DNA of 64,000 nucleotides from Amphiscolops sp. MND2022 (lineage: Eukaryota): contig OZ076409.1 in the NCBI GenBank assembly GCA_964187785.1, positions 74,030,001 to 74,094,000 on the forward strand, written 5' to 3'. A model generated the notes under the pieces. It saw nothing but the letters and a program-made list of their open reading frames with translations. It ran no database searches and was not told where the DNA came from. A program made the translations under genes and the position numbers. This document shows, one piece after another, positions 1 to 64,000 of this stretch (positions within the stretch are counted from its first letter, which is position 1; the number at the start of each line of letters is the position of its first letter).

Positions 1-3000
1 GTTAATTTTTGGACTTTGACTGTGAAACAAGCTTGGAACCTTCATTTCGTGGCTGTGGCATTGCACTGAACACAAAAGATGTAAAGTTTTCACATTTTTT
101 GAAAATTCGACATTTTTGAATTTTTTTTCACTACTATCAGTACACTATATGTCAAAAACACCTCTGAAATTTTTTTTTTATTTGCTTAAATTTAGAAACC
201 TCGGTATCCATGGTTTCCGTCAGTACCTACTCGCTGCCAAACACTCAACAGTTTGCATCCAATGTGAAAATAAAATTTTTTTCGAGGTCTTAGGTGTTTC
301 ACAAGGATTTCTCAACTTAGTATCAATTTACAAATTGGTCATTTTGAACACATTATTTTCATCGAAGCGTGTCATATACCGCCCTAATGCTCACGAACGG
401 GCCTACTGGCAACGTTGGAACCATTTATAGTAATAAAAAGTTTTAAAAAATTTTTTTCACCCCGTCTTCAGTCATTTTACACACTTTCGGAACTTAACTT
501 AGAAAAATTTCAACCAAAAACCCATTTTTTGTCTAGTCGAAAATTCAAATTCAGCTTTTTAGGCAAAATAAGTAAATCTGACATAACCAGTGGGGCCCAT
601 GAAACTCAAAACCACGATTGAGACTGGTATCAATGGCTCCAATAACATATGAGTCGCGATAAGACGCTATTTTGAGCAAAACATCTCAATTGAGGTAAAG
701 ATCTCGCAAGCCAGCGATCACTGTGAAATGTGATTTCATCAAACATTTACTCTTTTTTGTCACTCACTATGTGCACAGAATGCGTAGGGTGCGTTTCAGC
801 ACTATAATGAGGTTTTTGAAGGCATCGAGTTGCTCAAGGGGTGGTATGAGACATTTTTGTCCCTTATACTACTGTAGTTTCCAAAATTTTTACCCCAATA
901 TCTGGAAATACAAACTTGACAAACAACTTTCAACTACTTTATTCAAAGGTTACAATATAGATGAACACTCTGGTTGATAAGAAACTTTCATCTCTTTCGT
1001 TTTCGGAAATATTTCCGTTCGCATGTGTTACATTCATAGCAGAAAAAAAAATCGAAACTGAAAAATACGCTATTTTGCTGATATAGAATCGCAATGATTG
1101 TGCCTAAAAACTCTTTCAACACTTCTAACGCAACCTTACGCACCCAAAATGATCAAAAATGCTATTCACAATGGTGACATGTGCTCTTTCTACGATCCTG
1201 GCTGGACAAGGTTTGCATATTTTTCAAGTACCTGTCAGCTAAATCTTGTGATAGCCTTTTCAGTTGGCCTTGTGTCAACTTGGGAAGGCTATCACATCAA
1301 AAAACCATCAACAAAAAAAAATTTTGTTTATTGGATCTTACAGTAGATACTTTTTTCGTGATTCTATACTACCGTTAGTATATTTCATCAGGTCACCTTA
1401 CGATTGCATTCAGTCTTTGATAAAAACCTATGAACTCAAAGTCACATTTATATATTTTTTTGCCAGAAAATAACATCAAAAATATCTAAAATTTATAAAA
1501 TAGAGTCTTTAACATTTTTACGTTTCAAGTTTTTGCCGTTATTAGGCCAATCAACGTCCTAGAGCCACATCCTGCCACATACTGTACAACGCCACATAGT
1601 GTTGCGACGTGCACAGTCTGTGGGCATGCCGAGGCATGCCCTTCGACGACGTATGCCGAATACCGCGGGCCTACGCCCGCGCTCCCCGGCTAGGTGGGCG
1701 GGGGTAATTCCCCAACAAAAAATTCGGCCGGCGGGTTGGGTCCTGCCGGACGTCAAATAGTGTGAAACATCCAGTAGGAAACGGCGACATAAATCAGCGA
1801 TTTTAAAATTTAACCGTTAGAATTCGGACTTGGAGTGCATGCGGCCCCAAAATGCCCATACGAATCGAAGTTCCTGCTGACGTTAAGCGATAAAAACATT
1901 TTATAAAAAGTTATGGCCAATTTTTGGTCCCCATTAGATGTAAAAATGATGAAATTTTTCATAAAAGGGCAAATATCTCAAAATGCAATAATTTTTAGAC
2001 ATTGACTGTGAAACAAGCTTGGAACCTTCATTTCGTGGCTGTGGCATTGCACTGAACACAAAAGATGTAAAGTTTTTACATTTTTCGAAAATTCGACATT
2101 TTTGATTTTTTTTCACTTCTATCAGTACACTATATGTCAAAAACACCTCTGAAAAAAATTATTATTTGCTTAAAATTGGAAACCTTGGTATCCATGGTTT
2201 CTGTCGGAACCTACTCGCTGCCAAACACCCAACAGTTTGCATCCAATGTGAATTTAAAATTTTTTTCGAGGTCATAAGGGTTTCACAAGGTTTTCATAAC
2301 TTAGTATTAAACTACAAACTGGTCATTTTCAACATAATATCTTTGTCGAGGCATGTCGGATATAGTCCTATTGCTCACGAACGGTCCTACTGGCAACGTA
2401 ATAACCATTTATAGAAATTTAAAGTTATAAAAAAAATTTTTCACCCGGTCTTCAGTCATTTTTCAGTCATTCGGAACTTAACTTAGAAAAATTTCAACCA
2501 AAAACCCATTTTTTGTCAAGTCGAAAATTCAAATTCAGCTTTTTAAGCAAAATAAATAAATCTGACATAACCAGTGGGGCCCATGATACTCAAAACAACG
2601 ATTGACACTGGTATCAATGGCTCCAATAACATATGAGCCGCGATAAGACGTTATTTTGAGCATTACGTCTAAATTGAGGTAAAGATCTCGCAAGCCAGCG
2701 ATCACTGTGAAATGTAATTTCATCAAAAATTTACTCTTTTTTGTCAATCACTATGTGCACAGAATGCGTAGGGTGCGTTTCAGCACTATAATGAGGTTTT
2801 TGAAGGCATCGAGTTGCTCAAGGGGTGGTATGAGACATTTTTGTCCCATATACTACTGTAGTTTCCAAAATTTTTACCCCAATATCTGGAAATACAAACT
2901 TGACAAAATACTTTCAAATACTTTATTCAAAGGTTACAATATAGATGAACACTGTGGTTGATCAGAAACTTTCATCTCTTTCGTTTTCGGAAATTTTTCC

Positions 3001-5663
3001 CTTCGCATGTGTTACACTCATAGCAGAAAAAAAAATCGAAACTGAAAAAAACGCTATTTTGCTAATATAGAATCGCAATGATTGTGCCTAAAAACTCTTT
3101 AAACACTTCTAACGCAACCTTAGGCACCCAAAATGATCGAAAATGCTATTCACAATGGTGACATGTGCTCTTTCTACGATCCTGGCTGGACAAGGTTTGC
3201 ATATTTTTCAAGTACCTGTCAGCTAAATCTTGTGATAGCCTTTTCAGTTGGCCTTGTGTCAACTTGGGAAGGCTATCACATCAAAAAACCATCAACAAAA
3301 ATAATTTTTGTTTATTGGATCTTACAGTCGATACTTTTTTTCGTGATTCTATACTACCGTTAGTATATTTCATCAGGTCACCTTACGATTGCATTCAGTC
3401 TTTGATAAAAACCTATGAACTCAAAGTCACATTTATATATTTTTTTGCCAGAAAATAACATCAAAAATATCTAAAATATATAAAATAGAGTCTTTAACAT
3501 TTTTACGTTTCAAGTTTCTGCCGTTATTAGGCCAATCAACGTCCTAGAGCCACATCCTGCCACATACTGTACAACGCCACATAGTGTTGAGACGTGCACG
3601 GTCTGTGGGCATGCCGAGGCATGCCCTTCGACGACGTATGCCGAATACCGCGGGCCTACGCCCGCGCTCCCCGGCTAGGTGGGCGGGGGTAATTCCCCAA
3701 CAAAAAAATCGGCCGGCGGGTCGGGTCCTGCCGGCCGTCCAAAATCAAAATCCTCCTAGTAGAAAACGGCATGTCAAACGAGCTATTTTTTTATTTAACC
3801 ATACGAATTTCACCATTTTTTGCATGCGGCCCTGAAATGGCCATACGAGACGAAGTTCCTGCTGACGTTTTGCGATGTAAATGTTTTATAAAAAGTTATG
3901 GCCGATTTGTCATTCACCTAGAAGGGTAAAATGAGGAAAATTTTAACAAAGTCGCTGATAACTCAAAATGTGTTAATTTTTGGACTTTGACTGTGAAACA
4001 AGCTTGGAACCTTCATTTCGTGGCTGGGGCAGTGGACTGAACACAAAAGATGTAAAGTTTTTACGTTTTTTGAAAATTCGACATTTTTGAAATTTTTTTC
4101 ACTACTATCAGTACCCCATATGTCAAAAACACCTCAGAAAAAAATTTTTATTTGCTTTAAATTGGAAACCTTGGTATCCATGGTTTCTGTCGGAACCTAC
4201 TCGCAGCCAAACACCCAACAGTTTGCATCCAATGTGAAAATAAAAATTTTTTCGGGGTCATAAGCGTTTCACAAGGATTTCTCAACTTAGTATTAATTTA
4301 CAAAATGGTCATTTTGAACATAATATTTTCATCGAGGCTTGTCGGCTATAGCCTTAATGTTCTAGAACGGTCCCACTGGCAACGTAGCAACCATTTATAG
4401 TAATATAAAAGGTTAAAAAATTTTTTTCACCCGGTCTTCAGTCATTTTTCAGACATTCGGAACATAACTTAGAAAATTTTCGACCCAAATACCCATTTTT
4501 TGTCAGGTCGAAAATTAAAATTCAGCTATTAAAGCAAAATTACTTACTCTGACGTAACCAGTGGGGCCCATGATACTCAAAAACACCATTGGCACTGGTA
4601 CCAATGGCTCCAATAACATATGAGTCGCGATAAGACGTTATTTTGAGCAATACGTCTCAATTGAGGTAAAGATCTCGCAAGCCAGCGATCACTGTGAAAT
4701 GTGATTTCACCAAAAATTTACTCATTTTTGTCAATCATTATGTGCACAGAATGCGTAGGGTGCGTTTCAGCACTATAATGAGGTTTTTGAATGCATCGGG
4801 TTGCTCAAGGGGTTGTATGAGACATTTTTTCCCTATATACTACTGTGTTTTCCAAAACTTTTAGCCCATTATCAGGAAAAAATAATTTGACAAAATACTT
4901 TCAACTACTTTATTCAAAGTTTACAATATAGATGAGCACTGTGGTTGATCAGAAACTTTCATCTCTTTCGTTTTCCGAAATAATTCCCTTCGAATGTGTT
5001 ACATTTGTAGCCGGAAAAAAAACCGAAACTAAAAAATACGCGATTTTGCTGAGATAGAACCGGGATAATTGTGTCTAAATACTCTTTAAATACTTCTAAC
5101 GCGACCTTACGGACCCAAAAGGATTAAAAATGCCACTCACAATGCTGACATGTGCTCTTTCGACGATCCTGGCTGGACAAGTTTTGCAAATTTTTCAAGT
5201 ACCTGTTAACTGAATTTTGTGATAGCCTTTTAAGTTGGCCTTGTGTCAACTTGGGAAGGCTATCACATCAAAAAACTTTCAACAAAAATACTTTTTGTTT
5301 ATTGGATATTGCTGTCGATACCTTTTTTTGTGATTCTATACTACCGTTAGTATATTCCATCAGGTCACCAGACGATTGTATTCAGTATTTGATAAAAACT
5401 TATGAACTCGAAGTCTTTTTCATATGTTTCTTGTTCAAAAAAATTATCAATAAAATTTATATTATAAACAATTGAGTCTTTAACTTTTTTATTTCCCAAT
5501 TTTCCAGTGTTATTAGGCTCATCAACTTCCTACTGCCACATCCAGACATTAGTACAACGCCACAAAGTGTTGCGACGTCCACCGTCTGTGGGCATGCCGA
5601 GGCATGCCCTTCGACGACGTATGCCAAAAATAGCGCCCTCCGCGGTCACTACCGCGGTAGCAG
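1..5663 (+). repeat. Tandem ~1.99-kb units (type O): one partial and two complete copies; non-autonomous Helitron-like cassettes
   Basis: CTAGGTG junctions at 1690, 3675 and 5664 give periods of 1985 and 1989. Long near-identical stretches recur (for example 723-977 vs 2707-2961). Each unit ends with the GGGCATGCCGAGGCATGCCC hairpin (for example 1622-1641) followed by CTAG. Confidence 0.9.
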
Positions 5664-6945
5664 CTAGGTGGTCCGGTACACTACCAACAAAACATTGTCG
5701 CGAGCAACGGGGAGGGTCCTGTAGCGAGCTTTATAGGAAAAAAACGGCGGAGCATATATACTAGGCAACATCGGCACTTTTACCCACGATCTCTGAAATG
5801 AACCATACGATCCGGCTCAAAATTTGCATACGGCTTCCTCTAGCGATTCTAAGAACTTTTCCCTACTGGCATTTTGCCCGGAAAATTCAAAATGTGGGTC
5901 AAAATCTTAGTTTTTTGGTCGAAAAATGGCGTTTTTTTGGAAAAAAATTTTTTAAGAGCCCATATCTCGCTCCCAGGTGCTCGGAGCGGGTCGCATGTGG
6001 ACGTTGATATTGCTGGGCACTTCTTAAGGAGTCCGTAGACAAATTTTCGTACAGATCGGATGAAAATTGACTGAGTAATAGCCGCAAATCCGACGAATTT
6101 TTCAGAAAATTTTGGTACACCTAGTCTATCTGCCGTTTTTTGCCCAGATTTTTTTCCAGGACCTCTTCTAAAGGCCTCCCCTGGCCGGTTTACCTCCCAG
6201 AAAAACCATTTGGCCCTTTTGCCGCAGTTTCAGCGTTCCAGGATTCCCCGGGTAAAAGATAAATGACTTAGAATTTTTTCGAAAATTTTTCAAAAATTTT
6301 TTTTTCAACTTCAGGCCCCCCAAAGTCAAGAAACTTCCACACAACTAGTATTGCAAGTGAATGCATGTGGAAAGTGCTCGAATAGACGAGAAAAATGAGC
6401 TATTATAAAGTTCTGTAGCTTAACCTGACGTTGACTTATGACAATTTTAGTGTGAGCTTGCTATGTGAGAAAAAAATTTCATAAATTGAAAATCGAAGCT
6501 AAGTCTCATCGGAATACGTTCAGTGGACCCCAGCGCTGTTTAAATGCCGCTGTTTAGTGCAGCAACGCCCTTTAAGGTCATTTGATCCATTTTTTACAGG
6601 TTTTGACACCGTCTTATCCATTCGAAAGTTCGAAAGAGTTGTGTACATTCCATCTCCCCCCTTCTATGGGGGAGATGGTAATGTACACGCAAAAAGCCAA
6701 GTACTACTGTTCTTTTTATACTTGGAGTGGCCTCGGCAATGCAGTAGCGGGAGCTCCAGGTCGTTTGCCGTAGCCTTATTGTCTGTTTAGACTTTGCTAC
6801 AACAGAAACTATGTTACTGAACATGAAAAAGATTGTTTCAATCCAAATGTTTTTTTTTCAAATAATAATACCAAATAACACATGTCCATATATCCACTAT
6901 TGCCACTAAATACTGGCGCATCGTCGCACAACGAAGCCTGCAGCG
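5664..6945 (+). repeat. 1282-bp cassette (type P) of the main 1.3-kb family, lacking the terminal GGGCATGCC hairpin
   Basis: It lies between the junctions at 5664 and 6946. It has the family blocks CTAAAGGCCTCCCCTGGCCGG, GTGAATGCATGTGGAAAG, CGTTGACTTATGAC and the internal hairpin at 6641-6688. Confidence 0.8.
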
Positions 6946-7702
6946 CTAGGTGCCATAATCCATTGATTAGCTCAACACTTCGAGGGCGGGGTAGGGCCCC
7001 CAGCCCGAGTCAAAAGTCGAAGACAAACAACTTAAGGCGAATGTAACAGCGAGACCCCGATTTTCTAAACTAGCCCCGCGATTTGGCTGAAATTTTGCAT
7101 ACGGCTTCCTATAACAATTCTAAGAACTAATTCCTACTGGCATTTTGCTGTGAAAACGCAGAATGTGGGTCAAAATCTTAGTTTTTTGGTCGAAAAATGG
7201 CGTTTTTTCGAAAAATTTTTTTTCAAGAGCCCATATCTCGCCCCCAGGTGCTCGGAGCGGGTCGCATGTGGACGTCGATATTGCTGGGCTCTTCGTAAGG
7301 AGTCCGTAGACAAATTTTCGTACAGATCGGATAAAAATTGACTGAGTAATAGCCGGAATTCTGACGAATTTTTCAGAAAATTTTGGTACAACTAGTCTAT
7401 CTCTGCCGTTTTTTGCCCAGATTTTTTTCCAGGACCTCTCCTAAAGGCCTCCCCTGGCCGGTTTACCTCCCAGAAAAACCATTTGGCCCTTTTGCCGCAG
7501 TTTCAGCGTTCCAGGATTTCTTGAGTAAAAGTAAAATGACTTAGAATTTTTTCGAAAATTTTCAAAAATTTTTTTTTCAACTTCAGGCCTCCCAAAGTCA
7601 AGAAACGTCCACACAACTAGTATTGCAAGTGAATGCATGTGGAAAGTGCTCAAAAAGACGAGAAAAATGAGCTATTATAAACCTCTGTAGCTTAACTTGA
7701 CG

Positions 7703-7806
7703 TTGACTTATGACATTTTAAGTTTAGGTAGGTTTTAAATTCATATTTCTAACTTTGACTTATGACATTTTAAGTTTAGGTAGGTTTTAAATTCATATTT
7801 CTAACT
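7703..7806 (+). repeat. Perfect 2 x 52-bp tandem duplication
   Basis: TTGACTTATGACATTTTAAGTTTAGGTAGGTTTTAAATTCATATTTCTAACT occurs at 7703-7754 and 7755-7806. Confidence 0.95.
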
Positions 7807-8190
7807 AATTGTTTTTTCTTTTTCCAGGTGTCGGAGTTCTTTTTTTATGCAAACAGGTAGTATTTGGTAACAGGTTACGTCTGGTAAGTTTGTGGGTTGA
7901 GTAGTAAATGGTGATCATCGATCGACGGAAAGCGTGGTCGGTGATTAGGTGTTCTGCACAAAAGTAGTGGTAAAACAGGTAATCCTCGGTAAATATGCCG
8001 GCAAAGGTGAAAATGAAGTGCAACCGTGTTTCCAGTTATACGCAATCTTTGTTATGTGTCAAAAATGGTGACTTTTTCTGATGATGTCTAACAGGATCAG
8101 CGTTTTTCCAGATTTGATTTGAATTGCTTTGATCTGCTTTGCCAACATTAACTTGTTTTGCTTGGCTATCAAAGAGGCTAAAAGTCCCCA

Positions 8191-9792
8191 ATGCCTCGTG
8201 GTAGAGGGAGAGGAAAAACCAGCATTGCTAACAGGAGACGAAGATGTGAGATTCACAATACTTTCATACCAGCGAATGGAGTTTGTGTAAGATGTCAGGA
8301 GAGTCAGCGAATTCAACAACATGATGCTGAACAGGATTTAACAGCTGCCAATGTCCCCAATCCCCCAGATGCCCCCATTGATGCGGAGATGCGAGGTGTA
8401 GAGATGAGAAATGAGGAGATGTGTGAGAAGTGCTGCAGGACGACAACAGATAATTACAAACTTGACTTTCACTCTTTGAACCGAGACTCACTGCATCCGA
8501 CTAAATTTGGTAAACACGTTGCTGAGTTGGGCGGAGAGGTCATCAGGATGTGTCACCAATGTGTAAACTATACTAACAACGTCAAACGACACTTGGACTG
8601 GCCTAATGCTTGGCCCAGCGTTATGTATACTCTACTTTTCGAGACACATAGGTTTAAGTCTAATGCTGAAAAACTATATAAACTACTGCCACATGAAATT
8701 AAGGAATCTTTTAAACAAAACATGCATGCTGTTCATCCATTAATAGCGACTTCCGTAACTGATTCTGTGTTTAGAGATATTACCCGAGAAAAGGAAGACT
8801 TTTGGAATTTAATTAACACTAGAACTGCCAAAACACTTGTAAAAGCTTTAACTACCCACTGCTTTCCTAACATCAGGTGTCCTGCTGGATGCTTTGAATT
8901 CGTCGAAAAGTCTAGTGGAATTTCTTTTGCACATTTTTTGAATTACCTTTTTCCATTATTCACTAGCTTTAATGCGAACAGTAAAAAATTTTTGAAAGGA
9001 GCTCGAGATGATTTCACTAAAAGGTTAACCCTCTTAGAAAAATTTTCCATTTCACCGTGTGTAATTAGCAACGAAAAAGGTTTACAATTGGTAGTCTGTT
9101 CTGACCATAAAAACGGTGTATTACTGAATTATGTGCATGTACCAACTAATCCAGTGGCAGGTAACATCAGCCCTAAGTTCGTTGACAGGTTGGCTCTAAT
9201 GGTTTCTAGTGTAAGAACGGTAAGACCTCTCAAAATTGGCGCTAAAAGTGCTACTTTCACTATGTGTCGGGTTGACAGTGGACGCATAAGTGGTGTTAGT
9301 TCTACTGTTCTCCACAAGTTCAGGAATTTTGAATGTCCTCTAAATTATTTACATCAGAACATGGAGAAGTTATTGATCAATTGTAGGAGTGATGTCAAAG
9401 AAATCATCAGGGTTTGTTGTCAAAATCACGAAATTAGTGAGACTTTAGCTGAAGCTTTTTTGGGGTTTGAATTGCCTGTTTCTTTATCGTCAATCGAAGA
9501 GCATTGTAAAAACGCTATTGTTTTTAACATGAACGCACTGATGCGCATGAAAGAGTACGTAGAAACTTGCCCAGAAGATGTTACAAATCGGGAACATTCG
9601 AAACAACCTCTGGTATACGGTCATAGATTAGATGGCTATGGTTCTGAGCCATCAGTGTTTCCCAAAGGTTTTTCTCAAGAAAGCAATTTTTTGTATTTGC
9701 GCATGCATTTCTTCTCAGCGATTCTTTATGGTATAAATTGTGTCATCTTTGCGACGAACATGTTCAAGTTTCTGAAATCTGTAAAATTTTGA
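8191..9792 (+). CDS. Cys/His-rich 533-aa ORF; probable N-terminal part of the Rep-helicase polyprotein
   Basis: Long ATG-started ORF with a basic N-terminus (MPRGRGRGK..RRRR) and putative Zn ligands (CEIH..CVRC, CEKC..CHQC, CPAGC, CSDH). It overlaps the next ORF, which is in the -1 frame. Confidence 0.8.
   Translation: MPRGRGRGKTSIANRRRRCEIHNTFIPANGVCVRCQESQRIQQHDAEQDLTAANVPNPPDAPIDAEMRGVEMRNEEMCEKCCRTTTDNYKLDFHSLNRDSLHPTKFGKHVAELGGEVIRMCHQCVNYTNNVKRHLDWPNAWPSVMYTLLFETHRFKSNAEKLYKLLPHEIKESFKQNMHAVHPLIATSVTDSVFRDITREKEDFWNLINTRTAKTLVKALTTHCFPNIRCPAGCFEFVEKSSGISFAHFLNYLFPLFTSFNANSKKFLKGARDDFTKRLTLLEKFSISPCVISNEKGLQLVVCSDHKNGVLLNYVHVPTNPVAGNISPKFVDRLALMVSSVRTVRPLKIGAKSATFTMCRVDSGRISGVSSTVLHKFRNFECPLNYLHQNMEKLLINCRSDVKEIIRVCCQNHEISETLAEAFLGFELPVSLSSIEEHCKNAIVFNMNALMRMKEYVETCPEDVTNREHSKQPLVYGHRLDGYGSEPSVFPKGFSQESNFLYLRMHFFSAILYGINCVIFATNMFKFLKSVKF
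9687..9693 (+). other. Candidate -1 frameshift position (T TTT TTG) joining ORF1 to the RepHel ORF
   Basis: ORF1 reads AAT TTT TTG here. The -1 frame is open from 9648 (last stop TGA at 9645-9647) to 15314. A slip, or one extra T, gives ..ESNFFVFAHAFLLSDSLWYKLCHLCDEH.. Confidence 0.5.
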
Positions 9793-12700
9793 ACCGCCTT
9801 AGGGAAAATAAAAGTTTAAAACATCACCACACAAATCAATCATTAGTCAATGGATTGCAGAGTTCTTTCGCTGAACTGTTTCCTTCGCAAGCAGAACCTT
9901 TAATGAGTTTTTGTGAAATGTTAGAGGGTTGTCAGGTTGTGCACTGTCACAGAGCTAATGTTGACACTGTTAGGATTGACTGTGCTAGAAACGATGTAAT
10001 TTTAGTGGTTGCCACCGATGTCCAAACTAGGGATAGTCAAATTCCTTTCAATTTAACATCAATTAATGGTAAAATCTTTCAATTGATTTTCATCTCAGCT
10101 GAAAGTAAGGTGAGTTTGAGGCACGGAGATCCTTTTTTCAATTTCTGGACTATACTAAACGACGGAAGCCGTGCTAGGAAAGATCCAACTTTGGAATTCC
10201 AGTACAATAGAATTTGGAAATTTTTAATTTACGTTTCTAAGACAGACTTGAATGAGGAAACTAAACTTCGATACTTAAAATACATGGGAGGTCAGGGAAT
10301 TTTTTTCTGTCAGGAACACCATCTGCCGCTATCTACGGATTACTTTAAAAGCCAACGAAAATGTAGTATGCCTAAAAACACCGGTGACCAGCGAATATGT
10401 ACTAGAAAATCTGCTTGGCGTTGTCCCGAAAAAAATTGTTTAGCGTCCGTTTGTAAGACTCATTTCCGTGAATTTTGTGACGCTAACGATAAGGTTTTGG
10501 TCGACAACACGCCTTCTGATGATGCAATCCAAGACAGCAGCGATGAAGAAGCTACTTTGCCAGAAGAAGCTGAAGAGCAGCCGGAAAACAGTTTGCCAGG
10601 ACCTAGCTTCGTACTGGACGACCAACAGAGACCACAAGAACCTGAAGCCAACATGGATGAGTTCGATTGCCCACAATTAATTGTGGATGCCGGGTTCCAA
10701 GAAACTGATGCTTTTGCCACGGACGCTGGCTGTGAGCCCGTTTACTTGTCCAATGACTCCAATTTCGTTCCCATGCATGTACTTTTAAATGGTGAATGTC
10801 AAATACTGAAAAGATTGAAATATCCCTCCCACATAGGCAAAAAATTCCAACGTTTTTTCCAAAATTTTGTTTCCACACTTCCGGGTCGTTCTATCCCCCT
10901 GCTGCAACCTGAAGCGTGTCTATTCCCAAGCATTTTTTACAAGCAATTAGAAGACGGTTCGTTTCCTGGCGCTCTGCCTTTTTTCTTGTATGACGATAAA
11001 AATGCAAACTCCAAGTTAGAATTCGATGGTTTGCATGAACACATGCGTTTAAGACTTAAGGACGGTACGCTTTTAACTTCTTCCAACTTGGCCTATATAA
11101 TGTATGCTTTCGACTGTGTTTTAAATTTGTCACTTGTAAAATGCCACACAAATCAATTTTTCAAACGGGGATTGCAGACGATCACAATTGGCAAGTACAA
11201 ACCGCAGCAGCTGACATCTACGGAGTCTGTTCTAAAAATGGATAGCGTCGACAGCGACGTACATGTAAATCGATTAGGAACTGCTTGTGCCACTGAAACG
11301 CCGGATCTTTTTGTCACTTTTACATGTAACCAAAAGGAACACCCGGGTGTTGCTGAAGTCGTTAACGCTATCTACGAACTGTACGGCAGCGCGACCACCG
11401 AAGAACTAAAAGAAGTGCTCCAGGCTTACATGGTCATCATTGTAAGATGCTGGACTAGGACTATTGAACTTTTAATTGATTACTTGAGGTTTTCAGACGA
11501 ACAAATTTTGGGTGAAATTATCAAAGTTTGGGGTAGGGCAGAATTTCAAAGTGCAGCAGCTAACCTACAGCACTATCACATTCTTTTTTGGTTAAAAAAT
11601 TCGACACAGGACATCATCGAGAAAATTCAATGTGCACACAAACACGTCCTCCATGAGTTTAAAAAGTTGTTTCAAATGAATTTTGGAACTGTTGATAGTG
11701 ACGAGCATGCATTTAATTTATTTGAAAATTGTATTCGTGTTCAAAGTCATGACTGTGAGAAAGGGCACTGTCTTAAAAAAGTAAGGTTGAACGGCGAGCG
11801 AAAGTGTCGTTTCCCGCCCTATCCTCAAAGTAACGTTCCCTGGTACAAAGAATTCCACCAGCCACATTCGGAAGAAGCCCTAGTAGCATTACAGGAAATT
11901 GATTTGGCTGAACCGAGGCCTGGTTTTTATAATTGTCTGCAGGTTACATCAACTCTAATGGCAGGTAAATACATGTATGCGGCCACCAGAGGAGAGCACA
12001 TGTCACCGCTGAATGTTGCCCTCTGGAGTATTTGTAAATCCAGTTTGAACGTTTTAAAGGTTTGCAAGTCGGTCGCATCCAGGTACTTGACATCGTACGC
12101 TGCTGGAAAAGAAGAGCATGCTGATGTGGCCATCAATCCAGAAAATGCTCACAATGTGTTAAATGTGCAGGTTCAAAAAATTGAAAACAAAAAGTTAGGC
12201 GGTGTTAGAAAGATCCTTGCTCGAGAAGCTAAGCAGGATAAAACGCAAGGTATCATAGATTCTACCACCATTGCAACTACAGAATGTGTGTCATGGATGT
12301 TACAACTACCAACCGTAATAACAACCATGGATTTTGTTTCAGTCCCCACAGTAGCTTTAGAAAATCGGGGAGGTGTAATTTTAAAAAGGAAAAATAACAC
12401 TTGTTCGAGAACAAATATACCAGGTGTGGCCAACGAAGGTCCATGTGAGATCAGGGAACATTATTTGAGGTTACCACGTCATCGACTTTTTACTAGGAGC
12501 CAGAAAACTGTTCTAGAAAGTGTGAACAAAACGCCATTTAGTACTGATAAAGTAACTGTTTTTTCTCTACGTCCTCCTGAATTGCTTTTTGTAAACAAAC
12601 TAAGACCCTACTTCAGGTGGTTTAAACGCGAAAAATTGTCCGGTAAAAGGGAGACTGTCAGTGTACGATTTTTGAAAAACGACGTTAGGGAATCAACTTG

Positions 12701-15314
12701 GGTGGATGGTGAAAATTACGCCATTCGTTTAAGACCTTCTGCAGTTTCCGATTTTTCAGCTTTTGTTCAACAATCTTTGGCGGCAAATCCAACCGATAGT
12801 AGACTGCTCGATGCCTATGTAATAATTTCTGAAGTTTTGAACATTTCCTCACATCCAGGACGGTCGCTTTTTGTTTCCAGTGACCCAAATTTATCAAATA
12901 CACCAGCAGAGGTTGTTTTTTCAAAAGTCTATCCCCGCAATCCTGCAAACTTTTTAATACATTTTCTACTGTCTAACGCTGCTTTTGAAACTGAATTTGA
13001 CCTTTTTGATGTACCAACTTTGAAAGATGCATACGTGAAGGGCGGGGTTGTACCAGACAAGCCAGTATACGATGAAAATGATGTCAATGAAATTTTGAAA
13101 AAATATGTGCTTGAACAATTGCGATATCTACCAGGTGGTACGCGTTCTTTTGATAACAATCTACTGGCGGCAAAGTCAGCATTTAAGGGAATGTTAGTAG
13201 ATAATGACATTTATAACGAAGGGCTGCCCATTACAAAGATGGATACCTTGACTGAAGCATTGGAAGATAAGGCTAAAAAGATGCTTCGGCAGTCCCAATT
13301 AAACATCATAAAATCTTTAACTCAGAAAAATTTGCCCAATTTTCCTAATTCTAGCGTTTTTGAAAATGTGTCCAAGGAAACACCATCTGACTGGTCTGGT
13401 GAACTTGTTCCAAACAATTTCCAGTCTGAAGAGTCTCGTGAAGAACAGACCATAATTTTAGAACAACTGAAAGAACTAATTTGTGAAAATCTGTTTTCTG
13501 ATCATAAATTTAGGAAACACCAGTTGATTTTGGGTCCACCAGGTACAGGTAAGACGTATGTGTTGACGATGGCTTTGGGTTATGCGCTCACGAAAGGGTT
13601 GTTTTGTCTTGTAACTAGTTTAGCATCCCGAAGATCGATGCACTTTGGCGGTGAGCACATTCACAAATTGTTTTGCTTGCCACCTTCTTCTTGTGGATCA
13701 CCGATCAAAATGGCCGAGCAAGCTCTCGTGAAACTGGACCACCGGAATGACAAGAAGATGCTGTTAATGGCCCTGGAAGTACTGTTCGTGGAAGAAGTGA
13801 GCCTAATCAGTGCTGAACAGTGGTCTGCCATGGACCTCACCCTTCAAGAGTTGAAGCAGTCAACCTTGCCTTTCGGTGGGGTTTTAGTGATCGCGAGTGG
13901 TGATCAGATGCAACTGCCATCAATCGAAGGGAACGACATCTTCCTCAGTCCGATTCTACTGACAAACTTCGCAATGTTCTTTTTGTCGCACTTTGTTCGA
14001 ATGACAGATGCTGACGGTCAAACTGTACTTCGACACATGTGGAAACGTCCCATAAATGCCCCTGCTGTCGCTGAAATACTCGCGATTTTGGACACTAAGT
14101 GCACGTTCAAGGACAGCTGGGATGACTTGGACGACCCTTGTGTAATGCGGGTTTTTGGTAAGCGGAAAGCTGAACAGAAAGAATTCGATAGCCACATTCA
14201 GCGAGTACGCGCGTCGGGATCGTCCTACCGCATTTTCGAAGCCAAGGATGAGATCTGTCTTTCGAAGAGCTCAGTTTGGAATGAGACTGACTCTCGACAA
14301 GTAAGTAACTATCTGAGCGACAAGGTAAACGAGCCCAAAGAGTTAATTGTTTACTCAAAGGCTTTGGTAAGGGTCACAGTTAATCTGGAAGCTGAGCAAT
14401 TGTCTCAAGGTCAGGTTGGTGTAGTTCACGAGGTTCCCACTGGTGACTCGGTCACAATCTACGTCCCAGATAGCAGTGGTGGGGAAGTTGACATCACTCC
14501 TGGGATGTTGGAACGCGAGGAGTACCTGACTTGGCGGACTGTGACTCTCTCAAAGCAGACCGGCTTCGTTCAGCCTTTCAAGAAGAACTCAGTGCGAAGG
14601 GTACAGTTACCGCTCATGAACTTTGTTGCCATGACTACGCATAAACTCATGGGTGACACTTTTGAAAAGCTGGCGACGTCCATTTCCGCAACCGACAGTA
14701 GTTACGCTTTGTGGATGACGTCGCAAGTTTTTGTCATTGTCAGTCGTGTCAAACAATTAAAAAATCTTACTTTTGTTGGTAACAAAAATGCCACGTTAGG
14801 TGCCATCGAATCCATTTTTGAAAAGAGAGACTTGAGAGAGGAACGTCTCTTCAATTTGCTAGACAAAATAAAAAACAACTCAAGGTGCAATTCCAATGTT
14901 CAGCCAATCAACATTTCGAAATTATCTTACGTACCTTTCAACAAAAACATCCCAAGCACTCCGAATGGCTTCGTATATCTTTTGATTAGTCTGAACCCGA
15001 CTTCGCCCGAAACTTTTTACGTAGGAGAAACTGAGCGCGCGCTGTTAACACGGTTGTCGGAACACAACTGCGGCAACGGTTCAGATTTCACGAGAATCCC
15101 CCACCGTTTGCCTTGGGCAGTCGCTGCTTTTGTTTGCAATTTTTCATCACGTTTTTCACGCAAAGACTTCGAAAAAGAAATACATCGAGAAATGTGTGTT
15201 CGTCATAACAATTTGAAAAATTTAAAAGACATGCTATCTCTTTTCCAGGAAAAAGTTAACGAAAAAAACTGTGATCTCCATTTTTGTGTTTGCGGTGAAA
15301 TGCAATCGACATAA
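9738..15314 (+). CDS. Helitron-type RepHel transposase: Zn-finger-like region, HUH (Y2) Rep endonuclease, PIF1-family SF1 helicase, C-terminal GIY-YIG nuclease
   Basis: Rep motif 1 PDLFVTFTCN (11301), motif 2 EFQ..QHYHILFW (HYH at 11571-11579), motif 3 YLTSYAAGK (12084-12110). Helicase: Walker A GPPGTGKT (13533), Walker B LFVEEVS, PFGG..GDQMQLP, RVQLPL..AMTTHKLMG, VFVIVSRVK. GIY-YIG: GFVYLL..FYVGET..RLSEH (14967 onward). The listed TTG start is probably not the true start. Confidence 0.93.
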   Translation: MCHLCDEHVQVSEICKILNRLRENKSLKHHHTNQSLVNGLQSSFAELFPSQAEPLMSFCEMLEGCQVVHCHRANVDTVRIDCARNDVILVVATDVQTRDSQIPFNLTSINGKIFQLIFISAESKVSLRHGDPFFNFWTILNDGSRARKDPTLEFQYNRIWKFLIYVSKTDLNEETKLRYLKYMGGQGIFFCQEHHLPLSTDYFKSQRKCSMPKNTGDQRICTRKSAWRCPEKNCLASVCKTHFREFCDANDKVLVDNTPSDDAIQDSSDEEATLPEEAEEQPENSLPGPSFVLDDQQRPQEPEANMDEFDCPQLIVDAGFQETDAFATDAGCEPVYLSNDSNFVPMHVLLNGECQILKRLKYPSHIGKKFQRFFQNFVSTLPGRSIPLLQPEACLFPSIFYKQLEDGSFPGALPFFLYDDKNANSKLEFDGLHEHMRLRLKDGTLLTSSNLAYIMYAFDCVLNLSLVKCHTNQFFKRGLQTITIGKYKPQQLTSTESVLKMDSVDSDVHVNRLGTACATETPDLFVTFTCNQKEHPGVAEVVNAIYELYGSATTEELKEVLQAYMVIIVRCWTRTIELLIDYLRFSDEQILGEIIKVWGRAEFQSAAANLQHYHILFWLKNSTQDIIEKIQCAHKHVLHEFKKLFQMNFGTVDSDEHAFNLFENCIRVQSHDCEKGHCLKKVRLNGERKCRFPPYPQSNVPWYKEFHQPHSEEALVALQEIDLAEPRPGFYNCLQVTSTLMAGKYMYAATRGEHMSPLNVALWSICKSSLNVLKVCKSVASRYLTSYAAGKEEHADVAINPENAHNVLNVQVQKIENKKLGGVRKILAREAKQDKTQGIIDSTTIATTECVSWMLQLPTVITTMDFVSVPTVALENRGGVILKRKNNTCSRTNIPGVANEGPCEIREHYLRLPRHRLFTRSQKTVLESVNKTPFSTDKVTVFSLRPPELLFVNKLRPYFRWFKREKLSGKRETVSVRFLKNDVRESTWVDGENYAIRLRPSAVSDFSAFVQQSLAANPTDSRLLDAYVIISEVLNISSHPGRSLFVSSDPNLSNTPAEVVFSKVYPRNPANFLIHFLLSNAAFETEFDLFDVPTLKDAYVKGGVVPDKPVYDENDVNEILKKYVLEQLRYLPGGTRSFDNNLLAAKSAFKGMLVDNDIYNEGLPITKMDTLTEALEDKAKKMLRQSQLNIIKSLTQKNLPNFPNSSVFENVSKETPSDWSGELVPNNFQSEESREEQTIILEQLKELICENLFSDHKFRKHQLILGPPGTGKTYVLTMALGYALTKGLFCLVTSLASRRSMHFGGEHIHKLFCLPPSSCGSPIKMAEQALVKLDHRNDKKMLLMALEVLFVEEVSLISAEQWSAMDLTLQELKQSTLPFGGVLVIASGDQMQLPSIEGNDIFLSPILLTNFAMFFLSHFVRMTDADGQTVLRHMWKRPINAPAVAEILAILDTKCTFKDSWDDLDDPCVMRVFGKRKAEQKEFDSHIQRVRASGSSYRIFEAKDEICLSKSSVWNETDSRQVSNYLSDKVNEPKELIVYSKALVRVTVNLEAEQLSQGQVGVVHEVPTGDSVTIYVPDSSGGEVDITPGMLEREEYLTWRTVTLSKQTGFVQPFKKNSVRRVQLPLMNFVAMTTHKLMGDTFEKLATSISATDSSYALWMTSQVFVIVSRVKQLKNLTFVGNKNATLGAIESIFEKRDLREERLFNLLDKIKNNSRCNSNVQPINISKLSYVPFNKNIPSTPNGFVYLLISLNPTSPETFYVGETERALLTRLSEHNCGNGSDFTRIPHRLPWAVAAFVCNFSSRFSRKDFEKEIHREMCVRHNNLKNLKDMLSLFQEKVNEKNCDLHFCVCGEMQST

Positions 15315-15552
15315 ACATTTAAAATGTAAAACGGTTTATGAGTATCGGGCTACTTCAAGTTGAACATCGTAAAAGCTAAAAAGTAGGGGAAGCACATAGT
15401 TCTACTCTGATAGTGAACGTGTGTTGTTCTCCATATTAGGTTTAAAAACAACATGTAATTTCGTTTGAAAATGTAAAAGTAGGCACTGTAGAATATCGCA
15501 CAAAGTTCTACTAAACAGGGTGGACACCGTGCGATACTCTGTTTGTTCACTG

Positions 15553-15696
15553 TAGGTTAGTTTGCTGGAATCGACGGAGAGCGTGGTTCCAGGTAGGTTT
15601 ATATTAGGTTAGTTAGCTGGAATCGACGATGAGCGTGGTTCCAGGTAGGTTTAAATTAGGTTAGTTTGCTGGAATCGACGATAAGCGTGGTTCCAG
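15553..15696 (+). repeat. About three copies of a 52-bp tandem repeat, each containing a stem-loop
   Basis: The unit is TAGGTTAGTTTGCTGGAATCGACGnnnAGCGTGGTTCCAGGTAGGTTTAwAT. ATCGACG starts at 15570, 15622 and 15674. Confidence 0.9.
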
Positions 15697-16702
15697 TTTT
15701 CTTTATATAAGGTTAGTTTGTTGAGTATCGCACAAAGTTCGACTGCAGAGGGTGGACACCGTGCGATATTCAACAGTTGAATTTGAATGGTGGAATCGAC
15801 GATAAGCGTGGTTCCTGGTTTGATAGTTTTTAAAAGTAACAGGGTAGGATTAAAGAAGAAAATGACAAAGAACGATGTGACAGACCCATGATGACGATCC
15901 AGAAGCAAGACTTACAGTGTATGAGCTTGTGTACACCTTCCAAGCTTATACACAACTTTTTAAAAAAACCAACATCGAAACATATAACCAGTGTAGCAGC
16001 ACGTGTAGACCTTTTGAGTCTTCCACGCTGACACACTCTACGTAAATAAAGATCGTCAAATCCCAAAAACCGAAATATCATTCCAAAAACAGACTTTCCT
16101 AAAACCGACTTTTTCTACTTCGACTTTTTGACTAAAAGACTTTAAGACTGAGACTAATTGACTTTTTTCTAAAACCTAACCGCTCTTTTTCCTTACATAG
16201 TGAGTATGAGTGGAGTTGAGCTTTGAGACGTTTTTGACTTTATTCAAAGTAGTGTTCTTAATAGAGCGTCCACAGAAAGAAGAAAAGATTTGAGAATTAA
16301 TTCTAATAATCCTCACTTGTTTCTTGTGCTTGACTTTTTTGAAAGGATGTAGGTTTAGAGCAGGCTGTAGTGATTAGGTTGTACAATTGTCACTGTTGGA
16401 CATGATTTCTGCATATCACTGGGAGCCCTAATCGATAGTTCTCGTTTTGTAGATAAAATGAACAGTTCAATTCTTGTAATAGTTGGTGCCAGTACCCTTG
16501 TCAATAGCAAACACTATCTGGTTGCCTGCAACTGCGAAACAACAGAATGCCTCCGAAAAGAACTTCTTACAAATAACCCCATATTCAAGCTGGTAAGTTA
16601 TTGCTCGAACAGGAGGTAAGTTTCAAAACAGAAATCCACATAAGTCTGCTCAATAAATCGTTACTTTTCCTGAATTTCATTCCTTCATCTACTGCCACGG
16701 CT

Positions 16703-16739
16703 TTGTCAGTTTAAGCGCGTTAGCGTCTTAAACTGACAA
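16703..16739 (+). other. Perfect 13-bp inverted repeat followed by a T-rich tract
   Basis: TTGTCAGTTTAAG - CGCGTTAGCGT - CTTAAACTGACAA, then CTTTCTCTTTTTTTT. Confidence 0.75.
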
Positions 16740-17234
16740 CTTTCTCTTTTTTTTGCCCTTTTTCTTTTTGTTTTGGGCTACTTACAGTTTCCTTAAACAT
16801 CTTCAAAGTTCAGTTCAATGCAACTCCCCTCCCGGGAGTTTCCAAAGGTCGTTCGTGGTGCGGGCCTTCTGATTTCGTACACAGTAAAACCGTGTGCGAA
16901 TTCAGTAAAACGAGAAAACCACCCCAGGTCGTTAAAGGTGCGGGCCTACTATTCCGTGAGGGATAGTGAAACGAGAAAACTGGTTTTTGATGTCATGATT
17001 GAGAATACATTTTCGTAAATTTTAATGTTTATCCATTTTGAAGTTTAACCATTAAAGTAAGGACTGACCAGGGCTCGTGTAGGCCTGGCACAATTGTAGG
17101 TAGCGCGTTTCCTGACGCCGCTGAGATAGGTAGGTTGTTTTAAAAAAAATCACTCAGAAAAATTTGTCTTATGGGTTGACCAGACTCCCCAGTAAGTCTG
17201 GCACGCTTTTCGTTTCCTGAAGCCGCTGAGATAG

Positions 17235-17424
17235 GTAAGTTTAGATTCCTTTAATACTCTGCGTTTGAATCTGGTTTTCTAAGGCTTAGTTTTTTTTCTT
17301 ACGTTTATTCGGATTAGGTTTCTTAGGCTTACTTTCTTAGGTTTTTTAGGATTAGGGTATTTAAGCTTATGTGTAGACTTTAATCTGATATTAAGTTATC
17401 GTGTATTTTGTTTTTTTTTATCAG
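17235..17424 (+). other. Possible spliceosomal intron upstream of the SGNH ORF
   Basis: AG|GTAAGT donor at 17235 and a polypyrimidine tract + TCAG acceptor ending at 17424. A second acceptor-like TTTTTTCAG ends at 17630, just before the ATG. This is motif evidence only. Confidence 0.4.
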
Positions 17425-17635
17425 GGAGAGCAACAACGAAGAAAAAGGAAGAATCTTGACGCAGCTTTTGTTCAGTTGAATAATTCACTATTTCTTTCTT
17501 CCATTTATATCATTTATCGAAGATTTTATTTTTGATAATTGTAACCTTTGAAACTGAGTCTTTTATTAATCATTACACATTGTTTCGAATATCATCTGTG
17601 CAATAGTTTCAGTACAATACATTTTTTCAGTGCTT

Positions 17636-18214
17636 ATGAATATGAATTTCGTTGCAAGAAGGATCAACGGTTTCTCGTTCAGAGTATACGAAAGGATATT
17701 CCCTGATACTAATACCTTATTAGTTGGTGATTCGTTAATCAGGGATTTCAATATGCAAGAAGTAGATGTCATTTCCATTGCTGGTGGACGGGCCGAAGAT
17801 ATCGGCAGCTATCTAAGGTCATGCAATTTAGAGAAATACCACTACGTCATTCTGTTCTCAGGAGGCAATGGGCTATCTCGGGCTGTAAAAAATGGTAGAA
17901 TCAGGCCCCCTATGAGCCCTAATGAAGTGAAAGAAGAGGTGCATGCTACTGCTGGTTATCTGCACGAATTAGGGATAAGAGTGTTCGTCGTTGGTATCCC
18001 CAGAAGAAAGAATTTTTCGTTCTTCTCAATATGCTGCTTGAATGAACTTCTTTGCAGAGACACTTATCGTTACGTATACGTAGGTGTGGCGTCCAAAATG
18101 TCATGCGACTATGTGCTGGCACCTGACGGAATTCATTTGAATAGCATTGGAGTCCGTCAACTAAAAACAATTTTGAATAGAAAAGTTTTTGGGTTTTTGA
18201 GAAATGAAATCTAA
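17636..18214 (+). CDS. SGNH/GDSL-family hydrolase (esterase-like), ~192 aa
   Basis: All four SGNH blocks are in order: LLVGDSLIR (Ser), IAGG (Gly), SGGNGL (Asn), DGIHLN (Asp/His). The first ATG is at 17636. Confidence 0.88.
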   Translation: MNMNFVARRINGFSFRVYERIFPDTNTLLVGDSLIRDFNMQEVDVISIAGGRAEDIGSYLRSCNLEKYHYVILFSGGNGLSRAVKNGRIRPPMSPNEVKEEVHATAGYLHELGIRVFVVGIPRRKNFSFFSICCLNELLCRDTYRYVYVGVASKMSCDYVLAPDGIHLNSIGVRQLKTILNRKVFGFLRNEI

Positions 18215-18829
18215 GTTATCCTCCACCTTGTTGTAATTCTACCTATCTCACCTGCAGCTGTTGCACATTATTTAAATTTGCTTTGATGGTGACAAGTTTT
18301 GTTCACGATATTACCATTGGAATGAGTTAATTCGATTTGTGTTGATGCCATTAGTATTTGCTGAATTTGAATTGAGTTTCACATTGAGTTTTGCAGATTT
18401 CATTACATTTAATTGTATTTGTCTTTTGGTATAATTTGATGTTTTGTTTTGCTGCGATCATCGTACTTTTTATAGAATTTGAATTGCAATGGGCTATCCA
18501 ACTTTTTGTTCATGCTATTATTGTTTACAGAATTTGAATTGAAATTAAACAATCAAAGTTCCATTGTAGCTACCAATTTTAATTTTTCTTTTCCTTTTTT
18601 TACTTCAATGGAAAACATATTGAACTATTCGGTAAAGGTTAATTGTGTTTACTTTTAATCACTGATCGACGGACAGCGTGGTCAGTAATTAGGATTTTCA
18701 AACAAAATAAGGTAGGATTGTCATCACTAATCGACGAAAAGCGTGGTTGGTGATTAAGTGTTAACAAAAATAAGTCGTAATTAAATTTAAGTCATATATC
18801 CTTAAGTGCGCAGTGGTTATTTTCAGCAT

Positions 18830-19085
18830 ACAGGTAATTTTTGGTAACAAGTACGTCTGGTAAGATTTCGGCTAAAGCAGCTAATGGTGTAATCAGTGAT
18901 CGACGTAAAGCGTGGTTGGTGATTAGGTGATTTAAACAAAAATAAGTCGTGTTTCATCAAAAAGCAGCGAATGATGTGCCTCTCTCTGGTGATGTCTAAC
19001 ACAATGATTTTTTAAGACGTTTTTTTAAGATTTGATCTGTTTGAATTGAACCATGACACGTGGTGGAGACCGAGGACATTCTTGA
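18830..19085 (+). repeat. Diverged direct repeat of the ORF1 upstream region and first codons (7853-8220)
   Basis: Shared blocks: ACAGGTA..TTTGGTAACA..TACGTCTGGTAAG, GATCGACG.AAAGCGTGGT.GGTGATTAGGTG and TGATGTCTAACA. ATGACACGTGGTGGAGACCGAGGA (19053) resembles ATGCCTCGTGGTAGAGGGAGAGGA (8191). Confidence 0.8.
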
Positions 19086-20201
19086 ACATCATTAACCACT
19101 AATTAACCTCTAAACCAACACCCGACTGACGACGACTTCTCCAATCACGTGAGTAACTTTCCTTATCAACACTTTCCCGCCTACTGGACTCTTCGTTTTG
19201 CCGTCCACGTCTAGGTGGCCACGACCATGGTTTCTTGCGTATCTTGTCGAATCTTTTGTCGTTGCCGGCCGGGGAGGGACCCGTTTGCCGGCGTGTGTAG
19301 TGTGGGGCCCCCATACCCAAAAAGTGGTATTTTTTTCAGAGATCTCAAAATCGGCCCATCAGAATTGCCTGAAATTTGGCATGAGGCTCCCAATTGGGGA
19401 AAAAATAAGAAGTGTAGGAGGCGACTTGTTCGGGTAAATATTGTATGTTGACTTTTGGCCAAAATAGTGTTCCCCCCCCAACATGGGCAAAATCACATGA
19501 GGTGTAAAAATATGATCACAACTTTTGAACCTTTGGATTTTGGGGTACGGTCGTGGACCACATTAAGCAAGAGCTTTGGTGAGCAGGTAGGATAGATGGG
19601 TTTTGATCCCAGTACCTTCAACCACTTTTGAGAAATTAACGTTTCAAACAAACATCCGGGAGGTTTATGTTGCCCCTGAAGGCAGGTTTTTCGCCATTTT
19701 CAATGTGAAGGAGTGGGTTTAGCGCAACGTGTGTGGGGTGCTTTTTTGTTGCCCGTGTGCGGAGCGTTGTATAGAGGTGCTGGTTGTTGAAATTGGAAAA
19801 GTTGGTAAAAAGTTATACCTATACCCCCCCTACTGTCTCTGCCATTCAATTTTTTTTTCAACTTCAGGCCTCCCAAAGGTGAGAAACTTCCACACAACTA
19901 GTATTGCAAGTGAATGCATGTGGAAAGTACTCGGATAGACGAGAAAAATGAGCTATAGAACGACTCTGTAGCTTAACTTGACGTTGACTTATGACATTTT
20001 GAGTGTGAGCTTGCTATGTGAGAAAAAAATTCAAAATTTAAAATCGAAGCGAAGTCTCATCCAAAACTCATCGAAATACGTTCAATCCATCCCAAAGCGG
20101 ATTAATTCCAGATATATAGTGCAGCAACACTATTCAAGACCATTTGACACAATTTTACTAGTTTTGACATTGTATTATTCATCCGAGAGCACAAAACAGT
20201 T

Positions 20202-20244
20202 GGGTACATTCCATCTCCCTTTCGGGGGAGATGAGAATGTACCC
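20202..20244 (+). other. Conserved internal long hairpin of the 1.3-kb cassettes (example copy)
   Basis: Consensus GAGTACATTC-CATCTCCC-loop-GGGAGATG-A-GAATGTACTC. It lies ~260-310 bp upstream of the junction in the 1.3-kb units. Confidence 0.85.
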
Positions 20245-20446
20245 GCTAAATGACACGCACCATGGCCTAATTTTTACCTTTATGCGACGTTTTCTAGGCT
20301 TTCGCGCAAGCCCACTAATATTTACATTGGTTTCTTTCTCTTTCACTCCAAACTTTCCGTCCGTACTAACCACCTTACACACCACCAGCTCAACGACACA
20401 TCTGTAACGTCAACGCCACATACTTGCATCAACGCCCACCGTCCGT

Positions 20447-20519
20447 GGGCATGCCGAGGCATGCCCTTCGACGACGTATGCCCGTTGTCACAACAGGGCG
20501 CCCCCATTCCCGCTAGGTG
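20447..20519 (+). terminator. Cassette right end: 9-bp GC-rich hairpin + variable spacer + CTAGGTG junction (example copy); putative rolling-circle termination signal
   Basis: GGGCATGCC-GA-GGCATGCCC at 20447-20466 and CTAGGTG at 20513-20519. This matches the Helitron hairpin + CTRR 3' end, although the spacer is longer than usual. Confidence 0.75.
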
Positions 20520-23090
20520 CCGGGATTTCTATTCGATAAAGTATGTTGCGCGTGTGGGTAGGGTCCCTGGCGCGCTCTTGGGTATGGTGTTCACCAGCTA
20601 GGAAATAGGGGTCGATTTTTCGGGATCTCCTAAACTAGCCACACGATTTGGCTGAAATTTGGCACACGTACCCCCCTCGGCATGGTGAAGATGATTCCCT
20701 ACTAGCGTTTTGCTCGCAAAATTTTTTTTGTTGTCCAAAATAACGGTTTTTGGGGGAAAATTTTGAATTTTTTTTAAATTTTATCTTATATCTCGCCACC
20801 GGTTTACGCTAGCGCTTCAAAACCTTGCTAAGGAAAACTTGCAAACTGTCTCAGGAATGCTGTGTGAAAATTTCAGCTCAATCGGACTTAAACTTGGGGA
20901 GATATAGCGTTTTTCCGGAGCGGGGGGGTTTCATTTTTCTAACGGTCCAGCTTATCTTTGCCATTTTTTCGAAAATGCACTCGCCTAAAGGCCTCCCCTG
21001 GCCGGTTTTATTCCCAGCAAAACCATTTGGCCCTAAATACGGAGTTTCAGCGTTCCAGCATTCCCGGGCGAAAAGTTGTGGGACTTAGAAAAGTTCAAAA
21101 ATTTTCAAAAAAATTTTTTTCCGTTTTCCGCCCTCCCCCCCTAGGGGAAAAGACCCCCCAACCAGTAATTTGAGTGAATTCATGTGGAAAGGCCATGTTT
21201 AGAGGAGAAAAATGCCGTTTAGATCGTCTTTTTATCTTGGCTCAACGTTGACTTATGACGTTTTGAAGGTGATGTTTGGAGGTGTAAAGCACGTGAATAG
21301 TAAATGTTATGAGTATTTATCTGATCTGAAAGCCATTGAGATGCAACCTGGTTTGCTCAAAACGTAATTCATATCAGTTTGGTAGTCAATCAACACCCTT
21401 TGTTGTCATTTGACATCTTTTTTTGTTGATATAAGAAAAAATTTCGTGTATTTATTCATTTTTTTCTCATCAAATAACTTGAAACAGTTGAGTACATTCC
21501 ATCCCCCCCTTCCGGGGGAGATGAGAATGTACTCGCAAAAAGCCCCGAACTACGGCCCTTACCTTCCTGAGCTACGCAGTATAAAGATTGCATATTGGTT
21601 CCGACATTTTGATAGAGTTATATCTTGGTAATCTGTCTGGGTATGCAGAAAAACCAGCACGTGCTTTTTTATACCAAGTTGCTTACAACGACATTTATTT
21701 TATATCAACGCCCCCATATTTATCAACGCCCCCCGTCCGTGGGCATGCCGAGGCATGCCCTTCGACGACGTATACCAAGATATACATCGAGCGCGTTAGC
21801 CTAGGTGCCGGTGTCTTTTTACACAATGGGGGAAGTTGCGCGGTTGGGGAGGGTCCCTGACGCGCTTCCGTGAGATCAGGTTTTTCAACTAGTGAAATCG
21901 ACAAAGAAAATTGAGATCTCGTAAACTAGCCATACGATTTGGCTGAAATTTGGCACACGTACCCCCCTCGGCACGGTGAAGATGATTTCCTACTGACGTT
22001 TTTCCCGCTAAACATTTTTTGTTGACCAAAATAACGGTTTTTGGGGTAAAATTTTCAACTTTTTTTAAATTTCATCTTATATCTCGCCACGGGTACACGC
22101 TAGCGCTTCCAAACCTTGCTGACGAAAGTTTGCAAACTGTCTCAGGAATGCTGTGTGAAAATTTCAGCTCAATCGGACTTAAACTCGAGGAGATATAGCG
22201 TTTTTCCGGAGCGGGGGGGTTTCATTTTTCTAACGGTCCAGCTTATCTTTGCCATTTTTTCGAAAATGCACTCGCCTAAAGGCCTCCCCTGGCCGGTTTT
22301 ATTCCCAGCAAAACCATTTGGCCCTAAATACGGAGTTTCAGCGTTCCAGCATTTTCGGGCGAAAAGTTGTGGGACTTAGAAAATTTCAAAAATTTTCAAA
22401 AATTTTTTTTTCGTTATTTGGGCCCCCAAAGTGGGGGAAAAGACCCCCCAACCAGTAAATCAAGTGAATGCATGTGGAAAGGCCATGTTTAGAGGAGAAA
22501 AATGCCGTTTAGAACGTCTTTTTATCTTGGCTCAACGTTGACTTATGACGTTTTGAAGGTGATGTTTGGCGGTGTAAAGCAAGTGAATAGTAAACGTTAT
22601 GAGTATTTATCTGATCTGAAAGCCATTGAGATGCAATATGATTGCTCAAAACGTAATTCATTGCAGTTTGGCAATCAATAAACACCCTTTGTTGTCGTTT
22701 GACATACTTTTTTGTTGTTAAAATAAAAAATTTTGTGTATTTATTCATTTTTTTCTCATCAAATAACTTGGAACAGTTGAGTACATTCCATCCCCCCCTT
22801 CCGGGGGAGATGAGAATGTACTCGCAAAAAGCACCGAACTACGGCCCTTACCTTCCCGAGCTACGCAGTATAAGGATTACATATTGGTTCCGACATTTTC
22901 ATAGAGTTATATCTTGGTAATCTGTCTGGATATGCCGAAAAATCAGCACGTGCCTTTTAATACCAAGTTGCTCACAACGACAATTATTTTATATCAACGC
23001 CCCCATATTTATCAACGCCCCCCGTCCGTGGGCATGCCGAGGCATGCCCTTCGACGACCCGCACCAAAATATGCGTTAGCGCGGTAGCCG

Positions 23091-24380
23091 CTAGGTGCCG
23101 GGATTTCTATTCGTTCGAGTATGTGGCGCGTGTGGGTAGGGCCCCTGGCGCGCTCTTGTGTTTGGGGGTTTCCTACTTCTAAATCACGTTCAGATTTCCG
23201 GGATCTCGTAAACTATCCATACGATTTGGCTGAAATTTGGCACACGTACCCCCCTCGGCACGGTGAAGATGATTTCCTACTGACGTTTTTCCCGCTAAAC
23301 ATTTTTTGTTGACCAAAATAACGGTTTTTGGTGGAAAATTTTTGATTTTTTTTTAAATTTTATCTTATATCTCGCCACGGGTCCACGCTAGCGCTTCCAA
23401 ACCTTGCTGACGAAACCTCGCAAACTTTCTCAGGAATGCTGTGTGAAATTTTCAGCTCAATCGGACTTAAACTCGGGGAGATATAGCGTTTTTCCGGAGC
23501 GGGGGGGTTTCATTTTTCTAACGGTCCAGCTTATCTTTGCCATTTTTTCGAAAATGCACTCGCCTAAAGGCCTCCCCTGGCCGGTTTTACTCCCAAAAAA
23601 ACCATTTGGCCCTAAATACGGAGTTTCAGCGTTCTAGCATTCCGGGGCGAAAAGTTGTGGTACTTAGTAAATTTCAAAAATTTTCAAAATTTTTTTTTTC
23701 GTTATTTGGGCCCCCAAAGTGGGGGAAAAGACCCCCCAACCAGTAATTTGAGTGAATTCATGTGGAAAGGCCATGTTTAGCGGCGAAAAATGCTTTTTAG
23801 ATCGTCTTTTTATTTTAACCTGTTGTTGACTTATGTTGTTTTGAAGGTGATGTTTGGATGTGTGAAGCATGTGAAAAGGTAATTTTTTGTGTCTTTATCT
23901 CTTCTAAAAGCCATTGAGATGCAATCTGTTTTGCTCAAAACGTAATTCAATGCAATTTGGCAGTCAATGAACACAATTTGGTGTCTTTTGTTATATTTTT
24001 CTGTTGATATAATAAAAAATTTTGTGTCTTTATTATTTTTTTTTAAATAAAATAACTTGAAACAGTTGAGTACATTCCATCCCCCCTTCCGGGGGAGATG
24101 GAAATGTACTCGCTAAAAGCCGCGAACAAGAGCCCATACCTTCCTGCGCTACGCAGTATAAAGATTGCATGTTGGTTCCGACTTTTTGGTAGTGTTATAT
24201 CTTGGTAATTTGACTGAATATGGAGAAAAATCAGCAAGTGCTCTTTTATAGCAAATTGCTGACAACGACAATTTTTTTATATCAACGCCCCCATATTTAT
24301 CAACGCCCCCCGTCCGTGGGCATGCCGAGGCATGCCCTTCGACGACGTATACCAAGATATACTCCCGAGCGCGGTAGCCG
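23091..24380 (+). mobile_element. Cassette type C; near-identical copies at 42288-43576 and 48680-49968
   Basis: The copies share a start (CCGGGATTTCTATTCGTTCGAG) and an end (ATACTCCCGAGCGCGGTAGCCG). Identical spurious 77-aa translations occur at 23404, 42600 and 48992. Confidence 0.8.
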
Positions 24381-25645
24381 CTAGGTGCCGGGATTTCTAT
24401 TCGATAAAGTAAGTTGCGCGGTTGGGTAGGGCCCCGTGAGCGCGCCCGTGTCTGTGTTTTTTGAACCTGAATTTGCGGGTGCCAAAATAGACGATCTCCT
24501 AAACTATCCATACGATTTTGCTCAAATTTGGCATACGGGTTCCTGAGACAGATATAAGAACTAATTCCTACTGGCGTTTTGCCCGGAAAATTTTTTTTGT
24601 TGCGCAAACTTGAAATTTTTGACAAAAAAATGCGATTTTTTTTGAAAAATTTTTTTTGAGAGGCCATATCTTTTTTCAGGGTGCCCGGAGCGGGACGCGT
24701 TAAACTGATTATAAACTCTACGGTTCATGGGCTTTACGGAGAACCTAGGCTCGTTTCGATCGGACAAATAGTCTTGGAGATACAACGGCATTTTTTGGGA
24801 ATTTTTTGGAAATTTTTCTAACGGTCCAGCTTATCTTTGCCATTTTTTCGAAAATGTACTCGCCTAAAGGCCTCCCCTGGCCGGTTTTAATCCCAGCAAA
24901 ACCATTTGGCCCTAAATACGGAGTTTCAGCGTTCTAGCATTCCCGGGCGAAAAGTTGTGGGACTTAGAAAATTTTTTTGAAAACGCAAAATGTGTAAAGT
25001 CAACTTCAGGCCTCCCAAAGTCAAGAAACTTCCACACAACTAGGATTGCAAGTGAATGCATGTGGAAAGTACTCGAATAGAAGAGAAAAATGAGCTATTA
25101 TAAAACTCTGTAGCTTAACCTGACGTTGACTTATGACAATTTTAGTGTGAGCTTGCTGTGTGAGAAAAAAATTCAAAAATTGAAAATCGATTTAAGTCTC
25201 ATCCAAAACTCATCGGAACACGTTCAGTCCATCCCAGAGCGGTTTATTTCCAGCTCTGTAGTGCAACAACGCCATTCAAGGTCAATTGACTCATTTTTAA
25301 AGGATTTGAAATTGTCTTATTCATCCGATAGCACAAAACAGTTGAGTACATTCCATCTCCCCTCCGTGGGAGATGAGAATGTACTCGCTAAAGTCCAGAT
25401 ACCACAGCCCATATTTGTTTCTCTGCGACGCCATCTATGCTATTGCACATAACTACTAGTCTATTGACTTAATATTGCCTTCACTTTGCTATGACATATG
25501 CTAAACGTTTGGTCCTTACAACAACATACTCATGACAAACGTCAACGCCACATACTGTTACCAACGCCCACCGTCCGTGGGCATGCCGAGGCATGCCCCT
25601 CGACGACGTATGCCAAATACCTTAAAACCGACGCGCACTCTTTCG

Positions 25646-26932
25646 CTAGGTGGCCGGAAATTTTTTTTTTCATCAAAATCTTTGCCATTGGGGGAGGGGC
25701 CCCGGATGGCCAGTAGTACGGGATAGCTTCCTACCAAATCCAGATGGAAAAAACGTGATTTCGGAAACTAGCCGTCAGAATTTGCTCAAATTTTGCATAC
25801 GGCTTCCTATGACAATCCTAAGAACTAATCCCTACTGGCATTTTGCCCAAAAAACGCAAAAAGTTGGTCAAAATCTTAGTTTTTTGGTCAAAAAATGGCG
25901 TTTTTTCGAAAAAAAATTTTTTCAGAGACAATTACTCGTAACTGGTTCACCCAGCGCAAAAACGCCTAGCTGATTTATTGTTGGGCACTTCATGAGGAGT
26001 GCGTATACAAATTTTCGTCCAAATCGAATGAAAGTTGATTGAGAAATAACTGAAAATTTGAGGCATTTTTTTGGAAATTTTTGAAAACCTAGTCTATCTC
26101 TGCCGTTTTTTGCCCAGATTTTTTTCCAGGTCCTCTCCTAAAGGCCTCCCCTGGCCGGTTTACTTCCCAGAAAAACCAATTGGCCCTAAATACGGAGTTT
26201 CAGCGTTCTAGCATTCCCGGGCGAAAAGATGTGGGACTTAGAAAAAATTCAAAATTTTTCAAAATTTTTTTTTTCGTTTTCCGGCCCCCCAATGAAGGGA
26301 AACGACCCCACAACGAGGATTTTTGGTGAATTCACGTGGAAAGGCCTTGTTTTGTGGAGCAAATTGCCGTTTAGAGCGACTTTTTATCTTAACTTGACGT
26401 TGACCTCTGTCGTTTTGAATTTGATATTAGTATGTGTTGAGCATGTGAAAAGTTGATGATTTCAGTTGTTCTCTCGTGTTCAAGCCATTGAGATACAAGC
26501 GGTAGTGATCAAAATGTGATTTATCGCAATTTGGTGGTGCTTTTGGTGTATTTTGATTCTTTTAAATAAAAAGTTGTTCTTTATATATTTGGTGTATTGA
26601 TTCAAATGAACAAGAAACAGTTGAGTACATTTCATCTCCCCCCTTGTGGGGGAGATGAGGATGTACCCGCTAAATGACACGCACAATGGCCCAATTTTAT
26701 TTTTTTGCGACGTTTTCTAGGCTTTTGCGCAAGCCGACTAAAATTTAGACTGGTTTCCTTTTCTTTTACTCCAAAATTTTCCGTACTAACCACCTTACCC
26801 ACCACCAGCTCAACGTAACATCTGTAACGTCAACGCCACACACTCTCACTCACGCCCACCGTCCGTGGGCATGCCGAGGCATGCCCTTCGACGACGTATG
26901 CCAAATAGCGCCACAGGGCGCAAACTTGTCCG
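25646..26932 (+). mobile_element. Cassette type E; near-identical copy at 51236-52522
   Basis: The copies share a start (GCCGGAAATTTTT..CATCAAAATC) and an end (GGGCGCAAACTTGTCCG). Both are 1287 bp, with identical translations at 26480 and 52070. Confidence 0.8.
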
Positions 26933-28321
26933 CTAGGTGGTTGGGGCGGTCCCCAGAACGCACAAGGAGGCGCGGGGAGGGTCCTGCGCCGACGTAGAAT
27001 AATTTCATATAATACTAGTATCCTACATGGGTGTTTTAGAAGCGATTTTGGAATCTAACCGTAGGATTTGGATAATTTTTTGCATGCGGCCATAACTCAA
27101 AATTCTAAGAACTTTTTCCTACTGTCATTTTCCCCGCAAAATGTTTTTTGTTGACTTATGGCCGAAAAACCGGAAATAACGTCCTTTTTAGACGTTATAT
27201 CCGAAGTGTCGTCATAACTTTTTTCCAGGGCATGCTAGCGTTCTCGTTCACTTTTACACTTAGTTGCAGCATCTCAAAATACAACTGGTGGAAAATTTTG
27301 ATTGCATTCGGATCACCCCCCACCGAGATAGAAGGGTTCCCCCCTCCAGTTTTACCCCCCAAATTTGCGAAAAAGCCAATTTTGAGCATGAAGCCGAGGA
27401 TTTAGCGTACCCGCACCCCTCTGATGTTTTGTTGTACGTATTGGGGTCAATCGGACGACATGTGTGGTTTTCACCCCCAACCCCCCCTGGGACCGGAAAT
27501 GACACTTTTTTGTGTTTTTTGGCAGAAATTAGCCTTTTCCATTATTTGGCAGTCGTTTTAGGGACTCCTAGCAGGATATCGAAATTGAAATACAACCTGG
27601 TCACAACCCAGTGACAACATGTTGGCCATTTGGAGGTACCATCATGACCGGAAGTGGGGTCAACCCCCCTTTTTGTGACCGCTTTTTGACCTTGTGAACC
27701 AAAATGCCAACAACTTGAGGCCTAATGACGCATTCAAATCTGGACAAAGATAGAATGTTAGACAACCAAAGTCCCGGAAGATCTTTAGCATATACCGGCA
27801 GTTACCCCCCATGACCGGAAGTTACCCAATGTGACCGGAAATGGTCCAAAAATTAATGTAAAGATGAATTTTTCACTATTTCAAGACCACTTGATTGAAC
27901 ATTTTCATTCCCAAAACTAGCGTACTGGCTTGTTTTGCTGAATTTATGGAAATTGATGAGCCCTATCACCCCCGATAGCCTTCGAAGTTGACCTTGCGTC
28001 AACTTTGGGGGCTATCGATACTGAAAATGAACAACAAAGTACATTGTTGCTCTCGGTTTTTTCCCGTTGTTTTTCCTCAAACATTCTTGAGACATATACA
28101 TGGCCGTTAGTTGAAATCAATATTTAGCCCATGTTATAGCTGGAGCAGCGAAGCGTTACACAGACTAGTGTCGTTTTGAAAATTACATTGTTTAAATTAA
28201 CAACTGACCGTCTTTGTCAACTCCACACATTCATACCAACGTCCACCGTCTGTGGGCATGCCGAGGCATGCCCTTCGACGACGTATGACGAATCCACTCC
28301 AACGACACCCGCAGTCCTCAG
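26933..28321 (+). mobile_element. Divergent 1389-bp cassette (type F) with ACCGGAAr motifs and a GATAGCC-class hairpin
   Basis: Standard ends with an interior unlike the main family. The hairpin is at 27973-28017. Confidence 0.75.
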
Positions 28322-30873
28322 CTAGGTGCCGGGATTTCTATTCGATAAAGTATGTGGCGCGTGTGGGTAGGGCCCCTGGCGCGCTCTTGGGTATGGTGTT
28401 CACCAGCTAGGAAACAGGGGTCGATTTTTCGGGATCTCCTAAACTAGCCACACGATTTGGCTGAAATTTGGCACACGTACTCCCCTCGGCATGGTGAAGA
28501 TGATTCCCTACTAGCGTTTTGCTCGCAAAATTTTTTTTGTTGTCCAAAATAACGGTTTTTGGGGGAAAATTTTGAACTTTTTTTAAATTTCATCTTATAT
28601 CTCGCCACGGGTTTACGCTAGCGCTTCAAAACCCTGCTAAAGAAAGCTTGCAAACTGTCTCAGGAATGCGGTGTGAAGTTTTCAGCTCAATCGGACTTAA
28701 ACTCAGGGAGATATAGCGTTTTTCCGGAGCGGGGGGGTTTCATTTTTCTAACGGTCCAGCTTATCTTAGCCATTTTTTCGAAAATGTACTCGCCTAAAGA
28801 CCTCCCCTGGCCGGTTTTATTCCCAGCAAAACCATTTGGCCCTAAATACGGAGTTTCAGCGTTCCAGCATTCCCGGGCGAAAAGTTGTGAGACTTAGAAA
28901 ATTTCAAAAATTTTCAAATTTTTTTTTCCGTTTTCCGCCCTCCCCCCCGAGGGGAAAAGACCCCCCAACCAGTAATTTGAGTGAATTCATGTGGAAAGGC
29001 CATGTTTAGAGGAGAAAAATCCCGTTTAAATTGTCTTTTTATCTTTATTCAACGTTGACTTATGACGTTTTGAAGGTGATGTTTGGAGGTGTGAAGCACG
29101 TGAAAAGTAAACGTTATGAGTTTTTATCTGATCTGAAAGCCATTGAGATGCAACCTGTTTTGCTCAAAACGTAATTCATATCAGTTTGGTAGTCAATCAA
29201 CACCCTTTGTTGTCATTTGACATCTTTTTTTGTTGATATAAGAAAAAATTTCGTGTATTTATTCATTTTTTTCTCATCAAATAACTTGAAACAGTTGAGT
29301 ACATTCCATCCCCCCTTCACGGGGGAGATGAGAATGTACTCGCAAAAAGCCCCGAACTACGACCCTTACCTTCCTGAGCTACGCAGTATAAAGATTGCAT
29401 ATTGGTTCCGACATTTTGATAGAGTTATATCTTGGTAATCTGTCTGGGTATGCAGAAAAACCAGCACGTGCTTTTTTATACCAAGTTGCTCACAACGACA
29501 TTTATTTTATATCAACGCCCCCATATTTATCAACGCCCCCCGTCCGTGGGCATGCCGAGGCATGCCCTTCGACGACGTATACCAAGATATGTTCGAGCGC
29601 GTTAGCCTAGGTGCCGGGATTTCTATTCGATAAAGTATTTTGCGCGGTTGGGTAGGGCCCCGTGAGCGCGCCAGGGGATTGTGTTAGAACAACAAGGATT
29701 TGGGCATCAGTTGGGAGCGATTTTCTAAACTATCCGTACGATTTTGCTGAAATTTGGCACGAAGCTTCCTTGGAACATTCTAAGAACAAATCCCTACTGG
29801 CGTTTTGCTGGGAAAAATCAAAAAGTTGGTCAAAAATGCGATTTTCCGACAAAATTTTGGGGTAAAATTTTTTTGAAACGTTATATCTCGCCACAGGGTC
29901 ACGCTAGCGCCTCGCAACCTATGATCGTGTTTTGTTGGGCGTTGTCTGTAGAACACGTATGCCAAATTTGGTGGCGATCGGACTTAAACTCAGCGAGTTA
30001 GAGCGATTTTTTAGGTGAATTTTTTGACATTTTTTGCATTTGCCGATTTATCTCTGCCGTTTTTGCCCAGATTTTTTTGAGACACTCTCCTAAAGACCTC
30101 CCCTGGCCGGTTTACCTCCCAGCAAAACCATTTGGCCCTAAATACGAAGTTTCAGCTTTCTAGCAATCCCGGGCGAAAAGTTATGGGACTTAGAAAATTT
30201 TTTCGAAAACGCAAAATGTGTAAAGTCAACTTCAGGCCTCCCAAAGTCAAGGAACTTCCACACAACTTGTATTGCAAGTGAATGCATGTGGAAAGTACTG
30301 GAATGGACGAGGAAAATGAGCTATAGAACGTCTCTGTATCTTAACCTGACGTTGACTTATGGTGTTTTGAAAGTGGGCTTCCTGAGGGGTCTGAAAAGCA
30401 AAAATTAAAAATGGAAACTAAGTCTTATTGAAAACTCAGCGGATTCCGTGCAATCGACCCCAGAACGTGCTCAATTGTAGTTTCTTAATCTATCAACGCC
30501 ATTCAAGGTCTTTTGACTAATGTTGAAAAAATTGATACCGTATTATTCATCCGAGAGCACGAAACAGTTGAGTACATTCCATCTCCCTTTCGGGGGAGAT
30601 GAGAATGTACTCGCTAAAGTCCAGGTACTACAGCCCATATTTGTTTTTATGCGGCGCTCTTTATACTAGTGTGTATACGTATTAATCTTTTAACTGAATT
30701 TTCTTTTGTCTACACTTTGAGTTTGACTTGACATATACTGAAAGTTTTTGTCCTTACAACATACACATGACTTACGTCAACGCCCCATCCTTGCATCAAC
30801 GCCCACCGTCCGTGGGCATGCCGAGGCATGCCCTTCGACGACCCGCACCAAAATATACGTCGAGCGCGTTAGC

Positions 30874-33062
30874 CTAGGTGGAGGTTATTTTATAATAATT
30901 AAAGTGTTTTTTTCCGGAGTTTGTGGCTTTGGAAAAAACAAAAGGCGAGAAATTGGGCACTCCGGGCTGAACCGTATACACTCAAAATTCGCCCAATATT
31001 TATACGATCTCGAAACCCAGCCGTACGATTTGGCTGAAAATTTGCATGCGGCTAAAAAATCAGATTCTAAGAACTATTTCCTGCTGACATTTTTTTGAAA
31101 TTTTTGTGTACGTTTCCCCCCCGCCCCCTAAAGGGGTCAATTTTCCCCAATTTTGCACTTATGAGTCAATTTCTCAAAACTGGTGTATCTGAGCGTCTTC
31201 CCGGCGGGGACAACTTTTAACAAGCGCTCTTCAGTAGACCTTTTGGACTTTTTACTTTGGTAGTACGTTCACCCCCCAAGGAGGAAATGGCGTTTTTGTG
31301 ACTTCCGGTGGAGACTTTTTTCACCCAAAAAATAGAAATAAGCCAGTTTTGAGCAGGAAGGAGTGGATTTAAAGTGTCTGTACCCTGCTAAAAATTTGTT
31401 GGGCTTGTAGCGATATATCTCATACCAAGTCTGGTTTTCACCCCCAAACCCCCCTTGAGACCAAAATTCACCCAAATTGTTTTACCTCTGTTTGTAGTTT
31501 TTTTGCAAAATGTCGTCATTTCCATGGGTAAGGCGTTGAATTAGGGACTCCTAATAGGGTACCAATGTTCAAGTACACTTGCAGTGCAACTGAGTGACCC
31601 TTTTGGGGCCTCTCCTGTGTTCGGCAAGGACCGGAAGTGGTGTAAACCCCCCTTTTTTGACGTTTGTTGATCTTGAGACTCGCGCTTAGATGACGTTTAT
31701 GTCGCGCAAATCCTACAAACCAGTATTAGGATGACATGCTAGCCAACTAGAGAGCACTAAGGGAAACTATACTATACCGGAAGTAACCCCCCGTGACCGG
31801 AAGTTGTCATTTTTGACCGGAAATGGTCCAAAACATAGCGTAAAAGCAGTTTTTCATTGCTTTTAAAGTCAACTTATTACTTTTTTCACTCTGCGCGAGC
31901 GTGCCTTCAGGTTCGTTAGTGTTGCCCGTGCACACTGCAACAAATGTACATCTGTAAAATTTTCGCTATAATATCGTCGGAGAGAGAAATAACGGGTTTT
32001 TGGGATTTTTTTCAAAAATATTAGTCTTTATCTGTCATTTTTACCCAACGTTATTGAACAGTAGAACCACAGGGGTTAGTCTCTGCCCGATTATATGCCT
32101 AACAAAAGCATTTGTCCCATTGGTTGCAGTTTGAGCGTTCTAGCTTTGCCTGGTCACAAGTTAGGAGACTTGAAAAACTTTCAAAAACATTTCCGAAATT
32201 TTTTTCTAAACGTCACGTCTCCCAAAGTTAAGAAACTTCCTCACAACTAGGACTGCAAGTGAATGCATGTGGTAAGGCCTATAAATGGAAAGAAAAACTC
32301 CGTTTAGATTGTCTCTTTATCGTAACGTGACGTTAAGAGATGTTACTTTGAATGTGAGTTTGATAATGCGTCGAGAAGTAAAAGTGTGTAAATGGAACCT
32401 TTGTCTCGATAAATACCCATCGCAATACATGCGATGAACCCCAATTACCCTCAGTTTCAGTTGCTTAGTACATCAACGTCTTCCAAGGACCTTTTATCTA
32501 CTTTGAAAAGTGTCGAAATCATTATTAATATCAGTTATCAAGAAACACTTGAGTACATTCTCATCTCTCCCCATCGGGTGAGATGAGAATGTTTTTGCTA
32601 AAAGTCAGGTACTACGGCCCCCTTTTGTTTTAATACGATGCATTCTCTGCTTTAGCACACAAATATTTTATTTCGCCTGATTGTGTGTATACTCTCTGAC
32701 TTGTTGTTATAAATCTCCCGTCATTACTTTACATAAATATACACAAAAAATCATTATTGTCAACGCCACATACATTTAGACGCCCACCATTCCGTAGGTA
32801 TGTCGAGGCATACCTTTCGATTACGTATGTCAAAACGCAAACGAGATAAAACCTGCTGAAAGTCTGAAACAGTGACAAACAATTTTGACTATTTGACATA
32901 TGGTAGGTTTTAATATGGGAGTTACACATCACTGGCATTTCCCATCATTCCAGCTGACGTCCACATACCAACATCAACGCCCACCGTCCGTGGGCATGCC
33001 GAGGCATGCCCTTCGACGACGTATGCCAACTTCTGTATATCTACACTCAATTGCGGTAGCGG
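30874..33062 (+). mobile_element. 2189-bp cassette (type H) with a duplicated terminal-hairpin region; related 2179-bp unit at 37541-39719
   Basis: Both units start GAGGTTATT..AATTAAAGTGTTTTTTTCCGGAG. Each has two terminal-type hairpins (32796 and 32992; 39454 and 39650). Confidence 0.8.
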
Positions 33063-34468
33063 CTAGGTGGTCGGGTATTTTTTTTTACTCGTAGATGGCG
33101 TTTGCGAGGCTTTGGGGAGGGCCCCGTGCCGAGCCTGTACCGAAATTTACCACATACCAGAAGTGTCCGATTTAATCGAGATCTCAAAAACTAACCGTTA
33201 GAATTCTCTGAAATTTTGCATGTGGCCCCTAATCAATGAGTAATGAAAAAGTGTAGGAGTGACGGTTGCTGAAAAACTTGTCTTTGTTGCACTTTTTGCG
33301 CAATTTTTGTCGCATTGTTGCGTTTTTTATGTCATTTTCAACTTTTCAAGCAAAAAACTCATAGATGCTTTGTTCCTAGCGTATCAAGTGTGGAGCACGA
33401 AAAGTTGCAGCATCTTTGATTACGTATGCTGTGAAAATTTGGTTGCCCTCGGCTCACCCCCCACTGAGATAGAGGGGTGCTTCCGGTCTTTTTTGACCCC
33501 TAAGTTTGGGAAATTGCTAATTTTCGTAATAAAGCCGTAGATTTAGCGTGTGCACACCCTGCTGAAGATTTGTTAGGCATTATGAGATAAATCCGATGAC
33601 ATGCGTTCAGTTCACCCCCATCACCCCCTGGACCGGAAATAAACTTTTTTGTGTCCTTTCAGACCGGAAGTCTCCATTTTCAACGGTAAGGAGTCCTTGT
33701 ACGGGCAACTAGCAGGGCATCAAAATTGAAGTACAATGTGGGGTGAGCCTAGTTACCACGTGTTGACCAGTCATGGGTACCGCCTTGACCGGAAATGGGG
33801 TCAAAACCCCCCTATTGGTCGATTTTTTATCAGTTTGACTAGTGTTTGGTCCACATACAAGTCGGGTAAGTCAATTGAACCAGTGTGAGCATAAACTGCA
33901 CGTTCACTGCGTAGCCGTAAATGACACTGACAGATACCGGAAGTAACCCCCTGTGACCGGAAGTTGTCACTTTTGACCGGAAATGGTCCAAAAAACTGCG
34001 TGAAAGCAGTTTTTCATTAGTTTTAGAAGTCATTTTTTTACTTTTTCTACGCTGATTGCTTTTTTCTACTCACAAAGGTAACATCGTGCCTCGTTTGGCT
34101 AAAGTTCTGAAAAATGATCACCTTTATCACCCCCGATAGCCTTTCAAGTTGACCTTGGGTCAATCTTGAAGGCTATCTGTTCTGAAAACGAAAAATAGGA
34201 AAATTTTGTTTTTTCTTATTTCCCTTGATAATTTCCCTTAATTAATTTTGTTAAGCAAACCCTTTTGTTCAACTGAATGATCTGAAAAATGTTCAGAGGT
34301 GTCACCCTGGCAAGGATTATTTGACGTTGAAGTAAACTGAGAATGAGGGTAGTATTAGACAACATCACACACACTTACCAACGCCGACCGTCTGTGGGCA
34401 TGCCGAGGCATGCCCTTCGACGACGTATGCCAAATCTGCGCCACCCGTACTATTGAGTGCGGTAGCCG
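33063..34468 (+). mobile_element. Divergent 1406-bp cassette (type I), related to type F
   Basis: Standard ends, ACCGGAAr motifs and a GATAGCC hairpin at 34135-34177. Confidence 0.75.
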
Positions 34469-37400
34469 CTAGGTGGTCAGTGCTGTTGCGTTCATTTTTT
34501 TCCGGCCGTGGGGGAGGGCCCCTCTGAGGCCGGTCATTTTTCAGGTAACAGCTTTCTTATACAAAAAAGCGGGAAAAAACCTCAGTGCTCAAATCCCAAC
34601 CGTCAGAATGAGCTGAAATTTGGCATGTAGCTAGTGCATTGCAAATGATTAGGATGGGTTATAACGCTATGTTTGGCAAAATTGGTTTTGTTGCATTTTT
34701 TTTGTCATATAGGGCCAAAAATGGCCTTTTTTGCGTATTTTTTGCTTGACTAGCTAATAACTCGCGTTGGGTTGGTACTAGCGATACGGGTGTGGGGTAT
34801 GGAATTGAAAGATTACCAAGTACCTTGCTGATGACGTTATTTGATTTCCGCTCACATCACCCCCCACGCCGGAAATGCCCAATTTGTCACTTCCGGTCGC
34901 AATTTTTGACTTTTTTGGATGGAGTTAAAACCCATTTCCGGTGTGAAGGAGTGGGTTGAGCGCTTCGACCCCAATATACTAAAAGTAGGTTTAGACAAAG
35001 TCCTATTAGGAAAAAAGTAATGTAAGCCCGTACCTATCACCCCCTCACCGGAAATAGGGGTCACGCCTCCTTTTTCTGTGTTGCAAAAGTGACATGTGCA
35101 CATTTGTCCAACTCCGAAGCCCCGGAGCACCGTGGGACCCTTATACTTTCTAAACACCTATCCCACACGCTACCGGAAGTGACCGGAAGTTTCACCGGAA
35201 ATGACATCCTTGGACCGGAAATGGTCAAAAAATGACTTTTCAATGCAAAATAGACACATTTGGTGCGATTTTTAGGCAAAAAGCATAGTTCGTGAAACGC
35301 TTGTTGCAGTTGGAAGGGCCATTGTTCAGCAAGAATGCGTACAGCATTACGTAGCACATCAAGTAGTTGATACTTTTTCGTCCATAATATCCTTAGGACC
35401 GGAAATGGCCATTTTTGAATCGGAAACTTCTTCAGCTTGATTTTTTACAGGTTTTTCCGCAATATTAGCGTAGGAATTGCTCGTCGGATGCTGTAGGTCT
35501 ATTTTAAAACTAGCTAACTGCTTCTTAGAAATGTATTTCAGAAGTCCCAACCAATTCCAGAATACCGGAAATAAGAGTAATTGCCTCCTTTATGACCTTT
35601 GAATAATAAATTGTTAAAATCCGCATATTATTTTTTTCCACACTTGTTGCTGAGATTATATCTAAGCAATAACATGTGCTTGTCATGAAATGCTGTAATG
35701 TGGGAGTTACGAATATTGCTATTTAAGAGTATTACATACGTGAATATCCGCCGTAATAAAGATTTTTTAAAACAACCACTTTTGAAGTCCTATAGATTGT
35801 CCGCACACCCGAAACAATTCAAGTTTCTAGTTTCGATTTTAAGGCTTCCGCGACTATTTAGTTGAGATGATAGTTTTCACGTTCTCTGCAAAACGTGCAT
35901 TTCATTGTGTTTTTGACATTTATTGGGCTGTTTCACATTGTAATTCAAAACTAATTGATCATACAATTTGGAACAATTGAAAATTTTCAATTGAACATTA
36001 AATGTTTTAATAGTTTCTCTTTCGTTGAAGATACTATTTTGTGGCCATTAGAACAGGTTGAATTAGTTGAATAAGTAGCCAGTGCGATACATCGTTTAAT
36101 ACATAACGTTTGACATCGGTTTTTTTGCGAACAAAGACAAGCATGATTTGTTGAAAGTTTTTACCATATCGCTTCAAATCGGGTGTGACAAACAAGGAAT
36201 TTCTCGTTTTATGTGCTACTCCGAAAGCAACCTGAAAACGCAAATCGATCTATTGAATTATCGAGATGAAACTAAGCATTTCAAGTCTGGATTTCAATTT
36301 AATTCTATCACTCCGGTCTATTTTTATGTCGCAAGAGTGATAAAGCGTGTTAGCAAGGTTAAACACATCGAACAATTTTAATAATAAAGCATCCGGAAAG
36401 GGAAGAAAAAATGAGTTTTCCTGTCAAAACTATGATAACCACGTACGAAACATCAAGTTTTTGTATTGTTCAATAGTCCAAAACGTGAATGAAGTTTTTA
36501 AATATCCAAGCGTTTCTAATCAAGCATGCGTTTCAAATGTCTGACAGGGCAGCATCGTTCTCAAAAAACATTGCTTTCAATGTGGTTTGATACCAGCAAA
36601 ACGAACGTAGGCACAACCAGATTCTCAAATTTCTTGCAAAACAGCCGATTTCTTTGAAAATCCTAATTGATTTCACAGGGTATATGGTGAAACCCTGTTG
36701 GATTCCAAAAATGAAAAGCTGATTTCTTGGGTTTGCGAGATAAAAGACAACGGGAATCTGAAAGCAAGTCATCTCAATAAAATACCTGTTGCTCTTTAAA
36801 CAAATGGACTTTAGTAGTCGAAATTTTTTCTCAGACACTTTCGATCAGAGAATGTTTGAGTCCTAACGTTCGAATCAGGTTGGTTTCAGGTGGCTCGAAG
36901 TGCCAGCTGAACCAACCTTTCAAATAAAGAAAAACCCCACATCTCCCTTCATGCCACGCTACCCCGTATAGCGTTTCAACTTGACAGAAGTTGGAGGGTT
37001 TGATTTTGGCGTCGCTTGGGATTGACACACCAGTGTTGATACTAAATTTGGCAAAGAGAAATCGCAGAAATGATTGTTTCTTTTTTTTCCCTTTGATTTA
37101 GTTTGTCGAGCGTACAAAGCAGTTTGGGAAACTAACTTGCATTTCCACTGAACGAAAAAAAGTAGTAGCTTTGCAAACTCCTGGAAGAAATTGAATCAGG
37201 TTTTCCTATTTGTGAGATCAGCTGTCACTCAATTATCAATTACTTTTTTAAAAATTTTTAGGAACAACTAACCTAACTCTGCTCGACTCTCTTGAATAAT
37301 GCAACAATCGTTTACTGATCTGTACTCGTGAGAAAAAAATCAACTGCAGGTCCAAAAACAATCTATATATCTTTGGTTTATTCCGTGCAAAGCTTTTTTT

Positions 37401-37540
37401 CACACCATGTGACTCAACTATAACATGTATGTAATGAAACCAATAACACCTTCAACTATCAACGCCCACCGTCTGTAGGCATGCCGAGGCATGCCTTTCG
37501 ACGACGCGCGCCGAATACAAATTAACGGCGCCACCCGCTT
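34469..37540 (+). mobile_element. 3072-bp cassette (type J) carrying ~1.9 kb of sequence not repeated in the window
   Basis: Standard left motifs and a terminal hairpin variant AGGCATGCC-GA-GGCATGCCT (37477-37496). The interior, ~35570-37440, has no visible match elsewhere. Confidence 0.75.
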
Positions 37541-40500
37541 CTGGGTGGAGGTTATTATATATCAATTAAAGTGTTTTTTTCCGGAGTTTGTGGCTTTGGA
37601 AAAAACAAAAGGCGAGAAATTGGGCACTCCAGGCTGAACCTAAAAACACCCTAAAATTGGCCCGATTTTTTTACGATCTCGAAACCCAGCCGTACGATTT
37701 GGCTGAAAATTTGCATGTGGCTCCTAATCAATGAGTAATGAAAAAGTGTAGGAGTGACTTTTCCTGAAAAAATTGTTTTTGTTGCACTTTTTGCGCAATT
37801 TTTGACCGATTGTTGCGTTTTTTATGTCACTTTTGACTTTTCAGGCCAAAAACTCATAGATGCTTTGATCATAGCGCATCAAGTGTTTCGACCAAAAAGT
37901 TGCAGCATGTTCTTTTACGTATGTTGGGAAATTTTGGTTGCCATCGTATCACCCCCCACTGAGATAGAGGGTAACTTCCGGTGGATTTTACCACCCTAAA
38001 AACGAGGACCTCCTAAATTTCAGCATGAAGCGGTAGTTTTAGCGTTCTCATACCCTGCTGAAGTTTTGTTGGGCATATTGAGATATACCTGATACCATGT
38101 GTTCAGTTCACCCCCCATCACCCCCTGGACCGGAAATGAACTTTTTTGTGCACTTTCATACCGGAAGTCTCCAATTAAGCCGTTAAGCAGTCCTTGTACG
38201 AGCAACTACCAGGACATCAAAATTGAAGTACCACCTGAGGTCAACTTAATGACTACGTGCTGTCCAGTCCGGGGGTCCGCTATGACCGGAAATGGGGTCA
38301 AAACCCCCCTTTTTGGTTGTTTTTTACCAATTCGACTAGTGTTTGGTCCACATTCAAGTCACATAAGTCAATTGAACAAGTGTGAGAATAAACTGTATGT
38401 TCACTGCGTAGATGTAACTGACACTGACAGATACCGGAAGTAACCCCCCGTAACCGGAAGTTGTCATTTTTGACCGGAAATGGTCCAAAATGTAGCGTAA
38501 AATCAGTTTTTCACTGCTTTTTGAAGTCAACTCAATACATTTTCAATCTTGGCGATCTTGTATTCAGGTTCGTTTTTGTTACCTGTGCACTTTGCAACAA
38601 ATATACATCTGTAAAGTTTTCTCCATAATATCGTCGGATAGAGAAATAACGTGTTTTTGGGACTTTTTTCAAAAATTTTAGACTATATCTGTCTTTTTTA
38701 CCCAAAGTTATTCAACAGTACAACCACAGTGGTTAGACTCTGTCCAAATATATGTCAAACAAAACTATTTGGCCCATTGGCCTCAGTTTGAGCGTTCCAG
38801 CTTTGCGTGGTCATAAGCTATGGAACTTGAAAAAAAGTCAAACTTTTTTCAAAAAAAATTTCTCACATTCATGTCTCCCAAAGTGAAGAGACTTCCACAC
38901 AACTAGGATTGCAAGTGGATGCCTGTGGCAAGCCGTATAATTAAAGAGAAAAATGCCGCAAAGAACCTCTTTATATCGTAACTTGACGTTAACGTATGGT
39001 AATTTGAATGAGAGCTTGATAAGAGGTCGAGAAGTCAAAGTGTGTAAATGGAACGTATGTCTCGTCGAAAACTCATAAGAATACATGCTGTGAACACCAA
39101 TTATCATCAATTGCAGTTGTCTAGTGTAACAACGTCTTTCAGGGACATTTTAACCATTTTCATAAGTGCCAGATGTTTTTTTAAATTCAATTAGCGAGAA
39201 ACACTTGAGTACATTCTCATCTCTCCCCAGCGGGTGAGATGAGAATGTTCTTGCTAAAAGCCAGGTACTACGGCCCACTATTGTTTTAATGCGACGCATT
39301 CTGTGCTGAAGCACATAGATATTTTTATTTCGTCTGACTTCTCGTATACACTCTGACTTGTTATTGTAAATTTCTCGTCATTACTTTACATAAACTTACT
39401 ACGATACAACATTGACGTCAACTCCACATACATTTAGACGCCCACCTTTCCGTAGGTATGCCGAGGCATGCCTTTCGACGACGTGTGTCAAAGCGCAAAC
39501 GCGATAAAAAGTGCTGAAATTCTGAAACAGTGACAAACAATTTTGATTATTTGACATATGGTAGGTTTTTATATGAAACGTACACTTCACTGACATTTCA
39601 CAACATTCCAGCTGACGCCCACATACCAATGTCAACGCCCACCGTCCGTGGGCATGCCGAGGCATGCCCTTCGACGACGTATGCCAATTTTGTATATCTA
39701 CACCCAATTGCGGTAGCAGCTAGGTGCCGGTGTTTTTTTACACAATGGGGGAAGTTGCGCGGTTGGGGAGGGTCCCTGACGCGCTTCCGTGGTATCGGGT
39801 CTTTCAACCGATGAAAACGACATAAAAAATTGGGATCTCGAAAACTAGCCATACGATTTGGCTGAAATTTGGCACACGTACCCCCCTTGGCACGGTGAAG
39901 ATGATTCCCTACTGACGTTTTGCTCGCTAAACATTTTTTGTTGACCAAAATAACGGTTTTTGGGGTAAAATTTTCGACTTTTTTTAAATTTCATCTTATA
40001 TCTCGCCACGGGTTCACGCTAGCGCTTCCAAACCTTGCTGACGAAAGTTTGCAAACTGTCTCAGGAATGCTGTGTGAAATTTTCAGCTCAATCGGACTTA
40101 AACTCGGGGAGATATAGCGTTTTTCCGGAGCGGGGGGGTTTCATTTTTCTAACGGTCCAGCTTATCTTTGCCAATTTTTCGAAAATGCACTCGCCTAAAG
40201 GCCTCCCCTGGCCGGTTTTATTCCCAGCAAAACCATTTGGCCCTAAATACGGAGTTTCAGCGTTCTAGCATTCCCGGGCGAAAAGTTGTGGGACTTAGAA
40301 AATTTCAAAAATTTTCAAAAATTTTTTTTTCCGTTATTTGTGCCCCCAAAGTGGGGGAAAGCACCCTCCAACCAGTAAAGCAAGTGAATGCATGTGCAAA
40401 GCCCTTGTTTAGAGGAGAAAAATGCCGTTTGGAACGTCTTTTTATCTTGGCTCAACGTTGACTTATGACGTTTTGAAGGTGATGTTTGGAGGTGTAAAGC

Positions 40501-43500
40501 ACGTGAATAGTAAACGTTATGAGTATTTATCTGATCTGAAAGCCATTGAGATGCAATATGGTTTGCTCAAAACGTAATTCATGGCAGTTTGGCAATCAAT
40601 CAACACCCTTTGTTGTCGTTTGACATACTTTTTTGTTGTTATAATAAAAAATTTTGTGTATTTATTCATTTTTTTTCTCATCAAATAACTTGAAACAGTT
40701 GAGTACATTCCATCCCCCCCCTTCCGGGGGAGATGAGAATGTACTCGCAAAAAGCACCGAACTACGGCCCTTACCTTCCCGAGCTACGCAGTATAAGGAT
40801 TACATATTGGTTCCGACCTTTTCATAGAGTTATATCTTGGTAATCTGTCTGGATATGCCGAAAAATCAGCACGTGCCTTTTAATACCAAGTTGCTCACAA
40901 CGACAATTATTTTATATCAACGCCCCCATATTTATCAACGTCCCCCGTCTGTGGGCATGCCGAGGCATGCCCTTCGACGACGTATACCAAGATATGCGTT
41001 AACGCGTTAGCCTAGGTGCCGGTGTTTTTTTACACAATGGGGGAAGTTGCGCGGTTGGGGAGGGTCCCTGACGCGCTCCCGGGATTTCGGATTTTTTAAC
41101 CTTTACGTACCCATCAAAAATTTTGGGATCTCGAAAACTAGCCGTACGATTTGGCTGAAATTTGGCACACGTACCCCCCTCGGCACGGTGAAGATGATTC
41201 CCTACTGACGTTTTTCCCGCTAAACATTTTTTGTTGACCAAAATAACGGTTTTTGGGGTAAAATTTTCAACTTTTTTTGAATTTCATCTCATATCTCGCC
41301 ACGGGTACACGCTAGCGCTTCCAAACCTTGCTGACGAAAGTTTGCAAACTGTCTCAGGAATGCGGTGTGAAATTTTCAGCTCAATCGGACTTAAACTCGG
41401 GGAGATATAGCGTTTTTCCGGAGCGGGGGGGTTTCATTTTTCTAACGGTCCAGCTTATCTTTGCCATTTTTTCGAAAATGCACTCGCCTAAAGGCCTCCC
41501 CTGGCCGGTTTTATTCCCAGCAAAACCATTTGACCCTAAATACGGAGTTTCAGCGTTCCAGCATTCCCGGGCGAAAAGTTGTGGGACTTAGAAAATTTCA
41601 AAAATTTTCAAAAAAATTTTTTTCCGTTAATTGGGCCCTCAAAGTGGGGGAAAAGACCCCCCAACCAGTAAAGCAAGTGAATGCATGTGGAAAGCCCTTG
41701 TTTAGACGAGAAAAATGCCGTTTAGAACGTCTTTTTATCTTAACTTGACATTGACTTTTGTCGTTTTGAAGGTGACCGTTAGATACGGAAAATTGATGTT
41801 TTGAGTATTTATCCCATCTGAAAGCCATTGAGATACAACATGTTTTGCTCAAAACGTGTTTCATTGCAGTTTCGCTGTCCATTATCACCCTTTGGTGTCT
41901 TTTCACGTAATTTTCGTTTCTATAATAACAATTTTTTTGTGTATTTATTCATTTTTTTCTCATCAAATAACTTGAAACAGTTGAGTACATTCCATCTCCC
42001 TTCCCGGGGGAGATGAGAATGTACTCGCTAAAGGTCAGGAACTACGGTTTATATCTTCCACAACACAAAAGGGATTGCAAATGGTTTCAGTTTGTCGCAG
42101 AAAACTTCTTTTTGCCCTCTGTGACTCGACAAAATGAACGTTTCTTACTTACTTTGAAACTCAGCATACCACAACTCATCTCTAACGTCAGCGCCCCCCT
42201 ACTTGCATCAACGCCCACCGTCCGTGGGCATGCCGAGGCATGCCCTTCGACGACGTATACCAAGATATACCTGGAGCGCGGTAGCCGCTAGGTGCCGGGA
42301 TTTCTATTCGTTCGAGTATGTGGCGCGTGTGGGTAGGGCCCCTGGCGCGCTCTTGTGTTTGGGGGTTTCCTACTTCTAAATCACGTTCAGATTTCCGGGA
42401 TCTCGTAAACTATCCATACGATTTGGCTGAAATTTGGCACACGTACCCCCCTCGGCACGGTGAAGATGATTTCCTACTGACGTTTTTCCCGCTAAACATT
42501 TTTTGTTGACCAAAATAACGGTTTTTGGTGGAAAATTTTTGATTTTTTTTAAATTTTATCTTATATCTCGCCACGGGTCCACGCTAGCGCTTCCAAACCT
42601 TGCTGACGAAACCTCGCAAACTGTCTCAGGAATGCTGTGTGAAATTTTCAGCTCAATCGGACTTAAACTCGGGGAGATATAGCGTTTTTCCGGAGCGGGG
42701 GGGTTTCATTTTTCTAACGGTCCAGCTTATCTTTGCCATTTTTTCGAAAATGCACTCGCCTAAAGGCCTCCCCTGGCCGGTTTTACTCCCAAAAAAACCA
42801 TTTGGCCCTAAATACGGAGTTTCAGCGTTCTAGCATTCCGGGGCGAAAAGTTGTGGTACTTAGTAAATTTCAAAAATTTTCAAAAATTTTTTTTTCGTTA
42901 TTTGGGCCCCCAAAGTGGGGGAAAAGACCCCCCAACCAGTAATTTGAGTGAATTCATGTGGAAAGGCCATGTTTAGCGGCGAAAAATGCTTTTTAGATCG
43001 TCTTTTTATTTTAACCTGTTGTTGACTTATGTTGTTTTGAAGGTGATGTTTGGATGTGTGAAGCATGTGAAAAGGTAATTTTTTGTGTCTTTATCTCTTC
43101 TAAAAGCCATTGAGATGCAATCTGTTTTGCTCAAAACGTAATTCAATGCAATTTGGCAGTCAATGAACACAATTTGGTGTCTTTTGTTATATTTTTCTGT
43201 TGATATAATAAAAAATTTTGTGTCTTTATTAATTTTTTTAAATAAAATAACTTGAAACAGTTGAGTACATTCCATCCCCCCCTTCCGGGGGAGATGGAAA
43301 TGTACTCGCTAAAAGCCGCGAACAAGAGCCCATACCTTCCTGCGCTACGCAGTATAAAGATTGCATGTTGGTTCCGACTTTTTGGTAGTGTTATATCTTG
43401 GTAATTTGACTGAATATGGAGAAAAATCAGCAAGTGCTCTTTTATAGCAAATTGCTGACAACGACAATTTTTTTATATCAACGCCCCCATATTTATCAAC

Positions 43501-46132
43501 GCCCCCCGTCCGTGGGCATGCCGAGGCATGCCCTTCGACGACGTATACCAAGATATACTCCCGAGCGCGGTAGCCGCTAGGTGCCGGGATTTCTATTCGA
43601 TAAAGTATGTGGCGCGTGTGGGTAGGGTCCCTGGCGCGCTCTTGGGTATGGTGTTCACCAGCTAGGAAATAGGGGTCGATTTTTCGGGATCTCCTAAACT
43701 AGCCACACGATTTGGCTGAAATTTGGCACACGTACCCCCCTCGGCACGGTGAAGATGATTTCCTACTGACGTTTTTCCCGCAAAATTTTTTTTGTTGTCC
43801 AAAATAACGGTTTTTGGGGTAAAATTTTGAATTTTTTTTAAATTTTATCTTATATCTCGCCACCGGTTTACGCTAGCGCTTCAAACCCCTGCTAAAGAAA
43901 GCTTGCAAACTGTCTCAGGAATGCGGTGTGAAATTTTCAGCTCAATCGGACTTAAACTCGGGGAGATATAGCGTTTTTCCGGAGCGGGGGGGTTTCATTT
44001 TTCTAACGGTCCAGCTTATCTTTGCCATTTTTTCGAAAATGCACTCGCCTAAAGGCCTCCCCTGGCCGGTTTTATTCCCAGCAAAACCATTTGGCCCTAA
44101 ATACGGAGTTTCAGCGTTCCAGCATTCCCGGGCAAAAAGTTGTGGGACTTAGAAAAGTTCAAAAATTTTCAAAAAAAATTTTTTTCCGTTTTCCGCCCTC
44201 CCCCCTAGGGGAAAAGACCCCCCAACCAGTAATTTGAGTGAATTCATGTGGAAAGGCCATGTTTAGAGGAGAAAAATGCCGTTTAGAACGTCTTTTTATC
44301 TTGGCTCAACGTTGACTTATGACGTTTTGAAGGTGATGTTTGGAGGTGTAAAGCACGTGAATAGTAAACGTTATGAGTATTTATCTGATCTGAAAGCCAT
44401 TGAGATGCAATATGGTTTGCTCAAAACGTAATTCATGGCAGTTTGGCAATCAATCAACACCCTTTGTTGTCGTTTGACATATTTTTTTGTTGTTATAATA
44501 AAAAATTTTGTGTATTTATTCATTTTTTTCTCATCAAATAACTTGAAACAGTTGAGTACATTCCATCCCCCCCTTCCGGGGGAGATGAGAATGTACTCGC
44601 AAAAAGCACCGAACTACGGCCCTTACCTTCCCGAGCTACGCAGTATAAGGATTACATATTGGTTCCGACATTTTCATAGAGTTAAATCTTGGTAATCTGT
44701 CTGGATATGCAGAAAAATCAGCACGTGCCTTTTAATACCAAGTTGCTTACAACGACAATTATTTTATATCAACGCCCCCATATTTATCAACGCCCCCCGT
44801 CCGTGGGCATGCCGAGGCATGCCCTTCGACGACGTATACCAAGATATGCGTTAACGCGTTAGCCTAGGTGCCGGGATTACTATTCGATAAGGAATTTTGC
44901 GCGGTTGGGTAGGGCCCCGTGAGCGCGCCAGGGGATAGTGTTAGAACAACAAGGATTTGGGCATCAGTTGGGAGCGATTTTCTAAACTATCCGTACGATT
45001 TTGCTGAAATTTGGCACGAAGCTTCCTTGGAACATTCTAAGAACAAATCCCTACTGGCGTTTTGCTGGGAAAAATCAAAAAGTTGGTCAAAAATGCGATT
45101 TTCCGACAAAATTTTGGGGTAAAATTTTTTTGAAACGTTATATCTTGCCACAGGGTCACGCTAGCGCCTCGCAACCTATGATCGTGTTTTGTTGGGCGTT
45201 GTCTGTAGAACACGTATGCCAAATTTGGTGGCGATCGGACTTAAACTCAGGGAGATATAGCGATTTTTTAGGTGCATTTTTTGACATTTTTTGCATTTGC
45301 CGATTTATCTCTGCCGTTTTTGCCCAAATTTTTTTTGAGACACTCTCCTAAAGACCTCCCCTGGCCGGTTTACCTCCCAGAAAAACCATTTGGCCCTAAA
45401 TACGAAGTTTCAGCGTTCTAGCATTCCCGGGCAAAAAGTTGTGGGACTTAGAATAGTTTTTATGGTAACGCAAAATGTGTAAAGTCAACTTCAGGCCTCC
45501 CAAAGTCAAAGAACTTCCACACAACTAGGATTGCAAGTGGGTGCATGTGGAAAGTACTCGGATAGACGAGAAAAATGAGCTATAGAACGACTCTGTAGCT
45601 TAACCTGACGTTGACTTATGACAATTTTAGTGTGAGCTTGCTATTTGGTGTAAAAATTCAAATGATGAAAATCGAAGCTAAGTCTCATCCAAAACTCATC
45701 GGAATACGTTCAATGCACCCCAAAGCGGATTAATTCGAGATGTTTAGTGCAGCAACACCATTCAAGACCATTTGACCCATTTTTATAAGTTTTGACAACG
45801 TATTATTCATACGAGAGCACGAAACAGTTGAGTACATTCCATCTCCCTTTCGGGGGAGATGAGAATGTACTCGCTAAAGTCCAGGTACTACAGCCCATAT
45901 TTGCTTTTATGCGACGCTCTTATGCTAGTGCGCATACTTTTTAATCGTTTAACTGAATTTTCTTCTGTCTGCACTTTGACTTTGACTTGACATATAGTGA
46001 ACGTTTTGTCTTACAACTTACAAATGAGTAACGTCAACGCCCCATCCTTGCATCAACGCCCACCGTCCGTGGGCATGCCGAGGCATGCCCTTCGACGACG
46101 TATGCCAAGATATATCCCAAGCGCGGTAGCAG

Positions 46133-47400
46133 CTAGGTGGCCGTGTCTTTTCGACGTGCTTTTGCATCGAGGAGTGGGTAGGGCCCCGCGACGACCTAGA
46201 AGAATTGGATGCTCACCGAAACGTGCAGAATTCTACGAGATCTCATAGTTTGAGCCATACGATTTTTCTGAAATTTGGCATGTGGCCTGGAATTGGTGAG
46301 TAGGTAAAACGTGTAGGAGGTGATTTTTCCCAAATTCCACTGTGAGACGAGATATGGGCAAATAACGGTCCCAAAAATGGCAAAAATGCACTTTTTTCAA
46401 CTTTGTCAGCCCATATCTCGTTCCCAGGTGCCCGGAGCGGGACGCGTTAAGCTGATTATAAACTCTAGGGTGTTGAGGCTGTACGGTGAACTTGGGCCCG
46501 TTCCGATCGGACTTGTAGTCTTGGAGAAATAACGGTATTTTTGGGGAACCTTTTCTAACGGTCCAGCTTATCTTTGCCATTTTTTCGAAAATGTACTCGC
46601 CTAAAGGCCTCCCCCTGGCCGAATTTACTCCCAGCAAAACCATTTGGCCCTAAATACGGAGTTTCAGCGTTCCAGCATTCCCGGGCGAAAAGTTCTGGGA
46701 CTTGGAAAATTTTCAAAAATTTTCAAAATTTTTTTTTTCGTTTTCCGGGCCCCCAATGAAGGGGAAACGACCCCCCAACCAGTATTTTGAGTTAATTCAT
46801 GTGGAAAGCCCTTGTTTTGACGAGAAAAATACCGTTTAGAACATCTTTTTATCTTGACTCAACGTTGACTTATGACGTTTTGAATGTGATGTAAGGATGT
46901 AGGAGGCATGTGATAAGTTGATGTTTTGAGTCTTTATCTCATATGAAAGCGGTTGAGATGCAAGCTGTCCTGCTCAAAACGTCTTTCGTTGTAATTTTCC
47001 AGTGCACCAATACCCTTTGGTGTCATATAAACATACTTTTTGTCGATATATTAACAATTTTAATGTATTTATTCCAATTTTTATTATCTTATAACTCAAA
47101 ACAGTTGAGTACATTTCATCTCCCTTTCGGGGGAGATGAGAATGTACTCGCTAAAGACCTAGCGCCATGACCAAAAGTTTGAAACCTACGTTTTTTATCT
47201 TCTTACAGACTTGTTTTTGTATTTTTTCGGAATTTTTTAAAAATTAATATACTTGAAATACATTACTTGACTTTACTACTACAACCCACCTCCAACGACA
47301 ACGCCCCCCTGCTTGCATCAACGCCCACCGTCCGTGGGCATGCCGAGGCATGCCCTTCGACGACGTATGCCAAATGCCCAGTGCCACGCAGTCATTATCG
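46133..47400 (+). mobile_element. Cassette type K; near-identical copy at 49969-51235
   Basis: The copies share a start (GCCGTGTCTTTTCGACGTGC) and an end (GCCACGCAGTCATTATCG). Lengths are 1268 and 1267 bp. Confidence 0.8.
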
Positions 47401-50400
47401 CTAGGTGCCGGGATTTCTATTCGATAAAGTATGTGGCGCGTGTGGGTAGGGCCCCTGGCGCGCTCTTGGGTATGGTGTTCACCAGCTAGGAAATAGGGGT
47501 CGATTTTTCGGGATCTCCTAAACTAGCCACACGATTTGGCTGAAATTTGGCACACGTACCCCCCTCGGCACGGTGAAGATGATTTCCTACTGACGTTTTG
47601 CTCGCAAAATTTTTTTTGTTGTCCAAAATAACGGTTTTTGGTGGAAAATTTTGAACTTTTTTTAAATTTCATCTCGCCACGGGTTTACGCTAGCGCTTCA
47701 AAACCCTGCTAAAGAAAGCTTGCAAACTGTCTCAGGAATGCGGTGTGAAATTTTCAGCTCAATCGGACTCAAACTCGGGGAGATATAGCGTTTTTCCGGA
47801 GCGGGGGGGTTTCATTTTTCTAACGGTCCAGCTTATCTTTGCCATTTTTTCGAAAATGCACTCGCCTAAAGGCCTCCCCTGGCCGGTTTTATTCCCAGCA
47901 AAACCATTTGGCCCTAAATACGGAGTTTCAGCGTTCCAGCATTCCCGGGCGAAAAGTTGTGGGACTTAGAAAAGTTCAAAAATTTTCAAAAAAAATTTTT
48001 TCCGTTTTCCGCCCTCCCCCCCTAGGGGAAAAGACCCCCCAACCAGTAATTTGAGTGAATTCATGTGGAAAGGCCATGTTTAGAGGAGAAAAATCCCGTT
48101 TAAATCGTCTTTTTATCTTGGCTCAACGTTGACTTATGACGTTTTGAAGGTGATGTTTGGAGGTGTAAAGCACGTGAATAGTAAACGTTATGAGTATTTA
48201 TCTGATCTGAAAGCCATTGAGATGCAATATGGTTTGCTCAAAACGTAATTCATATCCGTTTGGTAGTCAATCAACACCCTTTGTTGTCATTTGACATCTT
48301 TTTGTGTTGATATAAGAAAAAATTTTGTGTATTTATTCATTTTTTTCTCATCAAATAACTTGAAACAGTTGAGTACATTCCATCCCCCCTTCACGGGGGA
48401 GATGAGAATGTACTCGCAAAAAGCCCCAAACTACGGCCCTTACCTTCCTGAGCTACGCAGTATAAAGATTGCATATTGGTTCCGACATTTTGATAGAGTT
48501 ATATCTTGGTAATCTGTCTGGGTATGCAGAAAAACCAGCACGTGCTTTTTTATACCAAGTTGCTCACAACGACATTTATTTTATATCAACGCCCCCATAT
48601 TTATCAACGCCCCCGTCCGTGGGCATGCCGAGGCATGCCCTTCGACGACGTATACCAAGATATGTTCGAGCGCGTTAGCCTAGGTGCCGGGATTTCTATT
48701 CGTTCGAGTATGTGGCGCGTGTGGGTAGGGCCCCTGGCGCGCTCTTGTGTTTGGGGGTTTCCTACTTCTAAATCACGTTCAGATTTCCGGGATCTCGTAA
48801 ACTATCCATACGATTTGGCTGAAATTTGGCACACGTACCCCCCTCGGCACGGTGAAGATGATTTCCTACTGACGTTTTTCCCGCTAAACATTTTTTGTTG
48901 ACCAAAATAACGGTTTTTGGTGGAAAATTTTTGATTTTTTTTAAATTTTATCTTATATCTCGCCACGGGTCCACGCTAGCGCTTCCAAACCTTGCTGACG
49001 AAACCTCGCAAACTGTCTCAGGAATGCTGTGTGAAATTTTCAGCTCAATCGGACTTAAACTCGGGGAGATATAGCGTTTTTCCGGAGCGGGGGGGTTTCA
49101 TTTTTCTAACGGTCCAGCTTATCTTTGCCATTTTTTCGAAAATGCACTCGCCTAAAGGCCTCCCCTGGCCGGTTTTACTCCCAAAAAAACCATTTGGCCC
49201 TAAATACGGAGTTTCAGCGTTCTAGCATTCCGGGGCGAAAAGTTGTGGTACTTAGTAAATTTCAAAAATTTTCAAAAATTTTTTTTTCGTTATTTGGGCC
49301 CCCAAAGTGGGGGAAAAGACCCCCCAACCAGTAATTTGAGTGAATTCATGTGGAAAGGCCATGTTTAGCGGCGAAAAATGCTTTTTAGATCGTCTTTTTA
49401 TTTTAACCTGTTGTTGACTTATGTTGTTTTGAAGGTGATGTTTGGATGTGTGAAGCATGTGAAAAGGTAATTTTTTGTGTCTTTATCTCTTCTAAAAGCC
49501 ATTGAGATGCAATCTGTTTTGCTCAAAACGTAATTCAATGCAATTTGGCAGTCAATGAACACAATTTGGTGTCTTTTGTTATATTTTTCTGTTGATATAA
49601 TAAAAAATTTTGTGTCTTTATTAATTTTTTTAAATAAAATAACTTGAAACAGTTGAGTACATTCCATCCCCCCCTTCCGGGGGAGATGGAAATGTACTCG
49701 CTAAAAGCCGCGAACAAGAGCCCATACCTTCCTGCGCTACGCAGTATAAAGATTGCATGTTGGTTCCGACTTTTTGGTAGTGTTATATCTTGGTAATTTG
49801 ACTGAATATGGAGAAAAATCAGCAAGTGCTCTTTTATAGCAAATTGCTGACAACGACAATTTTTTTATATCAACGCCCCCATATTTATCAACGCCCCCCG
49901 TCCGTGGGCATGCCGAGGCATGCCCTTCGACGACGTATACCAAGATATACTCCCGAGCGCGGTAGCCGCTAGGTGGCCGTGTCTTTTCGACGTGCTTTTG
50001 CATTGAGGAGTGGGTAGGGCCCCGCGACGACCTAGAAGAATTGGATGCTCACCGAAACGTGCAGAATTCTACGAGATCTCATAGTTTGAGCCATACGATT
50101 TTTCTGAAATTTGGCATGTGGCCTGGAATTGGTGAGTAGGTAAAACGTGTAGAAGGTAATTTTTCCCAAATTCCACTGTGAGACGAGATATGGGCAAATA
50201 ACGGTCCCAAAAATGGCAAAAATGCACTTTTTTCAACTTTGTCAGCCCATATCTCGTTCCCAGGTGCCCGGAGCGGGACGCGTTAAGCTGATTATAAACT
50301 CTAGGGTGTTGAGGCTGTACGGGGAAGTCAGGCCCGTTCCGATCGGACTTGTAGTCTTGGAGAAATAACGGTATTTTTGGGGAACCTTTTCTAACGGTCC

Positions 50401-53400
50401 AGCTTATCTTTGCCATTTTTTCGAAAATGTACTAGCCTAAAGGCCTCCCCCTGGCCGAATTTACTCCCAGCAAAACGATTTGGCCCTAAATACGGAGTTT
50501 CAGCGTTCCAGCATTCCCGGGCGAAAAGTTGTGGGACTTGGAAAATTTTCAAAATTTTTCAAATTTTTTTTTTCGTTTTCCGGGCCCCCAATGAAGGGGA
50601 AACGACCCCCCAACCAGTATTTTGAGTGAATTCATGTGGAAAGCCCTTGTTTTGACGAGAAAAGTACCGTTTAGAACATCTTTTTATCTTGACTCAACGT
50701 TGACTTATGACGTTTTGAATGTGATGTAAGGATGTAGGAGGCATGTGATAAGTTGATGTTTTGAGTCTTTATCTCATATGAAAGCGGTTGAGATGCAAGC
50801 TGTCCTGCTCAAAACGTCTTTCGTTGTAATTTTCCAGTGCACCAATACCTTTTGGTGTCATATAAACATACTTTTCGTCGATATATTAACAATTTTAATG
50901 TATTTATTCCAATTTTTATTATCTTTTAACTCAAAACAGTTGAGTACATTTCATCTCCCTTTCGGGGGAGATGAGAATGTACTTGCTAAAGACCTAGCGC
51001 CATGACCAAAAGTTTGAAACCCACGTTTTTTATCTTCTTACAGACTTGTTTTTGTATTTTTTCGGAATTTTTTAAAAATTAATATACTTGAAATACATTA
51101 CTTGACTTTACTACTACAATCCACCTCCAACGTCAACGCCCCCTTGCTTGCATCAACGCCCACCGTCCGTGGGCATGCCGAGGCATGCCCTTCGACGACG
51201 TATGCCAAATGCCCAGTGCCACGCAGTCATTATCGCTAGGTGGCCGGAAATTTTTTTTTCATCAAAATCTTTGCCATTGGGGGAGGGGCCCCGGATGGCC
51301 AGTAGTACGGCATAGCTCCCTACGGAATCCAGGCAGAAAAAACGTGATTTTGGAAACTAGCCGTCAGAATTTGCTCAAATTTTGCATACGGCTTCCTATA
51401 ACAATCCTAAGAACTAATCCCTACTGGCATTTTGCCCAAAAAACGCAAAAAGTTGGTCAAAATCTTAGTTTTTTGGTCAAAAAATGGCAATTTTTCGAAA
51501 AAAAAATTTTTCAGAGACAATTACTCGTAACTGGTTCACCCAGCGCAAAAACGCCTAGCTGATTTATTGTTGGGCACTTCATGAGGAGTGCGTATACAAA
51601 TTTTCGTCCAGATCAGAAAAAAATTGACTAAGTATTAGCCGGATTTCGGACGCATTTTTTCGCAAATTTTTGAAAACCTGGTCTATCTCTGCCGTTTTTT
51701 GCCCAGATTTTTTTCCAGGTCCTCTCCTAAAGGCCTCCCCTGGCCGGTTTACTTCCCAGAAAAACCATTTGGCCCTAAATACGGAGTTTCAGCGTTCTAG
51801 CATTACCGGGCGAAAAGATGTGGAACTTAGAAAAAATTCAAAATTTTTCAAAAAATTTTTTTTTCGTTTTCCGGCCCCCCAATGAAGGGGAACGACCCCC
51901 CAACGAGGATTATTGGTGAATTCACGTGGAAAGGCCTTGTTTTGTGGAGCAAATTGCCGTTTAGAGCAACTTTTTATCTTAACTTGACGTTGACCTCTGT
52001 CGTTTTGAATTTGATATTAGTATGCGTTGAGCATGTGAAAAGTTGATGATTTCAGTTGTTCTCTCGTGTTCAAGCCATTGAGATACAAGCGGTAGTGATC
52101 AAAATGTGATTTATCGCAATTTGATGGTGCTTTTGGTGTATTTTGATTCTTTTAAATAAAAAGTTGTTCTTTATATATTTGGTGTATTGATTCAAATGAA
52201 CAAGAAACAGTTGAGTACATTTCATCTCCCCCCTTGTGGGGGAGATGAGGATGTACCCGCTAAATGACACGCACAATGGCCCAATTTTATTTTTATGCGA
52301 CGTTTTCTAGGCTTTTGCGCAAGCCCAGTAAAATTTAGACTGGTTTCCTTTTCTTTTACTCCAAAATTTTCCGTACTAACCACCTTACGCACCACCAGCT
52401 CAACGTAACATCTGTAACGTCAACGCCACACACTCTCACTAACGCCCACCGTCCGTGGGCATGCCGAGGCATGCCCTTCGACGACGTATGCCAAATAGCG
52501 CCACAGGGCGCAAACTTGTCCGCTAGGTGCCGGGATTTCTATTCGATAAAGTATGTGGCGCGTGTGGGTAGGGTCCCTGGCGCGCTCTTGGGTATGGTGT
52601 TCACCAGCTAGGAAATAGGGGTCGATTTTTCGGGATCTCCTAAACTAGCCACACGATTTGGCTGAAATTTGGCACACGTACCCCCCTCGGCACGGTGAAG
52701 ATGATTTCCTACTGACGTTTTTCCCGCAAAATTTTTTTTGTTGTCCAAAATAACGGTTTTTGGGGTAAAATTTTGAATTTTTTTTAAAGTTTATCTTATA
52801 TCTCGCCACCGGTTTACGCTAGCGCTACAAAACCCTGCTAAAGAAAGCTTGCAAACTGTCTCAGGAATGCGGTGTGAAATTTTCAGCTCAATCGGACTTA
52901 AACTCGGAGAGATATAGCGTTTTTCCGGAGCGGGGGGGTTTCATTTTTCTAACGGTCCAGCTTATCTTTGCCATTTTTTCGAAAATGCACTTGCCTAAAG
53001 GCCTCCCCTGGCCGGTTTTATTCCCAGCAAAGCCATTTGGCCCTAAATACGGAGTTTCAGCGTTCCAGCATTCCCGGGCGAAAAGTTGTGGGACTTAGAA
53101 AAGTTCAAAAATTTTCAAAAAATTTTTTTTCCGTTTTCCGCCCTCCCCCCCTAGGGGAAAAGACCCCCCAACCAGTAATTTGAGTGAATTCATGTGGAAA
53201 GGCCATGTTTAGAGGAGAAAAATGCCGTTTAGAACGTCTTTTTATCTTGGCTCAACGTTGACTTATGACGTTTTGAAGGTGATGTTTGGAGGTGTAAAGC
53301 ACGTGAATAGTAAACGTTATGAGTATTTATCTGATCTGAAAGCCATTGAGATGAATATGGTTTGCTCAAAACGTAATTCATGGCAGTTTGGCAATCAATC

Positions 53401-56400
53401 AACACCCTTTGTTGTCGTTTGACATACTTTTTTGTTGTTATAATAAAAAATTTTGTGTATTTATTCATTTTTTTCTCATCTAATAACTTGAAACAGTTGA
53501 GTACATTCCATCCCCCCCTTCCGGGGGAGATGAGAATGTACTCGCAAAAAGCACCGAACTACGGCCCTTACCTTCCCGAGCTACGCAGTATAAGGATTAC
53601 ATATTGGTTCCGACATTTTCATAGAGTTAAATCTTGGTAATCTGTCTGGATATGCAGAAAAACCAGCACGTGCTTTTTTATACCAAGTTGCTTACAACGA
53701 CAATTATTTTATATCAACGCCCCCATATTTATCAACGCCCCCCGTCCGTGGGCATGCCGAGGCATGCCCTTCGACGACGTATACCAAGATATGTTCGAGC
53801 GCGTTAGCCTAGGTGCCGGGATTTCCATTCGATAAGGAATTCTGCGCGTGTGGGTAGGGCCCCTGGCGCGCTCCTGTGTTTTGGGTTTTCCTACTCTAAA
53901 TTCACACATCAGTTATCTCGGATCTCGAAAACTAGCCACACGATTTGGCTGAAATTTGGCACACAGCTCCGTTGGAACATTGTAAGAACAAATCCCTACT
54001 GACGTTTTGCCCGCTAAACATTTTTTGTTGGTCAAAAATGCGATTTTCCGACAAAATTTTTGACTTTTTTTTCTTTTTCAACTCATATCTCGCCACAGGG
54101 TCACGCTAGCGCTTTGCAACCTATGATCCTTTTTTGTAGGGCATGGCATGTAGAACACGTATGCCAAATTTGGTGGCGATCGGACTTAAACTCAAGGAGA
54201 TATAACGATTTTTTAGGTGCATTTTTTGACATTTTTTGCATTTGCTGATTTATCTTTGCCGTTTTTTGCCCAGATTTTTTTGAGACACTCTCCTAAAGAC
54301 CTCCCCTGGCCGGTTTACTCCCCAGAAAAACCATTTGGCCCTAAATACGGAGTTTCAGCGTTCTAGCATTCCCGGGCGAAAAGTTGTGGGACTTAGAAGA
54401 ATTTTTTGGAAACGCAAAATGTGTAAAGTCAACTTCAGGCCTCCTAAAGTCAAGGAACTTCCACACAACTAGTATTGCAAGTGGATGCATGTGGAAAGTA
54501 CTGGGATAGACGAGAAAAATGAGCTATAGAACGACTCTGTAGCTTAACTTGACGTTGACTTATGATGTTTTGAGTGTGTGCTTGCTAAGGGGTTCGAAAT
54601 TGAAAATTTTTAAAGAAAATTAATATCGTTAAAAATTCATCGGAATGCCTGCAATATACAGTAGAGCGTGTTCAATTGTAGCTGACTAATGCATCAACGC
54701 TGTTCAAGGTCTTTCAACTCAGTTTCAAATTTTTTTACACTGTATTATCCATCCGAGAGTTCGAACCAGTTGAGTACATTCCATCTCCCTCCCGAGGGAG
54801 ATGAGAATGTACTCGCTAAAGTACAGATACCACGACCCATATTTGTTTCTCTGCAACGCAAACATTTGCTAGTGCACATAAATAGTGATCTTTTGACTGA
54901 ATTCTGTATTTACATTGACGTGACATATGCTGAACGTTCGGTTCTTACAACATACACATGACAAACGTCAACGCCACATACTGTTACCAACGCCCACCGT
55001 CCGTGGGCATGCCGAGGCATGCCCTTCGACGACGTATGCCAAATACTTTTGACCGACGCGCACTCTCCCGCTAGGTGCCGGTGTTTTTTTACACAATGGG
55101 GGAAGTTGCGCGGTTGGGGAGGGTCCCTGACGCGCTTCCGTGGTATCGGGTCTTTCAACCGATGAAAACGACATAAAAAATTGGGATCTCGTAAACTAGC
55201 CATACGATTTGGCTGAAATTTGGCACACGTACCCCCCTCGGCACGGTGAAGATGATTCCCTACTGACGTTTTCCCCGCTAAACATTTTTTGTTGACCAAA
55301 ATAACGGTTTTTGGGGTAAAATTTTCAACTTTTTTTAAATTTCATCTTATATCTCGCCACGGGTACACGCTAGCGCTTCCAAACCTTGCTGACGAAAGTT
55401 TGCAAACTGTCTCAGGAATGCTGTGTGAAATTTTCAGCTCAATCGGATTTAAACTCAGGGAGAAATAGCGTTTTTCCGGAGCGGGGGGGTTTCATTTTTC
55501 TAACGGTCCAGCTTATCTTTGCCATTTTTTCGAAAATGCACTCGCCTAAAGGCCTCCCCTGGCCGGTTTTATTCCCAGCAAAACCATTTGGCCCTAAATA
55601 CGGAGTTTCAGCGTTCCAGCATTCCCGGGCGAAAAGTTGTGGGACTTAGAAAATTTCAAAAATTATCAAAAAATTTTTTTTCCGTTATTTGGGCCCCCAA
55701 AGTGGGGGAAAAGACCCCCCAACCAGTAAGGCAAGTGAATGCATGTGCAAAGCCCTTGTTTAGAGGAGAAAAATGCCGTTTAGAACGTCTTTTTATCTTG
55801 GCTCAACGTTGACTTATGACGTTTTGAAGGTGATGTTTGGAGGTGTAAAGCACGTGAATAGTAAACGTTATGAGTATTTATCTGATCTGAAAGCCATTGA
55901 GATGCAATATGGTTTGCTCAAAACGTAATTCATTGCAGTTTGGCAATCAATCAACACCCTTTGTTGTCGTTTGACATACTTTTTTGTTGTTATAATAAAA
56001 AATTTTGTGTATTTATTCATTTTTTTCTCATCAAATAACTTGGAACAGTTGAGTACATTCCATCCCCCCCTTCCGGGGGAGATGAGAATGTACTCGCAAA
56101 AAGCACCGAACTACGGCCCTTACCTTCCCGAGCTACGCATTATAAGGATTACATATTGGTTCCGACATTTTCATAGAGTTAAATCTTGGTAATCTGTCTG
56201 GATATGCCGAAAAATCAGCACGTGCCTTTTAATACCAAGTTGCTCACAACGACAATTATTTTATATCAACGCCCCCATATTTATCAACGCCCCCCGTCCG
56301 TGGGCATGCCGAGGCATGCCCTTCGACGACGTATACCAAGATATGCGTTAACGCGTTAGCCTAGGTGCCGGGATTTCTATTCGATAAAGTATGTGGCGCG

Positions 56401-59400
56401 CCTTGGGTAGGGTCCCTTGCGCGCTTTTGGGTATGGTGTTCACCAGCTAGGAAATAGGGGTCGATTTTTCGGGATCTCCTAAACTAGCCACACGATTTGG
56501 CTGAAATTTGGCACACGTACTCCCCTCGGCACGGTGAAGATGATTTCCTACTGACGTTTTTCCCGCAAAATTTTTTTTGTTGTCCAAAATAACGGTTTTT
56601 GGTGGAAAATTTTGAATTTTTTTTAAATTTTATCTTATATCTCGCCACCGGTTTACGCTAGCGCTTCAAAACCCTGCTAAAGAAAGCTTGCAAACTGTCT
56701 CAGGAATGCGGTGTGAAATTTTCAGCACAATCGGACTTAAACTCAAGGAGATATAGCGTTTTTCCGGAGCGGGGGGGTTTCATTTTTCTAACGGTCCAGC
56801 TTATCTTAGCCATTTTTTCGAAAATGTACTCGCCTAAAGACCTCTCCTGGCCGGTTTTATTCCCAGCAAAACCATTTGGCCCTAAATACGGAGTTTCAGC
56901 GTTCCAGCATTCCCAGGCGAAAAGTTGTGGGACTTAGAAAAGTTCAAAAATTTTCAAAAATTTTTTTTCGGTTTTCCGCCCTCCCCCCCGAGGGGTAAAG
57001 ACCCCCCAACCAGTAATTTGAGTGAATTCATGTGGAAAGGCCATGTTTAGAGGAGAAAAATCCCGTTTAAATCGTCTTTTTATCTTTATTCAACGTTGAC
57101 TTATGACGTTTTGAAGGTGATGTTTGGAAGGTGTGAAGCACGTGAAAAGTAAACGTTATGAGTATTTATCTGATCTGAAAGCCATTGAGATGCAATCTGT
57201 TTTGCTCAAAACGTAATTCATATCCGTTTGGTAGTCAATCAACACCCTTTGTTGTCATTTGACATCTTTTTTGTTGAAATAAGAAAAAATTTTGTGTATT
57301 TATTCATTTTTTTCTCATCAAATAACTTGAAACAGTTGAGTACATTCCATCCCCCCTTCACGGGGGAGATGAGAATGTACTCGCAAAAAGCCCCAAACTA
57401 CGGCCCTTACCTTCCTGAGCTACGCAGTATAAAGATTGCATATTGGTTCCGACATTTTAATAGAGTTATATCTTGGTAATCTGTCTGGGTATGCAGAAAA
57501 ACCAGCACGTGCTTTTTTATACCAAGTTGCTCACAACGACATTTATTTTATATCAACGCCCCCATATTTATCAACGCCCCCCGTCCGTGGGCATGCCGAG
57601 GCATGCCCTTCGACGACGTATACCAAGATATGTTCGAGCGCGTTAGCCTAGGTGCCGGTGTATTTTTACACAAAGGGGGATGTTGCGCGTGTGGGGAGGG
57701 TCCCTGACGCGCTCCCGGGATTTCGGATTTTTTAACCTTTACGTACCCATCAAAAATTTTGGGATCTCGAAAACTAGCCGTACGATTTGGCTGAAATTTG
57801 GCACACGTACCCCCCTCGGCACGGTGAAGATGATTTCCTACTGACGTTTTTCCCGCTAAACATTTTTTGTTGACCAAAATAACGGTTTTTGGGGTAAAAT
57901 TTTCAACTTTTTTTAAATTTCATCTTATATCTCGCCACGGGTACACGCTAGCGCTTTCGAACCTTGCTGACGAAAGTTTGCAAACTGTCTCAGGAATGCT
58001 GTGTGAAAATTTCAGCTCAATCGGACTTAAACTCGGGGAGATATAGAGTTTTTCCGGAGCGGGGGGGTTTCATTTTTCTAACGGTCCAGCTTATCTTTGC
58101 CATTTTTTCGAAAATGCACTCGCCTAAAGGCCTCCCCTGGCCGGTTTTATTCCCAGCAAAACCATTTGGCCCTAAATACGGAGTTTCAGCGTTCCAGCCT
58201 TCCGGGGCGAAAAGTTGTGGGACTTAGAAAAATTTCAAAAATTTTCGAATTTTTTTTCCGTTTTCCGGCCCCTCCCCCGAGGGGAAAAGTCCCCCCAACC
58301 AGTAATTTGAGTGAATTTATGTGGAAAGGCCATGTTTAGACGAAAAAATTGCCGTTTAGAACGTCTTTCTATCTCAACCTGACATTGACTTATGAAGCTT
58401 TAATGGTGATGTTTGGACGTGTGAAGCATGTAAAAAAAGGAATTTTTTTGATTTTATTTCATCAGAAAGTCATTGAATCACACGCTGTGAAGCCCAGAGC
58501 GTGGTTTCTAATAGTTTGGTATCGTTTAAACGCATTTTGGTGTCTTTTTACTCTGTTTAAAAAACTTTTCTCCTGAAAATTAATAAATTTTGATTACTTT
58601 TCTTACTTTCCATTAATTTTTTTTTCTTATATTTTTACTTGAAACAGTTGAGTACATTCCATCTCCCTTCCCGGGGGAGATGAGAATGTACTCGCAAAAA
58701 GCCGCGAACTACGGCCCATACCTTCTCGAGATACGCAGTATAAAGATAACATAATGGTCCAGACATTTTAATGGAGTTGTATCTTGGTAATATGTCTGGA
58801 TTTGCAGAAAAATCAGCACGTGCCATTTTATACCAAGTTGCTCGCAACGACAATTAATTTAAATCAACGCCCCCCACAAAAATCAACGCCCCCCGTCCGT
58901 GGGCATGCCGAGGCATGCCCTTCGACGACGTGCACCAAAATATGCCCCGAGCGCGTTAGCAGCTAGGTGCCGGGATTTCTATTCGATAAAGTAAGTTGCG
59001 CGATTGGGTAGGGCCCCGTGAGCGCGCCCGTGTCTGTGTTTTTTGAACCTGAATTTGCGGGTGCCAAAATAGACGATCTCCTAAACTATCCGTACGATTT
59101 GGCTCAAATTTGGCATACGGGTTCCTGAGACAGATATAAGAACTAATTCCTACTGGCGTTTTGCCCGGAAAATTTTTTTTGTTGCGCAAACTTGAAATTT
59201 TTGACAAAAAAATGCGATTTTTTTTGAAAAATTTTTTTTGAGAGGCCATATCTTTTTTCAGGGAGCCCGGAGCGGGACGCGTTAAACTGATTATAAACTC
59301 TACGGTTCACGGGCTGTACGGGGAACCTTTTTTTGTTGGAATCCGACTTGTAGATTTTGAGATATATTATCAAATTTGGGTGTTTTTTTTCCAATTTTTC

Positions 59401-62400
59401 GAAAAACCTGGTTTATCTCTGCCGTTTTTGCCCAGATTTTTTTCGAGACACTCTCCTAAAGACCTCCCCTGGCCGGTTTACCTCCCAGCAAAACCATTTG
59501 GCCCTAAATACGAAGTTTCAGCGTTCTAGCAATCCCGGGCGAAAAGTTATGGGACTTAGAAAATTTTTTCGAAAACGCAAAATGTGTAAAGTCAACTTCA
59601 GGCCTCCCAAAGTCAAGGAACTTCCACACAACTAGTATTGCAAGTGAATGCATGCGGAAAGTACTCGAATAGGCAAGGAAAATGAGCTATAGAACGTCTC
59701 TGTATCTTAACCTGACGTTGACTTATGGTGTTTTGAATGTGGGCTTCCTGAGGGGTCTGAAAAGCAAAAATTAAAAATGGAAACTAAGTCTTATTGAAAA
59801 GCCACCGGATTCCGTGCAATCGACCCCAGAGCGTGCTCAATTGTGGTTTCCTAATATATCAACGCCATTCAAGGTCTTTTGACTAATGTTGAAAAAATTG
59901 ATACCGCATTATTCATCCGAGAGCACGAAACAGTTGAGTACATTCCATCTCCCTTTCGGGGGAGATGAGAATGTACTCGCTAAAGTCCAGGTACTACAGC
60001 CCAAATTTGTTTTTATGCGGCGCTCTTTATACTAGTGTGTACACGTATTAATCTTTTAACTGAATTTTCTTTTGTCTGCACTTTGAGTTTGACTTGACAT
60101 ATACTGAAAGTTTTTGTCCTTACAACATACACATGACTAACGTCAACGCCCCATCCTTGCATCAACGCCCACCGTCCGTGGGCATGCCGAGGCATGCCCT
60201 TCGACGACGTATAGCAAGATATACCTTGAGCGCGTTAGCCTAGGTGGCCGGGAATTTTTTTTCCTGCATTTTTCTGTCCAATTGGGGGAGGGGCCCCAAG
60301 TGGCTGTTATCCGGTTTTACTACCTACCCTAAACACGCTCAAAAAATGACGATCTCGAAAACCACCCCTTAGATTTTCCTGAAACTTTGCATACAGGCTT
60401 AGAATCAAATCCTAAGAACTATTTCCTACTGGCGTTTTTCTGAATTTTTTCAAAAAGTTGGTCAAAAATGCAACAAAAGTTGCCAACGGACATAAAAAAC
60501 GCAACTTTTCGACTTTGAGGGCTCATAACTTTTTCCAGAGTGCCCGGAGCGATTCGCACAGTGAGAACAATATTGCTCAGCATTGTTGGAGGAGTGCGTG
60601 GACAAATTTGGGGTTGAATTGGATGAAAATTGACTGAGAAATAAACAAAAATGTTCGTGCATTTGTTGCAAATACCAGTTTATCTCTGCCATTTTCGCCC
60701 AAAATTTTTCCCAGAGCCTTTACAGGAGGCAACCCCTGCCCAAATTTCTGCCGAGCAAACCCATTTGGCCCTAAATACGAGGTTTCAGCGTTCTAGCATT
60801 TCCGGGCAAAAAGTTGTGGGACTTAGAAAAATTTCAAAAAACCGCAAAAACTGTAAAAAGTAACTTCTGGCGTCCCAAAGTCAAGAAACTTTCACACAAC
60901 TAGTATTGCAAGTGAATGCATGTGGAAAGTACTCGGATAGACGAGAAAAATGAGCTATAGAACGACTCTGTAGCTTAATTTGACGTTGACTTATGACATT
61001 TTGAGTGTGAGCATCCTATAGGATTTTAATGTCAAAAATGAGATTTTGTAAGTCATGTCTAATCAAAAACTCATCGGAATACGTTCAATCATCCCCATAG
61101 CTGTTCAATTACAGTGGCTCAGTAGAGCAACGCCATTTAATGTCCTTGAACCCATTTTGAAAATTTTCCTTACCGTCTTATTCGTCCGATATCACGAAAC
61201 AGTTGAGTACATTCCATCTCCCCCCTTGTGGGGGAGATGAGAATGTACTCGCCAAAGACCTGATACAGTGGCCCATATTGAGTTTTATTTGACCTTTCTC
61301 ACGATATTGCACACGGATAGCTGTGTTTGGTAAAAGTTTTCCTTTGCACAATGTCTCCAGAAGCTAAACCACTTCTTAAGCTTACACTTCTACTCAAACA
61401 TCACCAACGTCAACGCCACATACTCGCATCAACGCCCACCGTCCGTGGGCATGCCGAGGCATGCCCTTCGACGACGTATGCCAAATAGCGCCACCTGGCG
61501 CCCCCAATTTCCGCTAGGTGCCGGGATTTCTATTCGATAAAGTATGTGGCGCGTGTGGGTAGGGTCCCTGGCGCGCTCTTGGGTATGGTGTTCACCAGCT
61601 AGGAAATAGGGGTCGATTTTTCGGGATCTCCTAAACTAGCCACACGATTTGGCTGAAATTTGGCACACGTACCCCCCTCGGCACGGTGAAGATGATTTCC
61701 TACTGACGTTTTTCCCGCAAAATTTTTTTTGTTGTCCAAAATAACGGTTTTTGGGGTAAAATTTTGAATTTTTTTTAAATTTTATCTTATATCTCGCCAC
61801 CGGTTTACGCTAGCGCTTCAAAACCCTGCTAAAGAAAGCTTGCAAACTGTCTCAGGAATGCGGTGTGAAATTTTCAGCTCAATCGGACTTAAACTCGGGG
61901 AGATATAGCGTTTTTCCGGAGCGGGGGGGTTTCATTTTTCTAACGGTCCAGCTTATCTTTGCCATTTTTTCGAAAATGCACTCGCCTAAAGGCCTCCCCT
62001 GGCCGGTTTTATTCCCAGCAAAACCATTTGGCCCTAAATACGGAGTTTCAGCGTTCCAGCATTCCCGGGCGAAAAGTTGTGGGACTTAGAAAAGTTCAAA
62101 AATTTTCAAAAAAATTTTTTTCCGTTATTTGGGCCCCCAAAGTGGGGGAAAAGACCCCCCAACCAGTAAAGCAAGTGAATGCATGTGCAAAGCCCATGTT
62201 TAGAGGAGAAAAATGCCGTTTAGAACGTCTTTTTATCTTGGCTCAACGTTGACTTATGACGTTTTGAAGGTGATGATTGGAGGTGTAAAGCACGTGAATA
62301 GTAAACGTTATGAGTATTTATCTGATCTGAAAGCCATTGAGATGCAATATGGTTTGCTCAAAACGTAATTCATGGCAGTTTGGCAATCAATCAACACCCT

Positions 62401-64000
62401 TTGTTGTCGTTTGACATACTTTTGTGTTGTTATAATAAAAAATTTTGTGTATTTATTCATTTTTTTCACATCAAATAACTTGAAACAGTTGAGTACATTC
62501 CATCCCCCCCTTCCGGGGGAGATGAGAATGTACTCGCAAAAAGCACCGAACTACGGCCCTTACCTTCCCGAGCTACGCAGTATAAGGATTGCATATTGGT
62601 TCCGACATTTTGATAGAGTTATATCTTGGTAATCTGTCTGGATATGCAGAAAAACCAGCACGTGCTTTTTTATACCAAGTTGCTTACAACGACAATTATT
62701 TTATATCAACGCCCCCATATTTATCAACGCCCCCCGTCCGTGGGCATGCCGAGGCATGCCCTTCGACGACGTATACCAAGATATACATCGAGCGCGTTAG
62801 CCTAGGTGCCGGGATTTCTATTCGATAAAGTATTTTGCGCGGTTGGGTAGGGCCCCGTGAGCGCGCCAGGGGATTGTGTTAGAACAACCGGAAATTCGGC
62901 ATACGATTTTGGCGATTTTCTAAACTATCCATACGATTTGGCTCAAATTTGGCATACGGGTTCCTGAGACAGATATAAGAACTAATTCCTACTGGCGTTT
63001 TGCCCGGAAAATTTTTTTTGTTGCCCAAAATTGAAATTTTCGGCAAAAAAATGCGATTTTTTTTGAAAAATTTTTTTTGAGAGGCCATATCTTTTTTCAG
63101 GGAGCCCGGAGCGGGACGCGTTAAACTAATTATAAACTCTACGGTTCATGGGCTTTACGGAGAACCTAGGCTCGTTTCGATCGGACAAATAGTCTTGGAG
63201 ATATAACTGCATTTTTTGGGAATTTTTTGGAAATTTTTCTAACGGTCCAGCTTATCTTTGCCATTTTTTCGAAAATGTACTCGCCTAAAGGCCTCCCCTG
63301 GCCGGTTTTATTCCCAGCAAAACCATTTGGCCCTAAATACGGAGTTTCAGCGTTCCAGCATTCCCGGGCGAAAAGTTGTGGGACTTAGAATAATTTTTTG
63401 GAAACGCAAAATGTGTAAAGTCAACTTCAGGCCTCCCAAAGTCAAGGAACTTCCACACAACTAGTATTGCAAGTGAATGCATGTGGAGAGTACTCGAATA
63501 GACGAGGAAAATGAGCTGTAGAACGTCTCTGTAGCTTAACCTGACGTTGACTTATGACCTTTTGAGTGTGAGCTTGCTATGCGAGAAAAAATGCAAAACA
63601 TGAAAATGGAAGCAAAGTATCGTCGAAAACCCATCATAAGATGTTCAACTCATCCTAGAGCGGTTTATTTACAGTTGTTTAGTAGAGCAACACCATTCAT
63701 GATCATGTGACCCATTTTTATGGGGAATGAGATTGTCTTATTCATCCGATAGCCCAAAGCAGTTGAGTACATTCCATCTCACCTCCGTGTGAGATGAGAA
63801 TGTACTCGCTAAAGTCCAGGTACTACAGCCCATATTGGTTTTATGCGCCGCTCTGTATGCAAAAGAGCATACTTGACATTTTATAGCTGATATTTTTTTA
63901 AACTGCACTTTGACTCTGACCTGACATACTGAATATTTAGTCCTTATAACATACACATAATTAACGTCAACGCCCCATCCTTGCATCAACGCCCACCGTC

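Follow-up and report, generated by a model that had tools for sequence, protein, structure and literature searches.

Mixed head-to-tail arrays of Helitron-like elements in Amphiscolops and their likely growth by insertion at tail-to-head junctions

The array and its units

The window analysed here, a stretch of 64,000 nucleotides from an Amphiscolops genome, lies in an array of Helitron-like elements joined head to tail on the plus strand (1..64000 and beyond), which junction sampling in both flanks extends to about G000:C1:70.455-76.485 Mb, a chain of about 6 Mb in one orientation on a eukaryotic chromosome. Plus-strand junctions were present in 18 of 18 samples taken between 70.46 and 76.2 Mb and minus-strand junctions in none of them. 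The window with 100 kb on either side contains 135 junctions and 134 units with zero host DNA in between, the array covering positions 1-19211 as well as at least 100 kb on each side of the window. The heptamer CTAGGTG occurs 35 times on the plus strand of the window and twice on the minus strand, while base composition predicts about three per strand. Each junction, such as CTAG/GTG at 19211..19217 (plus strand, one of 36 in the window), joins the 3' end of one element to the 5' start of its downstream neighbour. After it lie 31 non-autonomous units in shuffled order (19215..62805, plus strand), which measure 1.26-1.41 kb except for two of 2.2 kb and one of 3.07 kb. The 32 unit labels of a first-pass annotation of this region agree in number with the 32 junctions at 19211-62808, of which 31 read CTAGGTG and one, at 37541, reads CTGGGTG; this variant junction (CTGG/GTG, 37541..37547, plus strand) arises from a CTGG end that is a property of the 3.07-kb family.

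Element ends were assigned from host edges and nested insertions. A set of 445 units falls into 76 families at 85% identity, with neighbours mostly of different families; their 3' ends are CTAG in 406 and CTGG in 36, and the 5' start is GTG, host edges included. The array units are Helitron-like rolling-circle transposons with ends 5'-GTG...CT(A/G)G-3', and the junction is a tail-to-head seam, CTRG/GTG, not the crossover site of a recombinase. All 13 large contigs carry dispersed single copies and small arrays, among them one of a single size class (eight units of about 2 kb at C1:29.53 Mb). One array begins next to an RRM exon, on its intron side.

Both ends carry hairpins. The 5' hairpin, seen for example at 20548..20575 (plus strand), has the core GG(T/G)AGGGNCC and lies about 40 nt after the junction; this core was a criterion in defining junctions, so that its invariance partly reflects that choice. 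Its stem arms co-vary between families, since the folding energy of 43 non-redundant hairpins is -8.8 kcal/mol, compared with -6.5 once the arms are swapped, and none of 5000 arm permutations was as low as the real set. The 3' subterminal block, a perfect 9-bp hairpin and predicted terminator (21739..21769, plus strand, in one unit), lies 30-50 nt before CTAG and is found in 391 of the 445 units; its 29-nt core has 4239 exact copies in the genome. The autonomous-type element of the window (6950-19214) lacks this common block. A terminal inverted repeat or junction stem-loop formed between the tail and head of one unit was rejected (-5.8 kcal/mol against -6.0 for permuted pairs), no minus-strand self matches were found at E 1e-10, and a search of positions 5600-40000 against Rfam gave no match.

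The RepHel transposase and its relatives

The element at 6950..19214 (plus strand, 12,265 bp, GTG...CTAG, junctions 6946 and 19211) is a frameshifted copy of an autonomous-type RepHel element, 96% identical over its full length to a copy on C8 that has an intact 2370-aa ORF and other neighbours. Its RepHel gene is split into an N-terminal part of 533 aa (8191..9792, plus strand), which in intact copies is in the same frame as the next part, and an ORF at 9738..15314 (plus strand) in which Pfam recognises Helitron_like_N, the HUH Rep domain (about 11289-11585), a Pif1 helicase (about 13524-13925) and a C-terminal GIY-YIG nuclease (about 14967-15185). An accessory ORF of 194 aa (17630..18214, plus strand) has no Pfam match, and its sequence matches in the PDB are at chance level (E 0.7-1.4). 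The HUH and YxxxY motifs are conserved, H261, H263 and Y432 being invariant in 50 sequences and Y436 present in at least 90%, and as judged from sequence the catalytic motifs of RepHel are intact. A sequence-profile search of the PDB with Rep returned no HUH protein; the match came from fold comparison, the predicted Rep fold aligning with Helraiser (7LCC) at Z 14.3 and rmsd 3.9 over 327 residues with 15% identity.

Elements that carry RepHel are themselves array units with the same ends. Ten elements longer than 5.5 kb are bounded by array junctions on either side, and distant RepHel subfamilies (32-41% Rep identity) are directly followed by array units in 8 of 10 cases. Across 264 kb of array there are four long ORFs, in three elements, and all are RepHel or its split N-terminal part; no recombinase was found among the array ORFs of at least 400 aa. 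RepHel relatives with GIY-YIG form 377 protein clusters at E<=1e-30, and matching ends were seen at none of 18 metagenome loci with related transposases, most of these contigs being too short.

With HLE1 (Helraiser, wheat Xuan-Feng) the array elements share a RepHel with HUH, two tyrosines and Pif1, a 3' CTRR end, an upstream hairpin in most units (here 30-50 nt upstream instead of 10-15), the lack of target duplication, non-autonomous partners and a Rep fold like that of 7LCC. They differ in starting with GTG and not TC, in targeting CTDG^DT and not A^T, in their conserved 5' hairpin and C-terminal GIY-YIG, and in having nearly all copies in mixed arrays. With HLE2 (Helentron, Helitron2) they have in common hairpins at both ends, a transposase fused to an additional endonuclease and, in some database relatives, OTU domains; however, they have neither the asymmetric terminal inverted repeats nor the T^T target of that group. 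The HLE2 marker DUF6570 was found in none of 18 relatives and none of three array proteins scanned, against 7 of the 12 further Helitron ORFs examined from the Amphiscolops genome. In Rep and helicase trees the array RepHel separated from five to six DUF6570 elements of the Amphiscolops genome, and from seven canonical-type rows with an SH-aLRT of 99, these rows being one family of this genome in an unrooted tree where long branches meet. The Rep tree excludes L165, P0072 and P0185 (no motif anchor), a second Rep tree excludes L164, canonical rows are absent from the helicase tree, neither tree includes L112 or L118, and L166 and L167 were called array-type by similarity only. These trees suggest that the array RepHel is a clade apart from HLE1 and HLE2. 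HelenSM92, presented as an HLE2 element with GIY-YIG in passages of PMC11417382, was set beside the array elements by description only.

Long head-to-tail Helitron arrays, tandem or centromeric, have been described in plants, bats and Drosophila as rolling-circle concatemers, according to excerpts citing Xiong et al. 2016 (PMC6591975, PMC11934779); here, in contrast, neighbours are mostly of different families and near-identical copies rarely adjoin. The telomere-targeted Helitrons of Paramecium form a clade outside HLE1 and HLE2 with an absolute orientation bias and an inferred integration specificity (PMC13085455). Compared by description they share these three traits with the array elements, but their target is the host telomeric repeat, whereas here it would be the element's own seam. 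Passages of PMC5876387 describe site-specific HUH integration without target duplication for IS91 and IS608. Both features are shared with the elements described here, IS91 and IS608 being bacterial and devoid of a helicase. Mixed head-to-tail arrays of related elements are also formed by HeT-A, TART and TAHRE of Drosophila. Those are retrotransposons added at chromosome ends, whereas the arrays studied here show no consistent polarity. In the literature covered, outside which lie most subscription papers and the Repbase reports, we found no description of junction-targeted mixed Helitron arrays or of a GIY-YIG RepHel clade.

Insertion site and proposed mechanism

Isolated and nested copies show precise insertion at CT(A/G/T)G^(A/G/T)T without target duplication. 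This site loosely resembles the circle junction of the element itself, and the cut position in it is ambiguous by one base because the G is shared. The left flank reads CT(A/G/T)G at 8 of 8 host edges and the right flank (A/G/T)T, and all 13 heads chosen only for an upstream BG have CT before it. CTAG as a 4-bp target duplication was rejected, the left and right tetramers differing in four of the five insertions seen at both ends. Two internal junction-like sites of A-type units (CTTG^GT and CTGG^GT, 21624..21642, plus strand) are empty in the window and each is filled by a nested unit in a copy on C8, whose flanks minus both inserts show no substitution over 133 nt against the window units at 29375 and 48449. 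Outside the 134 units of the window and its flanks, nested insertions amount to three cases. Paralogous empty host sites, sought for two loci, were not found. Genome-wide, GTG comes directly after one end type in 2003 of 2086 copies, taken as the start of the next unit without copy-by-copy inspection, the remaining copies having GT[ACT] (32), G[ACG] (2) or A/T (49), in a genome with an estimated 4 million look-alike target sites (from about 38 kb of host DNA). Selection against dispersed copies together with growth inside arrays could inflate this 96% share of GTG, which would weaken the case for self-targeting.

We consider it likely that RepHel copies one unit at a time into existing CTRG^GTG junctions and that the array grows in this way, a mechanism drawn from one assembly. 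From sequence evidence we infer that the transposase behind the array insertions is probably self-targeting. By analogy with Helraiser chemistry, the HUH domain would nick at CTRG^G, the helicase would peel off one strand up to the next CTRG, and the unit would circularise with a CTRG/GTG junction; passages of PMC5876387 describe Helraiser circles with a precise RTS-LTS junction. Each seam combines the circle-junction sequence with a 5' hairpin 40 nt downstream and would therefore be the best integration substrate. The SLX1-like GIY-YIG domain may nick the target. Insertion at a seam would yield one new seam and set the orientation, new arrays would start from rare insertions at look-alike host sites, occasional dimers would result when a 3' end is read through, and homologous recombination or template switching would produce internal mosaics.

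Unit order and alternative explanations

A junction census of 19211-62808 confirmed the shuffled unit order with breakpoints at junctions reported in the first-pass annotation, including the quoted junction pairs (26933/52523, 47401/51236, 25646/51236 and 30874/37541) and the type C end followed by D, A or K. No higher-order period had been seen, and indeed lags of 1 to 16 give at most four label matches against a shuffle mean of 4.6, with no satellite-type periodicity of multi-unit blocks within the window; an A-G dimer occurring three times is at chance level (P=0.24). The left-end labels hold for the ends but, taken as unit types, they hide mosaics, as whole-unit identities under one label are 84% for D-D, 90% for G-G, 78% for H-H and 84-98% for B-B. 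The proposal that the single unit is the mobile entity is upheld by copies at least 97% identical, which share a neighbour in 2 of 67 pairs on each side and whose identity stops at the junction. Near-identical copies with unrelated neighbours are also found on different chromosomes. The suggested site-specific exchange stands as to the position of the breakpoint; copying and insertion are documented, whereas excision is not.

In a minority of cases two or three units are carried together. The two-unit block at 44868..47404 (plus strand) is found again, complete, about 82 kb downstream (99.7% and 99.8%), likely by read-through copying or segmental duplication, and a second at 55075..57651 (plus strand) recurs downstream at 98.4% and 97.8%, both just outside the window. 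Shared dimers number 2 of 67, 10 of 91 and 3 of 39 pairs in three arrays; the ten, which include a repeated three-unit block, compare with 2.1 expected, so that multi-unit duplication also acts. Many units are internal mosaics, with 35 switch pairs at scattered points among 75 units, as exemplified by the unit at 29611..30877 (plus strand), whose first 545 nt or so are 98% like unit 44868 and whose remainder is closest to unit 58967. Same-family neighbours number 33 against 20.7 in local shuffles and head similarity is in excess along two of three arrays, a clustering of related families which indicates that junction choice is not uniform. Polar, stack-like growth was rejected, position against best outside identity giving rho of -0.41, +0.40 and +0.06 in three arrays.

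The same transposase might instead build mixed multimers off the chromosome, by circle-into-circle joining or template switching at junctions, and integrate them as blocks. The chemistry and seams would be identical, and both the clustering of families and the small one-size arrays such as that at C1:29.53 Mb are in keeping with this. However, blocks predict neighbours in common between arrays, which near-identical copies have on only 2 of 224 sides; units inserted singly are found both in host DNA and within other units, and a uniformly oriented array of 6 Mb requires repeated growth in situ. We regard this explanation as possible but unlikely.

Less likely still are rolling-circle concatemers scrambled later, satellite-like, by unequal crossover and gene conversion. 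Tandem Helitron arrays have been ascribed to such concatemers in works cited in passages of PMC11934779 and PMC5876387, and internal mosaics and some repeated blocks do exist here. Runs of identical units would be expected, whereas adjacent copies at least 97% identical number two against 1.0 expected, and families too unlike to align meet at exact seams. Crossover in the hairpin block would link a tail to the next unit, but the 30-45-nt tail goes with its own body in 73% of 113 pairs and with the next unit in 3% of 152. The head spacer likewise travels with its own unit. Breakpoints within the hairpin block, which the first-pass annotation had named as evidence for homologous recombination, were not seen, exchange inside the 3' block is rejected, and the neighbour and tail-linkage data already largely refute this scenario.

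Very unlikely, too, is a loose insertion specificity (CTDG^DT) with arrays arising from chromatin targeting and selection against copies elsewhere: the copies and small arrays dispersed over all 13 large contigs and the array starting beside the RRM exon would suit it, but 258 look-alike sites inside the 134 units are all empty while every unit sits between seams, so that regional targeting or selection offers no explanation. Finally, an integron-like system, in which cassettes would be cut out and put back by a tyrosine or serine recombinase through crossover within the 7-bp CTAGGTG core, would fit the fixed seam, single orientation and shuffled order, but is the least probable, since the long ORFs in the 264 kb of array scanned are all RepHel-derived with carriers that are themselves units, the CTRG end is a Helitron signature, and host targets share with the core only CT-G and T, with A, G or T right after the cut.

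Tandem Helitrons are already known and are usually read as rolling-circle concatemers, and in the common view Helitrons can insert almost anywhere that offers an AT or TT dinucleotide. Beyond growth by seam insertion, the broader reading, to which we give even chances, is that a separate and widespread Helitron-like class (RepHel with SLX1-like GIY-YIG) integrates at its own tail-to-head seam, dozens of families sharing and extending a megabase safe harbour, the equivalent of integron-like cassette arrays made by a eukaryotic DNA transposon. Structure-based Helitron finders, as passages of PMC11417382 describe them, look for TC...CTRR or TIR signals; GTG...CTRG ends fall outside these, and such arrays may thus be unannotated elsewhere. 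If our reading is correct, target choice by a eukaryotic HUH transposase could be tested directly on a short defined sequence, CTRG^GTG together with the hairpin, and the enzyme would be a candidate site-specific, oriented and stackable integrator. Transposons could in this way also give rise to megabase satellite-like DNA without being homogenised. Insertion at seams would keep most copies away from host genes, and a preference for the element's own seam as target would account for the persistence, at low cost and in one genome, of many families whose transposases are intact.

Extent and composition of the array

The heptamer CTAGGTG, which joins the tail of one unit to the head of the next (CTRG|GTG, the seam), occurs 35 times on the plus strand of the window and twice on the minus strand, where base composition predicts about three per strand. 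The 31 occurrences from 19211 onward and a CTGGGTG at 37541 correspond to the 32 labels (A to N) of the first-pass annotation, which are based on left ends only; whole-unit identity within one label can be low (D 84%, G 90%, H 78%). Extended by 100 kb on either side, the window (G000:C1:74030001-74094000, in a eukaryotic assembly of 1.07 Gb) consists of 134 consecutive units without interruption, delimited by 135 junctions that all lie on the plus strand. The large array starts near 70,454,835 on contig C1. Plus-strand junctions were found in 18 of 18 samples from 70.46 to 76.2 Mb, none being reversed, the last units were observed near 76,485,000, within a stretch containing an assembly gap, and three samples from 76.5 Mb onward had no array junctions. 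Further arrays are present on C1, C2, C6, C8 and C10. A 29-nt core sequence from the 3' hairpin occurs 4239 times in exact form in the genome, and clustering at 85% identity sorts the 445 units delimited in this analysis into 76 families. An assembly artefact is an unlikely source of the array, because the 134 units split into 94 clusters at 97% identity; the shuffled megabase array is a real feature.

Inside the large array, at G000:C1:72444504 (L063), the end of a unit on the minus strand directly meets a head in inverted orientation, representing a local inversion or a head-to-head join. At G000:C1:23975296-23979644 (L025-L026) units in opposite orientation flank an assembly gap of 200 N, which may reflect an inversion made in scaffolding. 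An RRM exon (Pfam RRM_1) lies about 100 nt from the start of another array (L030, G000:C1:24019693-24019993), which apparently begins within an intron; we take the gene to resemble a nuclear poly(A)-binding protein. In the window, a degenerate extra 3' hairpin block (39452-39482) lies about 200 nt inside a 2.18-kb unit, with no seam after it.

Unit order, breakpoints and target site

When the array was re-cut, its order proved as shuffled as the first-pass annotation had claimed, each quoted junction pair reading as written, and no lag in the window label order exceeded shuffles, in line with the proposed lack of a higher-order period. The proposal that breakpoints lie at the junction was likewise borne out: among pairs at least 97% identical, the left neighbour was common to 2 of 67 and the right to 2 of 67, which represent two dimers, and across arrays neighbours were common on 2 of 224 sides. 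Exchange did not map to the hairpin block. The tail from this block to CTRG matched in 73% of 113 same-body pairs versus 3% of 152 same-next-unit pairs, and the head spacer in 100% of 147 same-body pairs versus 9% of 88 same-previous-end pairs. Tail and head spacer go with their own body, which places the breakpoints at the seam. The idea that single units move was upheld only in part: common neighbours are few, but another array has 10 dimers in common among 91 pairs (2.1 expected) and a third has 3 among 39 (1.5 expected), identity switches internally in 35 pairs among 75 short units, with switch points lying between about 145 and 1115 nt, and related families are clustered along arrays. These three observations speak against purely single-unit movement.

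At host edges the left flank terminates with CTAG, CTGG or CTTG in 8 of 8 cases, GTG being the unit start, and in 13 of 13 heads chosen solely for a non-A base plus G directly upstream, this dinucleotide is itself preceded by CT. The bases following end type GCGGTAGCNGCTAG are GTG (2003), GT[ACT] (32), G[ACG] (2), A (37), T (12) and C (0), and the second base after the end is T in 19 of 22 loci not selected for T. On C8, two units are nested within one A-type unit, at CTTG^GT and CTGG^GT; with these removed, the flanks show 0 substitutions over 133 nt relative to empty window units. Taken together, these data indicate that the element runs from GTG to CTRG and that its target is CT(A/G/T)G^(A/G/T)T, with no target duplication; owing to a shared G at this position, the cut could lie one base earlier. 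A 5' hairpin with arms that co-vary over 43 families lies about 40 nt into every unit, and the 3' hairpin block is present in 391 of 445 units; terminal inverted pairing of units was looked for and not found.

The RepHel transposase and its place among Helitrons

The 12,265-bp unit at 6950-19214 encodes a RepHel (Pfam Helitron_like_N, PIF1 and GIY-YIG), here in two frames; a copy at 96% identity, located on C8 among different neighbours, has a single 2370-aa frame. A second RepHel about 177 kb downstream (G000:C1:74217793) shows 100% Rep identity (window 11100-12300) and a similarly shortened 1894-aa frame, so the frameshifted element itself may have been copied in trans. Searching the genome with Rep yielded 109 matches; many belong to frames longer than 2,100 aa, and many lie within the large array. 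Ten elements above 5.5 kb are bounded by seams on both sides. Among ten distant subfamilies, array units directly follow the RepHel element in eight, one has a seam-like site with an LTR-type element beyond it, and no downstream seam was seen for one. All of 50 sequences compared keep the HUH histidines and the first tyrosine, and the predicted fold of the Rep region (AlphaFold2, pLDDT 84.5) has Helraiser 7LCC as its sole clear match (Foldseek E 3e-8; Z 14.3, next-best 5.9). The GIY-YIG domain retains its motif residues; a PDB sequence search returned five weak matches, four of them SLX1 (E 0.02-0.5). Up to about 800 bp of 5' sequence is common to short and autonomous units, at up to 95% identity, indicating that the short units are non-autonomous partners of RepHel elements.

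The autonomous element also holds a plus-strand accessory ORF of 194 aa (17630-18214), possibly an SGNH/GDSL hydrolase judging from its motifs, with no Pfam match and PDB matches at chance level only. In several distant subfamilies, second ORFs of 300-440 aa with common N-terminal motifs lie downstream of RepHel (L113:1644-2534, L114:8313-9344, L116:8077-9288, L119:1952-2932, L122:5695-7017, L124:7180-8496, L129:977-1870); they had no meaningful Pfam match, and the one tried had no PDB match. A gag-like ORF on C5 (L114:4314-6053; DUF1759, zinc knuckle), likely of BEL/Pao type, starts shortly 3' of a CTAG|GTG seam that belongs to a RepHel element.

The array elements are members of the Helitron superfamily and Helitron-like in their working. 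They differ from HLE1 in lacking the 5' TC start and A^T insertion, and from HLE2 in lacking T^T insertion and DUF6570, inverted repeats not having been found either; PMC11417382 describes the features of both classes and GIY-YIG in one HLE2 family. A branch with SH-aLRT 99 in the Rep trees places the array proteins together with 23 database relatives, opposite 7 canonical-type and 5-6 DUF6570 rows, all from this genome, and the helicase tree separates this group from 5 DUF6570 rows. The trees are quick and unrooted, with thin references and long branches, so they make a separate clade likely without proving it. Helitrons of canonical type and several DUF6570 (HLE2) families are present in the same genome (L157-L172, L132-L156); no array seams were seen within the 10-kb stretches L157-L172, a weak control.

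Probable targeting of the seam

According to PMC5876387, Helitron copying yields circles with a precise tail-to-head junction in Helraiser. For the array elements, such a junction would read CTRG|GTG followed by the 5' hairpin, the same as every array seam, and seams would be the sites at which the transposase integrates most readily; the GIY-YIG domain might, at a guess, nick the hairpin-bearing target. The preference is not merely regional, because all 258 look-alike sites inside the 134 units are unoccupied and GTG follows 96% of one end type, despite some 4 million look-alike sites genome-wide (estimated from about 38 kb of host DNA). Near-identical units in many places demonstrate copying; they do not demonstrate excision. 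Concatemer formation predicts runs of identical units; adjacent near-identical pairs numbered 2 against 1.0 expected, and it is considered unlikely. Insertion of these Helitron-like elements at their own seam is the probable process by which the shuffled megabase arrays are built.

Relatives of the RepHel protein form 377 clusters at E<=1e-30, extend to metagenome contigs of 32-57% GC and carry GIY-YIG in 15 of 18 tested; by these matches, the protein group is widespread. Metagenome relatives (L233, L234, L239, L241, L242, L247) often have a long reverse-strand ORF of 420-1050 aa directly downstream, without Pfam matches in the four scanned. PMC5148889 describes Helitron self-insertion giving nested or chimeric elements, with one case of three tandem copies. 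No description of seam-targeted mixed arrays was found in the incompletely covered literature, which also included PMC13286980, PMC13404089, PMC11934779, PMC6591975, PMC8788227, PMC13085455 and bioRxiv 10.64898/2026.09.17.752431.
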